Virus record (IMG/VR): IMGVR_UViG_3300042892_005961
Span: 62,001 to 126,000 of that record
Reading direction: 5' to 3' (one strand)
Length of the DNA stretch: 64,000 bases
In this document: positions 1 to 64,000 of the stretch, in pieces
How positions within the stretch are numbered: the stretch's first letter is position 1
How the letters are laid out: each line of letters starts with the position of its first letter
Position numbers and translations under genes: made by a program
Notes under the pieces: generated by a model
What the model was told of the DNA's origin: nothing
Databases searched by the model: none
What the model saw: the letters and a program-made list of their open reading frames with translations, nothing else

Positions 1-251
1 GCATAATAACCGGATTCATATTTAATATAGTGTAATGAATATATTATTTCATCTTCTTCTAATGTTACATATTTTAATAATGTATCAACTAATATCTTAT
101 TAGTTAAATCACAATAAAATATTTCTTTTAAATGAATTACATTTTTAAAATCGTGATATGATTTTATTTTTTTATTTTCATTTCCAAAATTATAATTTTT
201 TAACATTATATCAATGTCATCATAATTAATTTTATTTTTAAATATATTCAT
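1..251 (-). CDS. Partial CDS running off the window start, probably a 2OG-Fe(II) oxygenase
   Basis: Not in the ORF track. Hand translation from ATG at 251 is open to position 1 (MNIFKNKINYDDIDIMLKNY...SLHYIKYESGYYA). It ends in the YxxG strand that precedes the HxD iron motif in P4H-like oxygenases, and it neighbours two other oxygenases. Confidence 0.5.
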   Translation of the reverse strand, partial: MNIFKNKINYDDIDIMLKNYNFGNENKKIKSYHDFKNVIHLKEIFYCDLTNKILVDTLLKYVTLEEDEIIYSLHYIKYESGYY

Positions 252-257
252 TATGTA

Positions 258-815
258 CTAAATAAGTGTTTTTGTTTTATTAATTCTATATTTGTTACCA
301 ATTGGAAATCCTATATTTTTAACTTCTTCTATATTAAGATAATTAACAATTTTTTTAAATCCATTATTATAATATAATTCTTCGTAAGAAATTGTAAAAA
401 AATCTTTATTAACATATTTTTCTTTAAATTCAGATTTTAATATCTTAAAATATTCTGTTTTTTCTTTGGTAATTGAATTTTCTGATGTTTTATAAACATA
501 TGGTAGATGCCAGTTATCCGTATTTACCGCATTTAAAAATGATTCCAATTGTTCTTGTGTATTTTCTCTATATAGTACAATAATTTTATCGGATACATTT
601 AACAATGAATTCCAATTTAAAGTAGGATAATATATTTCTTTAATACAAAGATGTTTAGTTTTATATTTATAATCTTTTGGGTCAATATTATTTTGAAACC
701 ATTTACTATTAGGATTTTCCGGTTCAAATAGTGTGGTAAAGTTTTTATTAAAATAAAACCAATTCGTAAGATTTGTTGAACCACTTCTCGGTTCTGCTAA
801 AATTGTGATAATCAT
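258..815 (-). CDS. Sulfotransferase-like protein
   Basis: N-terminal ILAEPRSGSTNL matches the 5'-phosphosulfate-binding loop (xxRSGST); LYRENTQEQLES and ISYEEL resemble later sulfotransferase motifs. Confidence 0.6.
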   Translation of the reverse strand: MIITILAEPRSGSTNLTNWFYFNKNFTTLFEPENPNSKWFQNNIDPKDYKYKTKHLCIKEIYYPTLNWNSLLNVSDKIIVLYRENTQEQLESFLNAVNTDNWHLPYVYKTSENSITKEKTEYFKILKSEFKEKYVNKDFFTISYEELYYNNGFKKIVNYLNIEEVKNIGFPIGNKYRINKTKTLI

Positions 816-833
816 ATTAATAATATTTTTATA

Positions 834-1421
834 TTAAAGTATTGTTTTTTTTTCCTTTAAAATCGGAAAATCAAATAATACATTTGCGGCAATTACAATT
901 CTATCGATAGTAGAATTAATTGAAGTATCAGGTCTATGATATACATCTGCAGGGAAAATAACAAGTTCATTTTCTTCTGGTAAAAACATCCTTTGTACAT
1001 TATCTTCTTTATCCATAAAAAATAATTTACCATCGTTCCCAGTTAAATTATTTGGCATTTGTACATAATAAGTGAATGTGCAATTGCTTTCTATTGATTT
1101 TTTTACATGTGGAGCAAACATTGTGTGGTTATGATAATGAGATTGTGTATCCTCATCCCTAGAAATAAAAATCCAAGAATATAAACAATAATCAACTTCT
1201 TCAACTTTTTTATCTTTTTTAAATAATTCTATACATCTCTTAACACCATAATTTAAAATAAAATCAATTTCTTTACATGTTAATACTATGTTAGTTTGAA
1301 TACCTGGTGTCAGATGTGATGGTTCATAATTAAATAATGATACGTTTTGATATATTTTTTTTATCAAAATTTCTTTTTCATATGGATATTTTATTTTTTC
1401 TCTATATATTTTATCAATCAT
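834..1421 (-). CDS. Putative 2OG-Fe(II) oxygenase
   Basis: HYHNH (HxH), TFTYYVQMP, DGKLFF, LVIFPADVYH and RIVIAAN give the DSBH oxygenase layout. Confidence 0.7.
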   Translation of the reverse strand: MIDKIYREKIKYPYEKEILIKKIYQNVSLFNYEPSHLTPGIQTNIVLTCKEIDFILNYGVKRCIELFKKDKKVEEVDYCLYSWIFISRDEDTQSHYHNHTMFAPHVKKSIESNCTFTYYVQMPNNLTGNDGKLFFMDKEDNVQRMFLPEENELVIFPADVYHRPDTSINSTIDRIVIAANVLFDFPILKEKKTIL

Positions 1422-2032
1422 AGTAAACTAATTATATTTTTTGTTTTAAGATTTGTTTCATAAATCCACCCACTTATAGAATATCTTTTATAATTTTTAT
1501 CAATAATTTCATCTACACAATGTAAATCTTTTATATTTTCAACATCAAAAATATTTAAACTATTAAATTTGGGTAATAATTTGTATGTAATATTATTTTT
1601 ATCATCTATGAAGTTTAAGCAACCACCTTTTTTTTCATCTGCATCTTTTGTTAAATTGTAAACAAAAGCATATTTTCTACCCAAAGATACATCGTTATGT
1701 GGAGATAAAAAATGGCCATATGTATATTTTGAGACAAATACACTCTGTGCTGTAAAAAACTTATCTTCTAACAATTTACTAATTTCTAATTCCAAATTTA
1801 ATAGAAAAAATAAGTTTTGTATAAATTCTTTGTTTTCAATACTACTATACCAATATGAAAATTCACCTTCTTTAAATTTTGATTTTTCATATTCATAAGA
1901 TTTTTTATGTTTTGAATTTGTAATCCAATCAGTTTGAGAATCGATTATATCATATACATTATTTGCAATACCATCAGATAAAAAATTTTCTATTTGTATT
2001 GGTTTTTTTTTTAATTCTTCAATATACCCCAT
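1418..2032 (-). CDS. Prolyl-4-hydroxylase-like 2OG-Fe(II) oxygenase
   Basis: KYTYGHFLSPHND (HxD), GGCLNF, distal His in LHCVDEI, and RYSISGW. Confidence 0.75.
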   Translation of the reverse strand: MGYIEELKKKPIQIENFLSDGIANNVYDIIDSQTDWITNSKHKKSYEYEKSKFKEGEFSYWYSSIENKEFIQNLFFLLNLELEISKLLEDKFFTAQSVFVSKYTYGHFLSPHNDVSLGRKYAFVYNLTKDADEKKGGCLNFIDDKNNITYKLLPKFNSLNIFDVENIKDLHCVDEIIDKNYKRYSISGWIYETNLKTKNIISLL

Positions 2033-2043
2033 AATACTTAATT

Positions 2044-2733
2044 TTATACTAAATTACCTTTTTTTACAAATCTTGATTCAAAAGTATCCCACAAAAAAGT
2101 TTTTAGTTCATTATTAACTTCTATTTTATTTTTTATTTTTTTAGTATCGTTCATTTTGGTAATTTCTAATTTTACTCCAAATTTATTGTTTATAAAATTA
2201 ATAAATTTATCAATTTCGGTTATATCAAATTCGTATGTACATTTTTCATTTTCTTTCCAATATTTTTGGGAATTAAAAATATATAAAGTACCAGGTAGAT
2301 TTTTATTTATTTTTATAAATAAACTATTATAATAGTTTTGCACTTCAGACTGGTTTTCAGAATATATAGCATTTGCAAAATTATTATTAAAATGTTTGTA
2401 TATAAATGCATTATCAACATCTTCCCAATTACAAATTAATTCATTATTATGTTGTATTGCAGAAGAATAGAAAAAAAATTCAAATGCACTTAATAATCTA
2501 TCTAACCAATTTCTTGTTATGCAAATAGTATCTTTATGACCAAAATAATCTATACAATCTTTTTTTCTACTATGAAAATGAGGGATAATTTTATTTTTAG
2601 ATTCTTCTATTAAATGTGTTCCACTTATAATTTTTTTTATATTTAAAGATGAATTATAAATTGAGTTTTCAATTGAAACCGATGCGCATCTTGGAATTGA
2701 TATCCAAATTAATTCATTGTTAATAAGAAACAT
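2044..2733 (-). CDS. Sulfotransferase family 2-like protein
   Basis: WISIPRCASVSIE resembles HIPKT(A/G)GTS; ITRNWLDRLLSAF resembles the RxPxxRxxSxY 3'-phosphate motif. Confidence 0.6.
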   Translation of the reverse strand: MFLINNELIWISIPRCASVSIENSIYNSSLNIKKIISGTHLIEESKNKIIPHFHSRKKDCIDYFGHKDTICITRNWLDRLLSAFEFFFYSSAIQHNNELICNWEDVDNAFIYKHFNNNFANAIYSENQSEVQNYYNSLFIKINKNLPGTLYIFNSQKYWKENEKCTYEFDITEIDKFINFINNKFGVKLEITKMNDTKKIKNKIEVNNELKTFLWDTFESRFVKKGNLV

Positions 2734-2744
2734 TTAAATTTAAT

Positions 2745-3008
2745 TTAGATTATATTTTTTTGTTTATTTTCTGAAAAATATTTAAAATCAACATCGTCCC
2801 ATTTTCCTTTAGGACATGCATTTTGTTTTTCAGAAAATATTTTTTTTGAAAGTGGGCAACCACAGGCCGAACAAATAGGTTTTTTAATTACATATTTTTT
2901 ATATTCACATGTACCACATATGTTAGCTCTATTTAATGCAAGTGTTTTTTGGCCTTCATTTGGATTAAAAGAAATAATCCACGCATTAATTATCTCCGCA
3001 ATTTTCAT
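2745..3008 (-). CDS. Small Cys-rich, probably metal-binding phage protein
   Basis: R..ICGTCE ... CSACGCPL ... CPKGKW pattern (CxxC, CxxCGC, CPxxKW). Confidence 0.7.
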   Translation of the reverse strand: MKIAEIINAWIISFNPNEGQKTLALNRANICGTCEYKKYVIKKPICSACGCPLSKKIFSEKQNACPKGKWDDVDFKYFSENKQKNII

Positions 3009-3025
3009 AACCTATTTAATAAAAT

Positions 3026-3103
3026 TTAAGAATTTGAAGTTACAATTAATGAACCTATTTGTGTCATTATTGTATTGATTGTAGTAATTTCTTGTGCTGT
3101 CAT
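3026..3103 (-). CDS. Unannotated 25-aa Thr/Ser-rich peptide MTAQEITTINTIMTQIGSLIVTSNS
   Basis: Hand-translated ATG(3103) to TAA(3026). It fills the gap between two co-oriented genes and has an A-rich upstream region like other starts here. Confidence 0.4.
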   Translation of the reverse strand: MTAQEITTINTIMTQIGSLIVTSNS

Positions 3104-3125
3104 ATTTTAAGTATTTTTAATTATA

Positions 3126-4634
3126 TTATAATGGTAAACAAACCAAACTTGGTGAAAAACAAGGGCCTCCACCATTGTAGGTACAATATTCATACATTTT
3201 GTCGCATCCACCAGCACCAATTCCAAATGTGTTACAAGGTTGACATTGGTAATTATGTTCAATTGCTACAAACATACCATCATTTGTTTTGGTTAGGAAT
3301 AAATGTTCATCTTGAACAGTTATTGTCCATCCGTCAAACCCATTAACACTATTCGTTATATTTGTAACGGTTTTTTCTACCACACTTACTGTTTCTAAAT
3401 CATCTGTCTGAACTAAAAGGATTTTATCACCAATTTGTAACATATCTAATGTAGTATCTTCCAAATTTAAAGCAGTCCATTTAACAATATCTCCTCTTTT
3501 TATTAGATATTGTGATATTGATGTATCTTCCCACGTTGTATTATCATCAAATGTAATAGTTGTCATTGGTGACAAAACATTTGATTTTTGTTTACCTAAA
3601 ACTACATTTGTTGAAAATGTTGAGTTTGATAAAAATTCAGTAAAATTAACACTATATCCTCTAAGTTCATCTGATTCTGTTAAATTTGGTTGATTTTCGT
3701 ATAACTTTATTGTTTTTACCACATCTCCAACTTGTAATTCTAATCCTGTCTTATATGACCCATCTGCCATCATAACCAAATCGTCATCCATTAATTTTGG
3801 TTTATTAATAGTTTGTGTACCTGAAATATATGATTTTCTGAAATTAGGATTTACTTCAAACGTTTCAGTATCGTAAGTGACATCTTCAAATAATTGAACA
3901 TTACCATGTTTAGTATATGCTCCAATTGCAATTGATTCTAATGTAGGTGGATATAATAGATTATATGAACGAACTACTGTTGCAGTATTATTTTCAATTT
4001 TTTCAGCGTTAAAATAATACTCCATTAAAAAATATTCATTAGATACATTTTGTAATACTACATCTAATTGTTCTTGAGTTGCAACTTTAAAAAATTTAGG
4101 ATATTCGTTTCTATCATATACTGGATATTTTGCTTTTAAAACAAAATTTGGGTGAACTCCATTGTCGTTAAATGTTGTAATGTTTGACACTAATTGGTTT
4201 GACTCATCCATATAAGCAAATTGACTACCAAATTCGGTAGATTGTATTAACTTTAAAAAGTTTACCTTATCTTTACAATAAGTTTCATCTACAATTGCGG
4301 TTACATCATATGCACTTCTTATGATTAAATGAGTTTCCGAATCCTCTACATATGGGATAGTAATATTATTTGCAACCTCACTAAATACATATTCTATGTT
4401 TAGTGTCACACATAATTCTTGTAATTTTTTCTCAAATTGTATTATTCCACCAATATATGTTACTTTTGTAAAATTATTAGAAGCTATAAAGTTGGTTAAT
4501 TCGTTTAAATCAAATGTGTTATCAATTTCTGTTTGAGTCATTCGATTCATACCTGCATTAGTATTTATTTCAATTGGTTTTAAATTACCTAATGAATTAT
4601 ATACTAAATCGGTCCCTAATAATACTGTTCTCAT
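3126..4634 (-). CDS. Circularly permuted ATP-grasp-like domain fused to a Hint domain and a Cys-rich C-terminal peptide
   Basis: N-terminal GTDL...PIEINTN (ATP-grasp D..ExN motif at the N-terminus), then FVLKAKYP and FLMEYY. Hint blocks: LVMMADGSYKTGLELQVGDVV, LQIGDKI, WTITVQDEHLF, IEHN. Then a 41-aa tail with 6 Cys. Confidence 0.6.
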   Translation of the reverse strand: MRTVLLGTDLVYNSLGNLKPIEINTNAGMNRMTQTEIDNTFDLNELTNFIASNNFTKVTYIGGIIQFEKKLQELCVTLNIEYVFSEVANNITIPYVEDSETHLIIRSAYDVTAIVDETYCKDKVNFLKLIQSTEFGSQFAYMDESNQLVSNITTFNDNGVHPNFVLKAKYPVYDRNEYPKFFKVATQEQLDVVLQNVSNEYFLMEYYFNAEKIENNTATVVRSYNLLYPPTLESIAIGAYTKHGNVQLFEDVTYDTETFEVNPNFRKSYISGTQTINKPKLMDDDLVMMADGSYKTGLELQVGDVVKTIKLYENQPNLTESDELRGYSVNFTEFLSNSTFSTNVVLGKQKSNVLSPMTTITFDDNTTWEDTSISQYLIKRGDIVKWTALNLEDTTLDMLQIGDKILLVQTDDLETVSVVEKTVTNITNSVNGFDGWTITVQDEHLFLTKTNDGMFVAIEHNYQCQPCNTFGIGAGGCDKMYEYCTYNGGGPCFSPSLVCLPL

Positions 4635-4652
4635 GTTTTTTTGTTATTTATA

Positions 4653-4662
4653 ATAAATACTT
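4653..4662 (-). promoter_or_regulatory. AAGTATTTAT motif (candidate late promoter)
   Basis: Exact copy of the 10-mer also found upstream of fibre genes at 45371, 52660 and 60187; 18 nt upstream of the ATG at 4634. Confidence 0.5.
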
Positions 4663-4876
4663 ATTTTTTATCTTTTAGTCCAAATTTTATCCATTTATAC
4701 CAAATTCTTTCATGAAGATAATATTGAATGGGTTTATATATCAGTTCTACCACCCCGAAAGCCGTACCAACCTTGATTGATCCACTTACCCACCATATTA
4801 TTAAAAACCCAATAAGAGTACTTACAATACGATATGAGATGGTTTTAGCAATATGTCGTTTACGTTCTACTATCAT
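4661..4876 (-). CDS. DUF2061-like small membrane protein
   Basis: RHIAKTISYRIVSTL ... YYLHERIW pattern with two hydrophobic segments; adjacent to APS kinase. Confidence 0.7.
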   Translation of the reverse strand: MIVERKRHIAKTISYRIVSTLIGFLIIWWVSGSIKVGTAFGVVELIYKPIQYYLHERIWYKWIKFGLKDKK

Positions 4877-5259
4877 TTGTCATTCATATCAGGATATTCT
4901 ATAATATCTCCGTTTGAGTCAATATACCCGTTTCTGATACTTGTACCACTAATTTTAGCAACTTCTTCAGGTGGTTCGTGGTAAATAACATCATACCCAA
5001 CTCCTCTACCATAATTAATACTCTCAATATCAGGAATAATGGATATGTTAATTCTATGTGAATTTTCCTTAAAAAACGGTTCGTCCGATAAATCCATCAT
5101 TACTTGTTGAGCCGTTTTAGGGTTATTCTCATCTGTCTCTACATTTCTAATAGCCACCCACACATTCTTCCCCTTTTCTAATTGTTGATTAAGTAACCAT
5201 TCGTGGCCCTTGTGCCAATTCTGCCAGCGTCCTACATACATTGCATATTTCTTACTCAT
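4873..5259 (-). CDS. HIGH-superfamily nucleotidyltransferase (cytidyltransferase-like); candidate minimal ATP sulfurylase
   Basis: GRWQNWHKGH (HxGH) and C-terminal ISGTSIR; overlaps the APS kinase stop codon by 4 nt. Confidence 0.7.
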   Translation of the reverse strand: MSKKYAMYVGRWQNWHKGHEWLLNQQLEKGKNVWVAIRNVETDENNPKTAQQVMMDLSDEPFFKENSHRINISIIPDIESINYGRGVGYDVIYHEPPEEVAKISGTSIRNGYIDSNGDIIEYPDMNDK

Positions 5260-5693
5260 AGTGTTAATTTTTTTAATATTTCATAATAAGAATCTACTTC
5301 GGTTTTATCCGTTGTATCCAAATCTATAAAGTTTTCGGTAGGTGGTTCGTAGTTCTCTACGTGAAACTGATTTCTACCTCTATCCTCTGTCGTGCGTACA
5401 TAAACCTCAATAACATCTTCTCTATTCTTAAAGTCCTCTCTTTGGTCTTTATATGGGGAAACTAAGGATACCAAGACCGTAAACCCCTTTTTATTCAAAA
5501 ATTGAGCGATGTCTTGTGCTCTTTCAATATTTTTTTTCCTTCCCACCTCAGAATAGTCCTTATTTTGGAAAATGTCCCTTAAATCGTCCCCATCTATAAT
5601 AATAGTATTCTCCTTACCAAAATGGGTTAGGAGGTTGTTTACTAACGTAGTTTTACCAGATGCGGGTTGTCCTGTGAACCAATATATTGACAT
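5256..5693 (-). CDS. cysC: Adenylylsulfate (APS) kinase
   Basis: WFTGQPASGKTT P-loop, DGDDLR, VSLVSPY, YEPP. Confidence 0.9.
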   Translation of the reverse strand: MSIYWFTGQPASGKTTLVNNLLTHFGKENTIIIDGDDLRDIFQNKDYSEVGRKKNIERAQDIAQFLNKKGFTVLVSLVSPYKDQREDFKNREDVIEVYVRTTEDRGRNQFHVENYEPPTENFIDLDTTDKTEVDSYYEILKKLTL

Positions 5694-5699
5694 AATACT

Positions 5700-5731
5700 A
5701 TAATATAATCAATTAAAGTGATTTTGAGAAA
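5700..5731 (-). promoter_or_regulatory. Candidate Bacteroidota-type sigma70 promoter TTTC-N20-TATATTAT
   Basis: Same spacing and boxes as at 14765, 35643, 63828 and 63845; the -7-like box ends 6 nt upstream of the cysC ATG. Confidence 0.45.
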
Positions 5732-6447
5732 TAATTCTCAATAAATTTTTCATTTAATGGATCATTTTTTATTCTTTCCATTATTTTATTCGCAATAAAT
5801 TTATTTCCTTCTTCATTTGCGTGTCCCTGTTCATCCCTATTGAACCTTTTTTCTTTAAAAAGATCAATTAAACCAGTAAATAATGTTCTAATATGTAAAC
5901 CAAAATCAACAAATCTACTTAAATCAATTTTTTTATATATCTCCAATTCCGTTATACTATAATCAAATTGCATATAATTGAAAAAATAATAAGGAATGTC
6001 ATGATTTATTAAAAATTGTTGTAAAGAATATATATAATGAATTGTATGCATACTGCCCATCGGTTCATACTTTAAATGGTATTCTGTGTTATCATATAAA
6101 GTTACATATACTGGTTTTTCATCCATTAAACAATGTTCTCGTCTATTTGGTCCCGACCATTGTATTATAACAAAATCAGGTTTTTTACCTGTACTCATTA
6201 ATTTACATATGGATTCCATTGATTGGTGAAATATCTTATCATTACCGACACCAGATATCGCATCATTAACTAAAAAGTCTTTATCTAATGCCTTTATTTC
6301 ACTTAAAGTCAAAGGTAAAATATATTGATTATGATAATAGTTAAATGATTTGGTAAATCCACTCATAAGTTGATTAGGCCAAACATAACTCTCTTTGAGT
6401 GTTGGGTGATCGTCACTATGTGAACAACCATTTGTATATATTAACAT
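5713..6447 (-). CDS. SGNH-hydrolase/acyltransferase-like protein
   Basis: TNGCSHS, NDAISGVGN, and C-terminal GHANEEG catalytic-His motif. Confidence 0.55.
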   Translation of the reverse strand: MLIYTNGCSHSDDHPTLKESYVWPNQLMSGFTKSFNYYHNQYILPLTLSEIKALDKDFLVNDAISGVGNDKIFHQSMESICKLMSTGKKPDFVIIQWSGPNRREHCLMDEKPVYVTLYDNTEYHLKYEPMGSMHTIHYIYSLQQFLINHDIPYYFFNYMQFDYSITELEIYKKIDLSRFVDFGLHIRTLFTGLIDLFKEKRFNRDEQGHANEEGNKFIANKIMERIKNDPLNEKFIENYFSKSL

Positions 6448-6450
6448 AGA

Positions 6451-6567
6451 TTAGTGGTTATAAATAAACGGATCTCTTTTACGTAATTCTTCTAATTTCT
6501 TTTTAAATTCCTTCTTTCTTTTCTTGTCAGCAAAGTATTTCTTCACCCAATTGATTAGTTTTTTCAT
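6451..6567 (-). CDS. Small basic peptide, 38 aa (MKKLINWVKKYFADKKRKKEFKKKLEELRKRDPFIYNH)
   Basis: Hand-translated, below the ORF track cutoff. Starts at a TAATG overlap with the upstream stop and fills the gap exactly. The LRKRDPFIY ending resembles a small conserved phage family (from memory). Confidence 0.65.
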   Translation of the reverse strand: MKKLINWVKKYFADKKRKKEFKKKLEELRKRDPFIYNH

Positions 6568-7259
6568 TATATTATATTTTTAAGTTTATCATTTAATAAG
6601 TATTCGTAAAACATTCTGTTCATTTTTTCACTCCAATGATCGTCGCCAAAAATACCACGTTCACCATTTGAATTAATATAATCATCTTGGAGGGTCTCCC
6701 AAAAATTTATATTTTTTTCCAAGATTTTCCTATCCTCAATGTTACTATTTTCATAGTTTAAATTGTCCCACGAAAAAACATACACATAAGATGGTGTGAT
6801 TTTAATTAAACTATCAATTATTTCAAGATAATTTGAATGTGAAGATTCAGTTGAATTAAAAATCTGACACATTTTTATTAATTCTTCATTTAAATAATCA
6901 AAACCATCTATGTTTTCATTACCTTTTGACTCCGCACCAATAAACTTATTTACAAATTTATAACCATTAACATCAAATTTGTACCAATTATCTTTTTTTA
7001 AAGGTAACCTTGTTCTGTGAAATGCCGGTAAACAAATTATTAAAATGTCATCTTGTTTTAAATTGGGGATTGATATTATCCATTTATCAATTATTGTTTG
7101 TACATCTCTACTTGGTTGTCCGTCCACAATAACGTTATAATTTAATACATTTTCTTCTATTAATCTCGTCCACGTATGTAATTTATTTATTGAAATTAAT
7201 TCATATAATTTGTCCGTTTTCATAACAAAACTATCTCCAATAATTAAAAATCTTTTCAT
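6567..7259 (-). CDS. SGNH-like protein
   Basis: IIGDSF at the N-terminus and GDDHWS near the C-terminus. Confidence 0.55.
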   Translation of the reverse strand: MKRFLIIGDSFVMKTDKLYELISINKLHTWTRLIEENVLNYNVIVDGQPSRDVQTIIDKWIISIPNLKQDDILIICLPAFHRTRLPLKKDNWYKFDVNGYKFVNKFIGAESKGNENIDGFDYLNEELIKMCQIFNSTESSHSNYLEIIDSLIKITPSYVYVFSWDNLNYENSNIEDRKILEKNINFWETLQDDYINSNGERGIFGDDHWSEKMNRMFYEYLLNDKLKNII

Positions 7260-7262
7260 ATT

Positions 7263-8930
7263 TTAATTTTTATACATAACATAATTACCCATTACTAATA
7301 TATCCATATCAGTATCAAAGAAAGTGTCGACGGCATCTTTAGGTGTCAACACCATTGTCTTATCTTTAACATTGAATGAGGTATTCAGTAAAATTGGATA
7401 ACCACTTAATTTTTCAAATTCATTTAGTAAATCATGAATTACAGTGTGTTTATAAACTGTTTGAACTCTCGCACTACCGTCTACATGAGTAACAGCCGGT
7501 AATTTATCTCGATATTCTTCCTTTACTTTAACAACTTGATTCATATAAGGAACATCATCCGTCATCTCGAAGAATTGATCTTGTTTCTCTTTGGTTACCA
7601 TTGGGGCAAATGGTCTAAAACCTTCTCTTTTCTTAATTACCTTATTAATTCTATCTTTCATATTTGGTAATGTTGGATTTGCTAATATTGATCTATTACC
7701 CAACGCTCTTGATCCGAATTCTATATGACCATTAAACCATCCAACAACCTTACCTTCAAATAATTTTTGTGCAATGTGTGTTCTTAATTTATTTTCAGAT
7801 TCAAACTTTTTAAAGTTCTTGGTGCCAATTGCTCGTCTAATATCATCTAAATAATATTCAGGACCTAAAAATGGATTTCTTGTAATTTTACTTCTTACTT
7901 TACGTTCTTTAACTAAGTAATGAACCACAGCACCTATTGCCGACCCTGCGTCAGATGGTGCGGGTGGAATCCAAAGATGATTGAAGTGTGACTTATCAAT
8001 AATTTTACCGTTAGCAGTTCCGTTATAAGCACAACCACCACTTAATGTTAAGTTTGGGCTTTTACTTACGTGTCTAATTGATTTGATAATCTCAAACAAT
8101 ACCTCTTCATATCTTAATTGAACCGCAGCTGCCAAATCTTTATGTGTTTGTTCTAATGTTTCTTCAGGTAATCTTTGTGGAACACTTAATAGTTCCGCAA
8201 GTTTCTCATTAAACATAGACTTATCGGTCTTATTCCAACAAAATACATCCATATTACACACTAACTTACCACTTTTAAATGAAATCAAATCACGTACCTC
8301 TTTAATATACTTTTGAGGGTCACCGTAAGATGCTAATCCCATTACCTTATATTCACCTTCATTTGGTCTAAACCCTAAATAAGAGGTTAATGCGGAGTAA
8401 TAAAGACCCATTGAATGTGGATACTTTGCAAGTGAACTATATTTGATTCCATTGTAATCGGCAACTCCTAATGACACCGTATCAATCTCACCCACACCGT
8501 CAACTGATAAACAAGTTGATTCCTCAAAATGTGATGTATAATGTGCATAATACTGATGAGCTTCATGATGTGTTGAATAAAACACCGTGGAACAAATCTC
8601 TTTTAATTTCTTATCAATTTCTTTTACGTTATTACGTATTTTAAAATAGGACTTTAACGAATATATTGGATTCTTAAACCATTGAGGTTTAATGTTTTCC
8701 ATTACTCGTTGGTATTTTAATTGTGGATCTTCATAATAACAAACCGCCTGTAAGTTCTTAGGTGTAATCTTATATTGTTTATAGATATATTCCAACGCTT
8801 TGGTTGGGAACGAATCATCATGTTTAATACCTGTGAATTTTTCTTCTTCACAAGCGAATATCAATTGGTTATCTCTGAATAAACAAACAGATGAATCGTG
8901 ATAAAATGCGGATATACCTATTATATACAT
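7263..8930 (-). CDS. Carbamoyltransferase (NodU/CmcH/TobZ family)
   Basis: GISAFYHDSS, HHEAH, DGVGE, EGEYKVMGLASYG, LSGGCAYN, PAPSDAGSAIGA, EFGSRALGNRSILA, RPFAP, HVDGSARVQTV, LLNTSFN. Confidence 0.95.
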   Translation of the reverse strand: MYIIGISAFYHDSSVCLFRDNQLIFACEEEKFTGIKHDDSFPTKALEYIYKQYKITPKNLQAVCYYEDPQLKYQRVMENIKPQWFKNPIYSLKSYFKIRNNVKEIDKKLKEICSTVFYSTHHEAHQYYAHYTSHFEESTCLSVDGVGEIDTVSLGVADYNGIKYSSLAKYPHSMGLYYSALTSYLGFRPNEGEYKVMGLASYGDPQKYIKEVRDLISFKSGKLVCNMDVFCWNKTDKSMFNEKLAELLSVPQRLPEETLEQTHKDLAAAVQLRYEEVLFEIIKSIRHVSKSPNLTLSGGCAYNGTANGKIIDKSHFNHLWIPPAPSDAGSAIGAVVHYLVKERKVRSKITRNPFLGPEYYLDDIRRAIGTKNFKKFESENKLRTHIAQKLFEGKVVGWFNGHIEFGSRALGNRSILANPTLPNMKDRINKVIKKREGFRPFAPMVTKEKQDQFFEMTDDVPYMNQVVKVKEEYRDKLPAVTHVDGSARVQTVYKHTVIHDLLNEFEKLSGYPILLNTSFNVKDKTMVLTPKDAVDTFFDTDMDILVMGNYVMYKN

Positions 8931-8933
8931 TAC

Positions 8934-9683
8934 TTACTTTTTATACAAAACCCTTTTTAATTGTTCGGGTCCTATGTGTCTTATTGGGTTATGAACTCCT
9001 AAAGGGTTTGGTGAAAATACATCCTCCATACTAAACTTCATTGCGGTTTCAATATCAGCAACTCCGTTCCCCTCCATATACTTCATAAAATAAATATCCT
9101 CTAAAATATCTTCAGTAATTGGATTATTTTCACAAATTTCAATCATTTTACTAACTGTTCTTAATGATAATCCCCCGTTTCCAACCCATTGATTTTCTTT
9201 GGGTTTTCTCCACGGTGCACCTACATAATCATATTCTAAAAAATCATCTATTCCGCTCCTTAATAATAAGGAATCTGTTTGGAAGATTAAAGCCTTAGTC
9301 CCTTTTACTTGTCTCCAAAACTCAACACTTTCCATATATCTACTATGTTCAGTATGATTAAAGTTATCAATTCCAATATTTGTTAAAACCACATTACCTA
9401 AACTTAACTTAATGTTTTCGACCAATTCTTTATTTTGATTACCGTGAAATATTTGTAACCCCCATTTGATAGGTGAATTTGTTTCATTTAAATAAAACAT
9501 TGTTGATTTAATAACGGTTAACAGATCGGGATGAACTCTGGGTTCTATAATGACCGCATAATAATCTGTTTCCGTTGAGATATGTGGGATATATCCAACG
9601 TGTTTCACATATTCTTCGGTTAGGAACTGTTCCCAAATCTTTTTAGATTCTTCGTTTGATTTCGTCATATATGTGTTTTGCAA
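8934..9683 (-). CDS. DUF5672-like putative glycosyltransferase
   Basis: IIEPRVHP, LIFQTDS, YDYVGAPW, VGNGGLSLR, EDIYF. The real start may be the second Met. Confidence 0.65.
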   Translation of the reverse strand: MQNTYMTKSNEESKKIWEQFLTEEYVKHVGYIPHISTETDYYAVIIEPRVHPDLLTVIKSTMFYLNETNSPIKWGLQIFHGNQNKELVENIKLSLGNVVLTNIGIDNFNHTEHSRYMESVEFWRQVKGTKALIFQTDSLLLRSGIDDFLEYDYVGAPWRKPKENQWVGNGGLSLRTVSKMIEICENNPITEDILEDIYFMKYMEGNGVADIETAMKFSMEDVFSPNPLGVHNPIRHIGPEQLKRVLYKK

Positions 9684-10266
9684 TTATTTTATACCCGTTT
9701 AGATTTGGATGGTAATCTCCTTCATAGAAGTTCTTTTCATCGTTCCATACACTCCTACTACCATATTCCCACACACCGATATTATTTTTAATTTCGTATT
9801 TTCTTAATACATCAGATACGCACCCATCTGGATTTATAAAATATTCAGGTAATTTTTTTGTATCAACATCCTCTTCTCTAAATGACGGATAGAAAGAATT
9901 AAAATAAAAATGTTTATACCCTTCTAATAGTTCTTCCATTAATAGATATATCTCAACCACGTTGTGAATATCTTTTGATTTATAACGATATGGATACGAT
10001 AGCATTATAATTACTATATCGTCTTTGTTTATAAATCCATTCTCAACCGTTTCTTTAAGATCTTTTAAAATATATTCATTACCATAACCACAAACACCTA
10101 AATTGACATATTCACACTTCAATTTATCAGATACCCATCTTGGCCAAGAGTTCATGTCTCTCAGTTTTTGGATAAACATATGTGGAAATGGTTCTTCTTT
10201 ATATTTTACATCTGTTTCAATTCCATGTCCTGCAGTCCAACTATCACCAAACGTAATTAATCTCAT
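9643..10266 (-). CDS. SGNH-like protein
   Basis: TFGDSWTAG, NLGVCGYGN, DYHPNLNGY. Confidence 0.65.
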   Translation of the reverse strand: MRLITFGDSWTAGHGIETDVKYKEEPFPHMFIQKLRDMNSWPRWVSDKLKCEYVNLGVCGYGNEYILKDLKETVENGFINKDDIVIIMLSYPYRYKSKDIHNVVEIYLLMEELLEGYKHFYFNSFYPSFREEDVDTKKLPEYFINPDGCVSDVLRKYEIKNNIGVWEYGSRSVWNDEKNFYEGDYHPNLNGYKIIAKHIYDEIKRRI

Positions 10267-11006
10267 TATATATTTTTTATGATATGGTTATAGAAATAGT
10301 CCGCTTGATTTTTGTGTCCGAACTCTCCCATATGGTCATCAATTACAACACCATTAGTTTCTTCAACAATTCTTGCCTTAAGAACTCCATCAAAGAACAT
10401 TGGTAAGTTTAAATAACCCAACAAGTTTGTTTTGCTACTTTCATTATCTCTTACAACAATACATTTTTTATCATCCTCTTGAATATTATGTTGATTGAAT
10501 ATTGTCTCGTCGGCCGTCCAATAAAAATTATGTGCACCGATGTTATTTAAATATACATTTATAAATCTCATCCATTGGTTTACTTCTAACGCCCATAAAG
10601 GATGAGATCTATTATACATTATTTCTTCTATTGTTCTTTTTGAAAATCCAGTTCCACCAAAATTATTTTCCGAAACTAATATTTGTGTAAAAATATTTTC
10701 ATCTAAATTTACAGATATAAATCTTGTAAGGTTTGTCCATCCAAACACCACAATATCATCTTGTTTTATTAACTCACATACATTAATGAACTGATTGAAA
10801 ATGTTGTAATTAGATGAACCCCCAACGGCACAATTCATTACCTTACAGTTTAATCTTTCCCCAAGTATGGTCGGCCAAACTGGTGGTAAATTACCTCCTC
10901 TCCATTTTTTATATTTATCAAAATCATTTTCAAATGGAAAAAATATTCCATCAATTGGGTCGTACTCCGCAGTAAAACTACATCCAAATGTCCAAAGTGT
11001 TCTCAT
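10266..11006 (-). CDS. SGNH-like protein
   Basis: TFGCSFTA, NCAVGGSSN, DDHMGEFG. Confidence 0.6.
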   Translation of the reverse strand: MRTLWTFGCSFTAEYDPIDGIFFPFENDFDKYKKWRGGNLPPVWPTILGERLNCKVMNCAVGGSSNYNIFNQFINVCELIKQDDIVVFGWTNLTRFISVNLDENIFTQILVSENNFGGTGFSKRTIEEIMYNRSHPLWALEVNQWMRFINVYLNNIGAHNFYWTADETIFNQHNIQEDDKKCIVVRDNESSKTNLLGYLNLPMFFDGVLKARIVEETNGVVIDDHMGEFGHKNQADYFYNHIIKNI

Positions 11007-12319
11007 TATATTAAACTTTCAAAAAATTGATAATCTTTTTCAACAATATTCAACATGTTCCATACTTTTTGTTTATTGTCTTCAAATCTTTGTTTATTGT
11101 TCTTATAGAACTCTTTAACTTGGTCTTGTATTCCGTCTAATCTTTTTATTTCTTCAACAAACATTTCTAATCTTCTCATTTGATTTGGTTCGTTGTCATA
11201 TGAATGATTAATAATATCATCAAAAAAATCAAAATTATATTTCTCTTTCATTGTTTTAATATGATATTGTGTTGCGAGTATCATTGGTAATTGATAATAA
11301 AAAAATGGTCTGTAAGATTTCTCACTAATATGTGTTACGAATAGGTCATCAAAAAATTTAGATTCGGTGACAATATTAATATATGAGTTTTCGTAGTTCA
11401 TTCCAAATTCGGGTATTCTCATCCACGAAGGAAAACCTTCTATGTTTGGTTCTTTAAATAAATTAAACCAATCTTTATTTTTTTCCATATCACTTCTCTT
11501 GAACTTAATATCGTTGAAAAAAATTATTTCATCTTTGAAATATTCTTTTTGTTCTCTTGTAAAAATTTTATCATAATAATGTCCTATTGGAAAACAATCG
11601 TATGGTGGTACCAAAGACCAATTAATTTTTTCTAATAGTCCTTCTTTTTTCAAAAAACATAACAAAGCGTATCTGTGATGTTTTGGTGTTTTATTAAAAC
11701 ACATAAACATTTTACCTTCCTTGTCATCAACCCAATTACATCCTCCTGCATTTGTCAATGAAAAATTAGACGAATGTGCAATGAAATGTAACGTATGTAC
11801 ATTTATTCCACTATTGTGTTTAATTTTAAGGTCATTCAACCTTTCATTATTATTAATTACGTAAAATTGTTTTGGGTCTAAATTTCTATGTTCAAGATAT
11901 TCTAATAATCTAATAAAACCGCTTTCATAATCCGGTTCGTGTTCTGTTATTATAATTACTTTTAAATTTTTACATTTTTGTAAACATTCAATAACCTCTT
12001 CACTTAATGGTGATTTTTCAAACTTCTCTGTGGCCTTTTCTTCATTCTCAACAAATAAATTTATTATATCGATATTACCGTGTGCAATTGGGTAATAAAA
12101 ATTTAAATCAGGTCTAAAATAAACTTCACTTAAATTGTGTGATTTAATTTCAAATTTATTTTGCTCCTTTGTTTCTATTTGAAAATGTAATAATAGATGT
12201 TGGAAATTAAATGTGAACCTATCTCCTCCATTGTATTTGAAGGTATTGGTTTCACTATCCCATCTATCATAACAAAGATTTAATATCTTGTTTTTTTCCT
12301 CCATAATAAATTGTGTCAT
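11006..12319 (-). CDS. GT-B glycosyltransferase, GT10 (fucosyltransferase)-like
   Basis: FMCFNKTPKHHR and YINIVTES...HISEKSYRPF...LP (GT10-type xEN/ES...TEK motif), DHSYD. Probable start at the second Met (MEEKNK). Confidence 0.55.
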   Translation of the reverse strand: MTQFIMEEKNKILNLCYDRWDSETNTFKYNGGDRFTFNFQHLLLHFQIETKEQNKFEIKSHNLSEVYFRPDLNFYYPIAHGNIDIINLFVENEEKATEKFEKSPLSEEVIECLQKCKNLKVIIITEHEPDYESGFIRLLEYLEHRNLDPKQFYVINNNERLNDLKIKHNSGINVHTLHFIAHSSNFSLTNAGGCNWVDDKEGKMFMCFNKTPKHHRYALLCFLKKEGLLEKINWSLVPPYDCFPIGHYYDKIFTREQKEYFKDEIIFFNDIKFKRSDMEKNKDWFNLFKEPNIEGFPSWMRIPEFGMNYENSYINIVTESKFFDDLFVTHISEKSYRPFFYYQLPMILATQYHIKTMKEKYNFDFFDDIINHSYDNEPNQMRRLEMFVEEIKRLDGIQDQVKEFYKNNKQRFEDNKQKVWNMLNIVEKDYQFFESLI

Positions 12320-13442
12320 TTAATTTTCTTTCTCTCCACGGATCCACAACAATACTACCTTCAGGAAATATTGTTTCATTAAAAATACCTCTATGTCCTA
12401 ATAAATAAACCGCCGGTTCTTCAATCTTATCAAAATCAACATTTTCTTTGTAAGTAAAGTTAACATAATAACCAACTAGTACTGAATATGAACCTTCCGT
12501 AAATTCCACACCTGGTTTATAACTTTTACCCATAATAATAATTGGTAAATTGTGTTGTCTTGCTTGTCTAACTAATTTATCGGCTAAGTTTTTCGCTTGA
12601 ACCTCTCTTGTTTTCATTATTGAATCAAATAAATCATATCCCAATCCAAATCTTTGTGAAAGATATCTTAATGCGATATTATCTCTTGGGTGACACGAAC
12701 CTCCGTCACCCATACCCGCTTTCATATATGCGGGACCTGTGATTCTATTGGTACTTCTTTCTAATGCTCCCGTTACTACATCTGTATTCATACTACCGTT
12801 TTTCTCGGCGATGTCTTGAATCATGTTAACCAAAGTTAATTTTGCTGATATAAACGTATTGTAAAATATTTTTATACCCTCCGCTTCATCCCAATTACCA
12901 ATTTCATATCTTGTGCCGTGTGTTACTATTGTATCATAAAAATCTTTCAATATTTTTGCATCCGTTGTTGTTGATCCGTCCTCAGTTCCAATTATAATCA
13001 TTTCAGGATTGACCATATCATGTTTAACGGTACCCATAGCAATTAGATATGGATTATAAATAAATCTATAATTTCTAACTAATGAATAAAATTGACTTCT
13101 TGTTGTACCGGGTAGTACTGTTGATATTAGTACCACCAATTGTGATTTATTTGTATACTCATTTAACTCATTTAAAATACCTTGTACAATTGTATAGTCA
13201 AAATCTTTTGGTGGTAATTGTGCCATTGGTTGACTACCATCATATGCTGGATCATGTGGTGTTGGTACCGCAATGAATATTATTTCTCTATCTTTACAAA
13301 CATCCTCTAAAGATGTTGTCATTGTAAATTTAGTATCGGTGACTAATTTTACATCATAACCTAACACATCGTGACCGGCTTCGTACATTACTTCAGCCGC
13401 ATCTTTACCTAATTTACCAATTCCAATAAATCCTACTTTCAT
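12267..13442 (-). CDS. ugd: UDP-glucose/GDP-mannose dehydrogenase family protein
   Basis: GFIGIGKLG, IAVPTP, STVLPGT, YNPYL, KIFYNTF, GDGGSCHPRD (catalytic Cys), GKSYKP. Confidence 0.85.
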   Translation of the reverse strand: MKVGFIGIGKLGKDAAEVMYEAGHDVLGYDVKLVTDTKFTMTTSLEDVCKDREIIFIAVPTPHDPAYDGSQPMAQLPPKDFDYTIVQGILNELNEYTNKSQLVVLISTVLPGTTRSQFYSLVRNYRFIYNPYLIAMGTVKHDMVNPEMIIIGTEDGSTTTDAKILKDFYDTIVTHGTRYEIGNWDEAEGIKIFYNTFISAKLTLVNMIQDIAEKNGSMNTDVVTGALERSTNRITGPAYMKAGMGDGGSCHPRDNIALRYLSQRFGLGYDLFDSIMKTREVQAKNLADKLVRQARQHNLPIIIMGKSYKPGVEFTEGSYSVLVGYYVNFTYKENVDFDKIEEPAVYLLGHRGIFNETIFPEGSIVVDPWRERKLNDTIYYGGKKQDIKSLL

Positions 13443-13448
13443 ATTATA

Positions 13449-14723
13449 TTATATTTTATTTAAGTCAGACCATATCTCGTCTAATACATCGGATATGTCT
13501 TTGTTTATTTCCATTTCACTATATTTTAAATCATATAGTTCTCTATACTTCAATTGATTGTGTTGACATACTTCTTTCATTTCATTTCTCATCTGATGAA
13601 GTTGTTCCGTTGACAATTCACTCAATCTTTTTAATTCTTTTGATATCATTATAGATCGTTGATCTCTATTTGGTTCATTATCGTAATTCTCATCAAACCA
13701 TTTGTCAAATGTTCTATAACCCTTCTCTTTAAGATATTTCAATGAGTATTGATTACCGTACAATAAGAATGGATGTCCGACCATTAATGGTTTCCAAATT
13801 TTCTCTGAGAAGAATAAAGTGCCGTCGTCAACCAATGATTCTGTAACCATTGAAAGGAATGTTCTCTCATAATCTTCTTTAGTTATATTAACCGCCAAAT
13901 TATAATTCAAATCGTATCTATGATCAATAATAAATGGTGCGTTATCTTTTAAATAATTTAAATGATCTTGATTTAAATAATCGGGTATAGGTTCTCTTAA
14001 TTTATTTAAACTTACTAATCCCTTATCAAAAACACCGTATTCTAATAAATGTGTTAAGAACACTAATCTCTGTGGTCTTGGATTTCTATTATATGATAAA
14101 AATAAATATCTATTATCAATTGGTTTAAAATCAACTGGTGTCATTTCATCATACCTATTCCAAGGTTCAAACGAATGTGTCGGTCTTGCTTGAAAACCTA
14201 ATTCTCTTTCTTTAACAAGTTGGTCAGATATTAGATTACCACAGATTAAATAAACTGAATTAATGGGGAAATCCATATCTTTTCTCCATTTTTCCAAAAT
14301 TTCTAAATCATGATTACCATATGATCCCGAATATCCTTCAAATAAGTAAATTAAGACTATTTTAGACTTTCCATTTCTCACATCATCAATGTATTGTTTT
14401 GACATACACTTAAATCCTATGTCAAAGTTTTCCACAAAAAAATGTAGGTTCCAAACATTAATAATGTATATATGTGGTTGATTATCAATGTTTTCTATTG
14501 GTGTGTATTCAATATCTTTAGAGTAATTAGGGGTTATGATTCCCTTGAATCTTCCGTTATCAAAAAGATCACCGTCTTCACTAAATATATTCCACATACC
14601 CCACATTAAAGGTCTGTGCAATTCCTTTAATTCATTAAGATACCACGTCTTTGATGAACCGTTAGGTCTATAGTAATTAATAATACTATCCCATTGTTCT
14701 AAACTGCAAATGATTTTACCCAT
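13449..14723 (-). CDS. GT10-like glycosyltransferase paralog
   Basis: FLSYNRNPRPQR, SMVTES...FFSEKIWKPL...HPF, DENYD. Confidence 0.55.
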   Translation of the reverse strand: MGKIICSLEQWDSIINYYRPNGSSKTWYLNELKELHRPLMWGMWNIFSEDGDLFDNGRFKGIITPNYSKDIEYTPIENIDNQPHIYIINVWNLHFFVENFDIGFKCMSKQYIDDVRNGKSKIVLIYLFEGYSGSYGNHDLEILEKWRKDMDFPINSVYLICGNLISDQLVKERELGFQARPTHSFEPWNRYDEMTPVDFKPIDNRYLFLSYNRNPRPQRLVFLTHLLEYGVFDKGLVSLNKLREPIPDYLNQDHLNYLKDNAPFIIDHRYDLNYNLAVNITKEDYERTFLSMVTESLVDDGTLFFSEKIWKPLMVGHPFLLYGNQYSLKYLKEKGYRTFDKWFDENYDNEPNRDQRSIMISKELKRLSELSTEQLHQMRNEMKEVCQHNQLKYRELYDLKYSEMEINKDISDVLDEIWSDLNKI

Positions 14724-14764
14724 AAATTATTATGAAATATAAATAAAAAAAACCATAATAACAA

Positions 14765-14795
14765 TTTGTAATTCATTATTTTTTTTGTATATTTT
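14765..14795 (+). promoter_or_regulatory. Candidate Bacteroidota-type promoter TTTG-N19-TATATTTT for the + strand cassette
   Basis: Lies in the divergent gap 14724-14799; matches the TTTG(-33)/TAnnTTTG(-7) consensus with one mismatch and ends 4 nt before ATG 14800. Confidence 0.5.
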
Positions 14796-14799
14796 ATAT

Positions 14800-15771
14800 A
14801 TGAAAATATTAATAACCGGAGGGGCCGGATACCTTGGATCGGTAATTACGGGAAAAATGTTGTCTGAAGGACACGAAGTTGTTGTTCTTGACAAGTTAAT
14901 CTTTAATCAGGTTTCTCTTTTATCATACACCTCAAATCCTAAATTTAAATTTATACATGGTGATGTTCGTAACGTAACCTTATTAGAAAGACTTTGTAAT
15001 GAGTGTGATGTTATAATTCCATTGGCCGCAATTGTAGGGTTTCCAGCATGTGCGTCAGAACCTGAATTGGCGAAAGAAATTAATTTTCAACAAATAGTTA
15101 ATATTGTCAAATTTACAAATGGTAAAAATAAAAAGATATTATATCCAAATACAAATAGTGGGTATGGATTAGGGACGGGACAATTGGAATGTACTGAGGA
15201 ATCTCCATTAACTCCAATATCTGTTTATGGACAAACTAAATGTGAAGCCGAAAACTTTTTAAAAAATTGTACCGATGCGATAATTTTTAGATTAGCAACT
15301 GTATTTGGTGTTTCTCCTCGTATGAGAACTGATTTACTAGTGAACGATTTTACATACAAAGCAATAACTGACAAATATATTGTTGTATTTGAAAAGAATT
15401 TTAAACGTAATTTCATTCACATTCAAGATGTTGCATCGGTTTTCTTATTTATGTTAGAAAATTATGATCTACATAAGGGTGAAATTTTTAATGTCGGTTT
15501 AAGTAATGCTAATTTATCTAAACAAGAATTACTTGAGAGAATACAAACTCATGTAAAGAACTTTGCGGTTTCATATAATGATTATTATGAAGATCCAGAT
15601 AAAAGAGATTATATTGTATCAAATGATAAAATAGAATCAATCGGATGGTTTCCTAAATGGACTATCGATATGGGTATTGAAGAATTAATAATGGCTTACC
15701 AAATGATAGTACCAAGAATGGGTGCTGAATTTAGAAATGGATTTCCATTAGGATACGCAAATCAAACATAA
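14800..15771 (+). CDS. NAD-dependent epimerase/dehydratase (extended SDR)
   Basis: MKILITGGAGYLGS, PLAAIVG, YGQTK (YxxxK), RLATVFG, RNFIHIQDVA. ATG 14800 is preferred over the TTG start at 14785. Confidence 0.9.
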   Translation: MKILITGGAGYLGSVITGKMLSEGHEVVVLDKLIFNQVSLLSYTSNPKFKFIHGDVRNVTLLERLCNECDVIIPLAAIVGFPACASEPELAKEINFQQIVNIVKFTNGKNKKILYPNTNSGYGLGTGQLECTEESPLTPISVYGQTKCEAENFLKNCTDAIIFRLATVFGVSPRMRTDLLVNDFTYKAITDKYIVVFEKNFKRNFIHIQDVASVFLFMLENYDLHKGEIFNVGLSNANLSKQELLERIQTHVKNFAVSYNDYYEDPDKRDYIVSNDKIESIGWFPKWTIDMGIEELIMAYQMIVPRMGAEFRNGFPLGYANQT

Positions 15772-15772
15772 T

Positions 15773-16588
15773 ATGGATTTATCAAAATATAAATATTTTT
15801 ATGTAAATGGGTCATCATACTGTGAAGGTGGTGGTTTAGAGGAACCTGAAATAAGAGATGATAGTGTTATTCCTGAATATCAAAAACAATTTGGGGTTAC
15901 TTGGTCAGATAGATCTGAAGTTAATTTTGGTAAACGATTATCTGATATAATTGGAATACCCTGTATTAATGAGGCTAAGTGCGGTGGTGGGATGGAAAGG
16001 TTGGTTAGAAAGACATATGATTTTATTGATACTCATTGGTACGAAAAAGATGAGTTTTTTTTAATATTGGAAAAACCTGATTCAACAAGATTTGAATTTT
16101 ACTTTAACGAAATTAAAGATTATTATATTGCTAACTCCGTTTTTAAAAATGAAGACTATAACCTTGAATTTTCTTACGCTACAAGATCGTATAATAATAA
16201 ATTACTAAATGAATTTGATAAAAAATATCAAGATAAATTCAAACAATACTTTTTAGATTTTTTTAATTTAGAAGAAAACATTAAAAAGAATGAACTACAA
16301 TTTGTTGGTTTATACTCTTTTTGTAAATTGAATAATATTAAGGTATTTGTTATGTCTCCTAATAACATATATTTTAAAAGATGTTTTAATAGTGAAGACA
16401 TAATTTCATTCACAAAATATAATATTGGTGATGATATCGCTGGATGGTGTAAAAATAATAATTTATTAATTAAAGATGAAATTGGTAATGAGTTTAATGA
16501 TTTTCATCCTGGTTATTTCGGTCATTTAGAATATGCTAAGGAGCTTGCTAAATTTTTAGAAAAAAAAGAAAATAAAAAATTAATATGA
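15773..16588 (+). CDS. SGNH-like protein
   Basis: VNGSSYCEG, NEAKCGGG, DFHPGYFG. Confidence 0.55.
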   Translation: MDLSKYKYFYVNGSSYCEGGGLEEPEIRDDSVIPEYQKQFGVTWSDRSEVNFGKRLSDIIGIPCINEAKCGGGMERLVRKTYDFIDTHWYEKDEFFLILEKPDSTRFEFYFNEIKDYYIANSVFKNEDYNLEFSYATRSYNNKLLNEFDKKYQDKFKQYFLDFFNLEENIKKNELQFVGLYSFCKLNNIKVFVMSPNNIYFKRCFNSEDIISFTKYNIGDDIAGWCKNNNLLIKDEIGNEFNDFHPGYFGHLEYAKELAKFLEKKENKKLI

Positions 16589-17130
16589 GTAATAAATGGG
16601 ATGAGTTCATAGAAACTCCGTCAAAAAAATTCGGGTACCAAGTACCTATGTTTACACCTTCAATTTATAGAGAATATAGAGGTGAGATATTCACTACATT
16701 TCATAGTGAAGAACATCCTGTGATGAAACATATTCATTATGAGAAATCTGAAATTAGTATTCACGGTAGATTCTCAAAATCATACAAGGGAGTGTTAAGA
16801 GGTCTACATTACGATAATAAAACTTGGAAATTAGTACAAGCTGCAGTTGGTGATATATATTTAATAGTATTAGATATGAGACCAACGTCAGACACATTCG
16901 GTGAATGGGAATCCTTTATGATTACCGAGAAAGATAGAAATCAAGTATTGGTTCCGCCAGGTTTTGCGAACGGTCATTACGCGTTAACCGATTGTATGTT
17001 CCATTATAACCTATTTTATAAAGATGGTTATGTGGATGCAAATGAACAAGGTGTTGTTAAATGGAACGATCCTGAATATCAAATGGAATGGCCAACAAAT
17101 AATCCAATATTACAAAAAAGAGACAGATGA
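16585..17130 (+). CDS. rmlC: dTDP-4-dehydrorhamnose 3,5-epimerase family (RmlC-like cupin)
   Basis: EYRGEIF, SKSYKGVLRGLHY, KLVQ...G, DMRPTS, VPPGFANGH, WNDP...WP. Confidence 0.85.
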   Translation: MSNKWDEFIETPSKKFGYQVPMFTPSIYREYRGEIFTTFHSEEHPVMKHIHYEKSEISIHGRFSKSYKGVLRGLHYDNKTWKLVQAAVGDIYLIVLDMRPTSDTFGEWESFMITEKDRNQVLVPPGFANGHYALTDCMFHYNLFYKDGYVDANEQGVVKWNDPEYQMEWPTNNPILQKRDR

Positions 17131-17762
17131 TTAAAAATTTAAACGATGAATTACCAATTGTTAGAGACGCACAATATACAGTTGAGGATTTAATAAAATA
17201 TGAAAAAATGATTGCTGACCATTGGGAAGCTGGTAGAATAAAAGGACCAGTTCATCTTAGTGGTGGTAATGAATCGGAATTACTTGAAATTGGTAAAAGA
17301 ATTAAAACCACTGATTGGGTATTCTCAACATGGAGGTCACATTATCACGCATTAATCAAAGGTGTGTCTCCCGTTTGGTTAGAACAAGAGATTCTTGAAG
17401 GTCGTTCTATAACTATTGTTAGTAAAGAAGATAGATTCTATTCATCTGCAATTGTTGGTGCAATCATACCAATTGCAACAGGTGTGGCATTAGCAAATAA
17501 AAGAGACGGTAAAGATGATAAAGTTTGGTGTTTTATTGGTGACATGGCATTTGAAACTGGTGGTTTTTATGAAATGCACAAATACGCTCAACGTTATGAT
17601 TTACCAATACGTTTTGTTGTTGAGGATAATGGTGTATCAACAAACACCCCTACAGAAGAAACGTGGAACGGAATAAAAAGAGATGTCCCAAGTGATGTTA
17701 TTTGGTATGAATATAAAAAAGAGTGGCCGCACTACGGAACAGGAAAATGGGTGATTTTTTAA
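17127..17762 (+). CDS. TPP-dependent dehydrogenase E1-alpha-like subunit (short)
   Basis: GPVHLSGGNE, STWRSHYH, IVGAIIPIATG, TPP-binding GDM...EDN motif. Only 211 aa. Confidence 0.85.
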   Translation: MIKNLNDELPIVRDAQYTVEDLIKYEKMIADHWEAGRIKGPVHLSGGNESELLEIGKRIKTTDWVFSTWRSHYHALIKGVSPVWLEQEILEGRSITIVSKEDRFYSSAIVGAIIPIATGVALANKRDGKDDKVWCFIGDMAFETGGFYEMHKYAQRYDLPIRFVVEDNGVSTNTPTEETWNGIKRDVPSDVIWYEYKKEWPHYGTGKWVIF

Positions 17763-18934
17763 ATATATTGGTGGGGGATTACGAAGATATTGATGAGAGA
17801 TATTATTATCAAATTAGAGAACCTAAAGAACGTAAATTTAGTAAAATAAAGAATGTTTTGGGATCTATTGGTATTAATAATGTCGTTGAATGTAATTCTA
17901 TTATAAATAATGATCAGAATTACTATTATTTTATTTATCAATTATCTGACTTGAGGTTTTTAGAACTGCCAACATTTTTAAAACCTGAATTTATTGAATT
18001 AATGAAAAACAATAAAAATTTAAATGTTGTCTTTTTAAATGAACATGAATCTGAATCAGAAGAAAATTATATTTTACTTAGTGAATCGGTAATAAAACAA
18101 GAATTAAATCCTAATCAATTTTATTTTATTAATAATAATTCTAATTTAGACTATTATAAATTAAAAAATAATGGTGTTAATGTTTATTCTTTAAGATTTC
18201 TACCTTCCTATTATTCAAAACACATTTTTAAAAATGATATTGATATTGTAACTGATAAAGAATTTTTATTTATGTGTCATAATAAAAGAATTAAACCTCA
18301 TAGATTTGGAATTCTTTTAGAAATGAAAAAATTAAATATTATTAACAATATCGATTGGTCTTTTCTTTTAAATGATGACCCAAATAGAGATTATTATCAG
18401 TTTTTTAAAAAATTATATAGTGACGATGAAATTACTTCTTTATTATCTCACATAGAATATTTTAATGAATTAGGTATCAAAAAAAGTAAATATGAAAATA
18501 ATCAATTAAATGATAATTTACAAAATGATTTTATTTATACCAAAACATTTGAAAATGCGTATATTAATATCGTAACTGAGACTTATTTTGAGGGTAACCG
18601 TGTTCATATTACTGAAAAGTCTTTTAAGCCGTTTAATTTTTATCAATTACCTATTTTTTTAACAACATATGGTCATGTTAAAAAATTAAAAGAAATATAT
18701 AAATTTGATATGTTTGATGACTTTATTGATCACTCATACGATAATGAAATTGATGATAAAAAAAGATTTAGACTTATTGTACGTGAAATTGAAAAATTAA
18801 ATGGTATGGATGTGAAAAATTTTTACAATAAGAATATTGACAGATTAATACAAAATAAAAAAATAATATCTGAGATATCTAATGATACTTGTGATATTGA
18901 ATACTTTAAAAAATTAACAAAGAGTAATGGATAA
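17747..18934 (+). CDS. GT10-like glycosyltransferase paralog
   Basis: FMCHNKRIKPHR, YINIVTET...HITEKSFKPF...LP, DHSYD. Start placed at MGDFLN by alignment with paralogs. Confidence 0.55.
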   Translation: MGDFLNILVGDYEDIDERYYYQIREPKERKFSKIKNVLGSIGINNVVECNSIINNDQNYYYFIYQLSDLRFLELPTFLKPEFIELMKNNKNLNVVFLNEHESESEENYILLSESVIKQELNPNQFYFINNNSNLDYYKLKNNGVNVYSLRFLPSYYSKHIFKNDIDIVTDKEFLFMCHNKRIKPHRFGILLEMKKLNIINNIDWSFLLNDDPNRDYYQFFKKLYSDDEITSLLSHIEYFNELGIKKSKYENNQLNDNLQNDFIYTKTFENAYINIVTETYFEGNRVHITEKSFKPFNFYQLPIFLTTYGHVKKLKEIYKFDMFDDFIDHSYDNEIDDKKRFRLIVREIEKLNGMDVKNFYNKNIDRLIQNKKIISEISNDTCDIEYFKKLTKSNG

Positions 18935-20165
18935 AATTTTAAACACGGTATATGATTCTTGGGATGGTGATGACATGTTACCCAATTTATGTAATACCAC
19001 TAATAGTAATTCATTTAGAACAGTAAAAGGATTATTTAATTTCTATGAAGTTATTGATCAAGTAAGAAATTGTAAGATTGAAGACGTATACAATAACCCA
19101 AATGAGAAATATTTTTATTTTATTAATCCAGTTGGTAATTCCTTATATTTGTTTCACCAATTTAAAAAAATACCTTTACCTGAAAACGTTGTTGAATGTT
19201 TTATGAAATGTGAGAATTTTAACATAGTAATTATAAATGAACACGAGCCAGAAACTAAAGAATATATAAAATTTATTGATGACGATTGTTTAGATAAGGG
19301 TTATGACAGAAAACGGTTTTATATATTAAATAATAACTCTAGGTTAAGTCAACATAAGCAATCTTTAAATTCTGAACTTAATGTTTATTCAACGGGATTT
19401 TTATTAAAATTTATATCTAAACATTTATGTAAATATGACTCTAAATTTATACCGGAGAAAAACTCTGAATTTTTTATGTGTCATAATCGTAGTCCAAAAA
19501 TACATCGTTATGTTTTTATTTGTTTATTATTAAAAAATGGTTTAATTGACGATGTTGATTGGTCTATGGTCATGGGTTGGTATCGTAAAACGAATAGATA
19601 CGGTGGATTCTATGAAGATTTATTAACAAAATATGAGACGCATTTTGTTTATCAAGAACAAATTGCTTATTTGGAAAATGTTGAGGTTAAACGAAGTAAA
19701 TTTGAGGTAGACAAAGATTGGTTTACGTCTGAGGAAATTTCACCTTCTTTTGAGTGGAATCAGATATATGAATTAAAAACGTATGAAAGTTCATACGTTA
19801 ATATTGTTACAGAATCAAATTTCTTGTTTAATGAAATTCACATTACCGAAAAGACACTAAAACCATTTTATTTCTATCAATTTCCTATTTTCTTATCCTC
19901 AATGAACCACATTAAATACATTAAAGAAATGTATGGTTTTGATATGTTTGACGACATACTTGATCATTCTTATGATAATGAGCCTGATAATAAAAAAAGA
20001 TTATTTATGGTATATGATGAAGTAAAAAGACTTAGTAAAAATAAAGACAAACTTATTGAGTTTTATAAAAATAACGAATCGAGGTTTGAAAAAAATAAAC
20101 AAATTGTTATTAATATTTCTAAATTAAATAAAGACTTAGAATATTTTAATAACATAAACAAATAA
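18927..20165 (+). CDS. GT10-like glycosyltransferase paralog
   Basis: FMCHNRSPKIHR, YVNIVTES...HITEKTLKPF...FP, DHSYDNEP. Confidence 0.55.
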   Translation: MDKILNTVYDSWDGDDMLPNLCNTTNSNSFRTVKGLFNFYEVIDQVRNCKIEDVYNNPNEKYFYFINPVGNSLYLFHQFKKIPLPENVVECFMKCENFNIVIINEHEPETKEYIKFIDDDCLDKGYDRKRFYILNNNSRLSQHKQSLNSELNVYSTGFLLKFISKHLCKYDSKFIPEKNSEFFMCHNRSPKIHRYVFICLLLKNGLIDDVDWSMVMGWYRKTNRYGGFYEDLLTKYETHFVYQEQIAYLENVEVKRSKFEVDKDWFTSEEISPSFEWNQIYELKTYESSYVNIVTESNFLFNEIHITEKTLKPFYFYQFPIFLSSMNHIKYIKEMYGFDMFDDILDHSYDNEPDNKKRLFMVYDEVKRLSKNKDKLIEFYKNNESRFEKNKQIVINISKLNKDLEYFNNINK

Positions 20166-20171
20166 TATATT

Positions 20172-21815
20172 ATGAAAAAAGTATTAATAACGGGGTGTTC
20201 TGGTTTGGTTGGAACCTACTTAATAAAAAAATTTTTAAGGGAACGATACCATGTGATTGGTGTTGACATAAATGAACCCAACATTTCAACCAAAAGATTT
20301 TCATTTGAAAAAATGGATCTTACTAAAGAAGATAATATTAGTAATATATTAAATAAATATTCTCCTGATGTTGTTATTAATGCATTTGGAATAAAGGGTT
20401 CTCCTATTAGAGCTAAAACTAAACCTGTTGATTTCTTATACCCGTCTTTTAAAATTAATACGGAATTGATTCATCAATGTTATAAAAGAGATATATGGTT
20501 AGTTTTTATGAGTTCTGTTGGTGTGTATGCTCCCGCTGAAAAATTTGTAGAGGATGATGTATGGAAAACATTACCATCTGAACATGATTGGTTTCCATCT
20601 TGGTCTAAAAGGACTGGTGAATTGTTATTAGAAGCGTATAAAGTTCAATATGGGTATGATAAATGGTCAATTATAAGACCTGCCAATATATTTGGTGAAT
20701 ATGATGACTTTAGTGGTAATGGTACCGTAATATCAACTACAATTAAGAAAATATGGGAATCTGAAGGGACAATGGAATGTTGGGGAGATGGTAGTCCAAC
20801 TAGAGACTTTGTATTTGGTGATGACGTTGCAGATGCAATATATAAAATGTATGAAAATAAAATTAATGATATTGTAAATTTTGGTTCAGGAGAAGAAATT
20901 ACTATTAAATCGATGATTGATGATTTAGTTAAAATTAGTGGTAAAGATATTACCATCACGTGGGATTCAACTAAACCTAATGGTGATCTTAGAAGACAAA
21001 TGGATGTGACTAAACAAAAATCATATGATTTATTACCTTCTAAACCATTTGTAGATGCTCTTAAAAAAACATACTATTATTACATTTCACAATTCCCAAA
21101 TCCAAATTTAGATTTCAATGTAAGAGATTTTTTATCAAAAGGTTACTATGTTGGTAATAGTGGTAAATTATTTAAAGATGTTAATGATTTTAATCGTAAT
21201 GTTGATTTAGTAATTTCTTCATCTAATGATAAAAGTAATTATTTGTATAGATACGAATATGGTGTTGCTAGTGGTGATGATAACTATAAACGTAGTATTA
21301 CCTTAGATGAAGTTCCGGCCAGAGATGAATTTATTAAAAATAACGACGCATTTGTGATTCAAAAGTGGTGGGAAACTCATAACATATCTAAAGATATGAT
21401 GGACGCTAAAATGTATTTTAGAACCTTAATTGATTCATACATACCAAACATTTATCCTGATTTAAAAGATAATATACTACATCAAGATAATTTTACATTA
21501 TACGAGAATGGTGATTTCATTACTCCTCATCAGGATGGTTATAATGCTGCAAGATATTGTGTTGTTTTAATTTACCTTTCAGATGAAAAAGACTATATTG
21601 ATGGTGGTGGTAAATTAATCATTGATGATGGTGATACTAAAGAAGAAGTATTACCGGTAAAATATAATTTTAGTATATTAGATTTTAGTGAAAACAATGT
21701 TAATCATGCGGTTGAGGTAGTTAAAAATAATTTTAGAAGATTCACTTACATTGATTTTATTTATAATGAAAGTGAATTTAAAACATGGCAAAAAAAAGAA
21801 CAAAATAAAATATGA
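20172..21815 (+). CDS. GDP-fucose-synthase-like SDR fused to a C-terminal 2OG-Fe(II) oxygenase
   Basis: N-half: ITGCSGLVG, SWSKR, RPANIFG, WGDGSPTRDF. C-half: PHQDG (HxD), LIYL, GGGKL, NHAVE, RF. Confidence 0.75.
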   Translation: MKKVLITGCSGLVGTYLIKKFLRERYHVIGVDINEPNISTKRFSFEKMDLTKEDNISNILNKYSPDVVINAFGIKGSPIRAKTKPVDFLYPSFKINTELIHQCYKRDIWLVFMSSVGVYAPAEKFVEDDVWKTLPSEHDWFPSWSKRTGELLLEAYKVQYGYDKWSIIRPANIFGEYDDFSGNGTVISTTIKKIWESEGTMECWGDGSPTRDFVFGDDVADAIYKMYENKINDIVNFGSGEEITIKSMIDDLVKISGKDITITWDSTKPNGDLRRQMDVTKQKSYDLLPSKPFVDALKKTYYYYISQFPNPNLDFNVRDFLSKGYYVGNSGKLFKDVNDFNRNVDLVISSSNDKSNYLYRYEYGVASGDDNYKRSITLDEVPARDEFIKNNDAFVIQKWWETHNISKDMMDAKMYFRTLIDSYIPNIYPDLKDNILHQDNFTLYENGDFITPHQDGYNAARYCVVLIYLSDEKDYIDGGGKLIIDDGDTKEEVLPVKYNFSILDFSENNVNHAVEVVKNNFRRFTYIDFIYNESEFKTWQKKEQNKI

Positions 21816-22792
21816 TGAATAAAAATTCCAAAATATTAATCACTGGTGGTTCGGGATTAGTAGGACAAAATTTAACCGAAAGATTACTTAGAGAAGGATA
21901 TACCAATTTAAGAGTAAACCTACATAAAAGAGGTGTTAGAACTACCCACGATGGTGTTGATTACACATACCATGATTTACAAACTTATGAAGGTTGTTTA
22001 ATGGCAACAAAAGAAGTGGATGTGGTATTTCATGCTGCTGCTTCAACATCTAATGCTGTGGACACTGTAGTTGATCCATTAGCTCATGTTACACCAAATG
22101 TTGCAATGAATAACTTCTTAATTGATTCTAGTTGGAGAAATAAGGTTCAACATTACATCTTCTTATCATCTAATACAGTTTATCCACCAAAAGGAGATGA
22201 ACCCGTTGTTGAGACTGATTTCTTATTTAATGAACCATATCCCGTTTACTTCCCTGTGGGTTGGATGAAGAGATATGCTGAGATTCAATGTGAATTGTAT
22301 GGAAAGTATTTACCTGTTAAAATGAAATGTACTGTCGTTAGACCAGCTAATTTGTTTGGTCCTCATGATAAGTATGATTTCAATAAGTGTCACGTTACTC
22401 CAGCAACCATTCGTAAAGTTGCTGACAGAATGAACCCAATTCCAGTGTGGGGTGATGGTAGTGAATTGAGAGATCTATTGTACATTGAAGATTTTGTTGA
22501 GGCATTACAAGTTATTATGGAAAATGAAACTGAAATGTTTGAAGTATATAATGTTGGTTCTAATAAAGTTTATTCAGTATTGGAAGTATTAGATATAATG
22601 AAAACAATTGCGGAACATGATGCACCAATAGAATTTATTAGTGGAAAACCTTCTATGATACCTACACGTAAAATTGATTCTAATAAAATTAAAGAAAAAT
22701 TAGGTTGGGAATCAAAAACATCTTTGTCGGTAGGTTTGAAGAAAGGTTACGATTGGTATAATGAACATAAAGAAGAATTTAATAAAATTTAA
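21812..22792 (+). CDS. GDP-L-fucose-synthase-like epimerase/reductase
   Basis: ITGGSGLVG, HAAA, GWMKR, RPANLFGPHD, WGDGSELRDLLY. Confidence 0.85.
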   Translation: MMNKNSKILITGGSGLVGQNLTERLLREGYTNLRVNLHKRGVRTTHDGVDYTYHDLQTYEGCLMATKEVDVVFHAAASTSNAVDTVVDPLAHVTPNVAMNNFLIDSSWRNKVQHYIFLSSNTVYPPKGDEPVVETDFLFNEPYPVYFPVGWMKRYAEIQCELYGKYLPVKMKCTVVRPANLFGPHDKYDFNKCHVTPATIRKVADRMNPIPVWGDGSELRDLLYIEDFVEALQVIMENETEMFEVYNVGSNKVYSVLEVLDIMKTIAEHDAPIEFISGKPSMIPTRKIDSNKIKEKLGWESKTSLSVGLKKGYDWYNEHKEEFNKI

Positions 22793-22800
22793 TAAATAAA

Positions 22801-23634
22801 ATGAAAGGATTACTATTTGGGGGTTGTTCATTTACATGGGGTCAGGGGTTATATTTCTATTCGGATTTACCTGGTTTAGTTTACCCCCCAAATGAAACAA
22901 CATATGAAAGACATCATTTAACTGACGCACATTTAAAATTTAAAGATACAATTCGTCATCCAAGATTGATTGCAAATCATTTTAATACATTTGAAGTTGT
23001 AAAAAATCTTAATGGTGGTTCTGAAGATGAAACGTTTGATTTTTTTAACATTATTTTTGACCGTAACACAAAAGGTCGAGAACATTTATCATATGAAAAA
23101 TATTCATATGAAGATATTGATTATATTATAATTCAATTAAGTCAAGTTTCGAGAAATAAATTTTGGTTTACTTTGAATGGTAAAAGACAATTCTGTGGTG
23201 CTTGGGTAGGTGGTGATAACAAGATAAATTTTGGATACAATATTGAAAATTTATTTATATGGATGGAACAAAATAATATGTCTGTTGATGAATGGTTTGA
23301 ATTACATAAAGATTTACAAGTAAAACGTTTAAAAAAAGAATTGATATTTTATGAAGAAAAGGGAATAAAACCAATTATATTTGCTTGGACGGACGAATTA
23401 CTTAGTAGAATTAAAAAAGATGATTATCTTTATAGTAAATTTATTAACATTGAATATAATGGGGAACCGTTTGAGACAATAGAAAATTTACAGAGGAGAC
23501 ATGGTAATATGGAAATCAAAAGTGACTTTAATAACTTCACAAATACCCCTCCGATGGATCACCACCCGTCAAAAGAGTGTCATCAAATATTTGCACAAAA
23601 CATAATAAAAAGAATAGAAAAAGATTTAATATGA
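22801..23634 (+). CDS. SGNH-like protein
   Basis: FGGCSFTWG, NLNGGS, DHHPSKEC. Confidence 0.55.
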   Translation: MKGLLFGGCSFTWGQGLYFYSDLPGLVYPPNETTYERHHLTDAHLKFKDTIRHPRLIANHFNTFEVVKNLNGGSEDETFDFFNIIFDRNTKGREHLSYEKYSYEDIDYIIIQLSQVSRNKFWFTLNGKRQFCGAWVGGDNKINFGYNIENLFIWMEQNNMSVDEWFELHKDLQVKRLKKELIFYEEKGIKPIIFAWTDELLSRIKKDDYLYSKFINIEYNGEPFETIENLQRRHGNMEIKSDFNNFTNTPPMDHHPSKECHQIFAQNIIKRIEKDLI

Positions 23635-24179
23635 GTTCACCACAATACACCCCGTACAAGGACGCACTAACTAATTCAATGACTTACCTTGGTCAACAGG
23701 AAGATACCGTTTTTATAGGTCAACAAGTCCTTTGGCACGGTAATCCTATGAGCACCACAATAGGTGAAGTTCCTAAAGATAAACTAATTGAACTTCCCGT
23801 TATGGAAGAATCTCAAATGGGTATGTCATTAGGAATGGCAATGGCGGGTAAGTTTGTTGTTACATTCTACCCTCGTTGGGATTTTGTGATATGTGCAACA
23901 AATCAATTGGTAAATCATGTTGATAAAATTGGGTTAATGAGTCAAGGTAAATGGAAACCTAATATGATTGTTCGTTTAGGTAAAGGTTCTGATAAACCAT
24001 TAGATCCGGGTCACCAACATAGAGGTAACTATTTTGAAGAATTTAAATCTATGTGTCCTAATACTAAATTTTGGGATTTAAAGAATTATTCAGAGATTGA
24101 ATCAATTTATAAAAACGCATATACTGAAGGTGGTATTCATGTTATAGTTGAATATCCTGAGTTATATTACGAATCATAA
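23631..24179 (+). CDS. TPP-dependent E1-beta/transketolase pyrimidine-binding subunit (short)
   Basis: VFIGQ, ELPVMEESQMGMSLGMA, NQLVNH, GHQH. Start at the ATGA overlap at 23631. Lacks the C-terminal transketolase domain. Confidence 0.8.
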   Translation: MSSPQYTPYKDALTNSMTYLGQQEDTVFIGQQVLWHGNPMSTTIGEVPKDKLIELPVMEESQMGMSLGMAMAGKFVVTFYPRWDFVICATNQLVNHVDKIGLMSQGKWKPNMIVRLGKGSDKPLDPGHQHRGNYFEEFKSMCPNTKFWDLKNYSEIESIYKNAYTEGGIHVIVEYPELYYES

Positions 24180-24204
24180 AAAAAGGGACTTAATGTCCCT
24201 TTTT
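24178..24204. terminator. Bidirectional intrinsic terminator
   Basis: AAAAAAA-GGGAC-TTAAT-GTCCC-TTTTT between convergent genes. Confidence 0.8.
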
Positions 24205-24206
24205 AT

Positions 24207-24638
24207 TTATCCTTCCATTTCTTCATCTTTCTTTGGCCAACTAACTTCCCAATCTTTAAAATCTGCAGCAATACAATCAATTTTATAATCTTTTCTACCA
24301 CCAACAACTTCTTGTATTTTATTCTTTGCAGTATTCCTAATACCATTTAATCCGTGTGTCAATGCCAACATACTTGGTCCTTCTTTTCCACTTCTTACAT
24401 TAGATTCATTATGCCAAATGTGTAAATTCATCTGTGCACATACAATAACAGCTCTTAACATTTCACCAGTAATTACAACATCTTTTTCACTTAATATAAG
24501 TTGTATATCATGTGTAATGTCTGCAATTTCTTGAGCATACTCTTCTTTGTGTTCGGTTATAAAAACCTCTTTTAATTGTACAATTGATAATCTATCAAGT
24601 AATTCCGATAATGTCGGTAAAAATCTTCTTTGTTTCAT
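24207..24638 (-). CDS. Helical hypothetical protein (DUF6165-like N-terminus)
   Basis: PTLSELLDRLSIVQLKE N-terminal helix; a family often found in glycan clusters (from memory). Confidence 0.5.
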   Translation of the reverse strand: MKQRRFLPTLSELLDRLSIVQLKEVFITEHKEEYAQEIADITHDIQLILSEKDVVITGEMLRAVIVCAQMNLHIWHNESNVRSGKEGPSMLALTHGLNGIRNTAKNKIQEVVGGRKDYKIDCIAADFKDWEVSWPKKDEEMEG

Positions 24639-25936
24639 TATATTAATGATTTATATTTTAGTTTATTTGTTTCTTCATTACAATATCTTTTCATTTCTAA
24701 ATACGCATCAGGAAATCTAAATAATTTCTCAATCAATGCATTATAATTATATTCAATCGTATCTTCCATTGATTTAAACCACCCAATTTTATCTTCTATA
24801 TTAACCACCTTTCTAATTGATTCAATTAGATATTGAAGTCTCTCATGTGTTGGTAATGTGTCATATCCTTCATCTATAAAACCATCAAAAGTCTTATATC
24901 CAATTTTTCTCATCATATTAAGACTATCTTTATTACCCATTATCATATATGGGTGTCTACAAGCTAATACTTTAAATGTTTTTTCACTTAAGAACATTGT
25001 TTGATCACTATCACCACAATGTGCTTCACTAATGACCGTAACAAATGTATCCAAACAAATATCATCATTAAAACGATTAATGTAGAAACTATCATCTAAC
25101 TCATTATTAGGTTTTTCATAAACTAATAAAGGTAGTCCTTTAGTAATTTCATTCAATAATTCTTCTTCCATATGTTTCCCTTCCCATTGATACCAATGTT
25201 TTGGAAAATCATTCATACTAACTAATCCGTCTTTTAATAAACCAGAATGATAAAGATAATTGTAGAACCAAACTCTCTGTGGTCTAATTCTTTTATTTAA
25301 ACACGCAAACGATTTTAATTTTTCAGGATGTGTAAGTTTATAATTAATATGATCTTGAAATGTTGGTAACGGATGTGCTTTCTCACCTTTAGATCGACCA
25401 TAACAAGTCATACCCATATCTAATTCAAAATGTGGGTATGGTATAACCTTTAATTTTTCAATTATATTATTATCTTCACACCATTTATCATAAACCACAT
25501 CTGCAATCATATTACCTGTTACATATATGATACGTTTTGGTGATACATCCCACTCTTGACATTGTTTATGAAAATAATCCCACAGCCATGATGTTTGATA
25601 ACCTTCTAAACTTTGATCTAACATTAAGAATGCTTTTTTATCTCTTAAATCTTTTAAGTATTTTTCATTAAGATGAAAAAAGAAACTTTTGACTCTTGGG
25701 TTATAACCTGTCCAATCATCGGGACTATGATTTACCGAAACTGGTATAATATATCCGTTTTTTTCGTCACTAGCGGGATAATATTGTAATTCACTATGTT
25801 TGTCATGTGCTTGAACGTATATCTGTGTTGCAGTTAATAATGCTGAAATACCAAACCTACCAATACCAGATGGATTAATATCATTACATGATGTAAAATT
25901 TGCTAACTTTTCTGTGTCCTCAAATAAGAAATCCAT
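24638..25936 (-). CDS. GT10-like glycosyltransferase paralog
   Basis: FACLNKRIRPQR, TVISEA...FLSEKTFKVL...HPY, DEGYD. Confidence 0.55.
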   Translation of the reverse strand: MDFLFEDTEKLANFTSCNDINPSGIGRFGISALLTATQIYVQAHDKHSELQYYPASDEKNGYIIPVSVNHSPDDWTGYNPRVKSFFFHLNEKYLKDLRDKKAFLMLDQSLEGYQTSWLWDYFHKQCQEWDVSPKRIIYVTGNMIADVVYDKWCEDNNIIEKLKVIPYPHFELDMGMTCYGRSKGEKAHPLPTFQDHINYKLTHPEKLKSFACLNKRIRPQRVWFYNYLYHSGLLKDGLVSMNDFPKHWYQWEGKHMEEELLNEITKGLPLLVYEKPNNELDDSFYINRFNDDICLDTFVTVISEAHCGDSDQTMFLSEKTFKVLACRHPYMIMGNKDSLNMMRKIGYKTFDGFIDEGYDTLPTHERLQYLIESIRKVVNIEDKIGWFKSMEDTIEYNYNALIEKLFRFPDAYLEMKRYCNEETNKLKYKSLI

Positions 25937-25938
25937 TA

Positions 25939-27393
25939 TTAAATTGGTTTATTATAATTTTCTTTATCTGAAACATATACACCTGGCTCAAAATGAGTTA
26001 TTCTACCATCAGTCATTGCCACATACGGAATTGTATTATCAATTACTAATGAATTGTACCAATCTTCCAATTCAGGGAACGTCTCAACAAAATTCTTATT
26101 TCTACGAATATCATATTGAACATAAAAACTTTTAAAATCATGATATTGCATTGACATATCCATTTCACTTGTATTATGACCTCTATTAACAACTTCGATA
26201 TAATCAATTAATCTTTGAATTTGTGCTCCTTCATTCATATTAATTAATGGATTCTTTTTATGTTTTCTCCACCACATTGATAACTTACCATGTAAATCAT
26301 GCTTGACGTCATCTGGTAATGTAAGTGGTGACATAAATGCTGGCCATCTTAATATGTTAAAATCTACAACTGGTTTATGTGTTCCGTATTTTTCTTTTAA
26401 TTTCAACATATCATCTAAAAATTCGGTAATGCTAAATAAACACAAACTATTAATTGTCATCATGATAACAACTTGTCTAATTTTAGCACTCTCAATTACT
26501 TTAACTAAATTACTTCTCCATAGTTCATAATTTAATCCATCTCTAATATATTCCGCTTGCTCACCATAAGCTTCACAACTTGTATACAAATCGAATTCTT
26601 TGATATCTAATTCGTGAGATATACTAATTAACCTATTCACAGTCGTTTCGTTAAGACCTAGGTTAGAATTGACTGCAAGTCGTAAATTAGGGGATGGGTA
26701 TTGTTTCATTATATCCATGAACTGCCAAAAATTACGTGACTGTGATGGTTCTCCACCAGTTATACGTATTTCCATTAATTTTTGAGACAATTCAGGCCAC
26801 CATTTTAAGAAAGCATCCACATATGGATTGTTTTCATTGTATTTACCATAAATCTCTGACCAAGAACCATCTGCGTAATATGCACCTGCACTTGTGGTTT
26901 TAAAATTTTGATATGGTCCGTTATCTCTAATATCTTTACCCCATGTTGTTGAGTATCCTGAATTACAATATGAACATGCAAAATTACATGTTCTATCAAA
27001 ACTAACCTCCATAGTTTGAGGTATAATGTCAGCATCCCAAGGTAATTCATTTAACGCCGCAATATCTTCAGGACTATATATTTGACTTTTATATACCCTA
27101 TCGGAAATATTATTTCTACCAATATCCTCAATCTTCCAACAGTAAGAACATTCCGCCGGTTTAACACCCTCTAACATCATTTTACGGATTTCCTTTTTGA
27201 AATCGGTATTATGTAATGCTGCAGGGTTGGTTTTAATTGCTTCAACATCTATTGGATGTGGTAATGGTAGGTGACATGAATTTGTAAACCCATGACCTAA
27301 ATGTAAACTTACGTTTAACCATTTAGCAGCACAAAAACTACAACTTACTTTATTTAAATGTTCATCTCTCCAATCACTTAAGTGTTCTGACAT
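25939..27393 (-). CDS. Radical SAM enzyme with an extra N-terminal Cys cluster
   Basis: CNFACSYC, ITGGEP, NSN; N-terminal CAAKW...SCH and CSYCW. Confidence 0.85.
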   Translation of the reverse strand: MSEHLSDWRDEHLNKVSCSFCAAKWLNVSLHLGHGFTNSCHLPLPHPIDVEAIKTNPAALHNTDFKKEIRKMMLEGVKPAECSYCWKIEDIGRNNISDRVYKSQIYSPEDIAALNELPWDADIIPQTMEVSFDRTCNFACSYCNSGYSTTWGKDIRDNGPYQNFKTTSAGAYYADGSWSEIYGKYNENNPYVDAFLKWWPELSQKLMEIRITGGEPSQSRNFWQFMDIMKQYPSPNLRLAVNSNLGLNETTVNRLISISHELDIKEFDLYTSCEAYGEQAEYIRDGLNYELWRSNLVKVIESAKIRQVVIMMTINSLCLFSITEFLDDMLKLKEKYGTHKPVVDFNILRWPAFMSPLTLPDDVKHDLHGKLSMWWRKHKKNPLINMNEGAQIQRLIDYIEVVNRGHNTSEMDMSMQYHDFKSFYVQYDIRRNKNFVETFPELEDWYNSLVIDNTIPYVAMTDGRITHFEPGVYVSDKENYNKPI

Positions 27394-27439
27394 ATTGGTG
27401 TTTTTTTTATAATATAAACTTTATTATTGACATATGAAA

Positions 27440-28177
27440 TTATATAATAAATTCTTTTGGTACCTTTTCTAAGAAATTACTATTTTTAGATTCATCGTAT
27501 ACTATACCTAAATTATTAACTGTTTTAAAATCATATAAACAGACGATATCATCATAAAATCTATTTTTTAAAATTACATCGGTTTCCTTTTCATATATAC
27601 TTTTAGAATCTTTAATGTTTGAAGTTTTACTTATTAATGAAAAATGATTCATTTCTATTTTAGTAAAACCTCCAAATGTGTTTGGATGTGGACTTGGACT
27701 GCAACAACCGATAAATAATCCAGGTCTTTTGTAGTCATCGACAAACTCATTGGTGAAATCAATATGATTGTCCTCAACAAAGTTTTTATAAACGGTTATT
27801 CTATTTTCATCTCTAATAATACTAACGGTCATTCCTTTTTCAATATCTTCTTTAGTTACTGATTTAAATACAACATTATTATAACAATCTTCAGATTCAG
27901 TGGTTGTCCAAAATTCAAAACATAACTCCCCTTGTGGTTTATTATAGCTTAATCCCATATTTTTACCTGATTTACCAAATATCATACGAACATCCTCACC
28001 CTCGTAGTTGTCTTCTATTTTAAAATTACATGTAATAATAAAATTTTCGTTGTAAAAAAAATCAGTTACTGATTGATTTTCAGATTTATTGAATTCGGTC
28101 ACATATTGATTTTCGTGGTGTGTAGATAAGTCCCATTGAAACTTTAACCAATACGGTTCTCTATAATTTATTGTCAT
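27440..28177 (-). CDS. Stand-alone LamG/ConA-like domain protein, homologous to the two N-terminal repeats of the next gene
   Basis: IFGKSGKNMGLSY, FEFWT, LFIGCCSP and EMNHFS align with repeats in 28161-30983. Confidence 0.55.
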   Translation of the reverse strand: MTINYREPYWLKFQWDLSTHHENQYVTEFNKSENQSVTDFFYNENFIITCNFKIEDNYEGEDVRMIFGKSGKNMGLSYNKPQGELCFEFWTTTESEDCYNNVVFKSVTKEDIEKGMTVSIIRDENRITVYKNFVEDNHIDFTNEFVDDYKRPGLFIGCCSPSPHPNTFGGFTKIEMNHFSLISKTSNIKDSKSIYEKETDVILKNRFYDDIVCLYDFKTVNNLGIVYDESKNSNFLEKVPKEFII

Positions 28178-30983
28178 TTTCTATTTTTTTAATAAAGTTA
28201 GTTAATTCAGGATAGTACTCTTGGCAATTCATACCTCTTCTTACTTCATATTCTTTTATGAATTTCAAGAAATCTTTTTTATTATCGTCAAATAAACTCA
28301 TTTCAGTTTCATAGTCTGTCACAAATATATCTCTTAATCTTACAATCTTTTCTATTTCTTGTGTTGAGAATCCTACGTCTTCAATTGTTTGTTGTTCGTA
28401 AAAATTAAGACTCCTATATGTTGAGTTGAACTTCATGTATTTAATCCACCTATTAAAATATTCAACATCTATATAATCTTTTAATATTCTAAATGTCATA
28501 AAAGATGGGTGACGAAGATATGATGTGTCTAAAATTATTGCTGAGTTCCAATACCTCTTAGTGTTGAAATGTTTAATTTTATATTCGTGTATCTTTTTAA
28601 TTAATTTCTCATAAGAGAATATACTGAACACATTGAACGTTGACATTACAACAATTGTTACTTTATCTAGTACTGTTAATATCTTATCGATGTTTGAAAA
28701 TAATCTATCAAATTCTAATCCAAATCTTGTGTATTCGGCTTGTTTACCATAACCCTCACATGATGTGAATAATACAACTTCTTTGACTCTATCTTCTGAT
28801 ATTATTTTTTCAAGTTTCAATATTAATCTATCAATCAATTCATCGTTAACCCCCAAATTACTATTGATTGATAATTTTAATTCTTTATTGGGTGTTTCAG
28901 ATTCGATAATATAATCCAATACTTTCCATGTGTCTTTAGATAATAAAGGTTCTCCTCCTGTTATTCTAAAAGTATCTAACGTTGAGTATAATTCAGGGAA
29001 CCATTGCCAAAACGCCTCGACGTATGGATTTTCTTCTGTTTGTCTATATGGTTTAGTTCCTCTATCCTCCATTCTTTTTGTCCCATTATATTCGTGTGTC
29101 TCTAAACTATATCCGCCGTATTCATTTATTTCTTCCATCCACTTAGAAGAATATTCAGGACCACAATACGCACATTTAAAATTACACGTATTAGAAAAAC
29201 TAACTTCGGCATATTTTGGATTATAGTTATCTCTCCAATGTGAATTGGCAATCTCATCAAAATAAGGTTCAGACCACGGTTCTGATGATTTAAAAAATCT
29301 ATCAGAGAAAGAATCTGAATTATCTTCAACGTTCCAACAATATTGACATTCTGAAGGTCGTTTACCTTCTAACATTTCTTTTCTTGCTTGTTTTTTAACT
29401 ACACTATTATGTAACGATGTTGGATTTCTTTTAATCTCATCTAAACCTATCTTATGTGGTTCAGGATGGTGACAACTATGTGTCGTACCATTATGTAAGT
29501 GCATTGTTACTTGTGTCCATTTAGCTAAACAAAATCCACAACCGACTTTATTTAACTTATCTTTCATTTGATTAAAATCTACCATTTTTTTAAATGATAA
29601 AAGATCAACCATTTCAATTGAGGTTTCTTTATTTAAATTATCGAAAATTTCAAGGTCTTCAGTCCTTTTAAAATTAAAATATGTTAGTAGATTATCAGAT
29701 TTAATATTCTTCTCAAGATCTTCAATACTCATTATACCATAATAGACACTAAAATGATTTAATTCCATTTCTGTAAAACATCTATGACTTTCCAATAAAG
29801 AGCTTGGATTGTGGCAACCAAAATAAATTGGTTCTGTATTATAATCTGTCAATAAATCTTCAGTCACCTCAATTCTATCAATTAATTTGAAATTGTGATA
29901 TAATTCAAAATATGAATTTTTTTCATAGATAATTGAAATCGTTAAACCATTATGTAAATTATTTTGATTTATCTTATAATCTTTATGACAATGAAATTGG
30001 GTATCTGTTTCATTTTTTTGTGTCCAATATTCAAAAACAAATTTTTCCACTTCATAATCAAAACTAATACCAAAGTTTTTACCTGGTATACCTAAGAATC
30101 CTATTTTTTGATCTTGGGTATATTGTCTTTCAACTTTAAAAGTAATGTTAAGTGAATAACTTTTATTACTTAATACGTTTTGTAATTCTTTTGTTTTTAA
30201 GATAAAAGGTTTTTGGTGTTCTATCTTTAAACCCGGTACCCTTATTTTCTTATGTTTAATTCTGTCAGCAACACTACTATTTAAATCACTTAATGATATC
30301 TTAATAAGTTTGTCTTTTTGATTTTGAATAATGTTGTATTCCAAATCTTCTTTATGAACCAAATATTTTTCCTTAAAATCAAAATAACATGATAAATTAT
30401 CGTTTTTTATTTTACTATTGTTATAGAATTTTTCAATATCAACTATATCATTTACACCATTAAAAATACTAAAATGAAGTACATCCATTTCAGTAAAACA
30501 TCTATGTCTTTCATTGTCAGCATCGGGATTGTGGCAACCCATATATAACGGTTGGGTTAAGTAATCTTCAAATAATGGACCGTCTAATTCAATTTCAAAA
30601 AATAAATAAAAATTATGATATAACTCAAACTTTAAATTTTCTTTATCATATATCAAAGTAAATACTATACCGTTTTCAATGTCATTTCTATTAATATGAA
30701 AATCTTTGTAACAATGAAAAGTGTCCTTTCCTTTATTCCCCTTTGTCCAAAATTCAAATACAAATGTCTCGACCTCAAAATCGTAACTAATCCCAAAGTT
30801 TTTACCTGGCATTCCAAAGAATCCTATTTTTTCACTATCATCGTGAAATTTATCTACCTTAAATTCTATTGTTAACGTTGTACTTTCCGTTAATAATGGA
30901 TTTATTTTATCGCTATTAATATTTGGTAACTCTAATAACCAGGGTTTTTCGTATTCTAAAAACATTCTATTTTGTTTTAACAT
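28161..30983 (-). CDS. Two LamG-like repeats fused to a radical SAM domain
   Basis: Repeats G(M/I)PGKNFGIS...FE(F/Y)WT...GCHNP...HRCFTEM...HFS occur twice. Then CLAKW...SCHHP, CQYCW, CNFKCAYC and ITGGEP, paralogous to 25939-27393. Confidence 0.85.
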   Translation of the reverse strand: MLKQNRMFLEYEKPWLLELPNINSDKINPLLTESTTLTIEFKVDKFHDDSEKIGFFGMPGKNFGISYDFEVETFVFEFWTKGNKGKDTFHCYKDFHINRNDIENGIVFTLIYDKENLKFELYHNFYLFFEIELDGPLFEDYLTQPLYMGCHNPDADNERHRCFTEMDVLHFSIFNGVNDIVDIEKFYNNSKIKNDNLSCYFDFKEKYLVHKEDLEYNIIQNQKDKLIKISLSDLNSSVADRIKHKKIRVPGLKIEHQKPFILKTKELQNVLSNKSYSLNITFKVERQYTQDQKIGFLGIPGKNFGISFDYEVEKFVFEYWTQKNETDTQFHCHKDYKINQNNLHNGLTISIIYEKNSYFELYHNFKLIDRIEVTEDLLTDYNTEPIYFGCHNPSSLLESHRCFTEMELNHFSVYYGIMSIEDLEKNIKSDNLLTYFNFKRTEDLEIFDNLNKETSIEMVDLLSFKKMVDFNQMKDKLNKVGCGFCLAKWTQVTMHLHNGTTHSCHHPEPHKIGLDEIKRNPTSLHNSVVKKQARKEMLEGKRPSECQYCWNVEDNSDSFSDRFFKSSEPWSEPYFDEIANSHWRDNYNPKYAEVSFSNTCNFKCAYCGPEYSSKWMEEINEYGGYSLETHEYNGTKRMEDRGTKPYRQTEENPYVEAFWQWFPELYSTLDTFRITGGEPLLSKDTWKVLDYIIESETPNKELKLSINSNLGVNDELIDRLILKLEKIISEDRVKEVVLFTSCEGYGKQAEYTRFGLEFDRLFSNIDKILTVLDKVTIVVMSTFNVFSIFSYEKLIKKIHEYKIKHFNTKRYWNSAIILDTSYLRHPSFMTFRILKDYIDVEYFNRWIKYMKFNSTYRSLNFYEQQTIEDVGFSTQEIEKIVRLRDIFVTDYETEMSLFDDNKKDFLKFIKEYEVRRGMNCQEYYPELTNFIKKIENDNKL

Positions 30984-32412
30984 TTATAAACATTGTATTT
31001 GGGTATATCGTCTCATCAACACTTATGATATCCAATACGTCTAATATTTTATTTAATCCGTCTTCTTTATAATCTATCTTTTTTTGTTGCATTTCAGTAA
31101 CAAATCTTTTCTCATTTCTTGCGGTCGTTTCTCCTTTTGCCCATTTATCAATTCCATCAACTTTAATAAATCCTTCATCCTCATGAAACATACACTTAAA
31201 GTTACCTTCTCTTCTTATTGGAATAATATTATCTACAACTTCGATATTTTCTTTAGTAATTTCAGTATTAAGATTTTCACATATTATGTTATTTACCTTA
31301 TCTAAATAACCATTCTCAAAATCCATATGTAAAACCAAACTTTTTTCTTTACTAACCGACGTTTTTATATTTTTATAACACTTGTCATATATTTTAACTT
31401 CAGCAATTTGACCTTTAAAATATGTTTTTTGGTTGCTACAAAACCCTAATATAAATGGATTGGTGTTATCGTGTTTTTTAAGGTTTTCTCCGACCATGAA
31501 TGGTTTATTCTCTTTAACATCGTTTACGTTAGTAACTAATTCATTGTTAACAAAGAAATACATTTCTTTTGTTTTATTATCAAATGAAACTGTCACCCAC
31601 GTCCATTCATTTTCAAATTTCTTAACCCAATTATTATGATAATTTTCGTTTTTATCAAAAACTGTCATGTTAACCGTCCTTGAATTATTAAAGGATAACC
31701 CCCATGTCCAAGATTCGTGTTTTCTTAATATTGGGTATTCAATAAATTTCTTTTCTTTGTCACCAACCAACCAAATAGGCACTTTCTCTTGTTGTTGTTC
31801 TGCTTTAAATAATACAGAAATAGTATGATTACCAGATAAACATTTACTTATCTTTTCGTTTGTTGGTATAACCACTAATGAATCATCTCCATTAAAATTT
31901 ACAACCGATTTTTCTTTATGTGATTTAAAAATCTTACCATCTTTATAACCCTCAAAATAACACCTCCAAAAAAGATCATCATCTTCTTGACCCCAATCCC
32001 AATATTCGTTTGAATAACCATTGGTTTGATACGCTTGTTCTTTGGTAAATAAAACAACACCTCCAAAGTATTGATCATACCCTAATGTGTAATTATACTT
32101 TGATAATTTGGTTGCAATATGAACTGGTGATTTTTCAGGATAGGAGTAATCACAAATTAAATTATCTTTATCGATTGCTAACATATCCACGTCGTGCCAA
32201 GCTACATAATCACAACCATCTTCAAAAGCATAATGTGCTGCAATGTTTTTTGTTGCCCCTCTATTAAATAATTTATCATCAACTTGATGTCCAACATAAA
32301 ATTTATGTTCTATTCCTTTTTCGTTTAAATATTTTGATAAATGTGGTATCAAATTCTCAATGTGTTCCTTTCTATTTCTGTACGGTATACAAATACCTAA
32401 TTTATGACTCAT
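30967..32412 (-). CDS. GT7 (beta-1,4-galactosyltransferase-like) glycosyltransferase with an inserted LamG domain
   Basis: IPYRNR, FNRG, HDVD, YFGGV, NGYSNEYWDWGQEDDDL; then a LamG segment (FKGQIAEVKIYD); the GT7 tail resumes at RREGNFKCMFH. Confidence 0.8.
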   Translation of the reverse strand: MSHKLGICIPYRNRKEHIENLIPHLSKYLNEKGIEHKFYVGHQVDDKLFNRGATKNIAAHYAFEDGCDYVAWHDVDMLAIDKDNLICDYSYPEKSPVHIATKLSKYNYTLGYDQYFGGVVLFTKEQAYQTNGYSNEYWDWGQEDDDLFWRCYFEGYKDGKIFKSHKEKSVVNFNGDDSLVVIPTNEKISKCLSGNHTISVLFKAEQQQEKVPIWLVGDKEKKFIEYPILRKHESWTWGLSFNNSRTVNMTVFDKNENYHNNWVKKFENEWTWVTVSFDNKTKEMYFFVNNELVTNVNDVKENKPFMVGENLKKHDNTNPFILGFCSNQKTYFKGQIAEVKIYDKCYKNIKTSVSKEKSLVLHMDFENGYLDKVNNIICENLNTEITKENIEVVDNIIPIRREGNFKCMFHEDEGFIKVDGIDKWAKGETTARNEKRFVTEMQQKKIDYKEDGLNKILDVLDIISVDETIYPNTMFINVKTK

Positions 32413-33824
32413 ATTCCAACTGTTACAAATGTTATGTTATTTTCGTTTGTTATTCCGTGTTCTACAAAATTTAAATCTGATAATCCATCGTTATATAATA
32501 ATTCGTGATTTGTAGATACTTCATTTATAAATCGTAGTTGATTCCATCTAGTAGATTGATCTTTCCATTTGTTATCTAAAAATCCATTTTCTTCGTGAGG
32601 TAAACTTTCAAATAGAGATTTTCTCCTATGTGGAACATATAATTCGTATATACTATCTACTATTAAGTCTGTAATTTCACAATTAATGATTTCACCATCA
32701 TTATTATTTCCTGATAAATCTTTTAATTTATAACCTTTTATTATCTTAGTGTCATAATATAATTTAAGGGAATCCGCAGATTTGTAATCACCAAAATTTT
32801 GTGTTAAACCCTTAAATTTATTTTTTGATATTTCCATTATTTCATTATCATCTAAAACGATATCATAAACGGCAAAAGCATCAAAATATCCTTTAAAATA
32901 TTTTGGTTCATATTCATTGTTAAGGTCACCTGTTCCAATATAAAAAAATGGTTGTTTTTGGTATTGATGTAGTTTTCCTGAAAATTCTACTTTACCAATA
33001 ATATCCCCGTCTTGGTATACTTTAATAATCTTATCTACGTCATTAATTGTAATGGAAATATTTGTCTTATAATTTTTCTTTATTTTAGAATTGACATAAA
33101 GTACATTATGTTTATTATCAAAAGTACAAATATTATATCTGGAAAATGAGTTGAATGATATTGAAAAATCATATCCTGGTATTGTAAATATATTAAATTG
33201 ATCCACTTCTTTTGTATGGTCACATATTATATCATCAGGATAAAAGGAAATAAATAATGTAATATCCTTATTAAAGTTAAGATTATTTATACCTTTTACG
33301 TAAGCATCTTTTCCATTAAATTTTAATACAGAACCTGATGTTCCCATATTGTCTAAATAAAGTGTATTTAAATCTAAATTATTTTTTATACATCTCAATA
33401 ATAAATCGGTGTCTTCATAACCCCACCCCCAATACTTGTTAGAATACCCGTTTATTTTTTTAAAATCTTTAACATTAAACATTGTAACTCCTCCAAAATA
33501 GGTATCGAATAATTCCCTATCTTGGTTTGAAAAATTGGTGGCTAAGTGTGTGGGTGTAATAGAATAACTATAATCTACATCAATCGGTAACATGTCTATA
33601 TCATGAAAAACAACATACTTACATTTAAGTTTCTCAGCATAAGTAAATCCTATATTTAATAACATTCCTCTATTGAATAATTTAGCATCATCTTGTTCAA
33701 CTATAATAATTTCATAAGGAATATTCTTTTCATTAAGATATTTTGTAATTCTTTCTTTAAAAATGTCAAGTTGATCGTATCTATTTCTAAATGGAACAAC
33801 CACTCCGATTTTTTTATTTCGCAT
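32409..33824 (-). CDS. GT7-like glycosyltransferase with an inserted LamG domain (paralog)
   Basis: VPFRNR, FNRGMLLN, HDID, YFGGV, NGYSNKYWGWGYEDTDL; LamG segment (FKGYFDAFAVYD); the GT7 tail resumes at RRKSLFESLPH. Confidence 0.8.
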   Translation of the reverse strand: MRNKKIGVVVPFRNRYDQLDIFKERITKYLNEKNIPYEIIIVEQDDAKLFNRGMLLNIGFTYAEKLKCKYVVFHDIDMLPIDVDYSYSITPTHLATNFSNQDRELFDTYFGGVTMFNVKDFKKINGYSNKYWGWGYEDTDLLLRCIKNNLDLNTLYLDNMGTSGSVLKFNGKDAYVKGINNLNFNKDITLFISFYPDDIICDHTKEVDQFNIFTIPGYDFSISFNSFSRYNICTFDNKHNVLYVNSKIKKNYKTNISITINDVDKIIKVYQDGDIIGKVEFSGKLHQYQKQPFFYIGTGDLNNEYEPKYFKGYFDAFAVYDIVLDDNEIMEISKNKFKGLTQNFGDYKSADSLKLYYDTKIIKGYKLKDLSGNNNDGEIINCEITDLIVDSIYELYVPHRRKSLFESLPHEENGFLDNKWKDQSTRWNQLRFINEVSTNHELLYNDGLSDLNFVEHGITNENNITFVTVGI

Positions 33825-34062
33825 TTTTCTTTACTTTCTTATCGTCAGTTTTAATTTCTTCTTCTTCTTTGAATGGAATTTCTTTCACTATTTTATTATG
33901 AAATTCAGCCAAATAATATTGGACTCTATTTCCCCATTCATCTTTATCTATTTCCTCAAACCACACAGTTAATGCGTCTAATGAATTAGCGATTTTTTCT
34001 AATGCCTTGATTTTACGTGTTTCAAGTTCAAGTTCAATTTTATCTTTTTCTTCCTTTGTCAT
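33814..34062 (-). CDS. Hypothetical acidic/basic helical protein
   Basis: 82-aa ORF coupled to both neighbours; no recognisable motif. Confidence 0.6.
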   Translation of the reverse strand: MTKEEKDKIELELETRKIKALEKIANSLDALTVWFEEIDKDEWGNRVQYYLAEFHNKIVKEIPFKEEEEIKTDDKKVKKNAK

Positions 34063-34916
34063 ATTGATATGATTTTTTTAATTAATTTATTCCAATTTTT
34101 ATAACGGTTATATTCGGGTTTATCTAATCCTAATTCAAACATAAAATCAGGATTTAATAAATCTATTTTAAAATTTGTCTTCTTTAATTCTTTATACATT
34201 TGAAAATATTCACTTGAAAATGCGTACTCTTCATTTAGGTTTGCAACATTCATTACTCTATCTATCGATGTTGAATCCCATTTAAAGTGATGAACTTGTA
34301 CCGAGTGTGTATCCACCGGTGCAATTAATGGATGACTCCATCCTTGCCATCTCCATGTTGTGTGGTCATCGATTTTAGCGTAATGTTGTCCTGCCGTCAC
34401 ATCAACATATCCTTTCATAATACAAATCTTATTTGGACACGCATTACTCATTGGATATCTAAAAAAACCAGCATTAGGAAATTGTTCCCATATAGATATG
34501 TCATTAACTAACTCACTAAACTCACCTCCACTACCTATTCTATCAATAAAACCACCTCTTACAATATCCCAATTATTTTCTTGACAATCATATATTATTT
34601 TACGTAAATCATCATTAGGATATAAATGGAATTCATCAATATCGGCAATAACATACCAATTATCTTTTTGTTTTGCTTTAGCAAAATTATAAAGTTGTGT
34701 TACTTTTTCCCAATCAAATACTCTTTCTTGAACGGTTATAACAACATTAACTTTTTCGTAGTTTTTAATTACTTGATTAATTTCTTCGGTTAAATTTGGA
34801 TATAACTCCGTTTCATAAACGGCAATCAAAATTTCATCAACATGTTTTTGATAATGTTCAATGAAATGTGGAAGTAAGTTAATTCCGTGACCTATGACTG
34901 TTAATAATTTAATCAT
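34059..34916 (-). CDS. GT-A fold glycosyltransferase (GT2-like)
   Basis: LLPHFIEHY, WYVIADIDEF (DxD), HHFKW. Confidence 0.65.
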   Translation of the reverse strand: MIKLLTVIGHGINLLPHFIEHYQKHVDEILIAVYETELYPNLTEEINQVIKNYEKVNVVITVQERVFDWEKVTQLYNFAKAKQKDNWYVIADIDEFHLYPNDDLRKIIYDCQENNWDIVRGGFIDRIGSGGEFSELVNDISIWEQFPNAGFFRYPMSNACPNKICIMKGYVDVTAGQHYAKIDDHTTWRWQGWSHPLIAPVDTHSVQVHHFKWDSTSIDRVMNVANLNEEYAFSSEYFQMYKELKKTNFKIDLLNPDFMFELGLDKPEYNRYKNWNKLIKKIISI

Positions 34917-35641
34917 TTCTTATTAATTACCGTTATACCACTTGAAGATGGTTTGTTAGGTAATATACGAAAATTATATAAATTAATCAAATTATATGAT
35001 GGGTTTTTTTCTAATTCCTTAACTAATTTTGATGGTCCATCAAATCTATGATGGTCTTTTTTTGAATCTTCAGATATTAATAGATTTTCCTCGTAATTCG
35101 GATCGGTATCGTGTATAACGATAATTCCTTTATCAGATAAAATATTTGAATATAAATCAAAATCCAATTTAACTCCCTCATAGGAATGGTCACCATCAAT
35201 AAATAAAACATCTATCTTTATATCTTGTAAAACAAAGAAATTATAATAAGCATCTTCTGATGTTGATTTAATTAATCGTGGTTGGAATTGTTTGTGATAG
35301 TATGAGTTTTCATCCTCTAAATCATTTGGACCTCCAATACCGTTACATGCGTCAACGATATATGTTACACCAATGTCTCCCCAATTAATATCAGGGTTAC
35401 CTTCAAATATTCCTTGTTTGTGTAAATCAATTCTTGCTTGTGTCATAATACGGGGTATAAACCCACCTCCCGACCCGATACAGACACAGGTTTTTGCTCT
35501 CATATGTTGTATCAGTGAATAAACAATAAGACCGTCACCCATATGTTCTGTCGTTGCACCATGTGTCCATCTATAAGGGACTGAATCACCCCCATTTGTT
35601 GTGATATTTCCTGTTATGAAATCTTGATTGGTTATCATCAA
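34913..35641 (-). CDS. Class I SAM-dependent methyltransferase (Methyltransf_24-like)
   Basis: VCIGSGGG, DVLFIDGDHSYEGVKLDF, GIIVIHD. Confidence 0.8.
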   Translation of the reverse strand: MMITNQDFITGNITTNGGDSVPYRWTHGATTEHMGDGLIVYSLIQHMRAKTCVCIGSGGGFIPRIMTQARIDLHKQGIFEGNPDINWGDIGVTYIVDACNGIGGPNDLEDENSYYHKQFQPRLIKSTSEDAYYNFFVLQDIKIDVLFIDGDHSYEGVKLDFDLYSNILSDKGIIVIHDTDPNYEENLLISEDSKKDHHRFDGPSKLVKELEKNPSYNLINLYNFRILPNKPSSSGITVINKK

Positions 35642-35642
35642 G

Positions 35643-35674
35643 ATAATATACGAAAAATATTTCTATAAACCAAA
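35643..35674 (-). promoter_or_regulatory. Candidate Bacteroidota-type promoter TTTG-N20-TATATTAT
   Basis: Minus strand reads TTTG GTTTATAGAAATATTTTTCG TATATTAT immediately before the methyltransferase start. Confidence 0.5.
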
Positions 35675-36787
35675 CCTTGATTTTTGTGCGTTGTAATTTA
35701 GTAAAACTTCGGAGTCTGATAATTGTCTATTATATATTCTTGAAAGAGACATACGTCCATTTAAGGGTTGGATAAAATTGGGATCATCATAACTTATTCC
35801 TAAATCAACAGGTTTACTGCTATTACATACATTGTTTATGTGGCTTCCATATAATAAATTAGTCCAAGACTGTGAAACGCCATTTCTATGTATTTTCATT
35901 GTTGTGTATCCCGCCGACCCTTTTGAAAAACATAAATGATACCATTGACCAGTAGTTATAATACCGGTCGAAGTCAAAGCACCTTCTAAACATTGTCCAT
36001 ACACTTGGGATGAATAATAACCACTAATTTTTCCATCACTACCAACCGATAGTGAAAATACCGGCCAATAATCATTATCGGTATTTTTTTTAATGATTGA
36101 TGGGTTTGACGATAATGAATTAAAGTACACCCACGATTCTAATGTGAATTCAGACGTTCCGTGGTCAACATCTGTGGTTCTAACATAATCATTAGTCCCA
36201 TCAAATACAATATATCCACTATTACCACTATTAAATGTTGGACCATTTGTTAACGTACCCGCATTTCCGTTATTACTTAAATCTGTCCATTTTGTAGCAA
36301 AATCATAGGATATTGTTCCAATTATATAATCACCTGTATCTGAACAATTGTCACTTGTATATCTGACAATTGTGTGTTCTGCACCACCACTATCAATTAA
36401 TATTATTCTAGATACTCTCGGGTGATGACTTACTACCGCAGAACCTTCAACATATCTCCAATATCTGCGAGCTCCTACTGAATTTAAACCGATACCTGAA
36501 CCTGTTTGGAATCCACATGATGTGTTGTTTGACATGACACCAGTGAAGGCTGTTGTCCAACTTGAGTTATCATCACTATATTGTACAGTATAATTTGAAC
36601 TTCTTAACCCACCTCCATAACTAGAATATATTTTAACACCAACAATTACCGGTGCAGTATTATATGAATTTTTATTACCAGCATCTAAATGCATTACCAA
36701 TCCATCCATTGATAATTGTTTTATTACTTCACTGGTGGGACCTATTGAAGTTTTGTATAATTTATTTCCGTTTAAATCTAATGGCAT
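35663..36787 (-). CDS. LamG/ConA-like virion adhesin with an inserted discoidin-like domain
   Basis: LVMHLDAGNKNSY ... WTDLSNNGN, FDGTNDY, WYHL, RIYNRQLS...NYNAQKSRFGL. The insertion contains VQYSDDNSSW and RYWR. Confidence 0.75.
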   Translation of the reverse strand: MPLDLNGNKLYKTSIGPTSEVIKQLSMDGLVMHLDAGNKNSYNTAPVIVGVKIYSSYGGGLRSSNYTVQYSDDNSSWTTAFTGVMSNNTSCGFQTGSGIGLNSVGARRYWRYVEGSAVVSHHPRVSRIILIDSGGAEHTIVRYTSDNCSDTGDYIIGTISYDFATKWTDLSNNGNAGTLTNGPTFNSGNSGYIVFDGTNDYVRTTDVDHGTSEFTLESWVYFNSLSSNPSIIKKNTDNDYWPVFSLSVGSDGKISGYYSSQVYGQCLEGALTSTGIITTGQWYHLCFSKGSAGYTTMKIHRNGVSQSWTNLLYGSHINNVCNSSKPVDLGISYDDPNFIQPLNGRMSLSRIYNRQLSDSEVLLNYNAQKSRFGL

Positions 36788-36789
36788 AA

Positions 36790-37374
36790 TTAAAAAATAT
36801 AAATGTCAGATACAATTGTTTTTGCTGGTCCGTTACATGCCCTTCCGTGAGTTGGTCCTGCTGAAGAAATTCCATTTCTTCTACTTAACATATAAAATGA
36901 ACGTGAAGCAGAATATGCATATCCTCCATGCATAAAATTTGTAGAATCATTATCACATGCACCTGATTTTTTAGTATATTGTGAATACTCAAAACAATTT
37001 AAAAAATCAAATATCCTATCTCCACTTGCTGAATCCCAAGTTAACATACCAGATGATGGTGAATATCCATCTGCGTTAAAGTTCCAACAACTTGCATACC
37101 CTTCACAATAATATTTACAAATTAAATAAGACCATTTATATTCTGATTTTATTTTAATTGCAAATCCACTACTATCACACCCACTATTTCCATGTTGAAA
37201 ATCTAAATAATAACCACCAGAATCAGTACCAATCGCGTTTATTGAATATGTACCACTATAATTTATGGTGTCAATCATATCGGCGGTAACTCGTCTAAAT
37301 GATTTATTCATTATCAATCCATCAGGTGATAATGCAGTAGATGATAAAGTATTTCCAGCTATATTAAATCCCAT
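36790..37374 (-). CDS. Putative adhesin/fibre-tip protein
   Basis: Gly/Ser/Cys-rich, with an N-terminus like its neighbours (MGFNIAGNTLSS). Confidence 0.5.
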   Translation of the reverse strand: MGFNIAGNTLSSTALSPDGLIMNKSFRRVTADMIDTINYSGTYSINAIGTDSGGYYLDFQHGNSGCDSSGFAIKIKSEYKWSYLICKYYCEGYASCWNFNADGYSPSSGMLTWDSASGDRIFDFLNCFEYSQYTKKSGACDNDSTNFMHGGYAYSASRSFYMLSRRNGISSAGPTHGRACNGPAKTIVSDIYIF

Positions 37375-37385
37375 AATATTTAATT

Positions 37386-38111
37386 TTATATTCCAAATCT
37401 TCCTTTTAATGCATTAAAATTCGATAGTACTTCCGCTCCCGCTAATGCTCTATTATATATTTTAATAACGGCAATACCACCACTAAATTGTCTACCAGAA
37501 CTTTCTCTACCTATTACCCATGTTGGGTTTGATGTTGATGTTCCTGTTACACCAAATACCTTTCCATAGTTTCCATCTGTCCATTGATGTACGTTTGTGT
37601 TATCCCAAACACAACAGAAATGATGCCATCCACCTCTACTTACCGCCGAAGTGCTTTCATGATAACCTTCGGGAGCGTGTGAATACCAATAGTTGGATTG
37701 TTTCATTGTATCTTTGGTTATACTCATATATGCCGCACCACCATCTCTTGCTAAAATTATAGTTCCTCTATCACCCGATGTTATTTCACTCGCAGCAGGA
37801 TATATCCACGCTTCTAATGTTAGAGATGTTGTTGGAAATCCCGTCATACTATTTCCTTGCATATAGTGACCATCGGATGTTAAGTTGAATGCTGTTCTAC
37901 CTCCAACTGATGTCCATCCAGGTGAACCAATGATAGTTACATTATTTCCATATGTACTTAAATCGGTCCAAGTAGTTCCACTACCTGGATAGGAATTTAT
38001 ATTACCCGCATCTAAGTGACATATTAATCCAGTCTCTATTACATTTTTAGTAAAAGAACCACTACTTAATGATGTTGAACTAATAATATTACCCCCTACA
38101 TTTATCGGCAT
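37386..38111 (-). CDS. LamG/ConA-like virion adhesin
   Basis: LICHLDAGNINSYPGSGTTWTDLS, LEAWIYP, WHHFCCVWD, KIYNRAL...NFNALKGRFGI. Confidence 0.8.
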   Translation of the reverse strand: MPINVGGNIISSTSLSSGSFTKNVIETGLICHLDAGNINSYPGSGTTWTDLSTYGNNVTIIGSPGWTSVGGRTAFNLTSDGHYMQGNSMTGFPTTSLTLEAWIYPAASEITSGDRGTIILARDGGAAYMSITKDTMKQSNYWYSHAPEGYHESTSAVSRGGWHHFCCVWDNTNVHQWTDGNYGKVFGVTGTSTSNPTWVIGRESSGRQFSGGIAVIKIYNRALAGAEVLSNFNALKGRFGI

Positions 38112-38311
38112 TATATTTCTTTTATTTTTAAATTTCTACCAACGTACCTATTATCTAATTGTAATTCTATTTTTTTGTTTTCAGCTTCTTCTAATGTTTC
38201 AAATTGAAATTTTTCATCTCCATCTATGCAAGTGCACCAATCAATATACTGCATATCTTCAGGTGTGCTTTCTAATACAGGTAATAATTGTTTTAATATA
38301 ATATATCTCAT
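38111..38311 (-). CDS. Small hypothetical protein (possible fibre chaperone)
   Basis: 66-aa ORF in the adhesin block, preceded by an AAATATTTAT motif. Confidence 0.55.
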   Translation of the reverse strand: MRYIILKQLLPVLESTPEDMQYIDWCTCIDGDEKFQFETLEEAENKKIELQLDNRYVGRNLKIKEI

Positions 38312-38332
38312 ATTTTATAAATATTTGTTTTA

Positions 38333-39544
38333 TTAATCTATACTTAACCAAACATATGCAGGTAAAAAGTTAGCTACACTATTTCCCAATGCCCAAGATA
38401 TAATTCCTGATGTTGTTGTTCTAGGATTATTACCACCCGCCACTCCTAAACCAAATCCTGAGTCAGCTCCACCTGATGAAGTTCTATTAAAGAACGCAGC
38501 AGCTTCATCCATTGGTGCACCTATCCATGCTCCCGCTCTACCTGTACTTTGCAAACTACTAAATGTTCCCAAATGTTCTGTTGTTAATCCAAACCCATAT
38601 GCATTTCCTGTATTAGCTGCGGATGTAGAGTTAGATGAAACATTTGCAAACGAACCCAAACCATAATAATTTAAAATTGTTTCTGCTCCACCAAAATCAG
38701 TAAAATTAGAACCTAAAAAATTTGTCATTCCATGATATGTGGTAGAAACTGTTGTTGAAAGTTGAGGGTCTGTACTATCCGGACCTACACCTGAACCATT
38801 TCCAACAGATATACTACTAAATACACTATATAGACTTGTTTTTTGTGCGTTCCATTGCATAATAGGAGGGATTCTATTTCCCATTTCATATAATAATCTT
38901 GTAAACGGAAAAGAATTCCAAGCACCATATTTTGCCATTCTTCCACTTTGTAAATTAAAATCACTTTGATTTACTAAAGTGTTGTTTTGCCATAATGGAC
39001 TTCCCGCCGGCATATCATGTATATTGTGACATTTTAATGCTAATACCCAATTTCGTTGTTGATGCCAATTAAATTTAACATACCCTAAAAATATTTGACT
39101 TCCAAAGTTTAACCAATATACACCAGGTCTTTGATTATATGTGGTTGATGCTGAAGATAGAGATGTGATTGCCGTTGCTGGTGTATTTTCGGCCTTAATA
39201 TTTAATGGTGTTGCAGTACTATTCATATAAACACCCGTATTGTCAACTATCAACGGTGTGTTCCAAGAAATTGTGGCATCCGCAGTTCCATTACCCGCAG
39301 TACTAAATGAAATTCCACCATTATCTAGTCCTAATGCTAATGCTGGTTGTGATGAGTTTCTATATGCAAATACTCCACTTGCATTTGTATATGCGTTTGA
39401 TGATAAATAAAATTGATTTTGACTATTTGTATTTGAGAATAATATTTGACCTCTTGGGAGCATTATACCTCCGTATTGTGACGGTCCAACATATGAATAA
39501 TTTGTCGCACCTGCAATAATATTACTATTTGTAATTAATGGCAT
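38333..39544 (-). CDS. Tail fibre/receptor-binding protein
   Basis: FYLSSNAY...FAYR fibre segment; PGVYWLN...WVLALK resembles a degenerate fibrinogen-like lectin N-terminus; Gly/Ser/Asn-rich C-terminal head. Confidence 0.55.
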   Translation of the reverse strand: MPLITNSNIIAGATNYSYVGPSQYGGIMLPRGQILFSNTNSQNQFYLSSNAYTNASGVFAYRNSSQPALALGLDNGGISFSTAGNGTADATISWNTPLIVDNTGVYMNSTATPLNIKAENTPATAITSLSSASTTYNQRPGVYWLNFGSQIFLGYVKFNWHQQRNWVLALKCHNIHDMPAGSPLWQNNTLVNQSDFNLQSGRMAKYGAWNSFPFTRLLYEMGNRIPPIMQWNAQKTSLYSVFSSISVGNGSGVGPDSTDPQLSTTVSTTYHGMTNFLGSNFTDFGGAETILNYYGLGSFANVSSNSTSAANTGNAYGFGLTTEHLGTFSSLQSTGRAGAWIGAPMDEAAAFFNRTSSGGADSGFGLGVAGGNNPRTTTSGIISWALGNSVANFLPAYVWLSID

Positions 39545-39547
39545 CTT

Positions 39548-39814
39548 TTATGGTTTAGGGTATTGCTGTTTAACTTGTTGTATTGATTGGTACCATTCAC
39601 CGTTACTTGTTAAACTACCGCTCACATTTAATTCATGCCACAACATATCTAATTGATTACCCAATGATGGGTATATTTGTTGTCTATCTCTTTGATATTG
39701 TGTTGCGTAATGTTCAGCTAAACCAACATAGAAACCATATCTTTGGTCTTCTGTAAGTGGTGTTCCATCAACTGGACTTAATAATGGTTCTCCTTTATCT
39801 AATTCGTGTATCAT
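39548..39814 (-). CDS. Tail fibre assembly-like protein
   Basis: YQRDRQQIYPSLGNQLDMLWH...VKQQYPKP pattern typical of small fibre-associated phage proteins. Confidence 0.6.
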   Translation of the reverse strand: MIHELDKGEPLLSPVDGTPLTEDQRYGFYVGLAEHYATQYQRDRQQIYPSLGNQLDMLWHELNVSGSLTSNGEWYQSIQQVKQQYPKP

Positions 39815-39823
39815 ATTATATAA

Positions 39824-40264
39824 TTATTTTACTCTTGTTAAAATTGATGATTCGTATCCTGCTGAATTTAATATTCTTATATTAAAATAAACGGTTAATC
39901 CATTTTGTCCTGATGTGTTGGTAAATCTTAACCAATTTCTATCAACATTACCTTCTTGATGATGAGATACTGAATAATCTCCCCACGATAAAATCGGTGT
40001 GTGTTGTAATCCATATCTTGATACATCAAACTCAAATATTCCATATCTCCAAGTGCCCGTTGTAAAATTAAAAAAATTACAAAGACCTATTGTTCTTACA
40101 TACCCACTCGTATTACATATTAAATCAACCGAAGAACCATTATTAATTGTTGCAGTTCCTACCCATTCATTCATACCACCAAATTGATTACTCATTAACA
40201 TTCTTGGTGATGTTATTGACGTTGCACTTAATTCTGGTGATGTTGTTGATATTAAATTTGCCAT
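39824..40264 (-). CDS. Small fibre-tip protein, paralog 1 of 3
   Basis: Shares SRYGL, WLRFTN and SILTR motifs with the next two ORFs. Confidence 0.55.
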   Translation of the reverse strand: MANLISTTSPELSATSITSPRMLMSNQFGGMNEWVGTATINNGSSVDLICNTSGYVRTIGLCNFFNFTTGTWRYGIFEFDVSRYGLQHTPILSWGDYSVSHHQEGNVDRNWLRFTNTSGQNGLTVYFNIRILNSAGYESSILTRVK

Positions 40265-40265
40265 A

Positions 40266-40733
40266 TTATCTTACTCTTTGGGTTAAATGTGATGATACAA
40301 AATCACCGGGTCCTTGTACATTCAATACAAAGTAATATGTCCCATTACCCCATTCAGAACCTATCGTATTGTAAAATCTACAATAATTCGTTCCATATGA
40401 TGGATTATGTCTAGCCACAGACCACGTACCAGTACTTGTTAGTGTTTGAATATTAAAACCATATTCTGATAATTGAAAATAAAAACTACCACAATGTATT
40501 TGAGATTGGAATACTACCCAACTACAAAATCCATACATACGGTTATGAACTCCCGTATTACCAAATAGGTCAACATAGTTTGTTGCACTATTGACCGATG
40601 TTGGTATTGATACTCCTCCGCTATACTCCCTCATCATATGATTATAACTCGTATTATTCAATATACGCGGAGATGTAAAACTCGTAGATGCAGTTAATGT
40701 ACCATTTATTGTTGTATTTTGTAAAGTTGCCAT
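40266..40733 (-). CDS. Small fibre-tip protein, paralog 2 of 3
   Basis: MATLQNTTING N-terminus; SEYGF, CRFYN, SHLTQR. Confidence 0.55.
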   Translation of the reverse strand: MATLQNTTINGTLTASTSFTSPRILNNTSYNHMMREYSGGVSIPTSVNSATNYVDLFGNTGVHNRMYGFCSWVVFQSQIHCGSFYFQLSEYGFNIQTLTSTGTWSVARHNPSYGTNYCRFYNTIGSEWGNGTYYFVLNVQGPGDFVSSHLTQRVR

Positions 40734-41203
40734 TAAACGTATCTTGTTAAAATTGGTGATGTTATCGCATTGGCGTTTGGTGCAAATAATGTTATATTAA
40801 CTAAACATGTGGCATTTCCCCACGATACATTATATTGGTTTGTAAATCTTAACCAACTTTTAGAAGCACTCGTTGGGTCTTGATAATATGAAAATGTTAT
40901 TAATTGGTCGTTAGTTGGTCCTGATGTTGTTTGTAAACCATATTGTGATAATGCAAACCAAACATTTTGAGTACCATTATAACTTTGATATGATAAAAAA
41001 CTAATATACCCCGTTACCCATTGCCAATTATTATTATTACAAAGTACATCCGTATATGGTGTCGCAGTATAGTAAGGTGAAGTTACGGAAACATTACCAC
41101 CCCATTGTTGTAAAGCCATTGCATTAGAACAAATTGTACTACTCGCATTTGACGTAGATGTTGCATTGTATGTTGTTACCGTTGTACCTATTAATGTTGC
41201 CAT
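40733..41203 (-). CDS. Small fibre-tip protein, paralog 3 of 3
   Basis: MATLIGTT N-terminus; SQYGL, WLRFTN, PILTR. Confidence 0.55.
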   Translation of the reverse strand: MATLIGTTVTTYNATSTSNASSTICSNAMALQQWGGNVSVTSPYYTATPYTDVLCNNNNWQWVTGYISFLSYQSYNGTQNVWFALSQYGLQTTSGPTNDQLITFSYYQDPTSASKSWLRFTNQYNVSWGNATCLVNITLFAPNANAITSPILTRYV

Positions 41204-41814
41204 TATTTATTTGATTTAAGTTCTTCAATTTCTTTTTTCAAATCTTTTATTGCTTCAATTAAAACCGCGGTAATCCTACCATAAGAAACTGAATCCGGCT
41301 CTCCTTCTTCATTTTTTAAAACAACCTCAGGTAATATTTCATTTAATTCTTCCGCTATTAAACCTAATTCTTTTAATCCTGTATCTTTTTTGGTATATGT
41401 TACACCTCTCATTTGAAGAACTTTATCTAAACCATATTTAACGGTTTCAATATTATCTTTATATCGTACTGATGAATTTTCAGTGATAGTACCTGAAAAT
41501 GTGGCATTTTGATTAAATGTCATTTGTGCACTACTATTCCAACTAAATAAACTATTATATTCAGTATTAGCAGCATTTGGAGTTTTAAAAGAACCCGCAT
41601 TTCTCCAAATATATTCAGTACCATTCCCACCAAATGAGCTACCTGCATTACCTGATACGTCAACATTAAAAGCTAATGTAACAGCATCGGTTTGGTAATT
41701 CGTTCCAGTGGACCCTACCAATAATGTTCTATAAGATGTGGAATACCCAAAATAAGAACCTGTTAATGCATTTCTACCACTTATTGTTACTAATCCATTA
41801 TTATTTAGTGGCAT
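41203..41814 (-). CDS. Tail fibre protein with a C-terminal peptidase S74 intramolecular chaperone
   Basis: SSVRYKDNIE...LDKVLQMRGVTY...GLIAEEL...P..V...VSYG..TAVLIEAIKDL plus a coiled coil. Confidence 0.85.
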   Translation of the reverse strand: MPLNNNGLVTISGRNALTGSYFGYSTSYRTLLVGSTGTNYQTDAVTLAFNVDVSGNAGSSFGGNGTEYIWRNAGSFKTPNAANTEYNSLFSWNSSAQMTFNQNATFSGTITENSSVRYKDNIETVKYGLDKVLQMRGVTYTKKDTGLKELGLIAEELNEILPEVVLKNEEGEPDSVSYGRITAVLIEAIKDLKKEIEELKSNK

Positions 41815-41817
41815 CTC

Positions 41818-44800
41818 TTATGATTTTTTAGGAGTTGCGATATTAGGGTCAACTTCAGTTAAAGCAAACTTATATACTTTACCCTTCTTATTATTATATA
41901 AGAATAAATCATCTTCACCCTCTACTATTGTCCAATCACCAATTCCGTTATTTAAAGATAAATCCGATGTATAAACTGTACTCCAACGAGCGGCCGCCGA
42001 ACCTAAATCTCTTGTTCCATTTGCCTCAGGTAAAACGTTACCTGCCACCGTTAATGTTGATCCGTCAAATGTTAAATTGGCTTCAGCATTTAATGTAACA
42101 CCACCGGCACTTGTCATTATTCTATTATCAACCGCATTTGTAATTGTTGTTGTACCACTAGAACCTGAAGAACCGTTACTACCACTAGAACCTGAAGTTC
42201 CAGAACTACCGTTAGAACCTGAAGAACCACTAGTTCCTGATGACCCTGAACTACCCGATGTTCCACTAGAACCTGAAGATCCGTTAGATCCACTAGAACC
42301 TGATGTACCACTAGACCCTGAAGAACCATTTGAACCTGATGTTCCTGAAGATCCACTAGTACCTGAAGTTGCCGCAGTATATGATGTTCCGTTTATTGAT
42401 AATGAACCAGTTATACTTAAACTACCCGTAACTTGATGTGTGTCATCTAATGTGTCTCCAAACTTTGTTGATCCTGAAGAATACATAACAGATGATGTAA
42501 CATATGTCATGAAAAGTTCGTCAGCCGTAATTGCTCCCTTAACTTTAAAAGAACCTGTAATCTCAACATTTTTAGTTGCCGACCATATAGACCCTGTTTG
42601 TGCGAATATTGAATCTCCCGATGAACCACTTGAACCATTGGAACCTGAACTACCTGATGTTCCACTTGATCCTGAAGTACCTGAAGTACCACCTGAACCA
42701 GACGATCCTGATCCACCACTAGAACCTGATGTACCTGATGTTGCGGACGTATATGATAGACCACCAATTGTAACTCCATTTGTAAAATTAGCTGAACCCG
42801 ATACGATAATATCGTCACCAAAAACAACACTATTACCACCTGAACTTAATATTTTAGATCCGTCTTGTAGTACAATATTTCCTCTAACATCAACCGAACC
42901 CGTCGTTGGGTCAATTAATATATTACCTCCACCTGATGATTTCAATTGAATATCTCCATCCACAGTTTGGAATGTGATTGTATCTGTACCTTGTTCTAAA
43001 ATCTTAATTGATTGACCGTTGTCAGTTGTAATCTGTAATTCTTGGTTTGTACTACCCAAAACTTTTTGTCCGTCAATGTATAATGATGCACTTGATAAGT
43101 ATAAGTGTCTAAATGGATTTGACTCACTACCTAAATCAAAAGAACCACTACCCACAGGTACAATTGACCCACTGAATGTTTGTGTTCCTTTAAACGTATT
43201 TGAACCTGTTGTTGCAAAACCTAAATTTGTTCCTTGAACACTTGAACTTACTATATTACTACTTAATAGAGCTGAAGATAAATCAACCGCTCCACTTACC
43301 ATATGTCCTCCTCTAACAACGTTCACACTACCTGAAACTGCAAGTGGGAAATAAACATTAAGATTATTATTATCAACAGATTCTATTCTACTTGGTATGA
43401 TTATACTTCTACTATCATCCCAAACCGTAACAACAGGGAAATCAATACCTAAATTATGAAATACAGACCATGTTGTTAATGATGCAAATGTTTGTGTTGC
43501 TCCACCAATACCATCTCTACCACTTGTTCCTGATGTACCATTTGATCCTGATGAACCCGAACCTCCACTTGTTCCTGAAGAACCGTTAATACCACTAGTT
43601 CCTGAAGAACCATTAATACCACTCGTACCTGATGAACCGCTAGTTCCAGATGAACCACTTGTACCTGACGTACCCGCAGTTCCCGCTCCACCAACTGTTA
43701 CACTTATTGTTCCCTCTTGTGCAAATGGGAAATATACACTTATATTATTTGTGTCTGTTGAAATTATTTCACTTGGGATTACAATACGTCCGTCATTATC
43801 AAATACTTGAACTGATGGATATCTAACACCCATTTGGTGATTAAATGACCATGTGGCTGCTGCAACACTAACGTTTTGTGTTTTTGTTTGTCCGTTTAAT
43901 ACAACGGCGTTTAAAGCATGTGATGCCGTTAATGCGTATGATGAACTTGCAATTGTTGTTGTTGAACTTGATACGTATGAATTAAACCATGACTCATCTA
44001 ACTTACCTGTTCCAACAACTGCACCATTAACGTATAATGATCCAGTAATCTTTACAGATCCAGTAAAATTGTGATTATCATCTAATGTATTACCAAATGC
44101 CGTAGATCCTGATTCAAATAATACTGAAGATGTAACTAATGCCGTATGAATTTCTTTTGCTGTAAGTGTTCCTGTAATTGTTAAATCACCATTAACTTTT
44201 GCATTATTTGTTGTTTCCCAAACTGAACCTGTTAAAGCAAATAAACTATCTCCTGATGATCCTGATGAACCACTTGTTCCTGTTGTACCACTTGACCCTG
44301 CTGTTCCTGAAGAACCTGCTGTTCCTGAAGAACCGCTAGATCCTGATGTACCTGATGAACCGTTACTTCCACTAGTTCCTGATGAACCACTAGTTCCTGA
44401 AGAACCTGAAGTTCCTGTGGATCCACTAGACCCTGATGTACCTGAAGAACCATTAGATCCGCTAGAACCTGATGTTCCCGCAGTTCCTGAACTTCCTGAT
44501 GAACCATTTGAACCTGACGTACCTGAAGAACCACTAGATCCTGATGTTCCTGAACTACCTGAAGAACCACTAGTTCCTGTAGAACCGCTAGATCCTGATG
44601 TTCCTGAACTACCTGAAGAACCTGACGTTCCAGAAGAACCATTACTACCCGATGTTCCTGATGAACCATTAGATCCTGAAGTTCCACTAGAACCACTTGT
44701 ACCACTTGTTCCCGATGTTGTGGACGTATATTCGGTTCCATTTATATTAAATGAACCTGTTAAATTAATTGAACCTGATAAAATTAAATTATTGTTTTCA

Positions 44801-45309
44801 TCAAGTAACATTTGTCTGTTACCATTTCTACTGAAAACTAAACCATCAATATCAGTTGTTGCACCTCTTGCAGCACCTATCGTCCAATTCTCTCCACTCC
44901 AATTAAAACGAACACCCGATGCGACTCTATTTGGTGTGTTAAATCCTGCTGCATTATAAATTGAACTATCAGGAACAAATGCTTGAACATTTGCAACGGG
45001 GTCCGAACCTGATACTACTAATGATGTTAATGATGTATTCCCTAAAACTCTTAAAGAACCTGACGTATTTAAAGATCCTGTAATATTTTCTGTTCCAATT
45101 AAATTGAAACTACCACTAAGATTTAATGAACCTGTGTTCTGAGCATTTGTAGTAACTATTTCCTCAATAGAGGTAGAAGCCGATCCTGATTTGGCAAAGT
45201 ATAATTTACCGTCGGTTGTGTTTATTGCTATTTCCCCTAATTGTAATTGGGAGTTAGTAGGTCTATTCCCACCAGTGGAACTTCTACGTAGTTTTACTAT
45301 TTGACTCAT
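41818..45309 (-). CDS. Long tail fibre, 1163 aa, with Gly-X-Y Ser/Thr tracts
   Basis: Mtd-N-like N-terminus (KLRRS...GEIAINTTDGKLY), several G(S/T)S tracts and repeated TGSL beta modules; C-terminal DLSLNNGIGDWTIVEGEDDLFLYN fibre domain. Confidence 0.8.
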   Translation of the reverse strand: MSQIVKLRRSSTGGNRPTNSQLQLGEIAINTTDGKLYFAKSGSASTSIEEIVTTNAQNTGSLNLSGSFNLIGTENITGSLNTSGSLRVLGNTSLTSLVVSGSDPVANVQAFVPDSSIYNAAGFNTPNRVASGVRFNWSGENWTIGAARGATTDIDGLVFSRNGNRQMLLDENNNLILSGSINLTGSFNINGTEYTSTTSGTSGTSGSSGTSGSNGSSGTSGSNGSSGTSGSSGSSGTSGSSGSTGTSGSSGSSGTSGSSGSSGTSGSNGSSGSSGTAGTSGSSGSNGSSGTSGSSGSTGTSGSSGTSGSSGTSGSNGSSGTSGSSGSSGTAGSSGTAGSSGTTGTSGSSGSSGDSLFALTGSVWETTNNAKVNGDLTITGTLTAKEIHTALVTSSVLFESGSTAFGNTLDDNHNFTGSVKITGSLYVNGAVVGTGKLDESWFNSYVSSSTTTIASSSYALTASHALNAVVLNGQTKTQNVSVAAATWSFNHQMGVRYPSVQVFDNDGRIVIPSEIISTDTNNISVYFPFAQEGTISVTVGGAGTAGTSGTSGSSGTSGSSGTSGINGSSGTSGINGSSGTSGGSGSSGSNGTSGTSGRDGIGGATQTFASLTTWSVFHNLGIDFPVVTVWDDSRSIIIPSRIESVDNNNLNVYFPLAVSGSVNVVRGGHMVSGAVDLSSALLSSNIVSSSVQGTNLGFATTGSNTFKGTQTFSGSIVPVGSGSFDLGSESNPFRHLYLSSASLYIDGQKVLGSTNQELQITTDNGQSIKILEQGTDTITFQTVDGDIQLKSSGGGNILIDPTTGSVDVRGNIVLQDGSKILSSGGNSVVFGDDIIVSGSANFTNGVTIGGLSYTSATSGTSGSSGGSGSSGSGGTSGTSGSSGTSGSSGSNGSSGSSGDSIFAQTGSIWSATKNVEITGSFKVKGAITADELFMTYVTSSVMYSSGSTKFGDTLDDTHQVTGSLSITGSLSINGTSYTAATSGTSGSSGTSGSNGSSGSSGTSGSSGSNGSSGSSGTSGSSGSSGTSGSSGSNGSSGTSGSSGSNGSSGSSGTTTITNAVDNRIMTSAGGVTLNAEANLTFDGSTLTVAGNVLPEANGTRDLGSAAARWSTVYTSDLSLNNGIGDWTIVEGEDDLFLYNNKKGKVYKFALTEVDPNIATPKKS

Positions 45310-45330
45310 ATATATGTGTTCTAAATCCTT

Positions 45331-45367
45331 GTGATATATATCACGGTTAAAGACCTATGTAGGTCTT
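45331..45367. repeat. Two adjacent inverted repeats in the fibre gene leader
   Basis: GTGATATATATCAC (45331-45344, perfect palindrome) and AAGACCT-ATGT-AGGTCTT (45350-45367). Confidence 0.75.
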
Positions 45368-45370
45368 ATG

Positions 45371-45380
45371 ATAAATACTT
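45371..45380 (-). promoter_or_regulatory. AAGTATTTAT motif (candidate late promoter)
   Basis: Exact 10-mer just downstream of a terminator and upstream of the 1163-aa fibre gene. Confidence 0.55.
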
Positions 45381-45390
45381 GTTATAAATA

Positions 45391-45419
45391 AAAAAGGAGA
45401 CTTTTTATAGTCTCCTTTT
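45391..45419 (-). terminator. Intrinsic terminator
   Basis: AAAAGGAGACT-6nt-AGTCTCCTTTT stem followed by a T run on the minus strand. Confidence 0.8.
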
Positions 45420-45422
45420 GTT

Positions 45423-45593
45423 TTAATTTACGTTTTCAATTGAAAGAACTGTTCCTTCCTGTCTTCCAACATATTTGTTTACTTCTATCGTTGTAATGTT
45501 TAGTGCCTCTTCTATTGAGTTACCAACGGCACTACAATGATATGTTATTTTTTCTTCACCTACTTGATATTCTACTTTAAATCTATGTCTCAT
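45423..45593 (-). CDS. Small hypothetical protein, 56 aa (MRHRFKVEYQVGEEKITYHCSAVGNSIEEALNITTIEVNKYVGRQEGTVLSIENVN)
   Basis: Hand-translated, below the ORF track cutoff; fills the gap between the mucin-like gene and the terminator. Confidence 0.65.
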   Translation of the reverse strand: MRHRFKVEYQVGEEKITYHCSAVGNSIEEALNITTIEVNKYVGRQEGTVLSIENVN

Positions 45594-45618
45594 TTTAATT
45601 TAATTTTATTTAATTTTA

Positions 45619-48600
45619 TTAAGGTTGTTCAGCACAAACACTTTTGTCCGATACTATTCCTGTATATGAAATTCTTCCTGAATATGGTGATCCTCCACTA
45701 TTTAAAGAAAACGCATGAGTTTCATTTTCACCGGTATATACGTTTACTAAATTAGGATCTGTAAAGAATTGTTCTACATTAAATGGTTGATCTGCTGTTG
45801 CATATACTGTAGTGTAGAAATCCATACCGTAATTTTGACAAGCCAAACTCGATGATGTATAAGATGGTCCTAATTGATAAGCATATGATGTTGCAGGTAC
45901 AGGTGTTGCAGTTGGTTCTGCTGTTGGTGGGAATGGTGTTGGTGTTGGTGATTGTGTTGGTTCATTTGTAGGAACTTGTGTTGGTTCTGCTGTTGGTGGG
46001 AATGGTGTTGGTGTTGGTGATTGTGTTGGTACGTTAGTTGGTACTGCTGTTGGTTCTGGTGTATTAGTTGGTACCGCTGTTGGTATATTTGTAGGTACTG
46101 CTGTTGGTACGTTAGTTGGTTCAGGTGTTGCTGTTGCTGGTAATGGTGTTGGTGTTGCTGTAGGTGCCGCCGGACAAGCTGTACAAGCTGTTTGTGCTGT
46201 TCCTGTTTGTGCCGAACCATCTCTCATAAACTCTCTTTCATCTGTACCATTAGAAACCCAGAATGTGGTGTTATTAGTCATATCACCATACACGTTACCA
46301 TACAATGTGGATGATAAACCTTTTATTTGAGTTAAGTTACATAATGATGTACCCTGTACGGTAATATTAACATTACCATATTCACCACCAGTACATGCTG
46401 TTGGTCCGTTAACTAAACTAACATAACCACTAAACGTAGTTTCAAATGGAGTTGGTTGTGGTGTTGGTGTTGCAGTTGCTGGTACAGGTGTATTTGTTGG
46501 TATTGCTGTTGGTACCGCTGTTGGTACCGCTGTTGGTACCGCTGTTGGTTCTGGTGTTGGTGTTGGTGATTGTGTTGGTACGTTAGTTGGTACTGCTGTT
46601 GGTTCTGGTGTATTAGTTGGTACCGCTGTTGGTATATTTGTAGGTACTGCTGTTGGTACGTTAGTTGGTACTGCTGTTGGTTCTGGTGTATTAGTTGGTA
46701 CTGCTGTTGGTACTGCTGTTGGTACTGCTGTTGGTTCAGGTGTTGCTGTTGCTGGTAATGGTGTTGGTGTTGATGTTGATGGATTAGCGCAGTCGCCGTT
46801 TACAGTACAAGGTGTTCCATTATCTACCACAGTCAATAATCCAATGTCGTCAGATATTATATCAGTACCTGACTGTATACATACCACTCTATTTGCACCA
46901 TTTGCAACCGACCATGAAACTAAACTACCATCTGAACATCTATTATATTCAAATATTATATTTCTATCTCCAGACTCATTATAAACTGTAACACATTCAC
47001 ACGATACCGGTGTTGGTGTTGGTGTTTCTGTTGCTGGTAATGGTGTTGGTGTTGGTGTATCTGTTGCCGGTAACGGTGTTGGTGTTGGTGATTCTGTTGG
47101 TGCGTTTGTTGGTTCAGCTGTTGGTGTTGGTGTTGGTGTTGGGGCCGATATTGTAGAACAATCTATTACTGTAGAAATCATACCATCATTATCCACAGTT
47201 ACAATATAACTAATATTTGCACCTTGCGTTGTTACTAATTTGTAAATATATCCATTAGGTACTAAGTATTGATTTTTAGTACATTCATTTGAGAATAGAT
47301 AATTACCGGTTTCTAAAGTTGATCCACCGACTATGTAATATACAGTATCAGTATCTGATTGGCATACATCATATAAACTATTTGGATTATACGTTTGTTT
47401 CGCATTAAATGCAATTGGAGGTAGTATTGTTGCACAATCATTAACAGATGTCACCATACCAGTATTATCCACTGTTACCAAATATGTTATATCTGAACCA
47501 TCAGTTGTTATTAATTTATAGAGATAATTGTTTGGAACTACTTGAGTTAAAGTTGAATCGGTGTATAAATAAATTCCTGGATCATTAATACTACCTGAAT
47601 TTATTGCATATACATTATTCGTACCTCCTGATGTACAAGCACAGTATAAACTTTCAGTACCATCAATTTGTAAACCATTGAACTCCGTTAATGAAACTGG
47701 TGTAGAAGTTGGTGTCGGTGTAACCGTTGGTGTTGATGTTGCCGGTAATGGTGTAGGTGTATCTGTTGGATTAGGTGTAGGTGTTGGTGTTGGTCCACTT
47801 ACATTTAAACAATTTATTAAACTGTATATTTCTCCATTTGGACCTCCATCAATAACGTATTTATTTATCGCATCTTCAATAATGTAGTAATCTCCCCCTA
47901 TTAAACCAAATATTGAAGTAAGTCCAGAATCACTATATAAAATATGTCCTGTATTTAATGATGGATATTCTGTGTAAACAGTATTATTAACTGATCCATT
48001 TTGACACGCAAAATAAGGTTCAAAATATCCTGTGACATCTATTTGATAAGAATATGACACAATTGTTGGTGTAGGTGTTGGTGTACTTGTTGCTGGTATT
48101 GGTGTTGGTGTTGGTGTATCTGTTGGTGTTGGCGTATCTGTTGGTACTTGTGTTGGTGTTGGTGTATCTGTTGGATTAGGTGTTGGGGTACTTGTTGCTG
48201 GTATTGGTGTTTCTGTTGGTGTAGGAGTTGTAGTTGTTGCATTGATACAATCAACACAATTAGGGTAGAACGTAATTGGAAAACTTCCGTCATCAGGTGT
48301 TGCATCAATTTTATTAACAATAGTATAACACTCGCTTAAAGTTGCACCTGTAAATTCTAAAAAGAAAGTATCGCCCGGTGCTAAGGTTGAACTTATTAAA
48401 TTTGCAATAAGTGTATTTGAACTAGTACATCCTGAGATGGTATAAGTTGTTACCGAAGTTAAATCTTGAGTTGGTGATGGTGTCGGCGTATCTGTTGGAT
48501 TAGGTGTTGGTGTACTTGTTGCCGGTACTGGTGTTGGTGTTGGCGTTGCCGTTGCGACAATTACCGTTGGTGTTGGTGTTGCAGTTGCACATGGAATACT

Positions 48601-48786
48601 AAAAGTACAAGTTTGACTAAAATCAGTAAAGTATAATGAATAATCACCTAAGTAGTTATCACTTACATAATTGTAAGGAACAACATGTGAACCTAAGTTA
48701 ATAGTTCCCCCACTACATGGTGAAAATGTAATTGTAGCAGTTTGACCACTATAATTTGTTGTTAATATCTGAACTGTTGTTGCCAT
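45619..48786 (-). CDS. Mucin-like Pro/Thr-rich virion protein with interspersed Cys-containing domains
   Basis: Many PTPTP / ATPTP / TAVP linkers separate roughly 60-90 aa domains containing paired Cys; no signal peptide evident. Confidence 0.7.
46003..46120 (+). repeat. 118-bp direct repeat, copy 1 (copy 2 at 46552-46669)
   Basis: Read-through comparison shows identical sequence 549 bp apart within the PT-rich gene. Confidence 0.8.
46552..46669 (+). repeat. 118-bp direct repeat, copy 2
   Basis: Identical to 46003-46120. Confidence 0.8.
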
Positions 48787-48805
48787 TTTATATCTATCTT
48801 TATTT

Positions 48806-49198
48806 TTATATTATATTATAAGTTATATCACAAGTCATATCAAATGGTACTACATTATATGTAATATCACAAGATGGTACGGATGGTGTTGGTGTTGGTG
48901 TACTAGTTGATACTGATGTAGGTTGTGGTGTTGGCGTTGGTGTATCAGTTGCCGGTAAAGGTGTTTCTGTATTTGTTGGTGTAGGTGTCGGAGTATCTGT
49001 TGGATTAGGAGTTGGTGTACTTGTTGCCGGTAATGGTGTAGCGGTACTAGTAGGTTGTGGTGTTGGTGTATCGGTTGCCGGTAAAGGAGTAGGTGTATTT
49101 GTAACTACATTAGTTGGCGCAGGTGTTGGAGTAGGTGTAGGTGTTCCATTATTAGTATTTGGAACTATTCTAAGTTTTCCTGAAAATTGTATACCCAT
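48806..49198 (-). CDS. Short Pro/Thr-rich protein
   Basis: About 90 aa of PT repeats between a short N-terminal strand and a duplicated C-terminal CDITYN motif. Confidence 0.7.
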
Positions 49199-49206
49199 AG
49201 TACTCT

Positions 49207-49216
49207 ATAAATAGTT
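49207..49216 (-). promoter_or_regulatory. AACTATTTAT motif variant (candidate late promoter)
   Basis: One mismatch to AAGTATTTAT; lies between a terminator and the next ATG. Confidence 0.45.
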
Positions 49217-49233
49217 TATTTTTCTAATAAGAC

Positions 49234-49267
49234 AAAAAAAAAGGAAGATTTTTTAGATCTTCCTTTT
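49234..49267 (-). terminator. Intrinsic terminator
   Basis: AAAAGGAAGAT-7nt-ATCTTCCTTTT stem with a long T run on the minus strand, downstream of the 1116-aa fibre gene. Confidence 0.8.
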
Positions 49268-49287
49268 AATTTTTTTGTTACGTTTTT

Positions 49288-52200
49288 TTAGAACGTTCCA
49301 CCGTCTATTGTATTTGTGAATGTTAAACTACCATCTGAGGTTTTATAACCTAATATTGTTGTCACCACATCACTCGTATCTGTTGTTGGTACCTCACCAA
49401 ATATGTCGTTAGCATTTTTAAATGTAACATTTGATCTTGTACTACTTATCAAGTCATTACCGTTAGTTGATACTTTTAACGTACCCGCTACTACTGTGTT
49501 TCCTGATACCGATTCAACTGTGAATTTATCTGTATTGAATTGTAATGTTGTACCACTATATTTCAATAAACTATCACCGATTGTGTTGTCTGAAGATGCA
49601 ATTGGGAATGTTCCACTTGTTAAACTTGTTTCACTTCCTAATGCTCCTGCGGTTGTTCCAATTACTTTACTTGAGTTATTTGAACCGTCAACTGTTAACC
49701 AATCATTATTAGTTGAATCCCATAACAATGAACCTGATTGATCCGCTGAACCTGAATCATATCCACTGATACCTGCGTATCTTTGGAATGGTGAGTAAGC
49801 GTTTACTAAGATAATATTATCACCGATTGCAACTGTACTTGATTGGATGTTTACATTTGTAGAAGAACCTAATACTTGTAAGTTTCCTGATACAAATAAA
49901 TCTCCACCTAAACTTGTTGCTGAACCTGAACTTACAGTTAATGAACCTGTGATTGAAGTGTTAGAATTAACTTGTAGACCTGCTGCTGTTACTGATGCTG
50001 TTACCGCACCACTTGCAATTTTGTCTAATTGTAATCCTGTTACACCACTTGCCGGTATGTTATATAAACCATTACCGTCTCCTATGAATGAACCTGTGAA
50101 TACTGAAGAAGTAACTGGTTGATTAAACTTAACACTTAAGTTTGTCTCCCAAACTGAACCTGTAAGTGCAAATATACTATCTCCTGAAGATCCTGATGTT
50201 CCTGAAGAACCAGACGTACCACTTGTACCACTTGAACCTGCAGTTCCTGAAGATCCACTTGTACCCGAAGTACCTGATGATCCGTCACTACCTGAAGTTC
50301 CTGACGCACCATCTACACCACTTGTTCCTGAAGAACCACTAGATCCTGACGTTCCGCTTGTTCCGCTAGAACCTGAAGTTCCACTTGTTCCTGAACTTCC
50401 TGATGTACCACTTGTACCTGATGTTCCGTCAGAACCGCTAGAACCTGAAGTTCCACTTGTTCCTGAAGAACCACTAGTACCTGAAGTGCCTGATGATCCA
50501 TCACTACCTGAAGAACCTGATGTACCTGAAGTTCCTGAACTACCTGATGTACCAGATGTTCCTGAAGATCCATCACTACCTGACGATCCACTTGTTCCTG
50601 AAGAACCATTAGATCCTGAAGTACCTGAAGTACCTGAACTTCCACTTGTTCCTGAAGAACCATCACTACCTGAAGAACCTGATGTACCTGATGTACCTGC
50701 AGTTCCTGAAGTTCCTGATGAACCGTCAGAACCGCTAGATCCTGAAGTACCTGAAGTACCTGAAGAACCTGATGTTCCAGCACTTCCGCTTGTACCTGAT
50801 GAACCGTCACTACCTGATGATCCACTTGTTCCTGAAGAACCATTACCACCGACAGTTGCGATTACTGTACCCGTTTGAGCCTCGTTAAAATATACTTTTA
50901 AGTTATTACTATCAATAACTTCAATTTCTGTTGGGATTACAACTTTATCACTATTATCAAATACATTGATTGCCGGATATTTGTATCCTAAATTGTGGTT
51001 GAATGACCATGTTGTTGATGCTGAACCAACTACTAATGTTTTAGTTTGACCTGAAACAATTACTGCGTTTTCTGCATAAACAGCATAAGATGCTGAAGTT
51101 GCAAATGATGATGTTCCAGCAAATTGAGATGTTGAACTTGAAACATATGAATTAAATGCTGATTCATCTAACTTACCTGTTCCAACTGTAACACCGTTCA
51201 ACATTAATGAACCTGTAATATTAACAGAACCTGTAAACTCGTGTGTGTCGTCTGATGTATCACCAAATTTGGTTGAACCTGATGTATACATTATTGAAGA
51301 ACTTACGTAATCAATATTTAATTGTCTTGCAGTTAAAATACCGTTAATAAATGTATCACCATTTACTCTGAATGTTCCGTCAGATGCGATAGATGCACTT
51401 ACTGAACCGCTAACTATTTTATTTAATTCTAAACCTGTTACACCCGAAGCTGGAATGTTGTATAAACCTGCACCATCACCTTTAAATGAACCTGTGAACG
51501 CAGATGCCGTTACCGGTTGATTAAATTTAACACTTAAGTTTGTTTCCCAAACTGATCCTGTAAGAGCAAATATACTATCTCCTGAAGAGCCTGATGTACC
51601 TGATGTTCCTGAAGTACCCGATGTACCACTTGTACCTGATGTTCCGTCAGATCCGCTAGATCCCGAAGTTCCACTTGTTCCTGATGAACCACTAGATCCT
51701 GAAGTTCCTGAAGTACCTGAACTTCCACTTGTTCCTGAAGATCCGTCTGATCCACTTGAACCTGATGTACCTGATGTACCTGCAGTTCCTGAAGTTCCTG
51801 AAGAACCGTCAGAACCGCTAGATCCTGAAGTACCTGAAGAACCTGAAGTTCCGCTAGTTCCTGAAGTACCCGATGATCCATCAGAACCGCTAGATCCTGA
51901 AGTTCCACTTGTTCCTGAAGAACCACTAGTACCTGAAGTACCTGAAGAACCGTCAGAACCGCTAGATCCTGAAGTGCCCGCAGTTCCTGAAGAACCACTA
52001 GTACCTGATGTACCTGATGATCCATCACTACCTGAAGAACCTGAAGTTCCACTTGTTCCTGAAGAACCATCAGAACCACTAGATCCTGAAGTACCCGATG
52101 TACCTGAAGTACCTGCAGTTCCAGAAGAACCACTAGAACCTGAAGTACCTGAAGTACCTGAACTATTTGAAGTGTATTCTAATCCATTTAAAAAGAAACT

Positions 52201-52638
52201 ACCAGTTATGTTCATTGAACCACTGATATTAACTTGACTACCAAACGTTGCAGTTGTACCCGTTAAACTAGTAATTGTAACACCACTGATAGTATTACCT
52301 TCAATGTTACCTACTAAGTTTAATGAGCTATTACCAACGTTATCGCTGTTTAATATGTATAATTTCTTTTCAGAACTGGCATAGAATGGTGTACCATCTA
52401 AACCAGAACCATATGTACCAGCAGCAATCGTTGGTGCGTTAGCTCCTTGATATATCTTGGAGACTGCCTTAAATGCTCCTGCAACCCCTTCGTCACCAAG
52501 AGCTGGTGAACCGATAAAGATAAATGGACCCTGTAAGTCACTTATCGAACCGGTTGCGATGATTAATTCACCATTTCTAGCTGTTGTATTTTTGAGGGTT
52601 GCTAACGAACCCCTCCTGTGTTTAATGATTTGTGCCAT
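49288..52638 (-). CDS. Long tail fibre, 1116 aa, with Gly-X-Y Ser/Thr tracts
   Basis: QIIKHRRGS...GEL N-terminus, tracts of about 65 and 74 Gly-X-Y triplets, TWSFNHNLG domain, C-terminal IDGGTF. Confidence 0.8.
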   Translation of the reverse strand: MAQIIKHRRGSLATLKNTTARNGELIIATGSISDLQGPFIFIGSPALGDEGVAGAFKAVSKIYQGANAPTIAAGTYGSGLDGTPFYASSEKKLYILNSDNVGNSSLNLVGNIEGNTISGVTITSLTGTTATFGSQVNISGSMNITGSFFLNGLEYTSNSSGTSGTSGSSGSSGTAGTSGTSGTSGSSGSDGSSGTSGTSGSSGSDGSSGTSGTSGSSGTAGTSGSSGSDGSSGTSGTSGSSGTSGTSGSSGSDGSSGTSGTSGTSGSSGTSGSSGSDGSSGTSGTAGTSGTSGSSGSDGSSGTSGSSGTSGTSGSSGSSGTSGTSGSSGSDGTSGTSGTSGTSGTSGTSGSSGDSIFALTGSVWETNLSVKFNQPVTASAFTGSFKGDGAGLYNIPASGVTGLELNKIVSGSVSASIASDGTFRVNGDTFINGILTARQLNIDYVSSSIMYTSGSTKFGDTSDDTHEFTGSVNITGSLMLNGVTVGTGKLDESAFNSYVSSSTSQFAGTSSFATSASYAVYAENAVIVSGQTKTLVVGSASTTWSFNHNLGYKYPAINVFDNSDKVVIPTEIEVIDSNNLKVYFNEAQTGTVIATVGGNGSSGTSGSSGSDGSSGTSGSAGTSGSSGTSGTSGSSGSDGSSGTSGTAGTSGTSGSSGSDGSSGTSGSSGTSGTSGSNGSSGTSGSSGSDGSSGTSGTSGSSGTSGTSGSSGSDGSSGTSGTSGSSGTSGTSGSSGSDGTSGTSGTSGSSGTSGTSGSSGTSGTSGSSGSSGTSGVDGASGTSGSDGSSGTSGTSGSSGTAGSSGTSGTSGSSGTSGSSGDSIFALTGSVWETNLSVKFNQPVTSSVFTGSFIGDGNGLYNIPASGVTGLQLDKIASGAVTASVTAAGLQVNSNTSITGSLTVSSGSATSLGGDLFVSGNLQVLGSSTNVNIQSSTVAIGDNIILVNAYSPFQRYAGISGYDSGSADQSGSLLWDSTNNDWLTVDGSNNSSKVIGTTAGALGSETSLTSGTFPIASSDNTIGDSLLKYSGTTLQFNTDKFTVESVSGNTVVAGTLKVSTNGNDLISSTRSNVTFKNANDIFGEVPTTDTSDVVTTILGYKTSDGSLTFTNTIDGGTF

Positions 52639-52659
52639 CTACGTGTGTTTGTTTAGTTT

Positions 52660-52669
52660 ATAAATACTT
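52660..52669 (-). promoter_or_regulatory. AAGTATTTAT motif (candidate late promoter)
   Basis: Exact 10-mer 21 nt upstream of the ATG at 52638. Confidence 0.55.
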
Positions 52670-52728
52670 TATTTTTAATCATCTTCGAGTTTTTTCTATT
52701 AAATTTCTATATTTTTTTTTTTCACATA

Positions 52729-55700
52729 TTAAAAACCACCTAAATCCAATACAATATTATTTTGTTCTTGTGATATTACCCTTTGTCCTCCCATTGATAT
52801 TGAAGCAGAGATAATTTGTGATTGAATTTGAGCTTGCATCATTGCCATAGCACCTGATATAATAAGTGATTCTCTTAATGGATCAGTTGATGTTAATGTT
52901 GTTGTTCCACGTACTGTTAAATCTCCATCAATAATAACTGAACCTGTTGTACGTAATGAACCTGTAAAATCATGTTTATCATCTAATGTATCACCGAATT
53001 TTGTTGATCCTGATTGATAAAGAATTGAAGATGTTACATAATCAATGTTTAATTGTTTTGCTGTGATTGTACCATCAATTACTACATCTGTATTAACTTT
53101 TAATTTTCCATCAGCTAATGATGCACTTACACTACCACTAACAATTCTATCTAAGTTAAGTCCTGTAATTCCTGATGATGGAATATTATATAATCCAGCT
53201 CCATCACCAACAAACGAACCACTAATTGTTCCGTTGTTTACGGTTAAATCACCTGTGTTAATTGTTAAATCACTATTTGTTAAATCAGCTTGACCGTTGA
53301 AGATGTATAAATTAGAACCGCTTGTTAAATAAAGTGAAGAACTGTCAGTCATTATAGTATTACTATCTGTAATACCAAATTCTGATGTAATTCTTAATGA
53401 ACCTGTAATTTCTACATCGTTTGTTGTTGCCCATACGCTACCTGTTAGAGCGAATAAAGAATCTCCACTAGATCCTGACGAACCATCTGATCCACTTGAA
53501 CCTGAAGTTCCTGAAGTTCCATCTGAACCTGATGAACCACTTGTTCCTGATGTACCATCACTACCCGAAGAACCTGAAGTTCCTGAAGAACCACTTGTTC
53601 CTGAAGTTCCGTCCGATCCACTAGAACCTGAAGTTCCACTTGTACCATCCGATCCACTAGAACCTGAAGTACCACTTGTCCCTGATGTTCCCGCAACTTG
53701 TCCAACTGATGTTAAAACAAAAGAATATGCGGTATTACCTTCAGTATACCAAATAACAGTATGAGATGTTGAATCTTGGTTATCAACCAATACTGTAACC
53801 AACATTCTATTTGTTGGGTCGATGGTTGTTGTTGGTAAAACTAAATCGGTTTGTACTTCTGTAGATGTAACTGAATCGGTCCAACCTATGTAAGATGGTG
53901 TACTTACTAATACTGGACCTATTGGTGTACCTGTAGAATCCGTTAATTGTATACTAACTTGAGCAAATAAATGATCGTTTGATGCTTGTTTTAGGAAGTG
54001 TAAATGAAATCTTTGCGTTCCACCTGGTATAACATTAAATCCTAATTCAGGTGTAATAAATGTTGATACTACACTATCGTTAGTATTACCTGGTAAATTA
54101 ATTGTAACTCCTGTTTGTGAAGCTGATGAAGGATATATATCTAAATCTCTGTATGTGTTAATTCCCGATAATTCTGATTGATTAAAATAATACACTTGAC
54201 CAGCAGATATACCTGTTGCACCTGATGTACCACTAGATCCTGAAGTACCATCTGAACCTGAAGAACCAGATGTTCCTGAAGAACCTGATGTACCTGAAGA
54301 ACCATCTGATCCTGAAGAACCACTTGTCCCTGAAGTTCCATCAGATCCGCTAGAACCTGATGTACCACTAGACCCATCACTACCACTAGATCCTGAAGTA
54401 CCTGACGAACCGTCACTACCACTAGATCCTGAAGTACCACTAGATCCATCACTACCTGAAGAACCGCTAGTTCCTGATGTACCATCTGATCCACTTGAAC
54501 CTGAAGTACCACTTGTTCCTGCTCCACCAACAGATGCAACTACATGTCCTGCCGTTGCGACGTTGAAATATACTTCAATTAAATCTTGATTTACACTTCT
54601 TATTGTTTCAGGGATTACTATGTAACCGTTATCATCAAAAACATTAATAACAGGGTATCTTTCATGTAAATTGTGTGTGAAAGACCACGTTGTTGAAGGT
54701 GAAGAAACGTATAATTGTTTATTAGCCCCTGATACTATTACTGCATTTTCCGCAAATATCGCGTATGATGATGTTCCTGCAAATTGTGATGTATTTGAAC
54801 CTGTATATGTGTTAAACGCCGATTCATCTAATTTACCCGTACCAATTGCTTGACCGTTTAATGTTATTGAACCTGTTATATTAACTGAACCCGTAAAATT
54901 ATGTGTATCATCAAATGTGTCTCCGAATTTTGTTGATCCTGAAGAATAGAGAACAGATGAAGAAACCAATGTAATATTATATTCTTCCGCCGTTAGTACA
55001 CCTTTAATTTTTACTGAACCCGTAATTTCAACATTGTTTGTTGTTGTCCATGTTCCTGGTGTTATCTCAGCAAATAAACTATCTCCTGATGTACCATCGC
55101 TACCCGAAGAACCTGATGTACCGCTAGTTCCTGAAGTACCATCGGAACCTGATGTACCTGATGAACCGTCACTACCTGATGAACCTGATGTACCTGAACT
55201 ACCATCCGAACCACTTGTTCCACTAGATCCATCTGAACCACTTGTTCCTGATGTACCATCTGAACCTGAAGAACCACTTGTTCCCGATGTTCCTGAAGTC
55301 ATTGCTGAGAATGAAACACCATCTATAATTAAACTTCCACTTGTAATATTAAGAGATCCCGTTATTGAAGTATTAGTGTTAATATGTAAACCATCTAAAT
55401 CAATTGAAGCTGTATTACTACCACTACCGATTAAATTTAATTGTAATCCTGTAACACCTGATGCTGGTATGTTAATTAAATTACTACCATCACCATAGAT
55501 GTAAGCTCCACTTATTATTCCACCGTCAACATATATGTTTGAACCACTCGTCATGTATAATGACGAACTATCTGTCATTATAATATTAGCATCAACAACT
55601 CCTAATTGGGAAGTTATTGATAATGATCCCGTAATTTCTACGTCATTTGTTGTTGCCCAAACGCTACCCGTTAGAGCAAATAAACTATCACCTGAAGTAC

Positions 55701-58671
55701 CATCTGAACCTGATGAACCTGAAGTACCACTCGTACCATCTGAACCTGAAGTTCCTGATGAACCATCCGTACCATCGACACCCGAAATACCTGAAGTACC
55801 ATCACTACCTGAGGTTCCTGAAGAACCGTCTGAACCCGATGTACCCGATGTACCATCACTACCACTAGATCCTGATGTGCCTGAAGACCCGTCACTACCT
55901 GAAGAACCTGAAGTTCCTGATGTACCATCACTACCACTAGATCCTGAAGTACCTGAACTACCATCCGAACCACTTGTTCCTGATGTACCATCTGAACCAC
56001 TAGATCCTGATGTACCTGAAGACCCGTCACTACCTGAAGAACCTGAAGTTCCTGATGAACCACTTGTACCTGATGTACCAGAAGTCATCGCTGAGAATGA
56101 AACTCCGTCTATTATTAAACTACCACTTGAAATATTAACTGATCCTGATATAAAAACCGAACCCGTAAACTCGTGTGTGTCGTCCGATGTATTACCAAAT
56201 TTATTTGAACCTGATGTATAAAGAATTGAGGAACTTACATAATTAATATTTAATTGTTTTGCGGTTAATATACCATCAATATACGTGTCTCCATTAACCC
56301 TAAATGTTCCATCGGATTGAATAGAAGCGCTTACTGAACCACTTACTATTTGATTTAGTGCTAAATTTGTTACACCACTTGCCGGTATATTATATAATCC
56401 CGCACCATCACCAAAGAAGGCGGCAGTAATGTAACCACCATTTTCTATAATGATATTACTACCACTTGTTAATATAAGTGATGAACTGTCAGTTAAAAAT
56501 AAACTTGAATCAAATACACCTGAACCGTTGGATACTATTAATGAACCCGTAATAGATGTGTTGGTGTTAATATTAAATCCATCTAAACTAACCGAAGCCG
56601 TATTACTACCACTTGTAATTTTATTTAATTCTAATCCTGTTACACCTGAAGCTGGAATATTATATAATCCCGCACCATCACCAAAGAAGGACGCAGTAAT
56701 GTAACCACCATTTTCTATAATGATATTACTACCACTATTTAAAACCATTGAACTACTATCAGTCAAATACAAGAAAGAATTAACCGCATTAGTACCTTGA
56801 CTAACCGTTAACGAACCTGTAATTGATGTATCGGTATTAATGTTAAATCCATCTAAATTAATTGAGGCGGTATTACTACCACTTACTATTTGATTTAACT
56901 GTAAACCTGTAACTCCTGATGCTGGTATGTTAATTAAGTTTGAACCGTCTCCATAGATATAGGCTCCACTTATTATTCCACCATCTACATATATGTTTGA
57001 ACCACTTGTAAGATAAAGTGATGAACTATCTGTCATTATAATATTACTATCTGTAATACCTAATTCAGAAGTTATACTTAAACTACCTGTGATTTGAATA
57101 TCATTTGTTGTTGCCCAAAAAGATCCTGTTTGAGCAAATAAACTGTCTCCTGAAGTACCATCAGAACCACTTGTTCCTGAAGTTCCACTAGTTCCTGATG
57201 TTCCTGATGTACCATCACTTCCTGAAGTACCTGATGTTCCGTCACTACCTGAAGTGCCACTAGTACCATCACTACCGCTTGAACCTGAAGTGCCTGAAGA
57301 CCCGTCACTACCTGAAGAACCACTTGTTCCCGAAGTACCATCACTACCACTAGAACCTGAAGTACCTGATGAACCGTTCGTACCATCCACACCGCTTATA
57401 CCACTTGAACCACTAGTTCCTGAGGTACCATCTGAACCTGAAGTTCCACTTGTTCCATCTGATCCCGATGAACCACTAGTTCCCGATGTACCGTCTGATC
57501 CACTTGAACCCGAGGTACCTGAAGAACCATCCGAACCACTTGATCCCGATGTACCTGAACTACCATCACTACCTGAAGTGCCTGAAGTTCCTGAAGTACC
57601 ATCTGAACCACTTGTTCCTGATGATCCACTTGTTCCCGCAGTTCCACTAGTTCCTGATGTCATTGCAGAGAATGGAACACCATCTATAACTAAACTACCA
57701 CTTGAAATATTAACTGAACCACTGATGAACAATGAACCTGTAAATTCATGTGTGTCATCCGATGTATTACCAAATTTATTTGAACCTGATGTATAAAGTA
57801 TTGAAGAACTTACATAATCAATATTTAATTGTTTTGCGGTAATAATACCATCAACATTTAACGAACCTGTAATCTGTACGTCATTTGTTGTTGCCCAAAA
57901 AGATCCTGTTTGTGCAAATAAACTATCTCCTGATGTACCATCAGAACCACTTGTACCTGAAGAACCCGATGTACCTGATGAACCATCACTACCGCTAGAA
58001 CCTGATGAACCATCTGAACCACTAGTTCCTGAAGAACCATCCGTACCATTTACACCACTTATACCACTTGAACCACTAGTTCCCGAGGTACCGTCCGAAC
58101 CTGAAGAACCTGAAGTTCCGTCTGATCCCGAAGAACCAGAAGAACCGCTTGTACCTGCCGTACCCGCAGAACCAAACCCACCTGTTGATAGGTCTTTTAT
58201 TGAGTCTCCTAAGATATCATCAATCCAATAACCTAAATCGGGAAACGATAATTGATTTTTAGTTAAATTACCCAATTTTGCGACTCCATCAACATATTCA
58301 TAAAAAATACCATAACTTTCTTCAGTCGGTATATTATCTTGTGCAGATGAATTTATATAGATTTCTAAATTGGTATCTTCAAACTCAATATCTGCATTTT
58401 GATTATCATTAACAGTTATAGATTTAACTGTATAAATTTTACCTGTTGGTAATGCAAATTTCCATCCTATTTGTATATCATTTGCATTATATAAATCGTA
58501 ATTTGGTTCGTTCGTTGGATATGTGGCGTCCTGTGGTGTGATATCAACATTACATATAAATGAAAGGTATACCCCGTTATATGAATCGCCAGAAGTCCAA
58601 GTTGTTGAGATTGTTGTACTTCCAAACTTAATTTTACCAATTATTATTTTATCGGGAGTTCCTATTGCCAT
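52729..58671 (-). CDS. Giant fibre protein, 1980 aa, with multiple Gly-X-Y Ser/Thr tracts
   Basis: Several G(S/T)(S/D) tracts alternate with repeated GDSLFA(L/Q)TGS.W.TTN and DGAGLYNIPASGVTGL modules; C-terminal DLGGF. Confidence 0.8.
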   Translation of the reverse strand: MAIGTPDKIIIGKIKFGSTTISTTWTSGDSYNGVYLSFICNVDITPQDATYPTNEPNYDLYNANDIQIGWKFALPTGKIYTVKSITVNDNQNADIEFEDTNLEIYINSSAQDNIPTEESYGIFYEYVDGVAKLGNLTKNQLSFPDLGYWIDDILGDSIKDLSTGGFGSAGTAGTSGSSGSSGSDGTSGSSGSDGTSGTSGSSGISGVNGTDGSSGTSGSDGSSGSSGSDGSSGTSGSSGTSGSDGTSGDSLFAQTGSFWATTNDVQITGSLNVDGIITAKQLNIDYVSSSILYTSGSNKFGNTSDDTHEFTGSLFISGSVNISSGSLVIDGVPFSAMTSGTSGTAGTSGSSGTSGSDGTSGTSGTSGSDGSSGTSGSSGSDGSSGTSGSSGSDGTSGTSGSSGSDGTSGTSGSDGTSGTSGSSGISGVDGTNGSSGTSGSSGSDGTSGTSGSSGSDGSSGTSGSSGSDGTSGTSGSDGTSGTSGSDGTSGTSGTSGTSGTSGSDGTSGDSLFAQTGSFWATTNDIQITGSLSITSELGITDSNIIMTDSSSLYLTSGSNIYVDGGIISGAYIYGDGSNLINIPASGVTGLQLNQIVSGSNTASINLDGFNINTDTSITGSLTVSQGTNAVNSFLYLTDSSSMVLNSGSNIIIENGGYITASFFGDGAGLYNIPASGVTGLELNKITSGSNTASVSLDGFNINTNTSITGSLIVSNGSGVFDSSLFLTDSSSLILTSGSNIIIENGGYITAAFFGDGAGLYNIPASGVTNLALNQIVSGSVSASIQSDGTFRVNGDTYIDGILTAKQLNINYVSSSILYTSGSNKFGNTSDDTHEFTGSVFISGSVNISSGSLIIDGVSFSAMTSGTSGTSGSSGTSGSSGSDGSSGTSGSSGSDGTSGTSGSDGSSGTSGSSGSDGTSGTSGSSGSDGSSGTSGSSGSDGTSGTSGSDGSSGTSGSDGTSGISGVDGTDGSSGTSGSDGTSGTSGSSGSDGTSGDSLFALTGSVWATTNDVEITGSLSITSQLGVVDANIIMTDSSSLYMTSGSNIYVDGGIISGAYIYGDGSNLINIPASGVTGLQLNLIGSGSNTASIDLDGLHINTNTSITGSLNITSGSLIIDGVSFSAMTSGTSGTSGSSGSDGTSGTSGSDGSSGTSGSDGSSGTSGSSGSDGSSGTSGSDGTSGTSGTSGSSGSDGTSGDSLFAEITPGTWTTTNNVEITGSVKIKGVLTAEEYNITLVSSSVLYSSGSTKFGDTFDDTHNFTGSVNITGSITLNGQAIGTGKLDESAFNTYTGSNTSQFAGTSSYAIFAENAVIVSGANKQLYVSSPSTTWSFTHNLHERYPVINVFDDNGYIVIPETIRSVNQDLIEVYFNVATAGHVVASVGGAGTSGTSGSSGSDGTSGTSGSSGSDGSSGTSGSSGSDGSSGTSGSSGSDGSSGTSGSSGSDGTSGTSGSSGSDGSSGTSGSSGTSGSSGSDGTSGSSGTSGATGISAGQVYYFNQSELSGINTYRDLDIYPSSASQTGVTINLPGNTNDSVVSTFITPELGFNVIPGGTQRFHLHFLKQASNDHLFAQVSIQLTDSTGTPIGPVLVSTPSYIGWTDSVTSTEVQTDLVLPTTTIDPTNRMLVTVLVDNQDSTSHTVIWYTEGNTAYSFVLTSVGQVAGTSGTSGTSGSSGSDGTSGTSGSSGSDGTSGTSGSSGTSGSSGSDGTSGTSGSSGSDGTSGTSGSSGSDGSSGSSGDSLFALTGSVWATTNDVEITGSLRITSEFGITDSNTIMTDSSSLYLTSGSNLYIFNGQADLTNSDLTINTGDLTVNNGTISGSFVGDGAGLYNIPSSGITGLNLDRIVSGSVSASLADGKLKVNTDVVIDGTITAKQLNIDYVTSSILYQSGSTKFGDTLDDKHDFTGSLRTTGSVIIDGDLTVRGTTTLTSTDPLRESLIISGAMAMMQAQIQSQIISASISMGGQRVISQEQNNIVLDLGGF
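56387..56736 (+). repeat. Near-identical 80-bp duplication (56387-56466 and 56657-56736)
   Basis: Two mismatches, 270 bp (90 codons) apart, encoding SGSNIIIENGGYITA.FFGDGAGLYNI. Confidence 0.75.
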
Positions 58672-58687
58672 TCTATTTTTGTCTTTT

Positions 58688-60166
58688 TTAACTTATTAAT
58701 CCGAATGTTATTATACAAGTTGATTGAGCCGAACTTGAATATATAGCTCTGTCATACACTAAACCATATAAATCTAACGTTGTCCAATTTGAGGTTGATA
58801 ATGTTTGTATTGCAGACACAGTATTTGTTTGTGGAATTGTACTTCTACCTACAGGTGGAATACTAACAACATTACCATTTGTATTTCCGTGAACCATAAT
58901 ATTAACCAAAGGTTGTACTTGTTTACTTCCAGGTCTTGTTATTGTTAATCTTGAATTTGAAGGACAACTAAATACCCAACCTAAACCTTCTAACGTTGTT
59001 TTATTTTCACCATTAGGTCCCAACACATTCGCAATTGGCGTTCCCGCAGTATCGATATTACCTCCAGTTGTATTTAATGTAATTTGATACATTAATGCGG
59101 CACCCGCTGCTCCCACACCTGAGGAACCTGACGTTCCACTTGTACCAGTTGCTCCACTTGTTCCTGATGAACCACTTGTTCCTGATGTTCCCGTTAAACC
59201 TGAGGTACCTGAAGTACCTGCCGTTCCTGAAGAACCATTAGTTCCTGCAATACCAGATGTACCTGAAGTACCACTAGATCCGTTAGATCCACTTGTACCA
59301 TCCGTACCTCCACCACCTCCACCAACTATTGTAACAGTAACATTACCCGCACCATTATCTGTAACGGTTGCTCCATCAAATGTGATTTGATCTACTCCGT
59401 TAACTAATGTTGATCCGTCACCAACTTTAAGTGTCGTTGTTCCACCTCCTTCTCCTCCACTTATTGAACTATATAAGTTAATTGACCAACTATTATGATC
59501 ACTACCTCCCACATGTTCTAAAATTCTTATTACTAATTGTGTACCTGAATAACTAACAACACGTCCTATTAAATAATTTAATATATTACTCGCAGCAATT
59601 ACAAGTTGACCCGTGGTGTAAGATAAATTACTATCAACTGTGAAAGTAAGATCTTCTCCATCGTATTCGTCAATATCAGTAATGTATGTTGTTGATGATG
59701 TTTGATAAACATTTCCAGATGTACCTGAAGTGCCTGATGTACCTCTAGCACCGGAAGTACCTGATGAACCACTTGAACCGTGATTACCTGAAATACCGCT
59801 TGTTCCTGAAGAACCACTAGACCCGTTTGATCCTGACGTTCCACTTATACCTGAAGATCCTGATGTTCCCGAAGTTCCTGAAGAACCTGTTAAACCTGAA
59901 GAACCACTTGTACCAGATGTACCACTAGTACCTCTTGCACCTGAAGATCCTGAAGATCCCGAAGATCCTGAAGTACCTGACAAACCTGAAGAACCTGATG
60001 TGCCTGAAGATCCTGTGGTTAAATCAGTTAAACTTGTTCCTGAAACATATAAATTATCTGCGTAGACCGCATTTAATGGAGTTGTGGATGAACCGAGATC
60101 AATTGTGGTACCTGGTGTGACTGTTTCTGTATCAATCTGAGTCCAATTTATTCTTTGTAGTGCCAT
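58688..60166 (-). CDS. Fibre/collar-type protein with Gly-X-Y Ser/Thr tracts
   Basis: Two G(S/T)S tracts (with GAR and GLT triplets) flanking a beta domain. Confidence 0.7.
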   Translation of the reverse strand: MALQRINWTQIDTETVTPGTTIDLGSSTTPLNAVYADNLYVSGTSLTDLTTGSSGTSGSSGLSGTSGSSGSSGSSGARGTSGTSGTSGSSGLTGSSGTSGTSGSSGISGTSGSNGSSGSSGTSGISGNHGSSGSSGTSGARGTSGTSGTSGNVYQTSSTTYITDIDEYDGEDLTFTVDSNLSYTTGQLVIAASNILNYLIGRVVSYSGTQLVIRILEHVGGSDHNSWSINLYSSISGGEGGGTTTLKVGDGSTLVNGVDQITFDGATVTDNGAGNVTVTIVGGGGGGTDGTSGSNGSSGTSGTSGIAGTNGSSGTAGTSGTSGLTGTSGTSGSSGTSGATGTSGTSGSSGVGAAGAALMYQITLNTTGGNIDTAGTPIANVLGPNGENKTTLEGLGWVFSCPSNSRLTITRPGSKQVQPLVNIMVHGNTNGNVVSIPPVGRSTIPQTNTVSAIQTLSTSNWTTLDLYGLVYDRAIYSSSAQSTCIITFGLIS

Positions 60167-60188
60167 GTAAAAGTAAAGTCTTTTACAT
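60165..60188 (-). promoter_or_regulatory. Start-codon-sequestering hairpin overlapping the candidate late promoter
   Basis: mRNA AUGUAAAAG-ACUUUA-CUUUUACAU(G): a 9-bp stem whose 3' arm includes the AU of the start codon. Confidence 0.5.
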
Positions 60189-60196
60189 AAATACTT
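60187..60196 (-). promoter_or_regulatory. AAGTATTTAT motif (candidate late promoter)
   Basis: Exact 10-mer between a terminator and the first structural gene. Confidence 0.55.
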
Positions 60197-60215
60197 TTAT
60201 TCCACTAATAGGCAT

Positions 60216-60245
60216 AAAAAAAAGGGTTTCAAACCCTTTTTTTTT
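60216..60245 (-). terminator. Intrinsic terminator
   Basis: A8-GGGTT-TCA-AACCC-T9 overlapping the glutaredoxin stop codon. Confidence 0.75.
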
Positions 60246-60519
60246 ATAATGTGTATTTTTTTATGATTTCAATACCTTCATCTCGATTATTAAAATCTTT
60301 TCCAGGTATAAAAACTAACCCTTCATCTGTGTTTTCTTTAGTAATATAGATAGTTGGAATTACATTTTGTTTTGTTTGTTCAACAACTTGGTTCCACACT
60401 TTTTTATTTTGACTTATCTCTATTTCATTAAATGATATTTGTAACTCATTTAATTCTTTTTTAAGATCATGACAATGTCCACATCCGTTCATAGTAAACA
60501 ATACTATATTATTAGACAT
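60244..60519 (-). CDS. Glutaredoxin-like protein
   Basis: LFTMNGCGHC (CxxC) and VIPTIYI cis-Pro motif. Confidence 0.8.
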   Translation of the reverse strand: MSNNIVLFTMNGCGHCHDLKKELNELQISFNEIEISQNKKVWNQVVEQTKQNVIPTIYITKENTDEGLVFIPGKDFNNRDEGIEIIKKYTL

Positions 60520-60522
60520 ATA

Positions 60523-60828
60523 TTATAATGTATCTAAAATTTTACTATATACACTGTCAACGTTAGCCCCAACTGATCTGTTTATTAATGTATCCCCCTC
60601 GTAAATCATAATGGTAGGTACAGTACTAATACCTAATTCCATTACTGCGTCTTGGTTTTCATCAACATTTACTTTAACAAATGTAATATCTGAATATTTG
60701 TTAGATAAGTTAGATAATCTTGGTGTTAGTGCTCTACATGGTGAACACCAATCGGCTGTGTACTGAACTAATAATTTTTTTCCTTCTGATTGTAATTGTG
60801 CAACTTGTGCGGATGTTACGTATTCCAT
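60523..60828 (-). CDS. trxA: Thioredoxin
   Basis: ADWCSPC, KVNVDE, GISTVPT. Confidence 0.9.
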   Translation of the reverse strand: MEYVTSAQVAQLQSEGKKLLVQYTADWCSPCRALTPRLSNLSNKYSDITFVKVNVDENQDAVMELGISTVPTIMIYEGDTLINRSVGANVDSVYSKILDTL

Positions 60829-60837
60829 TTGTTAATT

Positions 60838-61920
60838 TTAAAATCCTATTTTATTTCCTTTTGTGGATGTTTTATAGACTTCTGTGTCTATGTTATAAAT
60901 ATCAGCTAAAACCATACCTTCCTCAACTACTTGATTTTTTTCTAAATGTTTTAATAATTTATTGGTTTCCTCCACCGATAACTTCTCAAACTTATGTTCG
61001 GCAATTAAACGACCCTTACGAAGTAGTGCTTGATCAATTTTCTCTCTCTTCATGTTGAAGGTTGCAATAACTTGAATATTTAAACAATCCCCCAAAATAC
61101 CGTCAGTTAGATTAAGGATATTAGATACACCTGCCGGTGACCCGTTACCTTCACGATCACTAATAACTCGTTCAGCATCCTCAATTATTAAAACTGAGTT
61201 TTTGTGGTCCATCAAGAATGGTATAATAGTTGGTTCAGATAACATCTCCGCCATCGATGGTGGAATGAATAAAATATCTTTATCTTTAACCAAAGTAGTC
61301 AAATGTTTAATATAAGATGTCTTACCAGTACCAGGATCTCCGTGAAGTAAAATTATCCCCTTATCGTTATTTTTATTCAATCTTTCAACAATAACCTCAT
61401 GAATCTTATTAAAATCACTTCCATAATTTAATTCTAAATCTGTAGGTGGAACATATAAATCGTATTCTTCAGTATCTAAATGACCCATATCACTTTTAAC
61501 AAGTTGAATATTCGCTTTCTTTTTTGCAACCTCATACTTTTTGAATACACTAAAATCAATTTGTTCTTTAATACCTCCCTTAGTTCCATCGTAAGCAAAT
61601 TCAATATGAACCTGATTTTCTTTTGGTTCTTTATGTCCTCTACTTGACTTGTATGTTCTTACAAAAATTCCTGCAACATCATTCACAAATAAAGATTGTG
61701 TTGATGATTCATAAGTTTTAGATTTGATATTAATTTTTATAACTTCGGTGAACCCGTTCTTTTTTATTTCTTCAATAATATCAGGTTCATACAACAAACT
61801 TATATCCGTAAACTTTGATGGTAATTTGTCATACTTAATAACATAGTATTGTTCTGTTGGTATTTCATTTCCATAAACGGTATCGTAAATGGAATAATTA
61901 GTTGGTAAGTTCTTATTCAT
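60838..61920 (-). CDS. AAA+ ATPase
   Basis: Walker A GDPGTGKT, Walker B LIIEDAE, LNLTDG, ATFN, ALLRKGR. Confidence 0.9.
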   Translation of the reverse strand: MNKNLPTNYSIYDTVYGNEIPTEQYYVIKYDKLPSKFTDISLLYEPDIIEEIKKNGFTEVIKINIKSKTYESSTQSLFVNDVAGIFVRTYKSSRGHKEPKENQVHIEFAYDGTKGGIKEQIDFSVFKKYEVAKKKANIQLVKSDMGHLDTEEYDLYVPPTDLELNYGSDFNKIHEVIVERLNKNNDKGIILLHGDPGTGKTSYIKHLTTLVKDKDILFIPPSMAEMLSEPTIIPFLMDHKNSVLIIEDAERVISDREGNGSPAGVSNILNLTDGILGDCLNIQVIATFNMKREKIDQALLRKGRLIAEHKFEKLSVEETNKLLKHLEKNQVVEEGMVLADIYNIDTEVYKTSTKGNKIGF

Positions 61921-61928
61921 ATAATATT

Positions 61929-62264
61929 TTAATTAAGACAAATTGAACCGAAATTGGAGAATTCAATAAACACCCCATTATCGTAATCAAAGTCTTCTTT
62001 TTTAAATTGTATTCCGTTTTTAAATTTTGTTTTACTAATGACACTAATCGCCGCAATTGTTTTTCTTAATAATTCAAATTGTTCTCTGTCCAATGTTGCT
62101 GTTCCATTTTTTTCATAGTTCTTCTGTGCAATCTCAGTCATATGTTTGTAAAACAATTCTTCATCTGAATTACTTAAAAAAAATTCTTTTGCTTCTAAAT
62201 TGGTTTCAAAGTAATTTTTAACCGATTGAAGATATATTAAAACTTCAGGCGATAATTTATCCAT
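61929..62264 (-). CDS. Hypothetical protein
   Basis: 111-aa ORF in the co-oriented operon; no motif recognised. Confidence 0.6.
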   Translation of the reverse strand: MDKLSPEVLIYLQSVKNYFETNLEAKEFFLSNSDEELFYKHMTEIAQKNYEKNGTATLDREQFELLRKTIAAISVISKTKFKNGIQFKKEDFDYDNGVFIEFSNFGSICLN

Positions 62265-62788
62265 TAAGGTTTCTGTATTTGGTCCAAAGTTAACGAAACT
62301 GCAGTATTTCTTCCAAATATTTTTATTTCTACGTCAACACGATCACCTTTTACTTCTTTAATAATACCACTAAATTCTTTGAATGGTCCTTCACATACTA
62401 TAATAGATTCTCCTGTATCAAATTTTAATTTTTTACTTTCAATATGTTCTTCTAATGTATCATCTTTCAATATACGTCTAACGTCAGTATCTTTTAATAA
62501 CATTGGCATCCTATCACCCATCATACCCATAATATTAGGTATTAAAGATATTACCTTCAAATCATCATTTTCTAATTGTTTAAGAGATTCAAAATAAAGA
62601 TATCCACTATATAATACTTTTTCTCTAATAACTTTTTTATTTTTAACTACAACGAATTCTTTCTCAGTAGGACAAACAAATCTTACAATTTTATTTATTC
62701 TACCTAAACCAATATCTTTATTGAATTGTTCAGTTAATGATCTTTCTTTACCGGGTAAAACTTTTACCACGTACCATGCTGTATTCAT
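62264..62788 (-). CDS. nusG: NusG-family transcription elongation/antitermination factor
   Basis: NGN domain WYVVKVLPGKE...LYSGYLYF and KOW domain GESIIVCEGPFKEFSG...IFGRNT. Confidence 0.9.
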   Translation of the reverse strand: MNTAWYVVKVLPGKERSLTEQFNKDIGLGRINKIVRFVCPTEKEFVVVKNKKVIREKVLYSGYLYFESLKQLENDDLKVISLIPNIMGMMGDRMPMLLKDTDVRRILKDDTLEEHIESKKLKFDTGESIIVCEGPFKEFSGIIKEVKGDRVDVEIKIFGRNTAVSLTLDQIQKP

Positions 62789-62793
62789 GTCCT

Positions 62794-63807
62794 TTATTTT
62801 ATATCCTTTAATTTATTCTTTAGTTCCGTTTCTAATTTTTTTAATCTTTTTTCTTCTTCTTTTCTTTCTTTTTCTACTTGTCTTGCCTTTTTTAAAATAT
62901 CTCTTATTTTTCTTTCTTCTATCAATCTGTGTTTTTTCTCTTCTTTACCTTCAACTTGTGGAGCCTTATAATTCATAATCAATAATTCCGTTCCTTCATT
63001 TTGTGTTCCGTCTTTCTTAGCTGCAGCCGCTTTCTTAAAATTCTCGGTTCTCCATTCAAATTGATCTTTTGGAAACCATTCAACTAATTGAGGGAAATTG
63101 TAATATGATAAACTAAATTTACCTTCAATACTTTTCATACACTCCGCTAATCTAATATGATCGTTAACATCAAAATCGTGATTAGAATAATAGTTCTCAG
63201 TTTTCCAATATGGTGGATCCATATAGAAATATGTTGTCGGTGAATCATATTGTTTTACAACATCACAAAAATCTTTGTTCTCAACAAAACTAATACGATC
63301 AATGTGTTCTCTATATTTTGGGTTCTTTAACTTATCCATAAAAATTAAAACCTTACAACGATAGGCACCTTTATAATCTGTATATGAAGATGTTTCAGGT
63401 TTTGACCCTGAGAATACTTGTGTCAACACATACACATACTTACAAGTTATTTCTAAACTATTCTCTTCTGTTATAACTAATTCAGGATTAAATACTTCTT
63501 TCTGATATTGATTAAACATTTGTTCATATTCAGGTGGTGTGTCTTCAACTCCAACCGTTTGACATGGGTACGTTGATAACGCCTGATGTAAAACATCATA
63601 TTGTTTAGTCCACTTCATTAAGTTCGCATTAAGACGATTAAAGTCATTATAAACGACCGTTTTTAGATTTGGGAACTTGGTCAAATCCATATTAAAAAAT
63701 ACCCAAAACATACCACTAAAACCTTCTACGTATGTTTCAATATCTGTGGGTATATGTGGAACAATCCATTTACCTATTCGTGCCTTTCCTCCAATGTAAC
63801 TAATCAT
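62794..63807 (-). CDS. Dam-like N6-adenine DNA methyltransferase (D12 class) with a charged C-terminal tail
   Basis: SYIGGK, YVEGFSG, VYNDFN, catalytic DPPY; Lys/Glu-rich last ~45 aa. Confidence 0.85.
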   Translation of the reverse strand: MISYIGGKARIGKWIVPHIPTDIETYVEGFSGMFWVFFNMDLTKFPNLKTVVYNDFNRLNANLMKWTKQYDVLHQALSTYPCQTVGVEDTPPEYEQMFNQYQKEVFNPELVITEENSLEITCKYVYVLTQVFSGSKPETSSYTDYKGAYRCKVLIFMDKLKNPKYREHIDRISFVENKDFCDVVKQYDSPTTYFYMDPPYWKTENYYSNHDFDVNDHIRLAECMKSIEGKFSLSYYNFPQLVEWFPKDQFEWRTENFKKAAAAKKDGTQNEGTELLIMNYKAPQVEGKEEKKHRLIEERKIRDILKKARQVEKERKEEEKRLKKLETELKNKLKDIK

Positions 63808-63827
63808 TAATCATTTATTTATATCAA

Positions 63828-63876
63828 AAAATATAACCAAAATATTTGATAAAGAGAAATTTAAAGTATATATTTT
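63828..63876. promoter_or_regulatory. Back-to-back candidate promoters: minus TTTC-N20-TATATTTT (63859 to 63828) and plus TTTG-N20-TATATTTT (63845-63876)
   Basis: Both sit in the divergent gap and match the recurring box/spacer pattern. Confidence 0.5.
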
Positions 63877-63879
63877 ATT

Positions 63880-64000
63880 ATGGCTTGTAAAACATGTAAA
63901 GAAAAGGGTGATATCAAAGATGCTGGTAGTTTTGTACCTACAGGAGTTATCGTATTTGCGATAATTTGGACCTGTTTTGGTATCTATGGTGTTTATTCTT
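63880..64000 (+). CDS. Partial small membrane protein (MACKTCKEK...VIVFAIIWTCFGIYGVYS)
   Basis: Hand-translated from ATG 63880, open to the window end; N-terminal CxxC and one hydrophobic helix. Confidence 0.6.
   Translation, partial: MACKTCKEKGDIKDAGSFVPTGVIVFAIIWTCFGIYGVYS

Follow-up and report, generated by a model that had tools for sequence, protein, structure and literature searches.

Within a window of 64,000 nucleotides (IMGVR_UViG_3300042892_005961, 62001–126000), we analyzed the run of genes that occupies the first 5,693 positions and lies entirely on the minus strand (Table 1). Besides a 502-residue protein with an intein-like (Hint) domain and a hypervariable, Cys-rich tail, the run encodes an APS kinase, a nucleotidyltransferase, a DUF2061 protein, a 25-residue micro-protein, a CxxC protein, two sulfotransferase-like proteins, and three 2OG-Fe(II) oxygenases. 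All genes listed by the initial annotation are real and its description of a single co-oriented run was borne out, but its readings of the ATP-grasp portion, the Hint portion, and the 25-residue ORF had to be revised. This co-orientation is not due to chance, because the same arrangement is found in ~80 independent viral contigs.

Table 1 Genes, domains, and other features of the locus, with positions counted from the first letter of the window
Feature	Position	Strand	Remarks
APS kinase, short form (145 aa)	5256..5693	minus	PF01583 E 9e-18, above cut-off
HIGH-motif nucleotidyltransferase (128 aa)	4873..5259	minus	Weak CTP_transf_like, PPAT, and NMNAT matches
DUF2061 membrane protein (71 aa)	4661..4876	minus	PF09834 E 2e-15; last gene of the conserved upstream flank
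502-aa protein gene	4634-3126	minus	No Pfam match; two-domain reading confirmed by structure
Circularly permuted ATP-grasp ligase domain, residues 1-273	3816..4634	minus	Domain model pLDDT 92.7
Hint (intein-like) domain, residues 280-461	3252..3797	minus	Structural match and conserved residues
Hypervariable 41-aa tail, residues 462-502	3129..3251	minus	6 Cys; presumed released peptide
Micro-protein gene (25 aa)	3026..3103	minus	Motif IG.LI...NS; predicted ligase-domain partner
CxxC zinc-ribbon-like protein (87 aa; family c1)	2745..3008	minus	Core cassette member; ends KNII
Sulfotransfer_2-like protein ST229 (229 aa; family c2)	2044..2733	minus	Core cassette member; ends NLV
2OG-Fe(II) oxygenase OG204 (204 aa; family c11)	1418..2032	minus	PF13661 E 1e-17, PF13640 E 8e-15; ends SLL
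2OG-Fe(II) oxygenase (195 aa; family c7)	834..1421	minus	PF13640 E 2e-5, below cut-off; PHROG 81 E 3e-11; ends KTIL
Sulfotransferase-like protein ST185 (185 aa; family c3)	258..815	minus	PRSGST loop and RE...S motif; ends KTLI
P4H-like 2OG-Fe(II) oxygenase gene, 5′ part (158 aa)	1..251	minus	HxD and distal His; ends KNII

A conserved core cassette that moves as a block

This type of cassette is widespread among viruses: the Hint gene, the micro-ORF, the CxxC gene, and a Sulfotransfer_2-like gene co-occur in ~80 viral loci. The quartet has been duplicated together elsewhere in the same genome, and the same partners are found, in altered gene order, in distant relatives. Moreover, the block as a whole has been transferred as a single unit between phages that otherwise resemble each other, as seen in locus L003, which shares 97% nucleotide identity from window position 4645 to −834 and has a different upstream flank. 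Part of the synteny reflects inheritance, since all loci come from one broad phage lineage. Conservation of the gene set as a neighborhood had been proposed as a test; it held for the core quartet, but not for the individual oxygenases, which vary, nor for the APS kinase, the nucleotidyltransferase, and the DUF2061 gene, which form a conserved flank rather than part of the cassette block. The latter three adjoin the cassette in only 25 of 51 non-redundant loci, and the DUF2061 protein reaches up to 100% amino acid identity where the Hint protein is only 45% identical. Other loci add enzymes of a peptide type, namely SET-domain proteins, radical SAM/SPASM enzymes, and a Trp halogenase.

Within the flank, the APS kinase—also present in the distant loci L094, L096, and L098—scored 65 bits against PF01583 (cut-off 21); it is shorter than usual and its 66 bits against apsK lie below the NCBIfam equivalog cut-off. 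It presumably supplies PAPS. PHROG 10255 covers both this protein and the adjacent nucleotidyltransferase, of which L094 carries a near-identical copy and which is possibly an ATP sulfurylase.

The 502-residue protein carries a permuted ligase domain

According to structural modeling, the 502-residue protein, the presumed precursor, contains two domains, a permuted ATP-grasp amide ligase of the glutathione-synthetase/GspS type and a Hint domain; a 41-residue, six-Cys tail follows. The gene is also contained in lake-water RNA libraries at 95–99% identity, although contigs from such libraries may include DNA.

The ATP-grasp call of the initial annotation can be refined to a circularly permuted ligase domain of the glutathione-synthetase/glutathionylspermidine-synthetase type. 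While the domain had no sequence-level match to any solved structure, its top 38 Foldseek matches were all eukaryotic-type glutathione synthetase (GS), GspS, YgiC/YjfC, or 3k1t (E-values down to 4e-6 for the GS/GspS clade), and residues 1–273 aligned with ATP-grasp enzymes at a modest structural Z of ~8, which is at the caution line of the tool. GS and GspS types align from residue 1, classical ATP-grasp enzymes only from residue 55. Likewise, the phage domain shares with eukaryotic-type GS, GspS, and YgiC/YjfC the permuted fold with the Mg-binding E-x-N hairpin at its N terminus, its likeness to RimK, TTL, and LysX/LysW being more distant. The putative Mg/ATP ligands are conserved (Glu22 and Asn24 invariant, Asp9 at least 90%), and the spacing of D9/E22/N24 fits what we take to be the corresponding D318/E330/N332 of GspS. 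Enzymes of the GS/GspS and RimK/TTL/LysX types couple an amine to a peptide or protein whose C-terminal carboxylate they have activated. The phage domain differs from GS and GspS in its minimal size (273 residues), in its fusion to a Hint domain, and in a predicted dependence on a 25-residue partner. It would form one ATP-dependent amide bond that involves the peptide or a tagged C terminus.

A Hint domain that retains the residues for C-terminal cleavage

Residues 275–461 matched more than 20 inteins, BIL domains, and hedgehog with Z-scores of 10–13.4 (VIA-align; 13.4 to BIL2, 12.8 to the NpuDnaB intein, 11.6 to hedgehog) and a Foldseek E-value of 1e-8. The earlier Hint call is thereby confirmed with respect to fold, but the N-terminal nucleophile is absent. 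In the structural alignment, residue 280 corresponds to intein residue 1 and residue 461 to the terminal intein Asn; Lys280, Glu459, and Asn461 do not vary across 119 sequences and His460 is conserved to at least 90%, so that Lys occupies the position at which inteins carry Cys, Ser, or Thr. Distant relatives have no Cys at the ligase–Hint junction either. By our reading, the domain would also have a Ser in place of the block-B His (T371-x-x-S374, with S374 invariant, placed by reading the sequence alignment rather than by residue-level structural alignment), while block F and the terminal His-Asn are kept. At the +1 position, where splicing inteins have a nucleophile, we found Val, Tyr, Ala, Leu, Asn, Phe, and others, with Cys in only one of 120 sequences.

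Given that the N-terminal nucleophile is absent but Glu-His-Asn461 is kept, C-terminal self-cleavage is the only activity to be expected; with Lys at position 1 and, as read here, Ser at block B, only the Asn-cyclization half of the chemistry could remain. The penultimate His and terminal Asn predict such cleavage, and most distant relatives that carry the Hint domain retain this HN pair. Asn461 would cyclize, cut the Asn461–Tyr462 bond, and thereby free the tail with a new N terminus. C-terminal cleavage by cyclization of the last intein residue is possible without the earlier splicing steps (PMC4031507), and BIL domains, which have no C-flanking nucleophile, are cleaving rather than splicing Hint domains (PMC4031507 and references therein). 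BIL domains and the Tetrahymena BUBL BIL2 are also the best structural matches (Z 13.4 and 12.7); they retain an N-terminal Cys or Ser, however, where the phage domain has Lys and, on the above reading, Ser for the block-B His.

The tail is hypervariable and rich in Cys

Downstream of Asn461, the tails of all 120 homologs are unique, usually contain six or eight Cys, and have an even Cys count in 112 cases. Among 70 short tails of the wider superfamily, 66 contain 6 to 12 Cys, always in even number. Both dN and dS are raised in the tail, and its predicted structure has a pLDDT below 50. As for the origin of this diversity, we considered the tail as a target of a diversity-generating retroelement and rejected it, having found neither an RVT_1 domain in the 211 kb record (63% complete) nor a second copy of the tail DNA.

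In six relatives, a peptide of 27–35 residues with 6–8 Cys lies between the HN pair and a second Hint domain that starts with Cys1; the two of these scanned (P0157 and P0186) matched Pfam Intein_splicing, PT-HINT, or Hint at this position. The presence of a second, canonical Hint domain after the peptide in some distant relatives argues for peptide excision. Another relative terminates in a self-cleaving Peptidase_S74 module.

Cross-linking as in graspetides, with which the initial annotation had compared the locus, is unlikely because the tails are poor in acidic residues (3.0% Asp and 2.2% Glu over 120 tails) and the ligase falls into the glutathione-synthetase/GspS clade; graspetides combine a core rich in Thr/Ser/Lys and Asp/Glu with an MdnB/C-type ligase, a combination that these proteins do not show. 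The matches of the N-terminal domain are GS/GspS types and not classical RimK-like ATP-grasp enzymes. The acid-flanked Tyr pair in DKMYEY, previously put forward as a plausible sulfation site, shows no conservation outside the subfamily to which the window belongs, and even within it the second Tyr is variable. With respect to composition, Pro-rich tails accompany the c6 oxygenase, the sole link of this kind that we found and essentially confined to one clade.

Two small conserved partners

The 25-residue ORF had been listed as part of the run and is indeed a conserved gene: of 55 non-redundant related loci, only L060 lacks an intact copy, and the gene is also found in the paralogous cassette of the same genome and in distant relatives. 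For the micro-protein and the ligase domain, we obtained a predicted complex score of 0.92, compared to 0.00 for the best control. When the tool was calibrated, 58 of 80 solved complexes and 2 of 110 mismatched pairs scored this high, a benchmark that applies only roughly here. The micro-protein may thus be a subunit or an activator of the ligase domain.

The CxxC protein gave weak DUF6171 and double-zinc-ribbon matches. Of 81 loci with the Hint gene, 79 also encode a CxxC protein; in two distant relatives its gene lies upstream instead of downstream. Residues C34, C46, C49, C51, P52, K56, C65, and W70 are invariant in the family, and C31 is at least 90% conserved.

Sulfotransferase-like proteins and oxygenases

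The 5′-phosphosulfate loop and the 3′-phosphate R...S motif are conserved in both sulfotransferase-like families, although neither ST229 nor ST185 matched a Pfam family above cut-off. ST229 contains the motifs IPRCAS and TRNWLDRLLSAF. Of the 49 non-redundant loci with sufficient flanking sequence, 40 carry a member of its family, in which R74 and H54 are invariant and P14, A17, S18, S20, H52, and S82 at least 90% conserved. In the same genome, the second Hint gene is followed by a paralog of ST229. ST185, whose PRSGST loop is N-terminal, gave a weak NodH match spanning both PAPS motifs; its family (invariant residues R10, G12, S13, R83, and S92) is present in 23 of 49 loci. The only Pfam families matched by at least three family members were sulfotransferase families: Sulfotransfer_1 (3 of 33) and Sulfotransfer_3, the commonest match of family c3 (5 of 21). 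In the ESM Atlas, look-alikes of the sulfotransferase-like proteins carry Sulfotransfer_1 or Sulfotransfer_2.

The oxygenases are less constant. OG204 is limited to the closest relatives (eight loci), and the c7 oxygenase is a variable cassette member (22 loci). The ORF of the third oxygenase (genome positions 62251–61775) extends 225 bases past the window start, has a tblastn match to 2OG family c0, and is part of the mobile cassette.

A common C-terminal tag on cassette enzymes

Nearly all cassette enzymes, regardless of fold, end in a common tag such as KTLI—a new observation. The tag is enriched in the window's own genome (Fisher p = 1.4e-9); it is found on 80–100% of the members of twelve unrelated enzyme families, as opposed to 0–25% in other families of these loci, and its codons and stop codons differ between genes. 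The tag may recruit tailoring enzymes. Before or after its release, the tail would be modified by such tagged enzymes. Here, these would be the sulfotransferases, with PAPS provided by the APS kinase of the phage, and the P4H-like oxygenases; cassettes elsewhere would contribute radical SAM, SET, and methyltransferase enzymes.

A proposed self-processing peptide precursor and its alternatives

The evidence supports the view that the gene set functions as a unit centered on a ribosomal peptide precursor, which bears out part of the originally proposed phage peptide-maturation pathway; hydroxylation and sulfation of the peptide would be predicted steps. Of the features of RiPP gene clusters, precursor-like architecture and conserved clustering are seen, and peptide modification is what we infer. 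Our preferred reading, to which we lean with moderate confidence, is that of a mobile and diversifying gene cassette, carried by a large phage from lake water, that makes a ribosomal Cys-rich peptide from a self-processing precursor. Its six or eight Cys would form disulfides outside the cell or bind metal; counting against this reading, a Cys-rich peptide would not form disulfides in the cytoplasm. The product would act at the interface with a host or competitor, under diversifying selection.

Among known systems, borosins are enzyme-fused RiPP precursors in which a methyltransferase is fused to its own core peptide. As in borosins, the presumed phage core peptide is a C-terminal tail of the enzyme, which takes the place of a leader peptide; however, the phage enzyme is an ATP-grasp ligase, its cores are hypervariable and rich in Cys, and release would be autocatalytic via the Hint domain rather than by a separate peptidase. 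Conotoxins and cyclotides offer an analogy only, in that a conserved pro-region precedes a hypervariable mature peptide with six or eight Cys, and hydroxyproline and sulfotyrosine occur in conotoxins. They share no homology with the phage system, which is viral and cytoplasmic, with processing that would be autocatalytic.

The strongest of the alternatives, albeit an improbable one, is a glycan-tailoring island: the sulfotransferases, oxygenases, GDSL-like proteins, carbamoyltransferase, and PAPS supply would modify a polysaccharide or a virion or host glycan, with the ATP-grasp-Hint gene merely residing in the same hyperplastic region or the ligase domain amidating a uronic acid. Just upstream lie genes for UDP-glucose dehydrogenase (UGDH), an epimerase/dehydratase, a carbamoyltransferase, DUF5672, and GDSL-like proteins; UGDH and several other enzymes of this sugar-nucleotide cluster bear the same C-terminal tag, and in L091 UGDH directly adjoins the CxxC and Hint genes. 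Most enzymes of the Sulfotransfer_2 family are carbohydrate sulfotransferases, and the ESM Atlas look-alikes of ST229 include this carbohydrate type and the capsular NKWYS family. Taken with the tagged sugar cluster, this means that the cassette enzymes may serve a glycan. Yet the second quartet lies in a region without sugar genes, the mobile block starts exactly at the Hint gene, and the SET-domain, SPASM radical SAM, and Trp-halogenase neighbors are enzymes of a peptide type.

Second among the alternatives, and likewise improbable, is a virion adhesin, in which the 502-residue protein or its tail would be a host-recognition element with a hypervariable tip, the CxxC protein its assembly chaperone in the manner of tail-fiber assembly proteins, and the Hint domain structural only. 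A conserved N terminus and a hypervariable C terminus followed by a small conserved gene recall tail fibers; in several loci, only 3–6 kb separate the cassette from the tail sheath gene downstream of it, the Peptidase_S74 module of one relative is an intramolecular chaperone typical of fibers, and other relatives carry BACON domains. Besides, a free peptide released at lysis would be diluted in lake water. Against this, the N-terminal domain is enzyme-like with invariant Mg-site residues, Glu-His-Asn is kept across the close family and HN in most distant relatives, the second canonical Hint domain of relatives points to excision, and the 502-residue protein has no match to structural PHROGs.

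Release by a HINT peptidase that directly precedes a variable C-terminal domain is an established mechanism (Zhang et al. 2012, PMC3482391), and the PT-HINT modules of bacterial polymorphic toxins likewise place a Hint-fold autopeptidase immediately N-terminal to the recombining variable domain. Least probable, nonetheless, is a polymorphic-toxin-like effector, with the Hint domain releasing a small Cys-rich toxin or host-takeover peptide, the CxxC protein as immunity protein or antidote, and unrelated neighboring enzymes: such an arrangement defines many polymorphic toxins, viral relatives have PT-HINT Pfam matches, and cassettes are swapped by recombination, but the N terminus is an ATP-grasp ligase rather than a trafficking, secretion, or filament module, the 21–60-residue Cys-rich cargo is far smaller than the folded domains of known toxins, the first Hint domain has no position-1 nucleophile, the Sulfotransfer_2 gene is co-duplicated with the Hint gene, and the cassette has no variable immunity gene, its CxxC protein being conserved and tagged like the enzymes whereas immunity proteins co-vary with their toxins.

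Returning to the self-processing precursor, our literature search found no description of a viral peptide-making system of this kind. A more far-reaching and less probable reading is that the cassette represents a new viral class of ribosomal natural products, in which an enzyme-tethered, hypervariable Cys-rich peptide would be excised by intein-like chemistry, through Asn cyclization on its N-terminal side and, in some relatives, a thioester-forming second Hint domain on its C-terminal side. A two-subunit ATP-grasp ligase would then cyclize the peptide or join it to another C terminus, and unrelated tailoring enzymes would be recruited, or themselves ligated, via their C-terminal tag. If this is true, shared tags like KTLI would turn the logic of leader peptides around.

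A Hint domain predicted to be competent for C-terminal cleavage only

The AlphaFold model of the 502-aa protein, built on 119 homologs, had a mean pLDDT of 81.6, with residues 461–502 falling below 50; modelled alone, the N-terminal domain reached 92.7. Residues 275–461 adopted a Hint fold, matching the Tetrahymena BIL2 domain (Z 13.4), the NpuDnaB intein (12.8), a Clostridium BIL domain (12.7), and hedgehog (11.6), and aligning intein residue 1 with model residue 280 and the terminal Asn with residue 461. Searching solved structures by sequence, with the 502-aa family or its Hint part as query, gave no match. Position 1 of the Hint domain is an invariant Lys, the presumed block B reads T-x-x-S, not T-x-x-H, in our alignment, and the residue following Asn461 is almost never a nucleophile; on these sequence grounds, we consider splicing and N-terminal thioester formation excluded. 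His444, located in a block-F-like HLFLT stretch, and His460 are each at least 90% conserved, and Glu459 and Asn461 are invariant. Even when the earlier steps are missing, cyclisation of the last residue can cut the C-terminal junction (PMC4031507), and the Hint domain would make a one-way cut at the bond between Asn461 and Tyr462.

The structural matches of residues 1–273 were ATP-grasp enzymes only. Its 38 best Foldseek matches were eukaryotic-type glutathione synthetases, glutathionylspermidine/trypanothione synthetases, YgiC/YjfC, and the 3k1t protein; the Z of about 8 is modest, and the uniformity of the matches is the stronger argument. Alignments began at residue 1 for the GS/GspS-type matches and at about residue 55 for RimK, LysX/ArgX, Ddl, PurK, and TTLs, which is what a circular permutation moving the Mg-binding E-x-N hairpin to the N-terminus would give in the modelled domain. 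Consistent with such a permuted hairpin, Glu22 and Asn24 are invariant and Asp9 is at least 90% conserved.

Hypervariable, cysteine-rich tails

No two of the 120 best homologs had the same sequence following HN (120/120 unique); the median length was 38 residues and the composition 17% Cys, 12% Gly, and 8% Pro. An even number of Cys was present in 112 of these tails, with six in 56 and eight in 50. In close relatives, the tail exceeded the body several-fold in both dN and dS (omega 0.1–0.5), and identity along the Hint gene formed a mosaic. Because dS was raised along with dN and identity came in mosaic blocks, this variation points to recombination, apparently combined with relaxed or diversifying selection. 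We rejected a diversity-generating retroelement as its source, as neither a reverse transcriptase nor a template repeat was found in the record, which is 63% complete.

A Tyr adjoins an acidic residue in 57 of the 120 tails. The initial annotation had proposed ligation, citing graspetides, and sulfation, with DKMYEY as a plausible site. Graspetide chemistry was not borne out, given tails poor in acidic residues and a ligase from another clade, and DKMYEY, conserved in the window's subfamily only, did not hold up as a general sulfation site. Tails accompanied by the c6 oxygenase contained more Pro (6.0 vs 3.0 without it, p = 3e-5). However, c6 is essentially a single clade on the tree and its c6-less members are also Pro-rich, so this association is no independent evidence, and we rejected a link between tail composition and enzyme content.

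Tandem-Hint relatives flank a peptide on both sides

A word-indexed search returned 653 full-length homologs, all unnamed, and an exhaustive search with a ligase-domain profile yielded 302 clusters at 50% identity, the domain being N-terminal in all; the family numbers no fewer than 653 protein clusters at the 90% identity level and 302 at the 50% level. In the best 150 of the 302, one Hint domain was followed by a short tail in 70 (66 of these tails with 6, 8, 10, or 12 Cys), and a second Hint domain followed the first in 12. Six of these 12 tandem-Hint proteins carried a peptide of 27–35 residues with 6–8 Cys exactly between HN and the Cys opening the second Hint domain. In P0157 and P0186, the two of the six that were scanned, and in two tandem-Hint relatives, the second domain matched Pfam Intein_splicing, PT-HINT, or Hint; one further relative had a C-terminal self-cleaving Peptidase_S74 module. 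As judged from sequence, a peptide between two putatively self-cleaving modules would be hard to explain unless it is excised, and these relatives are the strongest indirect argument that the peptide is also released from the single-Hint form in the window.

No homolog of the Hint protein was found by tblastn in 50,697 GenBank phage records, where CxxC-like matches in a Rhizobium phage and a Halomonas phage had an uninformative context. In the literature searched, neither DUF6171 nor the presence of a Hint domain in such a RiPP precursor was mentioned, which is not proof that the family is undescribed.

A micro-protein predicted to bind the ligase domain

The 25-aa micro-ORF begins 22 bases past the stop codon of the 502-aa gene. 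Of 55 non-redundant loci, L060 alone lacked an intact copy; in the others it measured 24–30 aa, with a conserved I-G-x-L-I motif and terminal N-S. Its median dN/dS was 0.39, and it was also present in the second, paralogous cassette of the genome. In distant relatives, the micro-ORF was longer (37–49 aa), keeping an amphipathic stretch while its last residues varied. A three-chain prediction placed the micro-protein on the ligase domain with a score of 0.92, compared with 0.00 for the best of three controls. In calibration, 58 of 80 solved complexes attained such a score, as did 2 of 110 mismatched pairs; this benchmark is only roughly valid here, given our own alignments and a very short partner. 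The predicted contacts involve nearly the whole micro-protein and ligase residues 6–23, 114–135, and 221–241. Binding to the ligase domain is supported by this model, and we read the micro-protein as a likely ligase subunit or activator rather than a substrate.

The cassette moves as a block

All genes listed in the initial annotation were present, all on the minus strand. Pfam support was strong for APS kinase, DUF2061, and one oxygenase, weak for the second oxygenase and the CxxC protein, and absent for the 502-aa protein and either sulfotransferase-like protein. Among 80 IMG/VR loci with a homolog (81 when the paralog is included), tblastn located the CxxC gene on the same strand in 79 of the 81. 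In the 49 non-redundant loci whose downstream sequence reached 4.5 kb or more, we counted at least one P4H-like oxygenase in 42, a Sulfotransfer_2-like gene in 40, radical SAM in 25, and an ST185-like gene in 23; the oxygenase OG204 occurred in eight loci only. The second cassette comprises a Hint gene, micro-ORF, CxxC gene, and Sulfotransfer_2-like gene, with no sugar genes found nearby. Distant relatives had the same partners in altered order, CxxC lying upstream of the Hint gene in L091 and L098, and one second-Hint relative was accompanied by two sulfotransferases, a SET domain, and an oxygenase, without CxxC. In a single case, that of protein P0197, the Hint precursor has a Trp-rich tail (four Trp), and a flavin-dependent Trp halogenase is encoded two genes upstream.

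At the DNA level, flanks were 86–94% identical between this genome and several loci, with identity lost inside the Hint gene and regained about 1.45 kb past the window start. L003, a related locus with a different upstream flank, was 97% identical over exactly window 4645 to −834, a stretch that opens at the Hint start codon and extends across two more oxygenase genes. From these breaks and the L003 match, the mobile unit is the Hint gene and all that is downstream of it. A recombination breakpoint lies within the Hint gene. The ligase-domain half was shared, at 74–82% nucleotide identity, with loci in which the Hint and tail half showed no relationship in DNA sequence; new Hint-tail-enzyme sets are therefore grafted onto a conserved ligase domain.

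APS kinase, nucleotidyltransferase, and DUF2061 form a conserved flank, adjacent in 25 of 51 non-redundant loci and up to 100% identical at the protein level where the Hint protein was 45% identical. Since sulfotransferases recur in the cassettes, it is plausible that the flank genes supply them with PAPS.

Sulfotransferases and oxygenases

Both sulfotransferase-like families keep a phosphosulfate-loop motif and an R...S motif, and in the ST229 family R74 and H54 are invariant and other motif positions at least 90% conserved. Pfam matches common to at least three members of these families were to sulfotransferase families only, profile searches gave weak matches, confined to precisely these motifs, to heparan 2-O-sulfotransferase and NodH, and ESM Atlas look-alikes carried Sulfotransfer_1 or Sulfotransfer_2. 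Family c6 (177 aa), located between micro-ORF and CxxC in 28 loci, is by profile comparison a divergent P4H-like oxygenase (hhalign probability 90%, E 1.5e-6).

A common C-terminal tag on cassette enzymes

Nearly all accessory enzymes, regardless of fold, share a C-terminal tag of two hydrophobic residues after Lys or Asn and a small polar residue (for example KTLI, KNII, NKLI, KTIL, or KSLL). In this genome, it was found on 10 of 11 consecutive cassette genes after the micro-ORF vs 13 of 171 other ORFs (Fisher p = 1.4e-9). Counted over unique sequences across loci, the tag was present in Sulfotransfer_2-like (50/50), ST185-like (27/28), radical SAM (28/29), c6 (18/19), CxxC (47/50), GDSL-like (24/26), and c0 oxygenase (66/82) proteins, and in 92–100% of smaller families (c7 and c11 oxygenases, c10, c21, methyltransferase, SET), as against 0–25% of members of other gene families at these loci, tail sheath included. 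It was kept in distant relatives, and several enzymes of the upstream sugar cluster were also tagged. We rejected a DNA-level explanation: codons, stop codons, and downstream DNA all differ, and the tag is therefore selected at the protein level.

The tag ties unrelated enzymes into one system, its candidate roles being a docking peptide, a substrate end for a C-terminal-carboxylate ligase, or a sorting or turnover signal. No receptor was identified in the record; a PDZ or S41 peptidase was rejected, neither being encoded there.

Coordinates of the locus and of related features
Feature	Window	Genome bases	Remark
502-aa gene	4634-3126		minus strand
Asn461 codon	3252-3254		
Tyr462 codon	3249-3251		
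Loss of flank identity; recombination breakpoint	3709-3909		near these positions
Oxygenase OG204	1418-2032		204 aa
Third oxygenase gene	251 (start)		extends past window start
Second cassette		28793-26141	
Tagged genes	258-3008; 6567-28177	59269-65008	
Tagged genes beyond cassette	6567-7259		
	11006-12319		
	12267-13442		UDP-glucose dehydrogenase
	15773-16588		
	22801-23634		
	24638-25936		
	27440-28177		
GDSL-like or p246-like copies	9643-11006	6334-9303; 36313-36945; 59269-61162	
Radical-SAM matches	25939-27393		484 aa
	28161-30983		940 aa
Collagen-like tail-fibre matches	41818-45309		1163 aa
	52729-58671		1980 aa
IscA/HesB-like and IscU/NifU-like genes		G000:C1:30728-31460	outside window
Gp23-like stretch		G000:C1:43437-43616	L087

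The source phage and its expression

The window covers bases 62001–126000 of a 211 kb IMG/VR virus record, estimated to be 63% complete. Its DNA has a G+C content of 16–35% and was found in 16 lake or freshwater DNA runs and, in part, in four lake metatranscriptome libraries. Because radical-SAM and tail-fibre genes lie further along the window and related loci have a tail sheath gene, the source appears to be a large tailed phage. Placing it by its major capsid protein was rejected, the only candidate being a 98-aa Gp23-like open frame; the capsid gene may sit in the missing 37% of the genome. The sole match to the T4 major capsid family Gp23 was a 60-residue stretch of that frame, which adjoins a glycosyltransferase 42% identical to one in Flavobacterium phage immuto.

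Further genes were observed in the genome. Two proteins have radical-SAM matches in PHROGs, and radical SAM and SPASM genes also lie inside many related cassettes and might bear on the Cys-rich peptides, for instance by forming thioethers; the phage's radical SAM enzymes may be served by putative IscA/HesB-like and IscU/NifU-like Fe-S scaffolds encoded about 2 kb from the second cassette. Two very large proteins show repeated matches to collagen-like tail-fibre families, and a GDSL-like or p246-like family has at least eight copies across the genome, several within or next to cassettes.

Contigs of the four metatranscriptome libraries matched parts of the locus at 95–99% identity, with the best coverage over the Hint gene (window 3350–4640) and one contig joining the CxxC start, the micro-ORF, and the 3′ end of the Hint gene. 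This is consistent with transcription and no more, as such libraries can contain DNA. Promoter and terminator scans showed no excess over shuffled sequence. RNA-library contigs of high depth (39–92) touched the window, at 675 and 2165, over only 21 bases either side of a skipped 1489-base stretch, and 21 unrelated bases intervened; most likely, they stem from another organism or a chance match, not from a spliced form.

Discussion

Of the proposal that this is a RiPP-like maturation locus, a cassette centred on a peptide stands, while a graspetide cluster does not; how the peptide is modified and what it does biologically are what we infer. What most sets the cassette apart had not figured in the initial annotation: a Hint domain that would cut one way only, a predicted micro-protein partner, mobility as a block, and a tag common to the enzymes. 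Being small and autonomous, the parts—a Hint domain for C-terminal cleavage, a ligase partner of 25 aa, and a tag of four residues—make the claims directly testable and are potentially useful as tools. If the model holds, self-excising precursors of diversifying Cys-rich peptides form a large family in lake phages, a natural counterpart of engineered two-intein systems for peptide excision and cyclisation. RiPP biology would then gain a release mechanism, with a Hint domain replacing the leader peptidase, and possibly a recruitment mechanism in the shared C-terminal tag, and arms races between phages and their hosts or competitors would have a new arena.

Follow-up and report, generated by a model that had tools for sequence, protein, structure and literature searches.

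Why should a dozen or more enzymes from at least eight unrelated folds, encoded in one gene island of an uncultured T4-like marine phage, end in nearly the same few residues? The window that we analysed is the whole stretch of 64,000 nucleotides covering positions 62,001 to 126,000 of IMG/VR record IMGVR_UViG_3300042892_005961. A sequence-only reading of it had listed 12 proteins with Lys-rich tails ending in two aliphatic residues, had noted looser NKI, KNI and KPI ends on several more and different ends on the fibre proteins, and had inferred a docking or sorting signal that recruits the enzymes to a common scaffold, factory or protease. The observation held and proved stronger than had been stated, whereas the interpretation is only partly supported: the shared ending behaves as a feature of the peptide, but no receptor, scaffold or compartment for it was found on the 211 kb record.

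The ending and its place in the island

All 12 tails are present in the sequence, and the looser ends and the different fibre-protein ends were also described correctly. For the two genes on the plus strand, the position given had been that of the gene start and not of the tail. With Phi standing for L, I, V, F or M, 18 of 38 genes end in Phi-Phi-COOH in the island at genome 59.0-90.2 kb (window -2731..28177), compared to 15 of the other 196 genes (Fisher p = 2e-8). Codon shuffles predict 3.4 +/- 1.8 such genes in the island when the whole gene is shuffled and 3.7 +/- 1.8 when only the last 12 codons are, and none of 5000 shuffles reached 18, while the non-island genes show no excess (15 observed, 17-18 expected). 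Counting the narrower ending [LI][LIV]-COOH, 23 of 234 genes carry it genome-wide against 7.2 expected, and 17 of these lie in the island. The excess is confined to the last two residues, as in the island [LI][LIV] occurs 17 times at the terminus but only 0-3 times at each of the tail offsets 2-20. The island limits were chosen after seeing the data, but the run-length test does not depend on them: the longest run, 10 consecutive tagged genes, was reached in 0 of 100,000 label permutations. The genes come from our own greedy ORF caller, although C-termini depend only on stop codons.

Some points of the original description needed correction. The tagged run starts about 2.7 kb upstream of the window, and the sharper form of the motif is K(-4)-[KSNT](-3)-[LI](-2)-[ILF](-1). 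Furthermore, the claim that unrelated folds end alike is only partly true and overstates the independence of the 12 examples, since ten of the 18 island carriers are paralogs in two superfamilies, SGNH hydrolase and 2OG-Fe(II) oxygenase, and the number of independent acquisitions is smaller than the gene count. Nevertheless, at least eight folds carry the tag, including 2OG-Fe(II) oxygenases, SGNH hydrolases, sulfotransferase-like proteins, UDP-glucose dehydrogenase, radical-SAM/B12 enzymes, a SET-domain protein, a TPP-enzyme subunit and a zinc-ribbon protein. After merging the paralogs by eye, 7 of about 19 island superfamilies are mostly tagged, against 12 of 174 outside (p = 7e-4). About half of the glycan/protein-tailoring enzymes of the island are tagged, and the tag sits on enzymes and not on fibre or structural proteins.

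Table. Features of the island discussed here, in window coordinates.
Position (strand)	Size	Protein	C-terminus	Observations
3..251 (-)	158 aa	2OG-Fe(II)-oxygenase-family paralog, 3' part (gene runs off the window start)	KIKNII	Fifth member of the 10-gene tagged run that starts at genome 59269
258..815 (-)	185 aa	Sulfotransferase-like	KTKTLI	In its family, 77 of 95 diverged representatives end Phi-Phi
834..1421 (-)	195 aa	2OG-Fe(II) oxygenase	EKKTIL	Orthologs end TLM or TLL
1418..2032 (-)	204 aa	2OG-Fe(II) oxygenase	NIISLL	Tail of roughly 11 residues after the last strand, low pLDDT; homologs down to 50% identity keep [ST]-L/I-L/I; the two homologs at 26-30% identity end right after the GW strand
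2044..2733 (-)	229 aa	Sulfotransferase-like	KKGNLV	NLI in relatives
2745..3008 (-)	87 aa	Zinc-ribbon-like	KQKNII	Only tagged family present in all four island lineages (16/17 tagged; ends II, LL, LI, LF, FL, LM)
3126..4634 (-)	502 aa	Protein with a Cys-rich C-terminus	CLPL	Untagged; only untagged family present in all four island lineages, always next to the zinc-ribbon gene
6567..7259 (-)	230 aa	SGNH-hydrolase-family paralog	KLKNII	
9643..11006 (-)		Two SGNH paralogs	KRRI, IKNI	Only one terminal aliphatic residue; an ortholog of the first ends NKII
11006..12319 (-)		Unknown family (start uncertain)	FFESLI	A 52%-identical ortholog ends FKNLI with a synonymous ATA to ATT change
12267..13442 (-)	391 aa	UDP-glucose 6-dehydrogenase	DIKSLL (...IYYGGKKQDIKSLL)	Last 8-10 residues are a lineage-specific extension absent from 110 of 112 homologs at about 70% identity; tail is coil with low pLDDT
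15773..16588 (+)	271 aa	SGNH/DUF6071-like	ENKKLI	Tail codons at 16574-16585
17127..17762 (+)	211 aa	TPP-enzyme (E1-like) subunit	KWVIF	Phi-Phi, but not among the 12 tails first listed
22801..23634 (+)	277 aa	SGNH-like	IEKDLI	DxHH block about 25 aa before the end; tail codons at 23620-23631
24638..25936 (-)	432 aa	Phage-only family	KYKSLI	
27440..28177 (-)	245 aa		PKEFII	Same domain occurs twice internally in the neighbouring 940-aa fusion protein, where local alignments stop short of this tail

Base composition, gene overlap and the peptide ending

Lys, Ile and Leu codons are AT-rich and gene ends overlap the A-rich initiation region of the next gene, and it had been set out beforehand that an AT-bias null, or the same ends on cellular homologs, would undo the idea. 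The AT caveat does explain the Lys-richness and the ATA codon choice, but not Phi-Phi. In GC-matched bins, the island exceeds the other genes at GC below 0.24 (6/7 against 1/5), at 0.24-0.27 (6/8 against 2/22) and at 0.27-0.30 (4/8 against 1/39). The ending is likewise independent of the downstream start, being found in the island in 5/9 genes with an ATGA overlap, 2/3 with a TAATG overlap, 6/11 with 4-20 nt spacing and 4/9 with more than 20 nt, while among the other genes it is found in 0/16 with ATGA and 0/14 with TAATG overlaps. In the glycan island of the AT-rich pelagiphage HTVC008M, 6 of 79 genes end Phi-Phi, which is background level.

The comparison with diverged relatives points the same way. 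A 44% GC island keeps KRLI, NHLI, NKFV, KKFI and IRLI with CTC, TTC and TTG codons, and F and M variants occur (TTT TTT, CTA TTC, TTG ATG). In 20 tagged ortholog groups the last two codons change fast at positions 1 and 3 (0.37 and 0.52 differences per pair) but almost never at position 2 (0.00 and 0.07), i.e. hydrophobicity is kept while codon positions 1 and 3 turn over. Of 44 ortholog groups with at least two distinct end states, 18 are Phi-Phi in every state, 21 in none and 5 are mixed. In the sulfotransferase-like family, the 77 of 95 representatives ending Phi-Phi compare to 1-4 at any other tail offset, and in the least AT-type compositional quartile the ending is still found in 15 of 23.

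The tail is also appended after the catalytic domain in the two families that have outgroups, the 204-aa oxygenase and the UDP-glucose dehydrogenase. Homologs outside the lineage do not carry it, as 110 of 112 UDP-glucose dehydrogenase homologs lack it. AlphaFold confidence collapses over the tail in both, with pLDDT falling from 66 to 41 in the oxygenase and from 50 to 36 in the dehydrogenase.

It remains possible, though unlikely in our view, that the ending is a by-product without protein-level function, arising from nucleotide constraints at gene ends (an A/T-rich, Shine-Dalgarno-less initiation region of the next gene, ATGA/TAATG overlaps and a preference for ATA before the stop codon) together with inheritance among paralogs and cassette shuffling in a mosaic island. 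Indeed, Lys and AAA are enriched in tails genome-wide, regions upstream of start codons are about 85% A+T with no Shine-Dalgarno signal, and orthologs of one gene sit next to different downstream genes, with the junction right after the stop codon. ATA is strongly preferred over ATT as the last codon, also outside the island. In 31 of 39 tagged ortholog groups the last-codon Ile is ATA, against 38% usage elsewhere in those genes, so the gene end is not shaped by the peptide alone. Besides the results above, it speaks against this view that the candidate nucleotide words are common elsewhere and seldom span a stop codon (TTAATATAA in 4 of 24 occurrences, TATAAATA in 0 of 62) and that there is little information downstream of the stop codon.

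What the tail may do

We interpret the ending K-x-[LI]-[LIF]-COOH as a selected short linear motif, two aliphatic side chains plus the free carboxylate, usually with Lys two to three residues upstream, displayed on a flexible tail that was added to otherwise unrelated tailoring enzymes. The analysis establishes that the motif exists, that it is specific to position and to the island, that it is independent of composition and gene spacing, that it is conserved as a residue class and that it is appended and flexible. That it is read by one common partner gripping free hydrophobic C-termini is an inference, which we consider somewhat more likely than not. More weakly, we infer that the partner could be a Clp-type AAA+ unfoldase of the host acting with ClpP, in which case the tail would be a MuA-type (ClpX C-motif-2-like) degron giving this enzyme set a shared, timed turnover. 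This is our preferred but tentative explanation, and binding, degradation and ClpX dependence are inferred from sequence alone. The phage brings its own active-looking ClpP, which scores 187 bits and has the Ser/His/Asp motifs, and nonpolar C-termini are reported to destabilise bacterial cytoplasmic proteins (Parsell, Silber and Sauer 1990). On the other hand, a search for AAA_2/ClpX-type genes found none on the record, and ClpP was not found on four related contigs, although these are fragments 8-52% complete. Moreover, conservation in 81% of a deeply diverged family fits a signal needed for the enzymes to work, by sorting or docking, at least as well as a signal for their removal.

The docking or sorting tag is a possible alternative and, in our estimate, only slightly less likely. 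Here, the tail would recruit the enzymes to a common scaffold, a substrate-bearing assembly or the inner face of the membrane, forming a multi-enzyme factory. All the peptide-level evidence applies equally. The carriers are enzymes of one pathway island, in which most glycosyltransferases, methyltransferases and nucleotide-sugar enzymes lack the full tag, and in the sulfotransferase-like family the linker before the fixed end varies in length. Lys-rich plus hydrophobic tails are a common way to bind membranes, but eight to ten residues ending in a charged carboxylate make a weak anchor. The untagged 502-aa protein might be a hub or substrate, but a complex prediction with a tagged oxygenase gave no answer, and a neighbouring 911-aa protein suspected of being capsid-like is a GT4/FkbM fusion. 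In its boldest form, which is possible but less likely than not, K-x-Phi-Phi-COOH would be a phage-specific sorting code, with a phage or host receptor binding the free tetrapeptide and gathering a dozen or more hydroxylases, esterases, sulfotransferases, radical-SAM and SET enzymes to modify a glycan or a virion or fibre protein. Such a system would be widespread in uncultured T4-like marine phages and would be the first C-terminal targeting system of the KDEL/PTS1 type described for a bacterial virus.

A structural role, with the two terminal aliphatic residues folding back onto the protein's own core or onto a neighbouring subunit as a cap, lid or oligomer clasp that evolved separately in each family, is doubtful, for although SGNH hydrolases end in an amphipathic helix after the DxxH block with tails that look homologous, and the sulfotransferase-like family keeps the ending at a nearly fixed distance (about 7-10 residues) from a conserved KYR motif, it would require the same solution on at least eight unrelated folds in one island only, the tails of the two modelled proteins are not packed, and the dehydrogenase fold works without the tail in 110 of 112 homologs.

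Comparison with other C-terminal signals

The MuA transposase degron CILEQNRRKKAI (ending RRKKAI-COOH) belongs to the C-motif-2 class of ClpX signals, a basic run followed by an aliphatic C-terminus (PMC12723719). Like the tails described here, it sits at the extreme C-terminus, needs an exposed tail and is used by a phage-type element. However, MuA ends A-I after Arg/Lys and is one protein, whereas the motif described here is shared by at least eight enzyme families and ends in two bulky residues (L/I/F), with Lys as the basic residue. Among 63 tagged ortholog groups, Lys is at -4 in 25 and at -3 in 17.

The logic of the C-terminal sorting peptides of eukaryotic organelles (KDEL/HDEL, PTS1 -SKL) is the same, in that unrelated enzymes working together carry the same 3-4-residue signal at the free C-terminus after a variable linker, and homologs working elsewhere lack it. 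This is an analogy only, as the sequence differs and bacteria and phages have no known receptor or compartment for such a signal, nor bacteria a known C-terminal tetrapeptide sorting system.

PDZ ligands and substrates of tail-specific proteases (Tsp/Prc, CtpA) share the hydrophobic residue at the free C-terminus, which for the tagged groups holds by definition. At the class-defining position two residues before the last one, Ser or Thr is found in 21 of the 63 groups and K, N, D or E in the others. Profiles PF13180, PF17820 and PF03572 gave no match in the phage record while the control genomes matched, so no PDZ or S41 partner is encoded there, and bacterial PDZ proteases are periplasmic whereas these enzymes use cytoplasmic cofactors. 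In encapsulin cargo-loading and microcompartment encapsulation peptides, operon-encoded enzymes of different folds also share a short C-terminal peptide, but the motif and its length differ from both, the encapsulin (PF04454) and BMC shell (PF00936) profiles gave no match in the record, and the island neighbours are glycosyltransferases. Compared to the Gln/Leu/aromatic consensus of sliding-clamp-binding motifs (T4 gp45, beta clamp), the tails lack the Gln and mostly lack aromatic residues; a Pfam search for the gp45 family found nothing, but it also matched none of the control genomes and is uninformative.

If the ending proves to be only a gene-end by-product, it is a warning that strongly position-specific, lineage-conserved C-terminal patterns can arise without protein function. 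If instead the tail is a real handle, a portable four-residue tag that either docks or destabilises proteins in marine bacteria would be a useful tool. It would mark a functionally linked set of phage enzymes, most of them of unknown role, and give a simple way to find their common partner by peptide pull-down, which could expose how large marine phages organise or time a whole glycan/protein-modification pathway inside the cell.

The island and its C-terminal ending

The window (bases 62001-126000) belongs to a 211,168-bp IMG/VR virus record with 31% GC, which represents a tailed phage with a Gp23-like fragment, collagen-like tail fibres and baseplate-like proteins. Searches of GenBank phages returned no DNA or protein match for three island proteins and no close relative of the record, and only the carbamoyltransferase found homologs, in cyanophages and pelagiphages, at about 30% identity. 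A greedy longest-ORF caller of our own gave 234 genes and 97% coding, and although the gene calls and start sites are therefore home-made, C-termini depend only on stop codons and are robust to that choice. The enzymes in question lie in a low-GC island (21-35% GC) encoding 2OG-Fe(II) oxygenases, SGNH/GDSL-like hydrolases, sulfotransferase-like proteins, an APS kinase, a carbamoyltransferase, a UDP-glucose dehydrogenase, several sugar epimerases, a dTDP-sugar isomerase, split TPP enzymes and radical-SAM proteins, flanked on the left by GT9 and GT4/FkbM glycosyltransferases. Pfam, NCBIfam and PDB-sequence searches left about half of the tagged proteins unnamed.

The sequence-only reading had listed 12 enzymes with a shared ending, and this observation holds: all 12 tails are correct, although for the two + strand genes the position it gave is the gene start and not the tail. 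Genome-wide, [LI][LIV]-COOH occurs in 23 of 234 genes, against 7.2 expected from the internal dipeptide frequency, and 17 of these lie in the island, including 10 consecutive genes in a run that starts 2.7 kb to the left of the window. When the two last residues are each allowed to be L, I, V, F or M (Phi-Phi), 18 of 38 island genes carry the ending compared with 15 of 196 in the rest of the genome (p = 2e-8), with the caveat that the island limits were set after seeing the data. Codon shuffles predict 3.4 +/- 1.8 island genes (whole gene) or 3.7 +/- 1.8 (last 12 codons), and none of 5000 shuffles reached 18, whereas the other genes are at expectation (15 against 17-18). A run of 10 tagged genes was never reached in 100,000 permutations. 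The signal is confined to the terminus, as in the island [LI][LIV] occurs 17 times at the end and 0-3 times at each of offsets 2-20.

Positions of the island, the tagged run and other features discussed in the text
Feature	Genome position	Window position	Strand	Other locus
Low-GC island with the excess of tagged genes	59.0-90.2 kb			
Ten consecutive tagged genes	59269-65008			
Gene ending KMLL after a stop-codon change	60533-61162	-1467..-838	-	
Sulfotransferase-like gene of the 95-member sample		258-815		
Three-gene cassette, first copy		2044-4634		
Three-gene cassette, second copy	26138-28793			
First convergent gene		23577-24179	+	
Hairpin between the convergent genes		24176-24210		
Second convergent gene		24207-24638	-	
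Radical-SAM gene		25939-27393		
245-aa protein gene and 940-aa fusion gene		27440-30983		
940-aa protein gene		28161-30983		
Fibre-like protein genes (1055-1980 aa)		41818-58671		
Related fibre genes	148-160 kb			
80-aa ORF with a Gp23 match	43407-43649		+	L021:7407-7646
ClpP homolog gene (outside the window)	136275-136802		-	L019:1489-2166

Composition, gene spacing and nucleotide words

The same reading had cautioned that Lys, Ile and Leu codons are AT-rich and overlap the A-rich initiation region of the next gene, and had set the comparison with a codon-shuffled null, split by the presence of a downstream start, as a test of its idea. Regions upstream of start codons are indeed about 85% A+T, with no Shine-Dalgarno signal seen genome-wide (G at most 0.13 at any position from -20 to -1), and after start-site refinement 25 gene pairs overlap as ATGA and 17 as TAATG. 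Lys/AAA and ATA are enriched as last codons genome-wide, and the last-codon Ile is ATA in 31 of 39 tagged ortholog groups, against 38% ATA usage inside those genes (p = 1e-7), with a milder ATA excess outside the island. The initiation region or overlap of the next gene is thus the likely cause of the Lys-rich flavour of the tails and of the codon choice. One island gene ends KMLL (TTA TTA TGA) where the five relatives end ML or IL (TTA TAA TG), a single A-to-T change in the stop codon having added one Leu and moved the stop onto the ATGA overlap of the next gene.

These constraints do not, however, account for Phi-Phi. In the island the tag occurs in every class of distance to the next start (ATGA overlap 5/9, TAATG 2/3, 4-20 nt 6/11, more than 20 nt 4/9), while outside the island 0 of 16 ATGA genes and 0 of 14 TAATG genes have it. 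In GC-matched bins, island against rest is 6/7 vs 1/5, 6/8 vs 2/22 and 4/8 vs 1/39, which together with the shuffles and the offset profile rejects an AT-bias null. Nucleotide information is concentrated at the second codon positions of the last two codons and fades right after the stop codon, and the candidate promoter or junction words spanning the stop codon (TATAAATA, TATAAT, TTAATATRA) are not specific, being common elsewhere and seldom spanning a stop. Furthermore, the glycan island of the AT-rich pelagiphage HTVC008M is at background level, with 6 of 79 genes ending Phi-Phi. Also in the window, two convergent genes are separated by a G+C-rich hairpin flanked by A and T runs (AAAAAGGGACTTAATGTCCCTTTTT), which looks like a two-way terminator.

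Conservation in relatives and independence of the carriers

Versions of the island are held by eight close IMG/VR loci, three more distant ones and several ENA/Logan contigs, which are not phylogenetically independent. Each shows a run of tagged genes flanked by untagged ones: the relative L010 has 11 in a row (NSLI, NSLI, KNII, KSII, KTII, KSII, KTFF, KTLF, TPIL, PDLI, KTLI) and the relative L016 has 12 of 13. Among 44 ortholog groups with at least two different nucleotide states of the end, a small sample, 18 are Phi-Phi in every state, 21 in none and 5 are mixed, and some tails diverge completely yet still end alike (SKNIQNLI / NDIKTYLI / GKTESKLI, and ENKQKNII / KSESNRLL). In tagged groups the last two codons differ often at positions 1+3 (0.37 and 0.52 per pair) but hardly at position 2 (0.00 and 0.07), indicating that the hydrophobic class is kept and not a nucleotide word. 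Across 63 tagged ortholog groups, position -4 is K in 25 and N in 10, position -3 is K in 17, S in 14, N in 8 and T in 7, position -2 is I in 28 and L in 27, and position -1 is I in 39, L in 15, F in 6 and V in 3.

A distant island, L025, adds a SET-domain protein (KPLI) and a radical-SAM protein (TRLI) to the carriers. An ENA contig with 44% GC, L026, still has KRLI, NHLI, NKFV, KKFI and IRLI, written with CTC, TTC and TTG codons, and carries the same kind of island (radical-SAM, carbamoyltransferase, APS kinase, sulfotransferase-like, DUF6171-like and a protein of about 500 aa), so that the gene set spans a wide compositional range of uncultured phages.

The tail is appended and flexible. 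The UDP-glucose dehydrogenase ends ...IYYGGKKQDIKSLL, and of the 112 homologs outside the eight closest ones 110 end otherwise, typically ...YYGGK(K) at 378-384 aa; only the phage's own lineage (84-92% identity) has the extension of about 9 residues. The 204-aa oxygenase keeps K-x-K-x-x-[ST]-L/I-L/I down to 50% identity, whereas the two homologs at 26-30% identity end right after the last strand. AlphaFold gives pLDDT 91 for the oxygenase, falling to 66 and then 41 over the last 14 residues, and predicts the dehydrogenase tail as coil at 50 falling to 36. In the family of one sulfotransferase-like gene of the island, 77 of 95 full-length representatives (each below 50% identity to the others) end Phi-Phi, against 1-4 at any other tail offset and still 15 of 23 in the least AT-type compositional quartile, and the linker after a conserved KYR motif varies in sequence and length. 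The 940-aa protein holds two internal copies of the domain of the adjacent 245-aa protein, plus a radical-SAM part like that of a nearby gene, and the local alignments of the internal copies stop short of the C-terminal tail.

The carriers are less independent than the sequence-only reading had assumed when it described unrelated folds. BLAST, Pfam and motif inspection place five island carriers in the SGNH superfamily and five in the 2OG-Fe(II) superfamily. After these were merged, partly by eye, 7 of about 19 island superfamilies are mostly tagged (9 have at least one tagged member), against 12 of 174 outside (p = 7e-4 and 2e-5), so pure paralogy reduces the count but not the effect. Counting relatives, at least eight folds carry the tag. 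Duplication is also seen for a three-gene cassette, present in two copies at 25-46% identity, which consists of a sulfotransferase-like gene, a zinc-ribbon gene of about 87 aa (called 'L37E' by JGI) and a gene of about 500 aa with a Cys-rich C-terminus; in the second copy the first two proteins both end KTLF. Among the giant fibre-like proteins, blocks of 41-91% identity are shared with each other and with genes about 40 kb away, suggesting domain shuffling among fibre genes.

Candidate partners and possible functions

Our analysis shows that the ending is a selected, end-anchored, exposed peptide feature shared across folds within one pathway island, while it is an inference that one partner reads it and, more tentatively, what that partner does. 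The proposal of the sequence-only reading, a docking or sorting signal that recruits the enzymes to a common scaffold, factory or protease, is supported only in part. In the search for a reader we found a ClpP homolog of 225 aa (187 bits) with the Ser, His and Asp motifs in place (GMAASMG, MLHQSSGG and a later Asp) and an N-terminal extension of about 45 aa, which looks active from its sequence and sits among small unknown genes about 46 kb from the island. Profile searches for PDZ, PDZ_6, S41, encapsulin, BMC and AAA_2 (ClpX-type) genes were all negative in the record, which is only about 63% complete and comes from a phage of unknown host, and no ClpP was found in four related contigs, which are fragments. 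Pfam searches for gp45 and portal proteins matched nothing, but nothing matched in the control genomes either.

We tentatively favour a Clp-type degron, which would give the enzyme set a common turnover. The ClpX C-motif-2 signal of MuA (…RRKKAI) has a broadly similar layout, a basic run followed by an aliphatic C-terminus (PMC12723719), although the tails here end [LI][LIF] and not A-I. A docking or sorting tag is nearly as likely, though equally tentative, and is favoured by the very high conservation. In this respect, the only untagged family present in all four island lineages is the roughly 500-aa Cys-rich family next to the tagged zinc-ribbon gene, a family with no Pfam, NCBIfam or PDB-sequence match; a complex prediction of its 502-aa member with a tagged oxygenase gave a score of 0.01, which is not evidence either way. 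An encapsulin-like shell was considered because BLAST linked the 911-aa island neighbour to two proteins near a Gp23 Pfam hit, but all three turned out to be glycosyltransferases, and the hit is a separate 80-aa ORF that matches only positions 135-194 of the T4 Gp23 major-capsid profile and sits inside a cluster of glycosyltransferase and methyltransferase genes. A by-product of gene-end constraints is unlikely but remains possible, and a structural role within each protein is the least likely of the readings that remain.

The nearest described systems are ClpX C-motif-2 degrons, ligands of PDZ domains and tail-specific proteases, encapsulin and microcompartment targeting peptides and, by logic only, the KDEL and PTS1 signals. 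The tag could be assigned to none of them, since the partner genes are absent from the record or beyond what sequence can test, and the sequences differ. C-terminal short linear tags are known as a kind, but literature searches found no description of such a tag on phage enzymes. What the data support is a C-terminal short linear tag that is real and widespread in an uncultured phage clade, its function being at present a matter of inference.

Follow-up and report, generated by a model that had tools for sequence, protein, structure and literature searches.

This locus raises the question of what a virus does with a nameless protein in which an ATP-grasp-like domain, a Hint (hedgehog/intein) domain and a short cysteine-rich tail follow one another in one open reading frame (ORF). 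The ORF lies in a window of 64,000 nucleotides, by which is meant the whole stretch of DNA that was analysed, from the IMG/VR virus record IMGVR_UViG_3300042892_005961. Its parts are the following:

3126..4634, minus strand: whole ORF of 502 aa, made of N-domain, Hint domain and Cys-rich tail, with the stop codon at 3126-3128
3804..4634, minus strand: N-terminal domain (residues 1-277), ATP-grasp-like, with the C-terminal Mg-binding hairpin apparently relocated to the N-terminus (AF2, Foldseek)
4551..4634, minus strand: beta-hairpin (residues 1-28) with D9...E22-x-N24 as putative Mg2+ ligands (hhalign to DdlB and RimK)
4122..4151, minus strand: PNFVLKAKYP strand (residues 162-171), in which K167 is the candidate ATP-phosphate-binding Lys (Lys in 116/117)
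3252..3797, minus strand: Hint domain (residues 280-461) with a C-terminal-cleavage-only residue set (Foldseek against PDB, residue census)
3252..3257, minus strand: H460-N461, predicted asparagine-lyase cleavage site, bond N461/Y462 (residue census)
3129..3251, minus strand: hypervariable tail of 41 aa with 6 Cys and 4 Tyr, the predicted released peptide
3198..3206, minus strand: C477-D478-K479, an instance of C-x(1-2)-K, the only sequence motif common to all tails

The ORF starts with ATG and was judged genuine. At least 653 homologs of the same length were found, with 45-97% identity; none of them has a name, and with a single exception they belong to viral contigs or to unbinned contigs of metagenomes. 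Across the N-domain, Hint and tail regions dN/dS amounts to 0.04-0.5, and in an alignment of 34 sequences E459-H460-N461 and P279-K280-L281 are invariant. Every motif quoted in the original prediction (GTDL...IEINTN, FVLKAKYP, LMEYY, TSIS and HN) was found in the ORF where it had been placed. Queried as a single sequence and as profiles, the ORF had no match in Pfam, PHROGs, NCBIfam or PDB, and neither the N-domain nor the Hint domain of the window protein is recognised by Pfam, NCBIfam or PDB sequence models. Furthermore, 50,697 cultured phage records returned nothing for the window (megablast), the ORF, the neighbouring zinc-ribbon protein Zn94, a neighbouring 2OG oxygenase or a structural protein, so that the lineage is one without a cultured relative; the source is a large uncultured myophage. 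A cellular origin was rejected, the single match in 185,579 species genomes being a 2-kb contig of a DPANN archaeal bin that was probably mis-binned.

The Hint domain and its terminal His-Asn

In the AF2 model (mean pLDDT 78.7) the Hint residues 280-459 are mostly at 80-90, and the best PDB match of this region is Tetrahymena BIL2 (6y75; Foldseek E 9e-9, TM 0.71), with further matches to the Ssp DnaB mini-intein 1mi8, hedgehog 1at0 (TM 0.67) and 6tmm. In BFVD, many phage proteins that bear the name 'Hint domain containing' were matched. A Hint fold for 3252-3797 had been proposed from the letters alone, and the similarity to BIL2, mini-inteins and the hedgehog autoprocessing domain bears it out. 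At the level of sequence models, Pfam Hint, PT-HINT and Intein_splicing gave no match to the window protein or to 33 relatives, even at E 10.

The intein blocks were assigned by pattern reading, without structural superposition; so read, the stretch P-K-L-M-D-D-D-L-V (residues 279-287) puts K280 (3795-3797) at Hint position 1, which is Lys in 211 of 212 aligned homologs and never Cys, Ser or Thr, and the remainder of block A (L-x-D-x-D-x-V...D-G...G-D-x-V) is kept. The block B stretch is T371-S-I-S374, with T371 kept in 211/252 homologs and position B:10 occupied by Ser in 236/252 and never by His, and block F position 4 is Gly, where inteins have Asp. These replacements throughout the family (Lys for Cys1, Ser for the block B His and Gly for the block F Asp) agree with the earlier claim that the N-terminal acyl shift should be dead. 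At the opposite end of the domain N461 is found in 250/250 aligned homologs and H460 in 242/252, and the pair closes the Hint region in 57 of 59 diverse representatives, with 23 to 1242 aa of cargo behind it. As had been anticipated, His-Asn is thus the constant element and the tail the variable one, and an invariant Asn with a near-invariant His at the last Hint strand is hard to explain without catalysis. A His at block F position 13, a residue which in inteins aids Asn cyclisation, is present in only 63% of homologs. Judged from this residue census, the signature is a cleave-only one, in which the residues of the N-terminal acyl shift are lost and the terminal His-Asn is kept, and C-terminal self-cleavage would take place at N461. 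At +1 the family varies (Y, V, A, L, E, N, F and others): a nucleophile almost never occurs there, and Cys does so in one sequence only. A true intein, that is, protein splicing, was rejected, since there is no nucleophile at position 1 and essentially none at +1.

Among known systems, the closest layout is that of A-type bacterial intein-like (BIL) and pretoxin-HINT (PF07591) domains, in which a Hint fold likewise stands immediately before a hypervariable C-terminal module and, with a C-terminal His-Asn and no +1 nucleophile, cleavage is expected rather than splicing; the best PDB match is itself a BIL domain. However, BIL and PT-HINT domains keep the N-terminal Cys or Ser and the block B His, whereas in the ORF family Lys and Ser take these places; the family is also nearly confined to viruses, and no Pfam Hint model reaches the window protein. 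PT-HINT toxins differ, moreover, in being secreted filamentous proteins that carry a nuclease or deaminase domain, whereas the ORF starts with an enzyme-like domain and the cargo of its family is a Cys-rich peptide of about 25-100 aa. As in hedgehog and in Tetrahymena BUBL (BIL-ubiquitin-like) proteins, the Hint domain would serve the release or transfer of an adjoining module and not a selfish intein, and 6y75, 6tmm and 1at0 are among the closest solved structures; unlike those systems, which use an N-terminal Cys thioester, the ORF family lacks the Cys, and the part to be released is C-terminal to the Hint domain.

The cysteine-rich tail and its exchange

Behind N461 the model loses confidence (tail pLDDT about 33). 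All 167 unique tails carry C-x(1-2)-K, and the stricter C-x-K is observed in 142 of them, against at most 55 in 500 shuffles. The number of Cys is even in 162/167, with spacing and number variable. Tail omega is 0.1-0.5, both dN and dS being above those of the body of the protein, and dS follows a recombination-like mosaic. From these sequence patterns, the tail is to be regarded as a functional peptide and not as a linker. Lys is universal, and 24 of the 167 tails have no Asp or Glu, so that a graspetide-type side-chain crosslink cannot be the general reaction; graspetide chemistry was rejected on this count. A diversity-generating retroelement was also rejected as the source of the variation: no template-like repeat of the tail DNA is present in the window, and the tails differ in length and Cys number as well.

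Distant relatives keep the N-domain and the Hint-HN unit and exchange the cargo behind it, which ranges from Cys-rich tails to pieces of 145-1242 aa, including a BACON domain. In some of them a Peptidase_S74 autoprotease that has the S-D-x-R-L-K site stands behind the Cys-rich piece, and in others a canonical Hint domain with Cys1, TxxH and HN; with Hint-HN before it and S74 or canonical Hint after it, the Cys-rich piece is therefore flanked by self-cleaving modules. One remote relative (P0431), joined to the window family by the family HMM (E 2e-28), matches PT-HINT in the region equivalent to the window Hint at 21.3 bits, under the cut-off of 27.7 bits.

The N-terminal domain

The N-domain (AF2 pLDDT 81) always starts the protein among 150 listed representatives, and the hairpin at residues 1-28 is present in all of those that retain the N-terminus. 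This hairpin, to which GTDL...IEINTN (residues 7-26) belongs, contains the Mg2+-binding Asp/Glu...Glu-x-Asn motif of ATP-grasp enzymes: hhalign aligned residues 8-33 with 256-281 of E. coli DdlB, which include its Mg triad D257/E270/N272 (E 1.9e-3, lowered to 2.3e-4 by broader profiles), and residues 6-31 with 245-269 of RimK. In 117 diverse representatives D9, E22, N24, R106, D116, K167 and R222 are 98-100% conserved (D9 98%, E22 and N24 100%). K167, R222 and the hinge motif, as well as LMEYY (residues 203-207), come after the Mg hairpin, so that the order is a permuted one at the motif level only. When the domain was de-permuted, its alignment to DdlB and RimK was collinear, running correctly from Lys strand through hinge to Mg hairpin, and hhalign showed no gain over the hairpin alone.

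From a structural perspective, the full-length model matches yeast glutathione synthase 1m0t (Foldseek E 5e-4), and the top matches of the N-domain model alone are LysX/ArgX, ITPK1 and PurK, at weak scores (E 0.03-0.4, TM about 0.3) that a circular permutation would depress, because Foldseek depends on the order of elements. Pfam, NCBIfam and PDB profile searches returned no ATP-grasp model, one family member reaching ATPgrasp_ST only at E 0.68; no sequence model recognises the domain outside the hairpin, and no glycine-rich lid loop was seen in it. A profile search with the N-domain only for stand-alone relatives retrieved family members only, and the exhaustive search of representatives was more useful; a search for DdlB homologs as a more diverse template gave only enterobacterial sequences, 84-100% identical. 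From the alignments and the model taken together, it is moderately supported that the N-domain is an enzyme of the ATP-grasp type in circularly permuted form, whose Mg triad and Lys/Arg set are intact. The earlier claim of a permuted ATP-grasp is thus supported less strongly than that of the Hint fold: the N-terminal hairpin aligns to the DdlB Mg triad and the structural matches are ATP-grasp enzymes, but sequence models do not recognise the rest of the domain.

The Asp...Glu-x-Asn Mg site, the Lys strand and the Arg residues are shared with circularly permuted ATP-grasps (glutathione synthetase, CP_ATPgrasp_1/2) and with RimK and LysX, and the order of elements departs from the classical ATP-grasp as it does in the permuted ones. 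Unlike in glutathione synthetase, whose cut point is reportedly a different one, only the last hairpin would have moved to the N-terminus; HMM-level similarity to these enzymes does not extend beyond the hairpin, and the lid domain is short. Like LysX with LysW, the ORF adjoins a small zinc-ribbon gene, but LysW has an acidic tail, whereas Zn94 ends in a basic tail of the K-T-L-I type. The ATP-grasp assignment rests on an alignment of a 25-residue motif and on weak Foldseek scores, and an N-domain that is ATP-grasp-like and permuted is the weakest structural claim made here.

Neighbouring genes, proposed mechanism and alternatives

The genes around the ORF are the following:

2745..3008, minus strand: Zn94, zinc-ribbon protein of 87 aa with 6 invariant Cys, conserved downstream partner
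2044..2733, minus strand: ST229, divergent Sulfotransfer_2-like protein, third gene of the conserved three-gene module
1418-2032, minus strand: 2OG-Fe(II) oxygenase with a C-terminal K-T-L-I-type tag
834-1421, minus strand: 2OG-Fe(II) oxygenase with a C-terminal K-T-L-I-type tag
258-815, minus strand: sulfotransferase-like protein with a K-T-L-I-type tag (PRSGST motif only, no Pfam or NCBIfam match)
4661-4876, minus strand: DUF2061 membrane protein, upstream, often linked to the ORF
4873-5259, minus strand: HxGH nucleotidyltransferase, upstream, often linked to the ORF
5256-5693, minus strand: APS kinase, upstream, often linked to the ORF

The order ORF-Zn94-ST229 is kept across loci with otherwise different neighbours, and a second paralog in the same genome, 46% identical, has the same order and no sugar genes. 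A sulfotransferase gene lies at most 8 genes away in 64/66 loci, and the upstream genes at 4661..5693 would supply PAPS. The neighbouring enzymes include 2OG oxygenases, an Asp/Asn hydroxylase, radical SAM enzymes (radical SAM genes are present in 41/66 loci) and a Trp halogenase, classes that are known to modify peptides. The island also holds a carbamoyltransferase, dTDP-sugar epimerases, a UDP-glucose dehydrogenase-like protein, APS kinase, nucleotidyltransferase and sulfotransferases; with the epimerases, the dehydrogenase and the carbamoyltransferase nearby, the neighbouring enzymes also fit an island for glycan or LPS modification. Zn94, with 11 invariant positions across all tail types, was rejected as an immunity protein because it is too conserved.

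On balance, the ORF probably encodes a self-processing precursor-enzyme, in which a permuted ATP-grasp is joined to a cleave-only Hint domain that frees a Cys-rich peptide. N461 would cyclise to a succinimide and break the N461/Y462 bond, in the mode of intein C-terminal cleavage and of A-type bacterial intein-like or pretoxin-HINT domains, and the product would be a free 41-residue peptide with 6 Cys and a new alpha-amino group. On this peptide the N-domain may perform an ATP-dependent step, ligation or cyclisation, probably at the one invariant Lys, at the amino end freed by cleavage or at the C-terminal carboxylate. The N-domain may also, or instead, be a docking platform on which the neighbouring enzymes modify the tail before release. 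The zinc-ribbon and sulfotransferase-like proteins next door would be obligate partners. A peptide part that evolves fast and is exchanged by recombination would fit an arms-race molecule such as a toxin, a signal or a receptor blocker. Counted against the precursor-enzyme, among other points, were that neither an export signal nor a transporter was found and that in a reducing cytoplasm disulfides would not form.

A more elaborate form of the precursor-enzyme, to be taken as tentative, is a new phage RiPP-like class with a whole enzyme as 'leader'. The permuted ATP-grasp would recruit 2OG oxygenases, sulfotransferases, radical SAM enzymes and the zinc-ribbon protein through the K-T-L-I-type tag; the tethered tail would be decorated first and then cut free by Asn cyclisation in the Hint domain, and closure or ligation of the peptide at the ATP-grasp site would go through the exposed amine or the invariant Lys. 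Double-Hint relatives might arrive at a like product through thioester chemistry, as a natural counterpart of intein-based peptide cyclisation. Like graspetides/microviridins and SCIFF/ranthipeptides, the ORF is a ribosomal precursor with a variable C-terminal core, here with six Cys in about 40 residues, and as in RiPP pathways an ATP-grasp-like enzyme is involved and radical SAM, oxygenase and transferase genes adjoin. RiPPs, however, have no 'leader' of 461 residues that includes a ligase-like enzyme and its own predicted protease, and unlike in radical-SAM RiPPs, radical SAM is absent from part of the ORF loci. No NCBIfam RiPP model reaches its cut-off. The main text of a graspetide survey (PMC8939145) does not contain the word 'phage' and appears to describe no ligase-precursor fusion.

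The union of a ligase-like enzyme, a self-cutting domain and a fast-evolving peptide looks like a previously undescribed viral way to make small bioactive peptides. If true, large environmental phages would hold a compact route to knotted or constrained peptides for which a separate protease is unnecessary, a Hint domain with Lys at position 1 would have been turned into a pure C-terminal asparagine lyase, and the ATP-grasp fold would have gained a new permutation. Diffusible peptides made by phages could serve superinfection exclusion, host manipulation or the killing of competitors, a poorly explored part of phage biology. Hundreds of natural peptide variants already exist, the small cleave-only Hint domain and the natural 'enzyme-leader' are possible tools for peptide production, and several hundred 'hypothetical' proteins without a Pfam family would gain an annotation.

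Part of the same evidence could be read in terms of a polymorphic effector, which is considered unlikely. The N-domain and Hint would then be a conserved 'launcher' comparable to what polymorphic toxins of bacteria have at their N-terminus, from which the Hint domain frees any fused cargo; the protein would be in or on the virion or act late in the infected cell, and any activity of the N-domain would be unrelated to the cargo. A HINT domain just before the toxin domain has been described as a releasing peptidase (Zhang et al. 2012, PMC3482391), and the same pattern of a conserved N-terminal part, a predicted releasing peptidase and a recombining variable C-terminal module is present in the ORF family, as seen in the dS mosaic of the tails, the exchange of cargo behind a constant N-domain-Hint-HN unit, up to the 1242-aa pieces and the BACON domain, and the sub-threshold PT-HINT match of P0431. 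Moreover, a tail sheath gene lies directly downstream of P0431 and about 5.6 kb away in another locus (L003), and the S74 chaperone domains of some relatives are typical of tail fibres. Nevertheless, the window protein has neither a signal peptide nor a known trafficking domain (PAAR, Rhs, LXG, MuF or another), and no variable cognate immunity gene was found either, the adjacent Zn94 being a single conserved family across all tail types; invariant, catalytic-looking N-domain residues argue for an enzyme rather than an anchor, and the sulfotransferase and zinc-ribbon partners would be left unexplained.

That no cleavage occurs at all appears still less probable. The Hint domain would be a degenerate scaffold, and the attached tail a metal-binding or disulfide knob that attaches to the surface of the host, to a partner from the phage or to the tagged enzymes. 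The loss of all N-terminal catalytic residues, the incomplete block F His, the lack of a confident AF2 structure for the tail and the possibility that zinc or an Fe-S cluster is bound in the cytoplasm by the 6-8 Cys of a segment of about 40 residues are consistent with it, but the Asn and His counts hold whatever the cargo, a second autoprotease flanks the same segment in relatives, and a metal site should keep its Cys spacing, which here varies together with Cys number. Least probable, and with very little weight given to it, is an enzyme of a glycan, LPS or sulfation island, that is, an ATP-grasp ligase whose substrate is a small molecule or is linked to a sugar, with the Hint-tail as a regulatory or autoinhibitory appendage removed on activation. 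The sugar and sulfation genes of the island would suit such a role, and in a similar cyanophage cluster with carbamoyltransferases and 2OG oxygenases Iyer et al. (2021, PMC7824862) saw a system that decorates polysaccharides or makes secondary metabolites. However, a tail that served only for inhibition would have no need to combine an even number of Cys and a universal C-x-K with purifying selection and fast diversification, and the second paralog is accompanied by Zn94 and ST229 alone, without the sugar genes.

The gene, its family and its phage

The gene of interest is an open reading frame of 502 codons, and translation of the window confirmed the landmarks of the original prediction, whose coordinates were correct:

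3126-4634, minus strand: the complete open reading frame (hereafter the target)
4122-4151, minus strand: PNFVLKAKYP, in the N-terminal domain
about 3797, minus strand: P279-K280-L281, the start of the proposed Hint domain
3126-3257, minus strand: H460-N461, followed by a 41-residue tail with six Cys and four Tyr

The window is phage DNA, very AT-rich (22-42% GC), with genes for a D12 methylase, for proteins of tail-fibre and baseplate type and for giants with collagen repeats. Its IMG/VR contig measures 211 kb (100% identity), and related contigs of up to 335 kb carry a contractile-tail sheath. Among 50,697 cultured phage records, no resemblance was found to the window (megablast), the target, a partner gene or two other window proteins. 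The large genes of the window include:

24638-33824, minus strand: more large genes, among them three proteins of 432-481 aa without a PHROG family
25939-27393, minus strand: 484 aa, radical SAM signatures
28161-30983, minus strand: 940 aa, radical SAM signatures
41203-41814: small protein matching the distal ends of long tail fibres
41818-60166, minus strand: large proteins of 1163, 1116 and 492 aa with collagen triple-helix repeats, interspersed with proteins of 1055 aa (no Pfam match) and 1980 aa

A search of 5.8 billion proteins retrieved at least 653 homologs of the same length (about 485-515 aa, 45-97% identity), none of them with a Pfam domain, and all those bearing a name are labelled "hypothetical". 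The exhaustive scan of 1.84 billion representatives with an HMM of the N-terminal domain gave 299 proteins, and this domain is N-terminal in every match listed that keeps its N-terminus. In one genome per species from 185,579 prokaryotic species there was a single match, on a 2,044 bp contig (CAIWXP010000069.1, locus L086) binned in the MAG of a Candidatus Diapherotrites archaeon; the contig is probably viral and placed in this bin by mistake. The target belongs to a conserved, unnamed family that is almost only viral, with dN/dS values of 0.04-0.5 in all parts of the protein among close relatives. The window's own contig carries a second paralog (locus L042), 46% identical, about 38 kb away and beyond the window, with an unrelated 8-Cys tail.

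A cleave-only Hint domain and its cargo

The AlphaFold2 model of the full protein, built from a 34-sequence alignment, reached a mean pLDDT of 78.7 and a pTM of 0.74, the tail alone being unmodelled. The Hint fold expected for 3252-3797 was recovered in Foldseek searches of the PDB, with matches to BIL (bacterial intein-like), mini-intein and hedgehog structures, and the modelled residues ~280-461 almost certainly adopt it, which makes the target a member of the Hint superfamily by fold.

Foldseek matches of target residues ~280-461 in the PDB (structure; entry; E-value; TM-score)
BIL2 domain of Tetrahymena BUBL1; 6y75; 9e-9; 0.71
Ssp DnaB mini-intein; 1mi8; 2.3e-6; 0.68
gp41-1 intein; 6qaz; 1.9e-5; 0.67
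Mtu RecA intein; 3ifj; 9.2e-5; 0.67
Hedgehog autoprocessing domain; 1at0; 5e-5; 0.67

Many phage "Hint domain containing" proteins were also matched in BFVD. The Pfam Hint models do not match the window protein; the HMM of the family's Hint region matches the remote relative P0431 (residues 262-425, E 2e-28), in which Pfam PT-HINT (pretoxin-HINT) scores 21.3 bits, under the cut-off, at residues 298-413. On these profile matches, P0431 is a sequence bridge between the window family and PT-HINT.

Residue census over 252 homologs, with intein nomenclature from PMC4031507; blocks B and F were assigned by pattern reading, not superposition (position; canonical; target family)
1; Cys/Ser; Lys, 211/212
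B:7; Thr; Thr, 211/252
B:10; His; Ser, 236/252
F:4; Asp; Gly, 232/252
F:13; His; His, 159/252
G:6; His; His, 242/252
G:7; Asn; Asn, 250/250
+1; Cys/Ser/Thr; any residue

As predicted from the single sequence, the residues for the N-terminal acyl shift are absent at positions 1 and B:10, and the His-Asn pair is kept while the tail behind it varies. Judging from these patterns, the Hint domain of the family no longer has any of the residues that the N-S acyl shift and splicing require, and has retained the asparagine-lyase end. The target is not an intein: it has no nucleophile at position 1 or +1.

The segment after N461 behaves like cargo. Tails of the core family are 23-97 residues long (median 38), and the Cys number is even, mostly 6 or 8, in 162 of the 167 unique tails. 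Asp and Glu are both lacking in 24 of the 167. The motif C-x(1-2)-K occurs in all 167 and the stricter C-x-K in 142; in 500 shuffles that kept the composition, C-x-K never exceeded 55. Apart from this parity and motif, tails are unalignable between subfamilies. When close relatives are compared, both dN and dS of the tail exceed those of the body, with omega below 0.5, and dS is unequal between N-domain and Hint, a mosaic that is expected from recombination. Between 3126-4634 and loci L005, L007, L008, L009 and L011, dS differs several-fold among N-domain, Hint and tail; against L008 it is 0.27, 0.03 and 0.73, respectively. Such shifts within one genome pair point to recombination breakpoints at the domain borders. 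Within the window, no template-like repeat suggesting a diversity-generating retroelement was found.

In 57 of 59 diverse representatives the Hint region ends in HN, whatever comes after. A Cys-rich tail follows in the majority of remote relatives; in some (P0359, P0371, P0382, P0356) a Cys-rich segment is followed by the intramolecular chaperone/autoprotease Peptidase_S74, which is characteristic of the tail fibres and spikes of phages and has its S-D-x-R-L-K site in relatives such as P0359. Others carry 145-1242 residues of a different protein, including a BACON domain (P0431). In P0420, P0357, P0365 and others, the cleave-only Hint is followed by a short or Cys-rich peptide and then by another Hint, which is fully canonical (Cys1, TxxH, HN; in P0420, PT-HINT and Intein_splicing both E 1e-12) and has only Lys-Lys behind it, a layout equal to that of engineered intein-based peptide cyclisation. 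Alternatively, the second Hint may be of BIL type and inserted close to the tail's end. That the same segment can have a self-cleaving module on either side is the strongest argument at hand for cutting of the N461|+1 bond. C-terminal cleavage at N461 is probable. The closest systems by mechanism are A-type BIL and pretoxin-HINT domains, which release polymorphic C-terminal modules (PMC3482391; PMC4031507).

The N-terminal domain

The permuted ATP-grasp proposed for the N-terminal domain held in part: the Mg-triad hairpin does lie at the N-terminus, as aligned to DdlB and RimK, but beyond it no sequence similarity was detectable and the structural scores of the domain alone are weak. With hhalign, residues 8-32 align on DdlB 256-280 (Mg triad D257/E270/N272) with E 1.9e-3, or E 2.3e-4 and 44% probability with broader profiles on both sides, and the hairpin also aligns to RimK 245-269. 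De-permuting the domain gave a collinear alignment to DdlB/RimK with a score no better. For the full model, yeast glutathione synthase, the textbook permuted ATP-grasp, is a match with E 5e-4, and the N-domain-only model (pLDDT 81) has LysX/ArgX, ITPK1 and PurK as best matches (E 0.035-0.4, TM about 0.3). As read from the sequence, the elements run from the Mg hairpin through a Rossmann-like part, a "DK" helix, the PNF-x-L-K strand and the hinge (F-L-M-E) to the R222 strand, which is the order of a classical ATP-grasp whose last hairpin was shifted to the front. Taken together, support for a permuted, ATP-grasp-like domain is moderate. D9, E22, N24, R106, D116, K167 and R222 are 98-100% conserved in 117 diverse representatives, which speaks for a working active site. 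Overall, an ATP-grasp-type fold seems likely.

Neighbouring genes and a shared C-terminal tag

Genes were called and clustered in 72 related loci, in which the core order is constant: the target, a zinc-ribbon protein of ~90 aa (Zn94; invariant 6 Cys, W10, R27, K56 and W70) and a protein of ~229 aa (ST229) with a sulfotransferase 5'-PSB-like motif. One ST229 member matches Sulfotransfer_2 (E 5.5e-5), and for the profile there is a weak match to heparan sulfate 2-O-sulfotransferase. Exactly this trio is present at the paralog locus L042, where the other neighbours are unrelated. A sulfotransferase-family gene lies at most eight genes away in 64 of 66 loci. Upstream genes are variable, one common set comprising a carbamoyltransferase, an APS kinase, an HxGH nucleotidyltransferase and DUF2061. 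Downstream, several 2OG-Fe(II) oxygenases are accompanied by a second sulfotransferase-like family, an Asp/Asn beta-hydroxylase and SET, twitch/SPASM-like and B12 radical SAM enzymes; one relative also has a Trp halogenase there. In the window, 4873-5693 (minus strand) encodes an APS kinase and then a 128-aa HxGH nucleotidyltransferase, whose matches are limited to weak ones with NMN/pantetheine-phosphate adenylyltransferase-type models; the gene of a DUF2061 membrane protein comes next. The three possibly form a minimal set that supplies PAPS to the sulfotransferases.

Enzymes of unrelated families encoded downstream of the target share one C-terminal tag, Lys-(Thr/Ser/Asn)-(Leu/Ile)-(Ile/Leu)-COOH or, more broadly, K-[TSN]-[LIM]-[ILVF], found in related loci (L001-L083) and in these window genes:

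258-815, minus strand: sulfotransferase-like protein
834-1421, minus strand: 2OG-Fe(II) oxygenase
1418-2032, minus strand: 2OG-Fe(II) oxygenase
2745-3008, minus strand: Zn94
6567-7259, minus strand: tagged gene
12267-13442, 15773-16588 and 24638-25936: tagged genes further in the window

The tag is carried by 60-100% of the 2OG oxygenase clusters, Zn94, the Asp/Asn hydroxylase, both sulfotransferase-like and both radical SAM families, by 42% of DUF6071, by 3-12% of all other ORFs and by none of the target, carbamoyltransferase, APS kinase, nucleotidyltransferase and DUF2061 proteins. The codons used for it vary from gene to gene, which places the signal at the protein level. It resembles class I PDZ-type ligands and looks like a docking or sorting signal, which suggests recruitment of the tagged enzymes to one common partner. 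As ATP-grasp enzymes of RimK/LysX/TTL type bind protein C-termini, the N-domain of the target is, by analogy, a candidate for this partner.

Cyclisation of N461 would free the tail peptide, the ATP-grasp-like domain would act on it or organise its modification, Zn94 and ST229 would take part, and the product could be a diffusible or delivered effector. We lean, if only slightly, towards this combined mechanism, of which folds, residue pattern, cargo behaviour and gene linkage were computed and the steps inferred. That the tail is the ligase's own substrate is a more tentative idea and rather doubtful. The target has no match among curated sequence families for Hint or ATP-grasp, and searches of the full-text literature turned up neither an ATP-grasp-Hint fusion, nor a Hint serving as a built-in RiPP leader protease, nor any account of this family. 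If the reading with an enzyme leader, tag recruitment and ligation is true, the system would be of a new kind.

The classes of the neighbouring enzymes fit peptide tailoring and also fit a glycan decoration set, the interpretation given to a similar cyanophage cluster (Iyer et al., 2021; PMC7824862). At locus L088 the third gene upstream of P0420 encodes a tryptophan halogenase (1220-2446), and two Trp occur in the inter-Hint peptide of P0420; this is anecdotal support for neighbour enzymes acting on the peptide.
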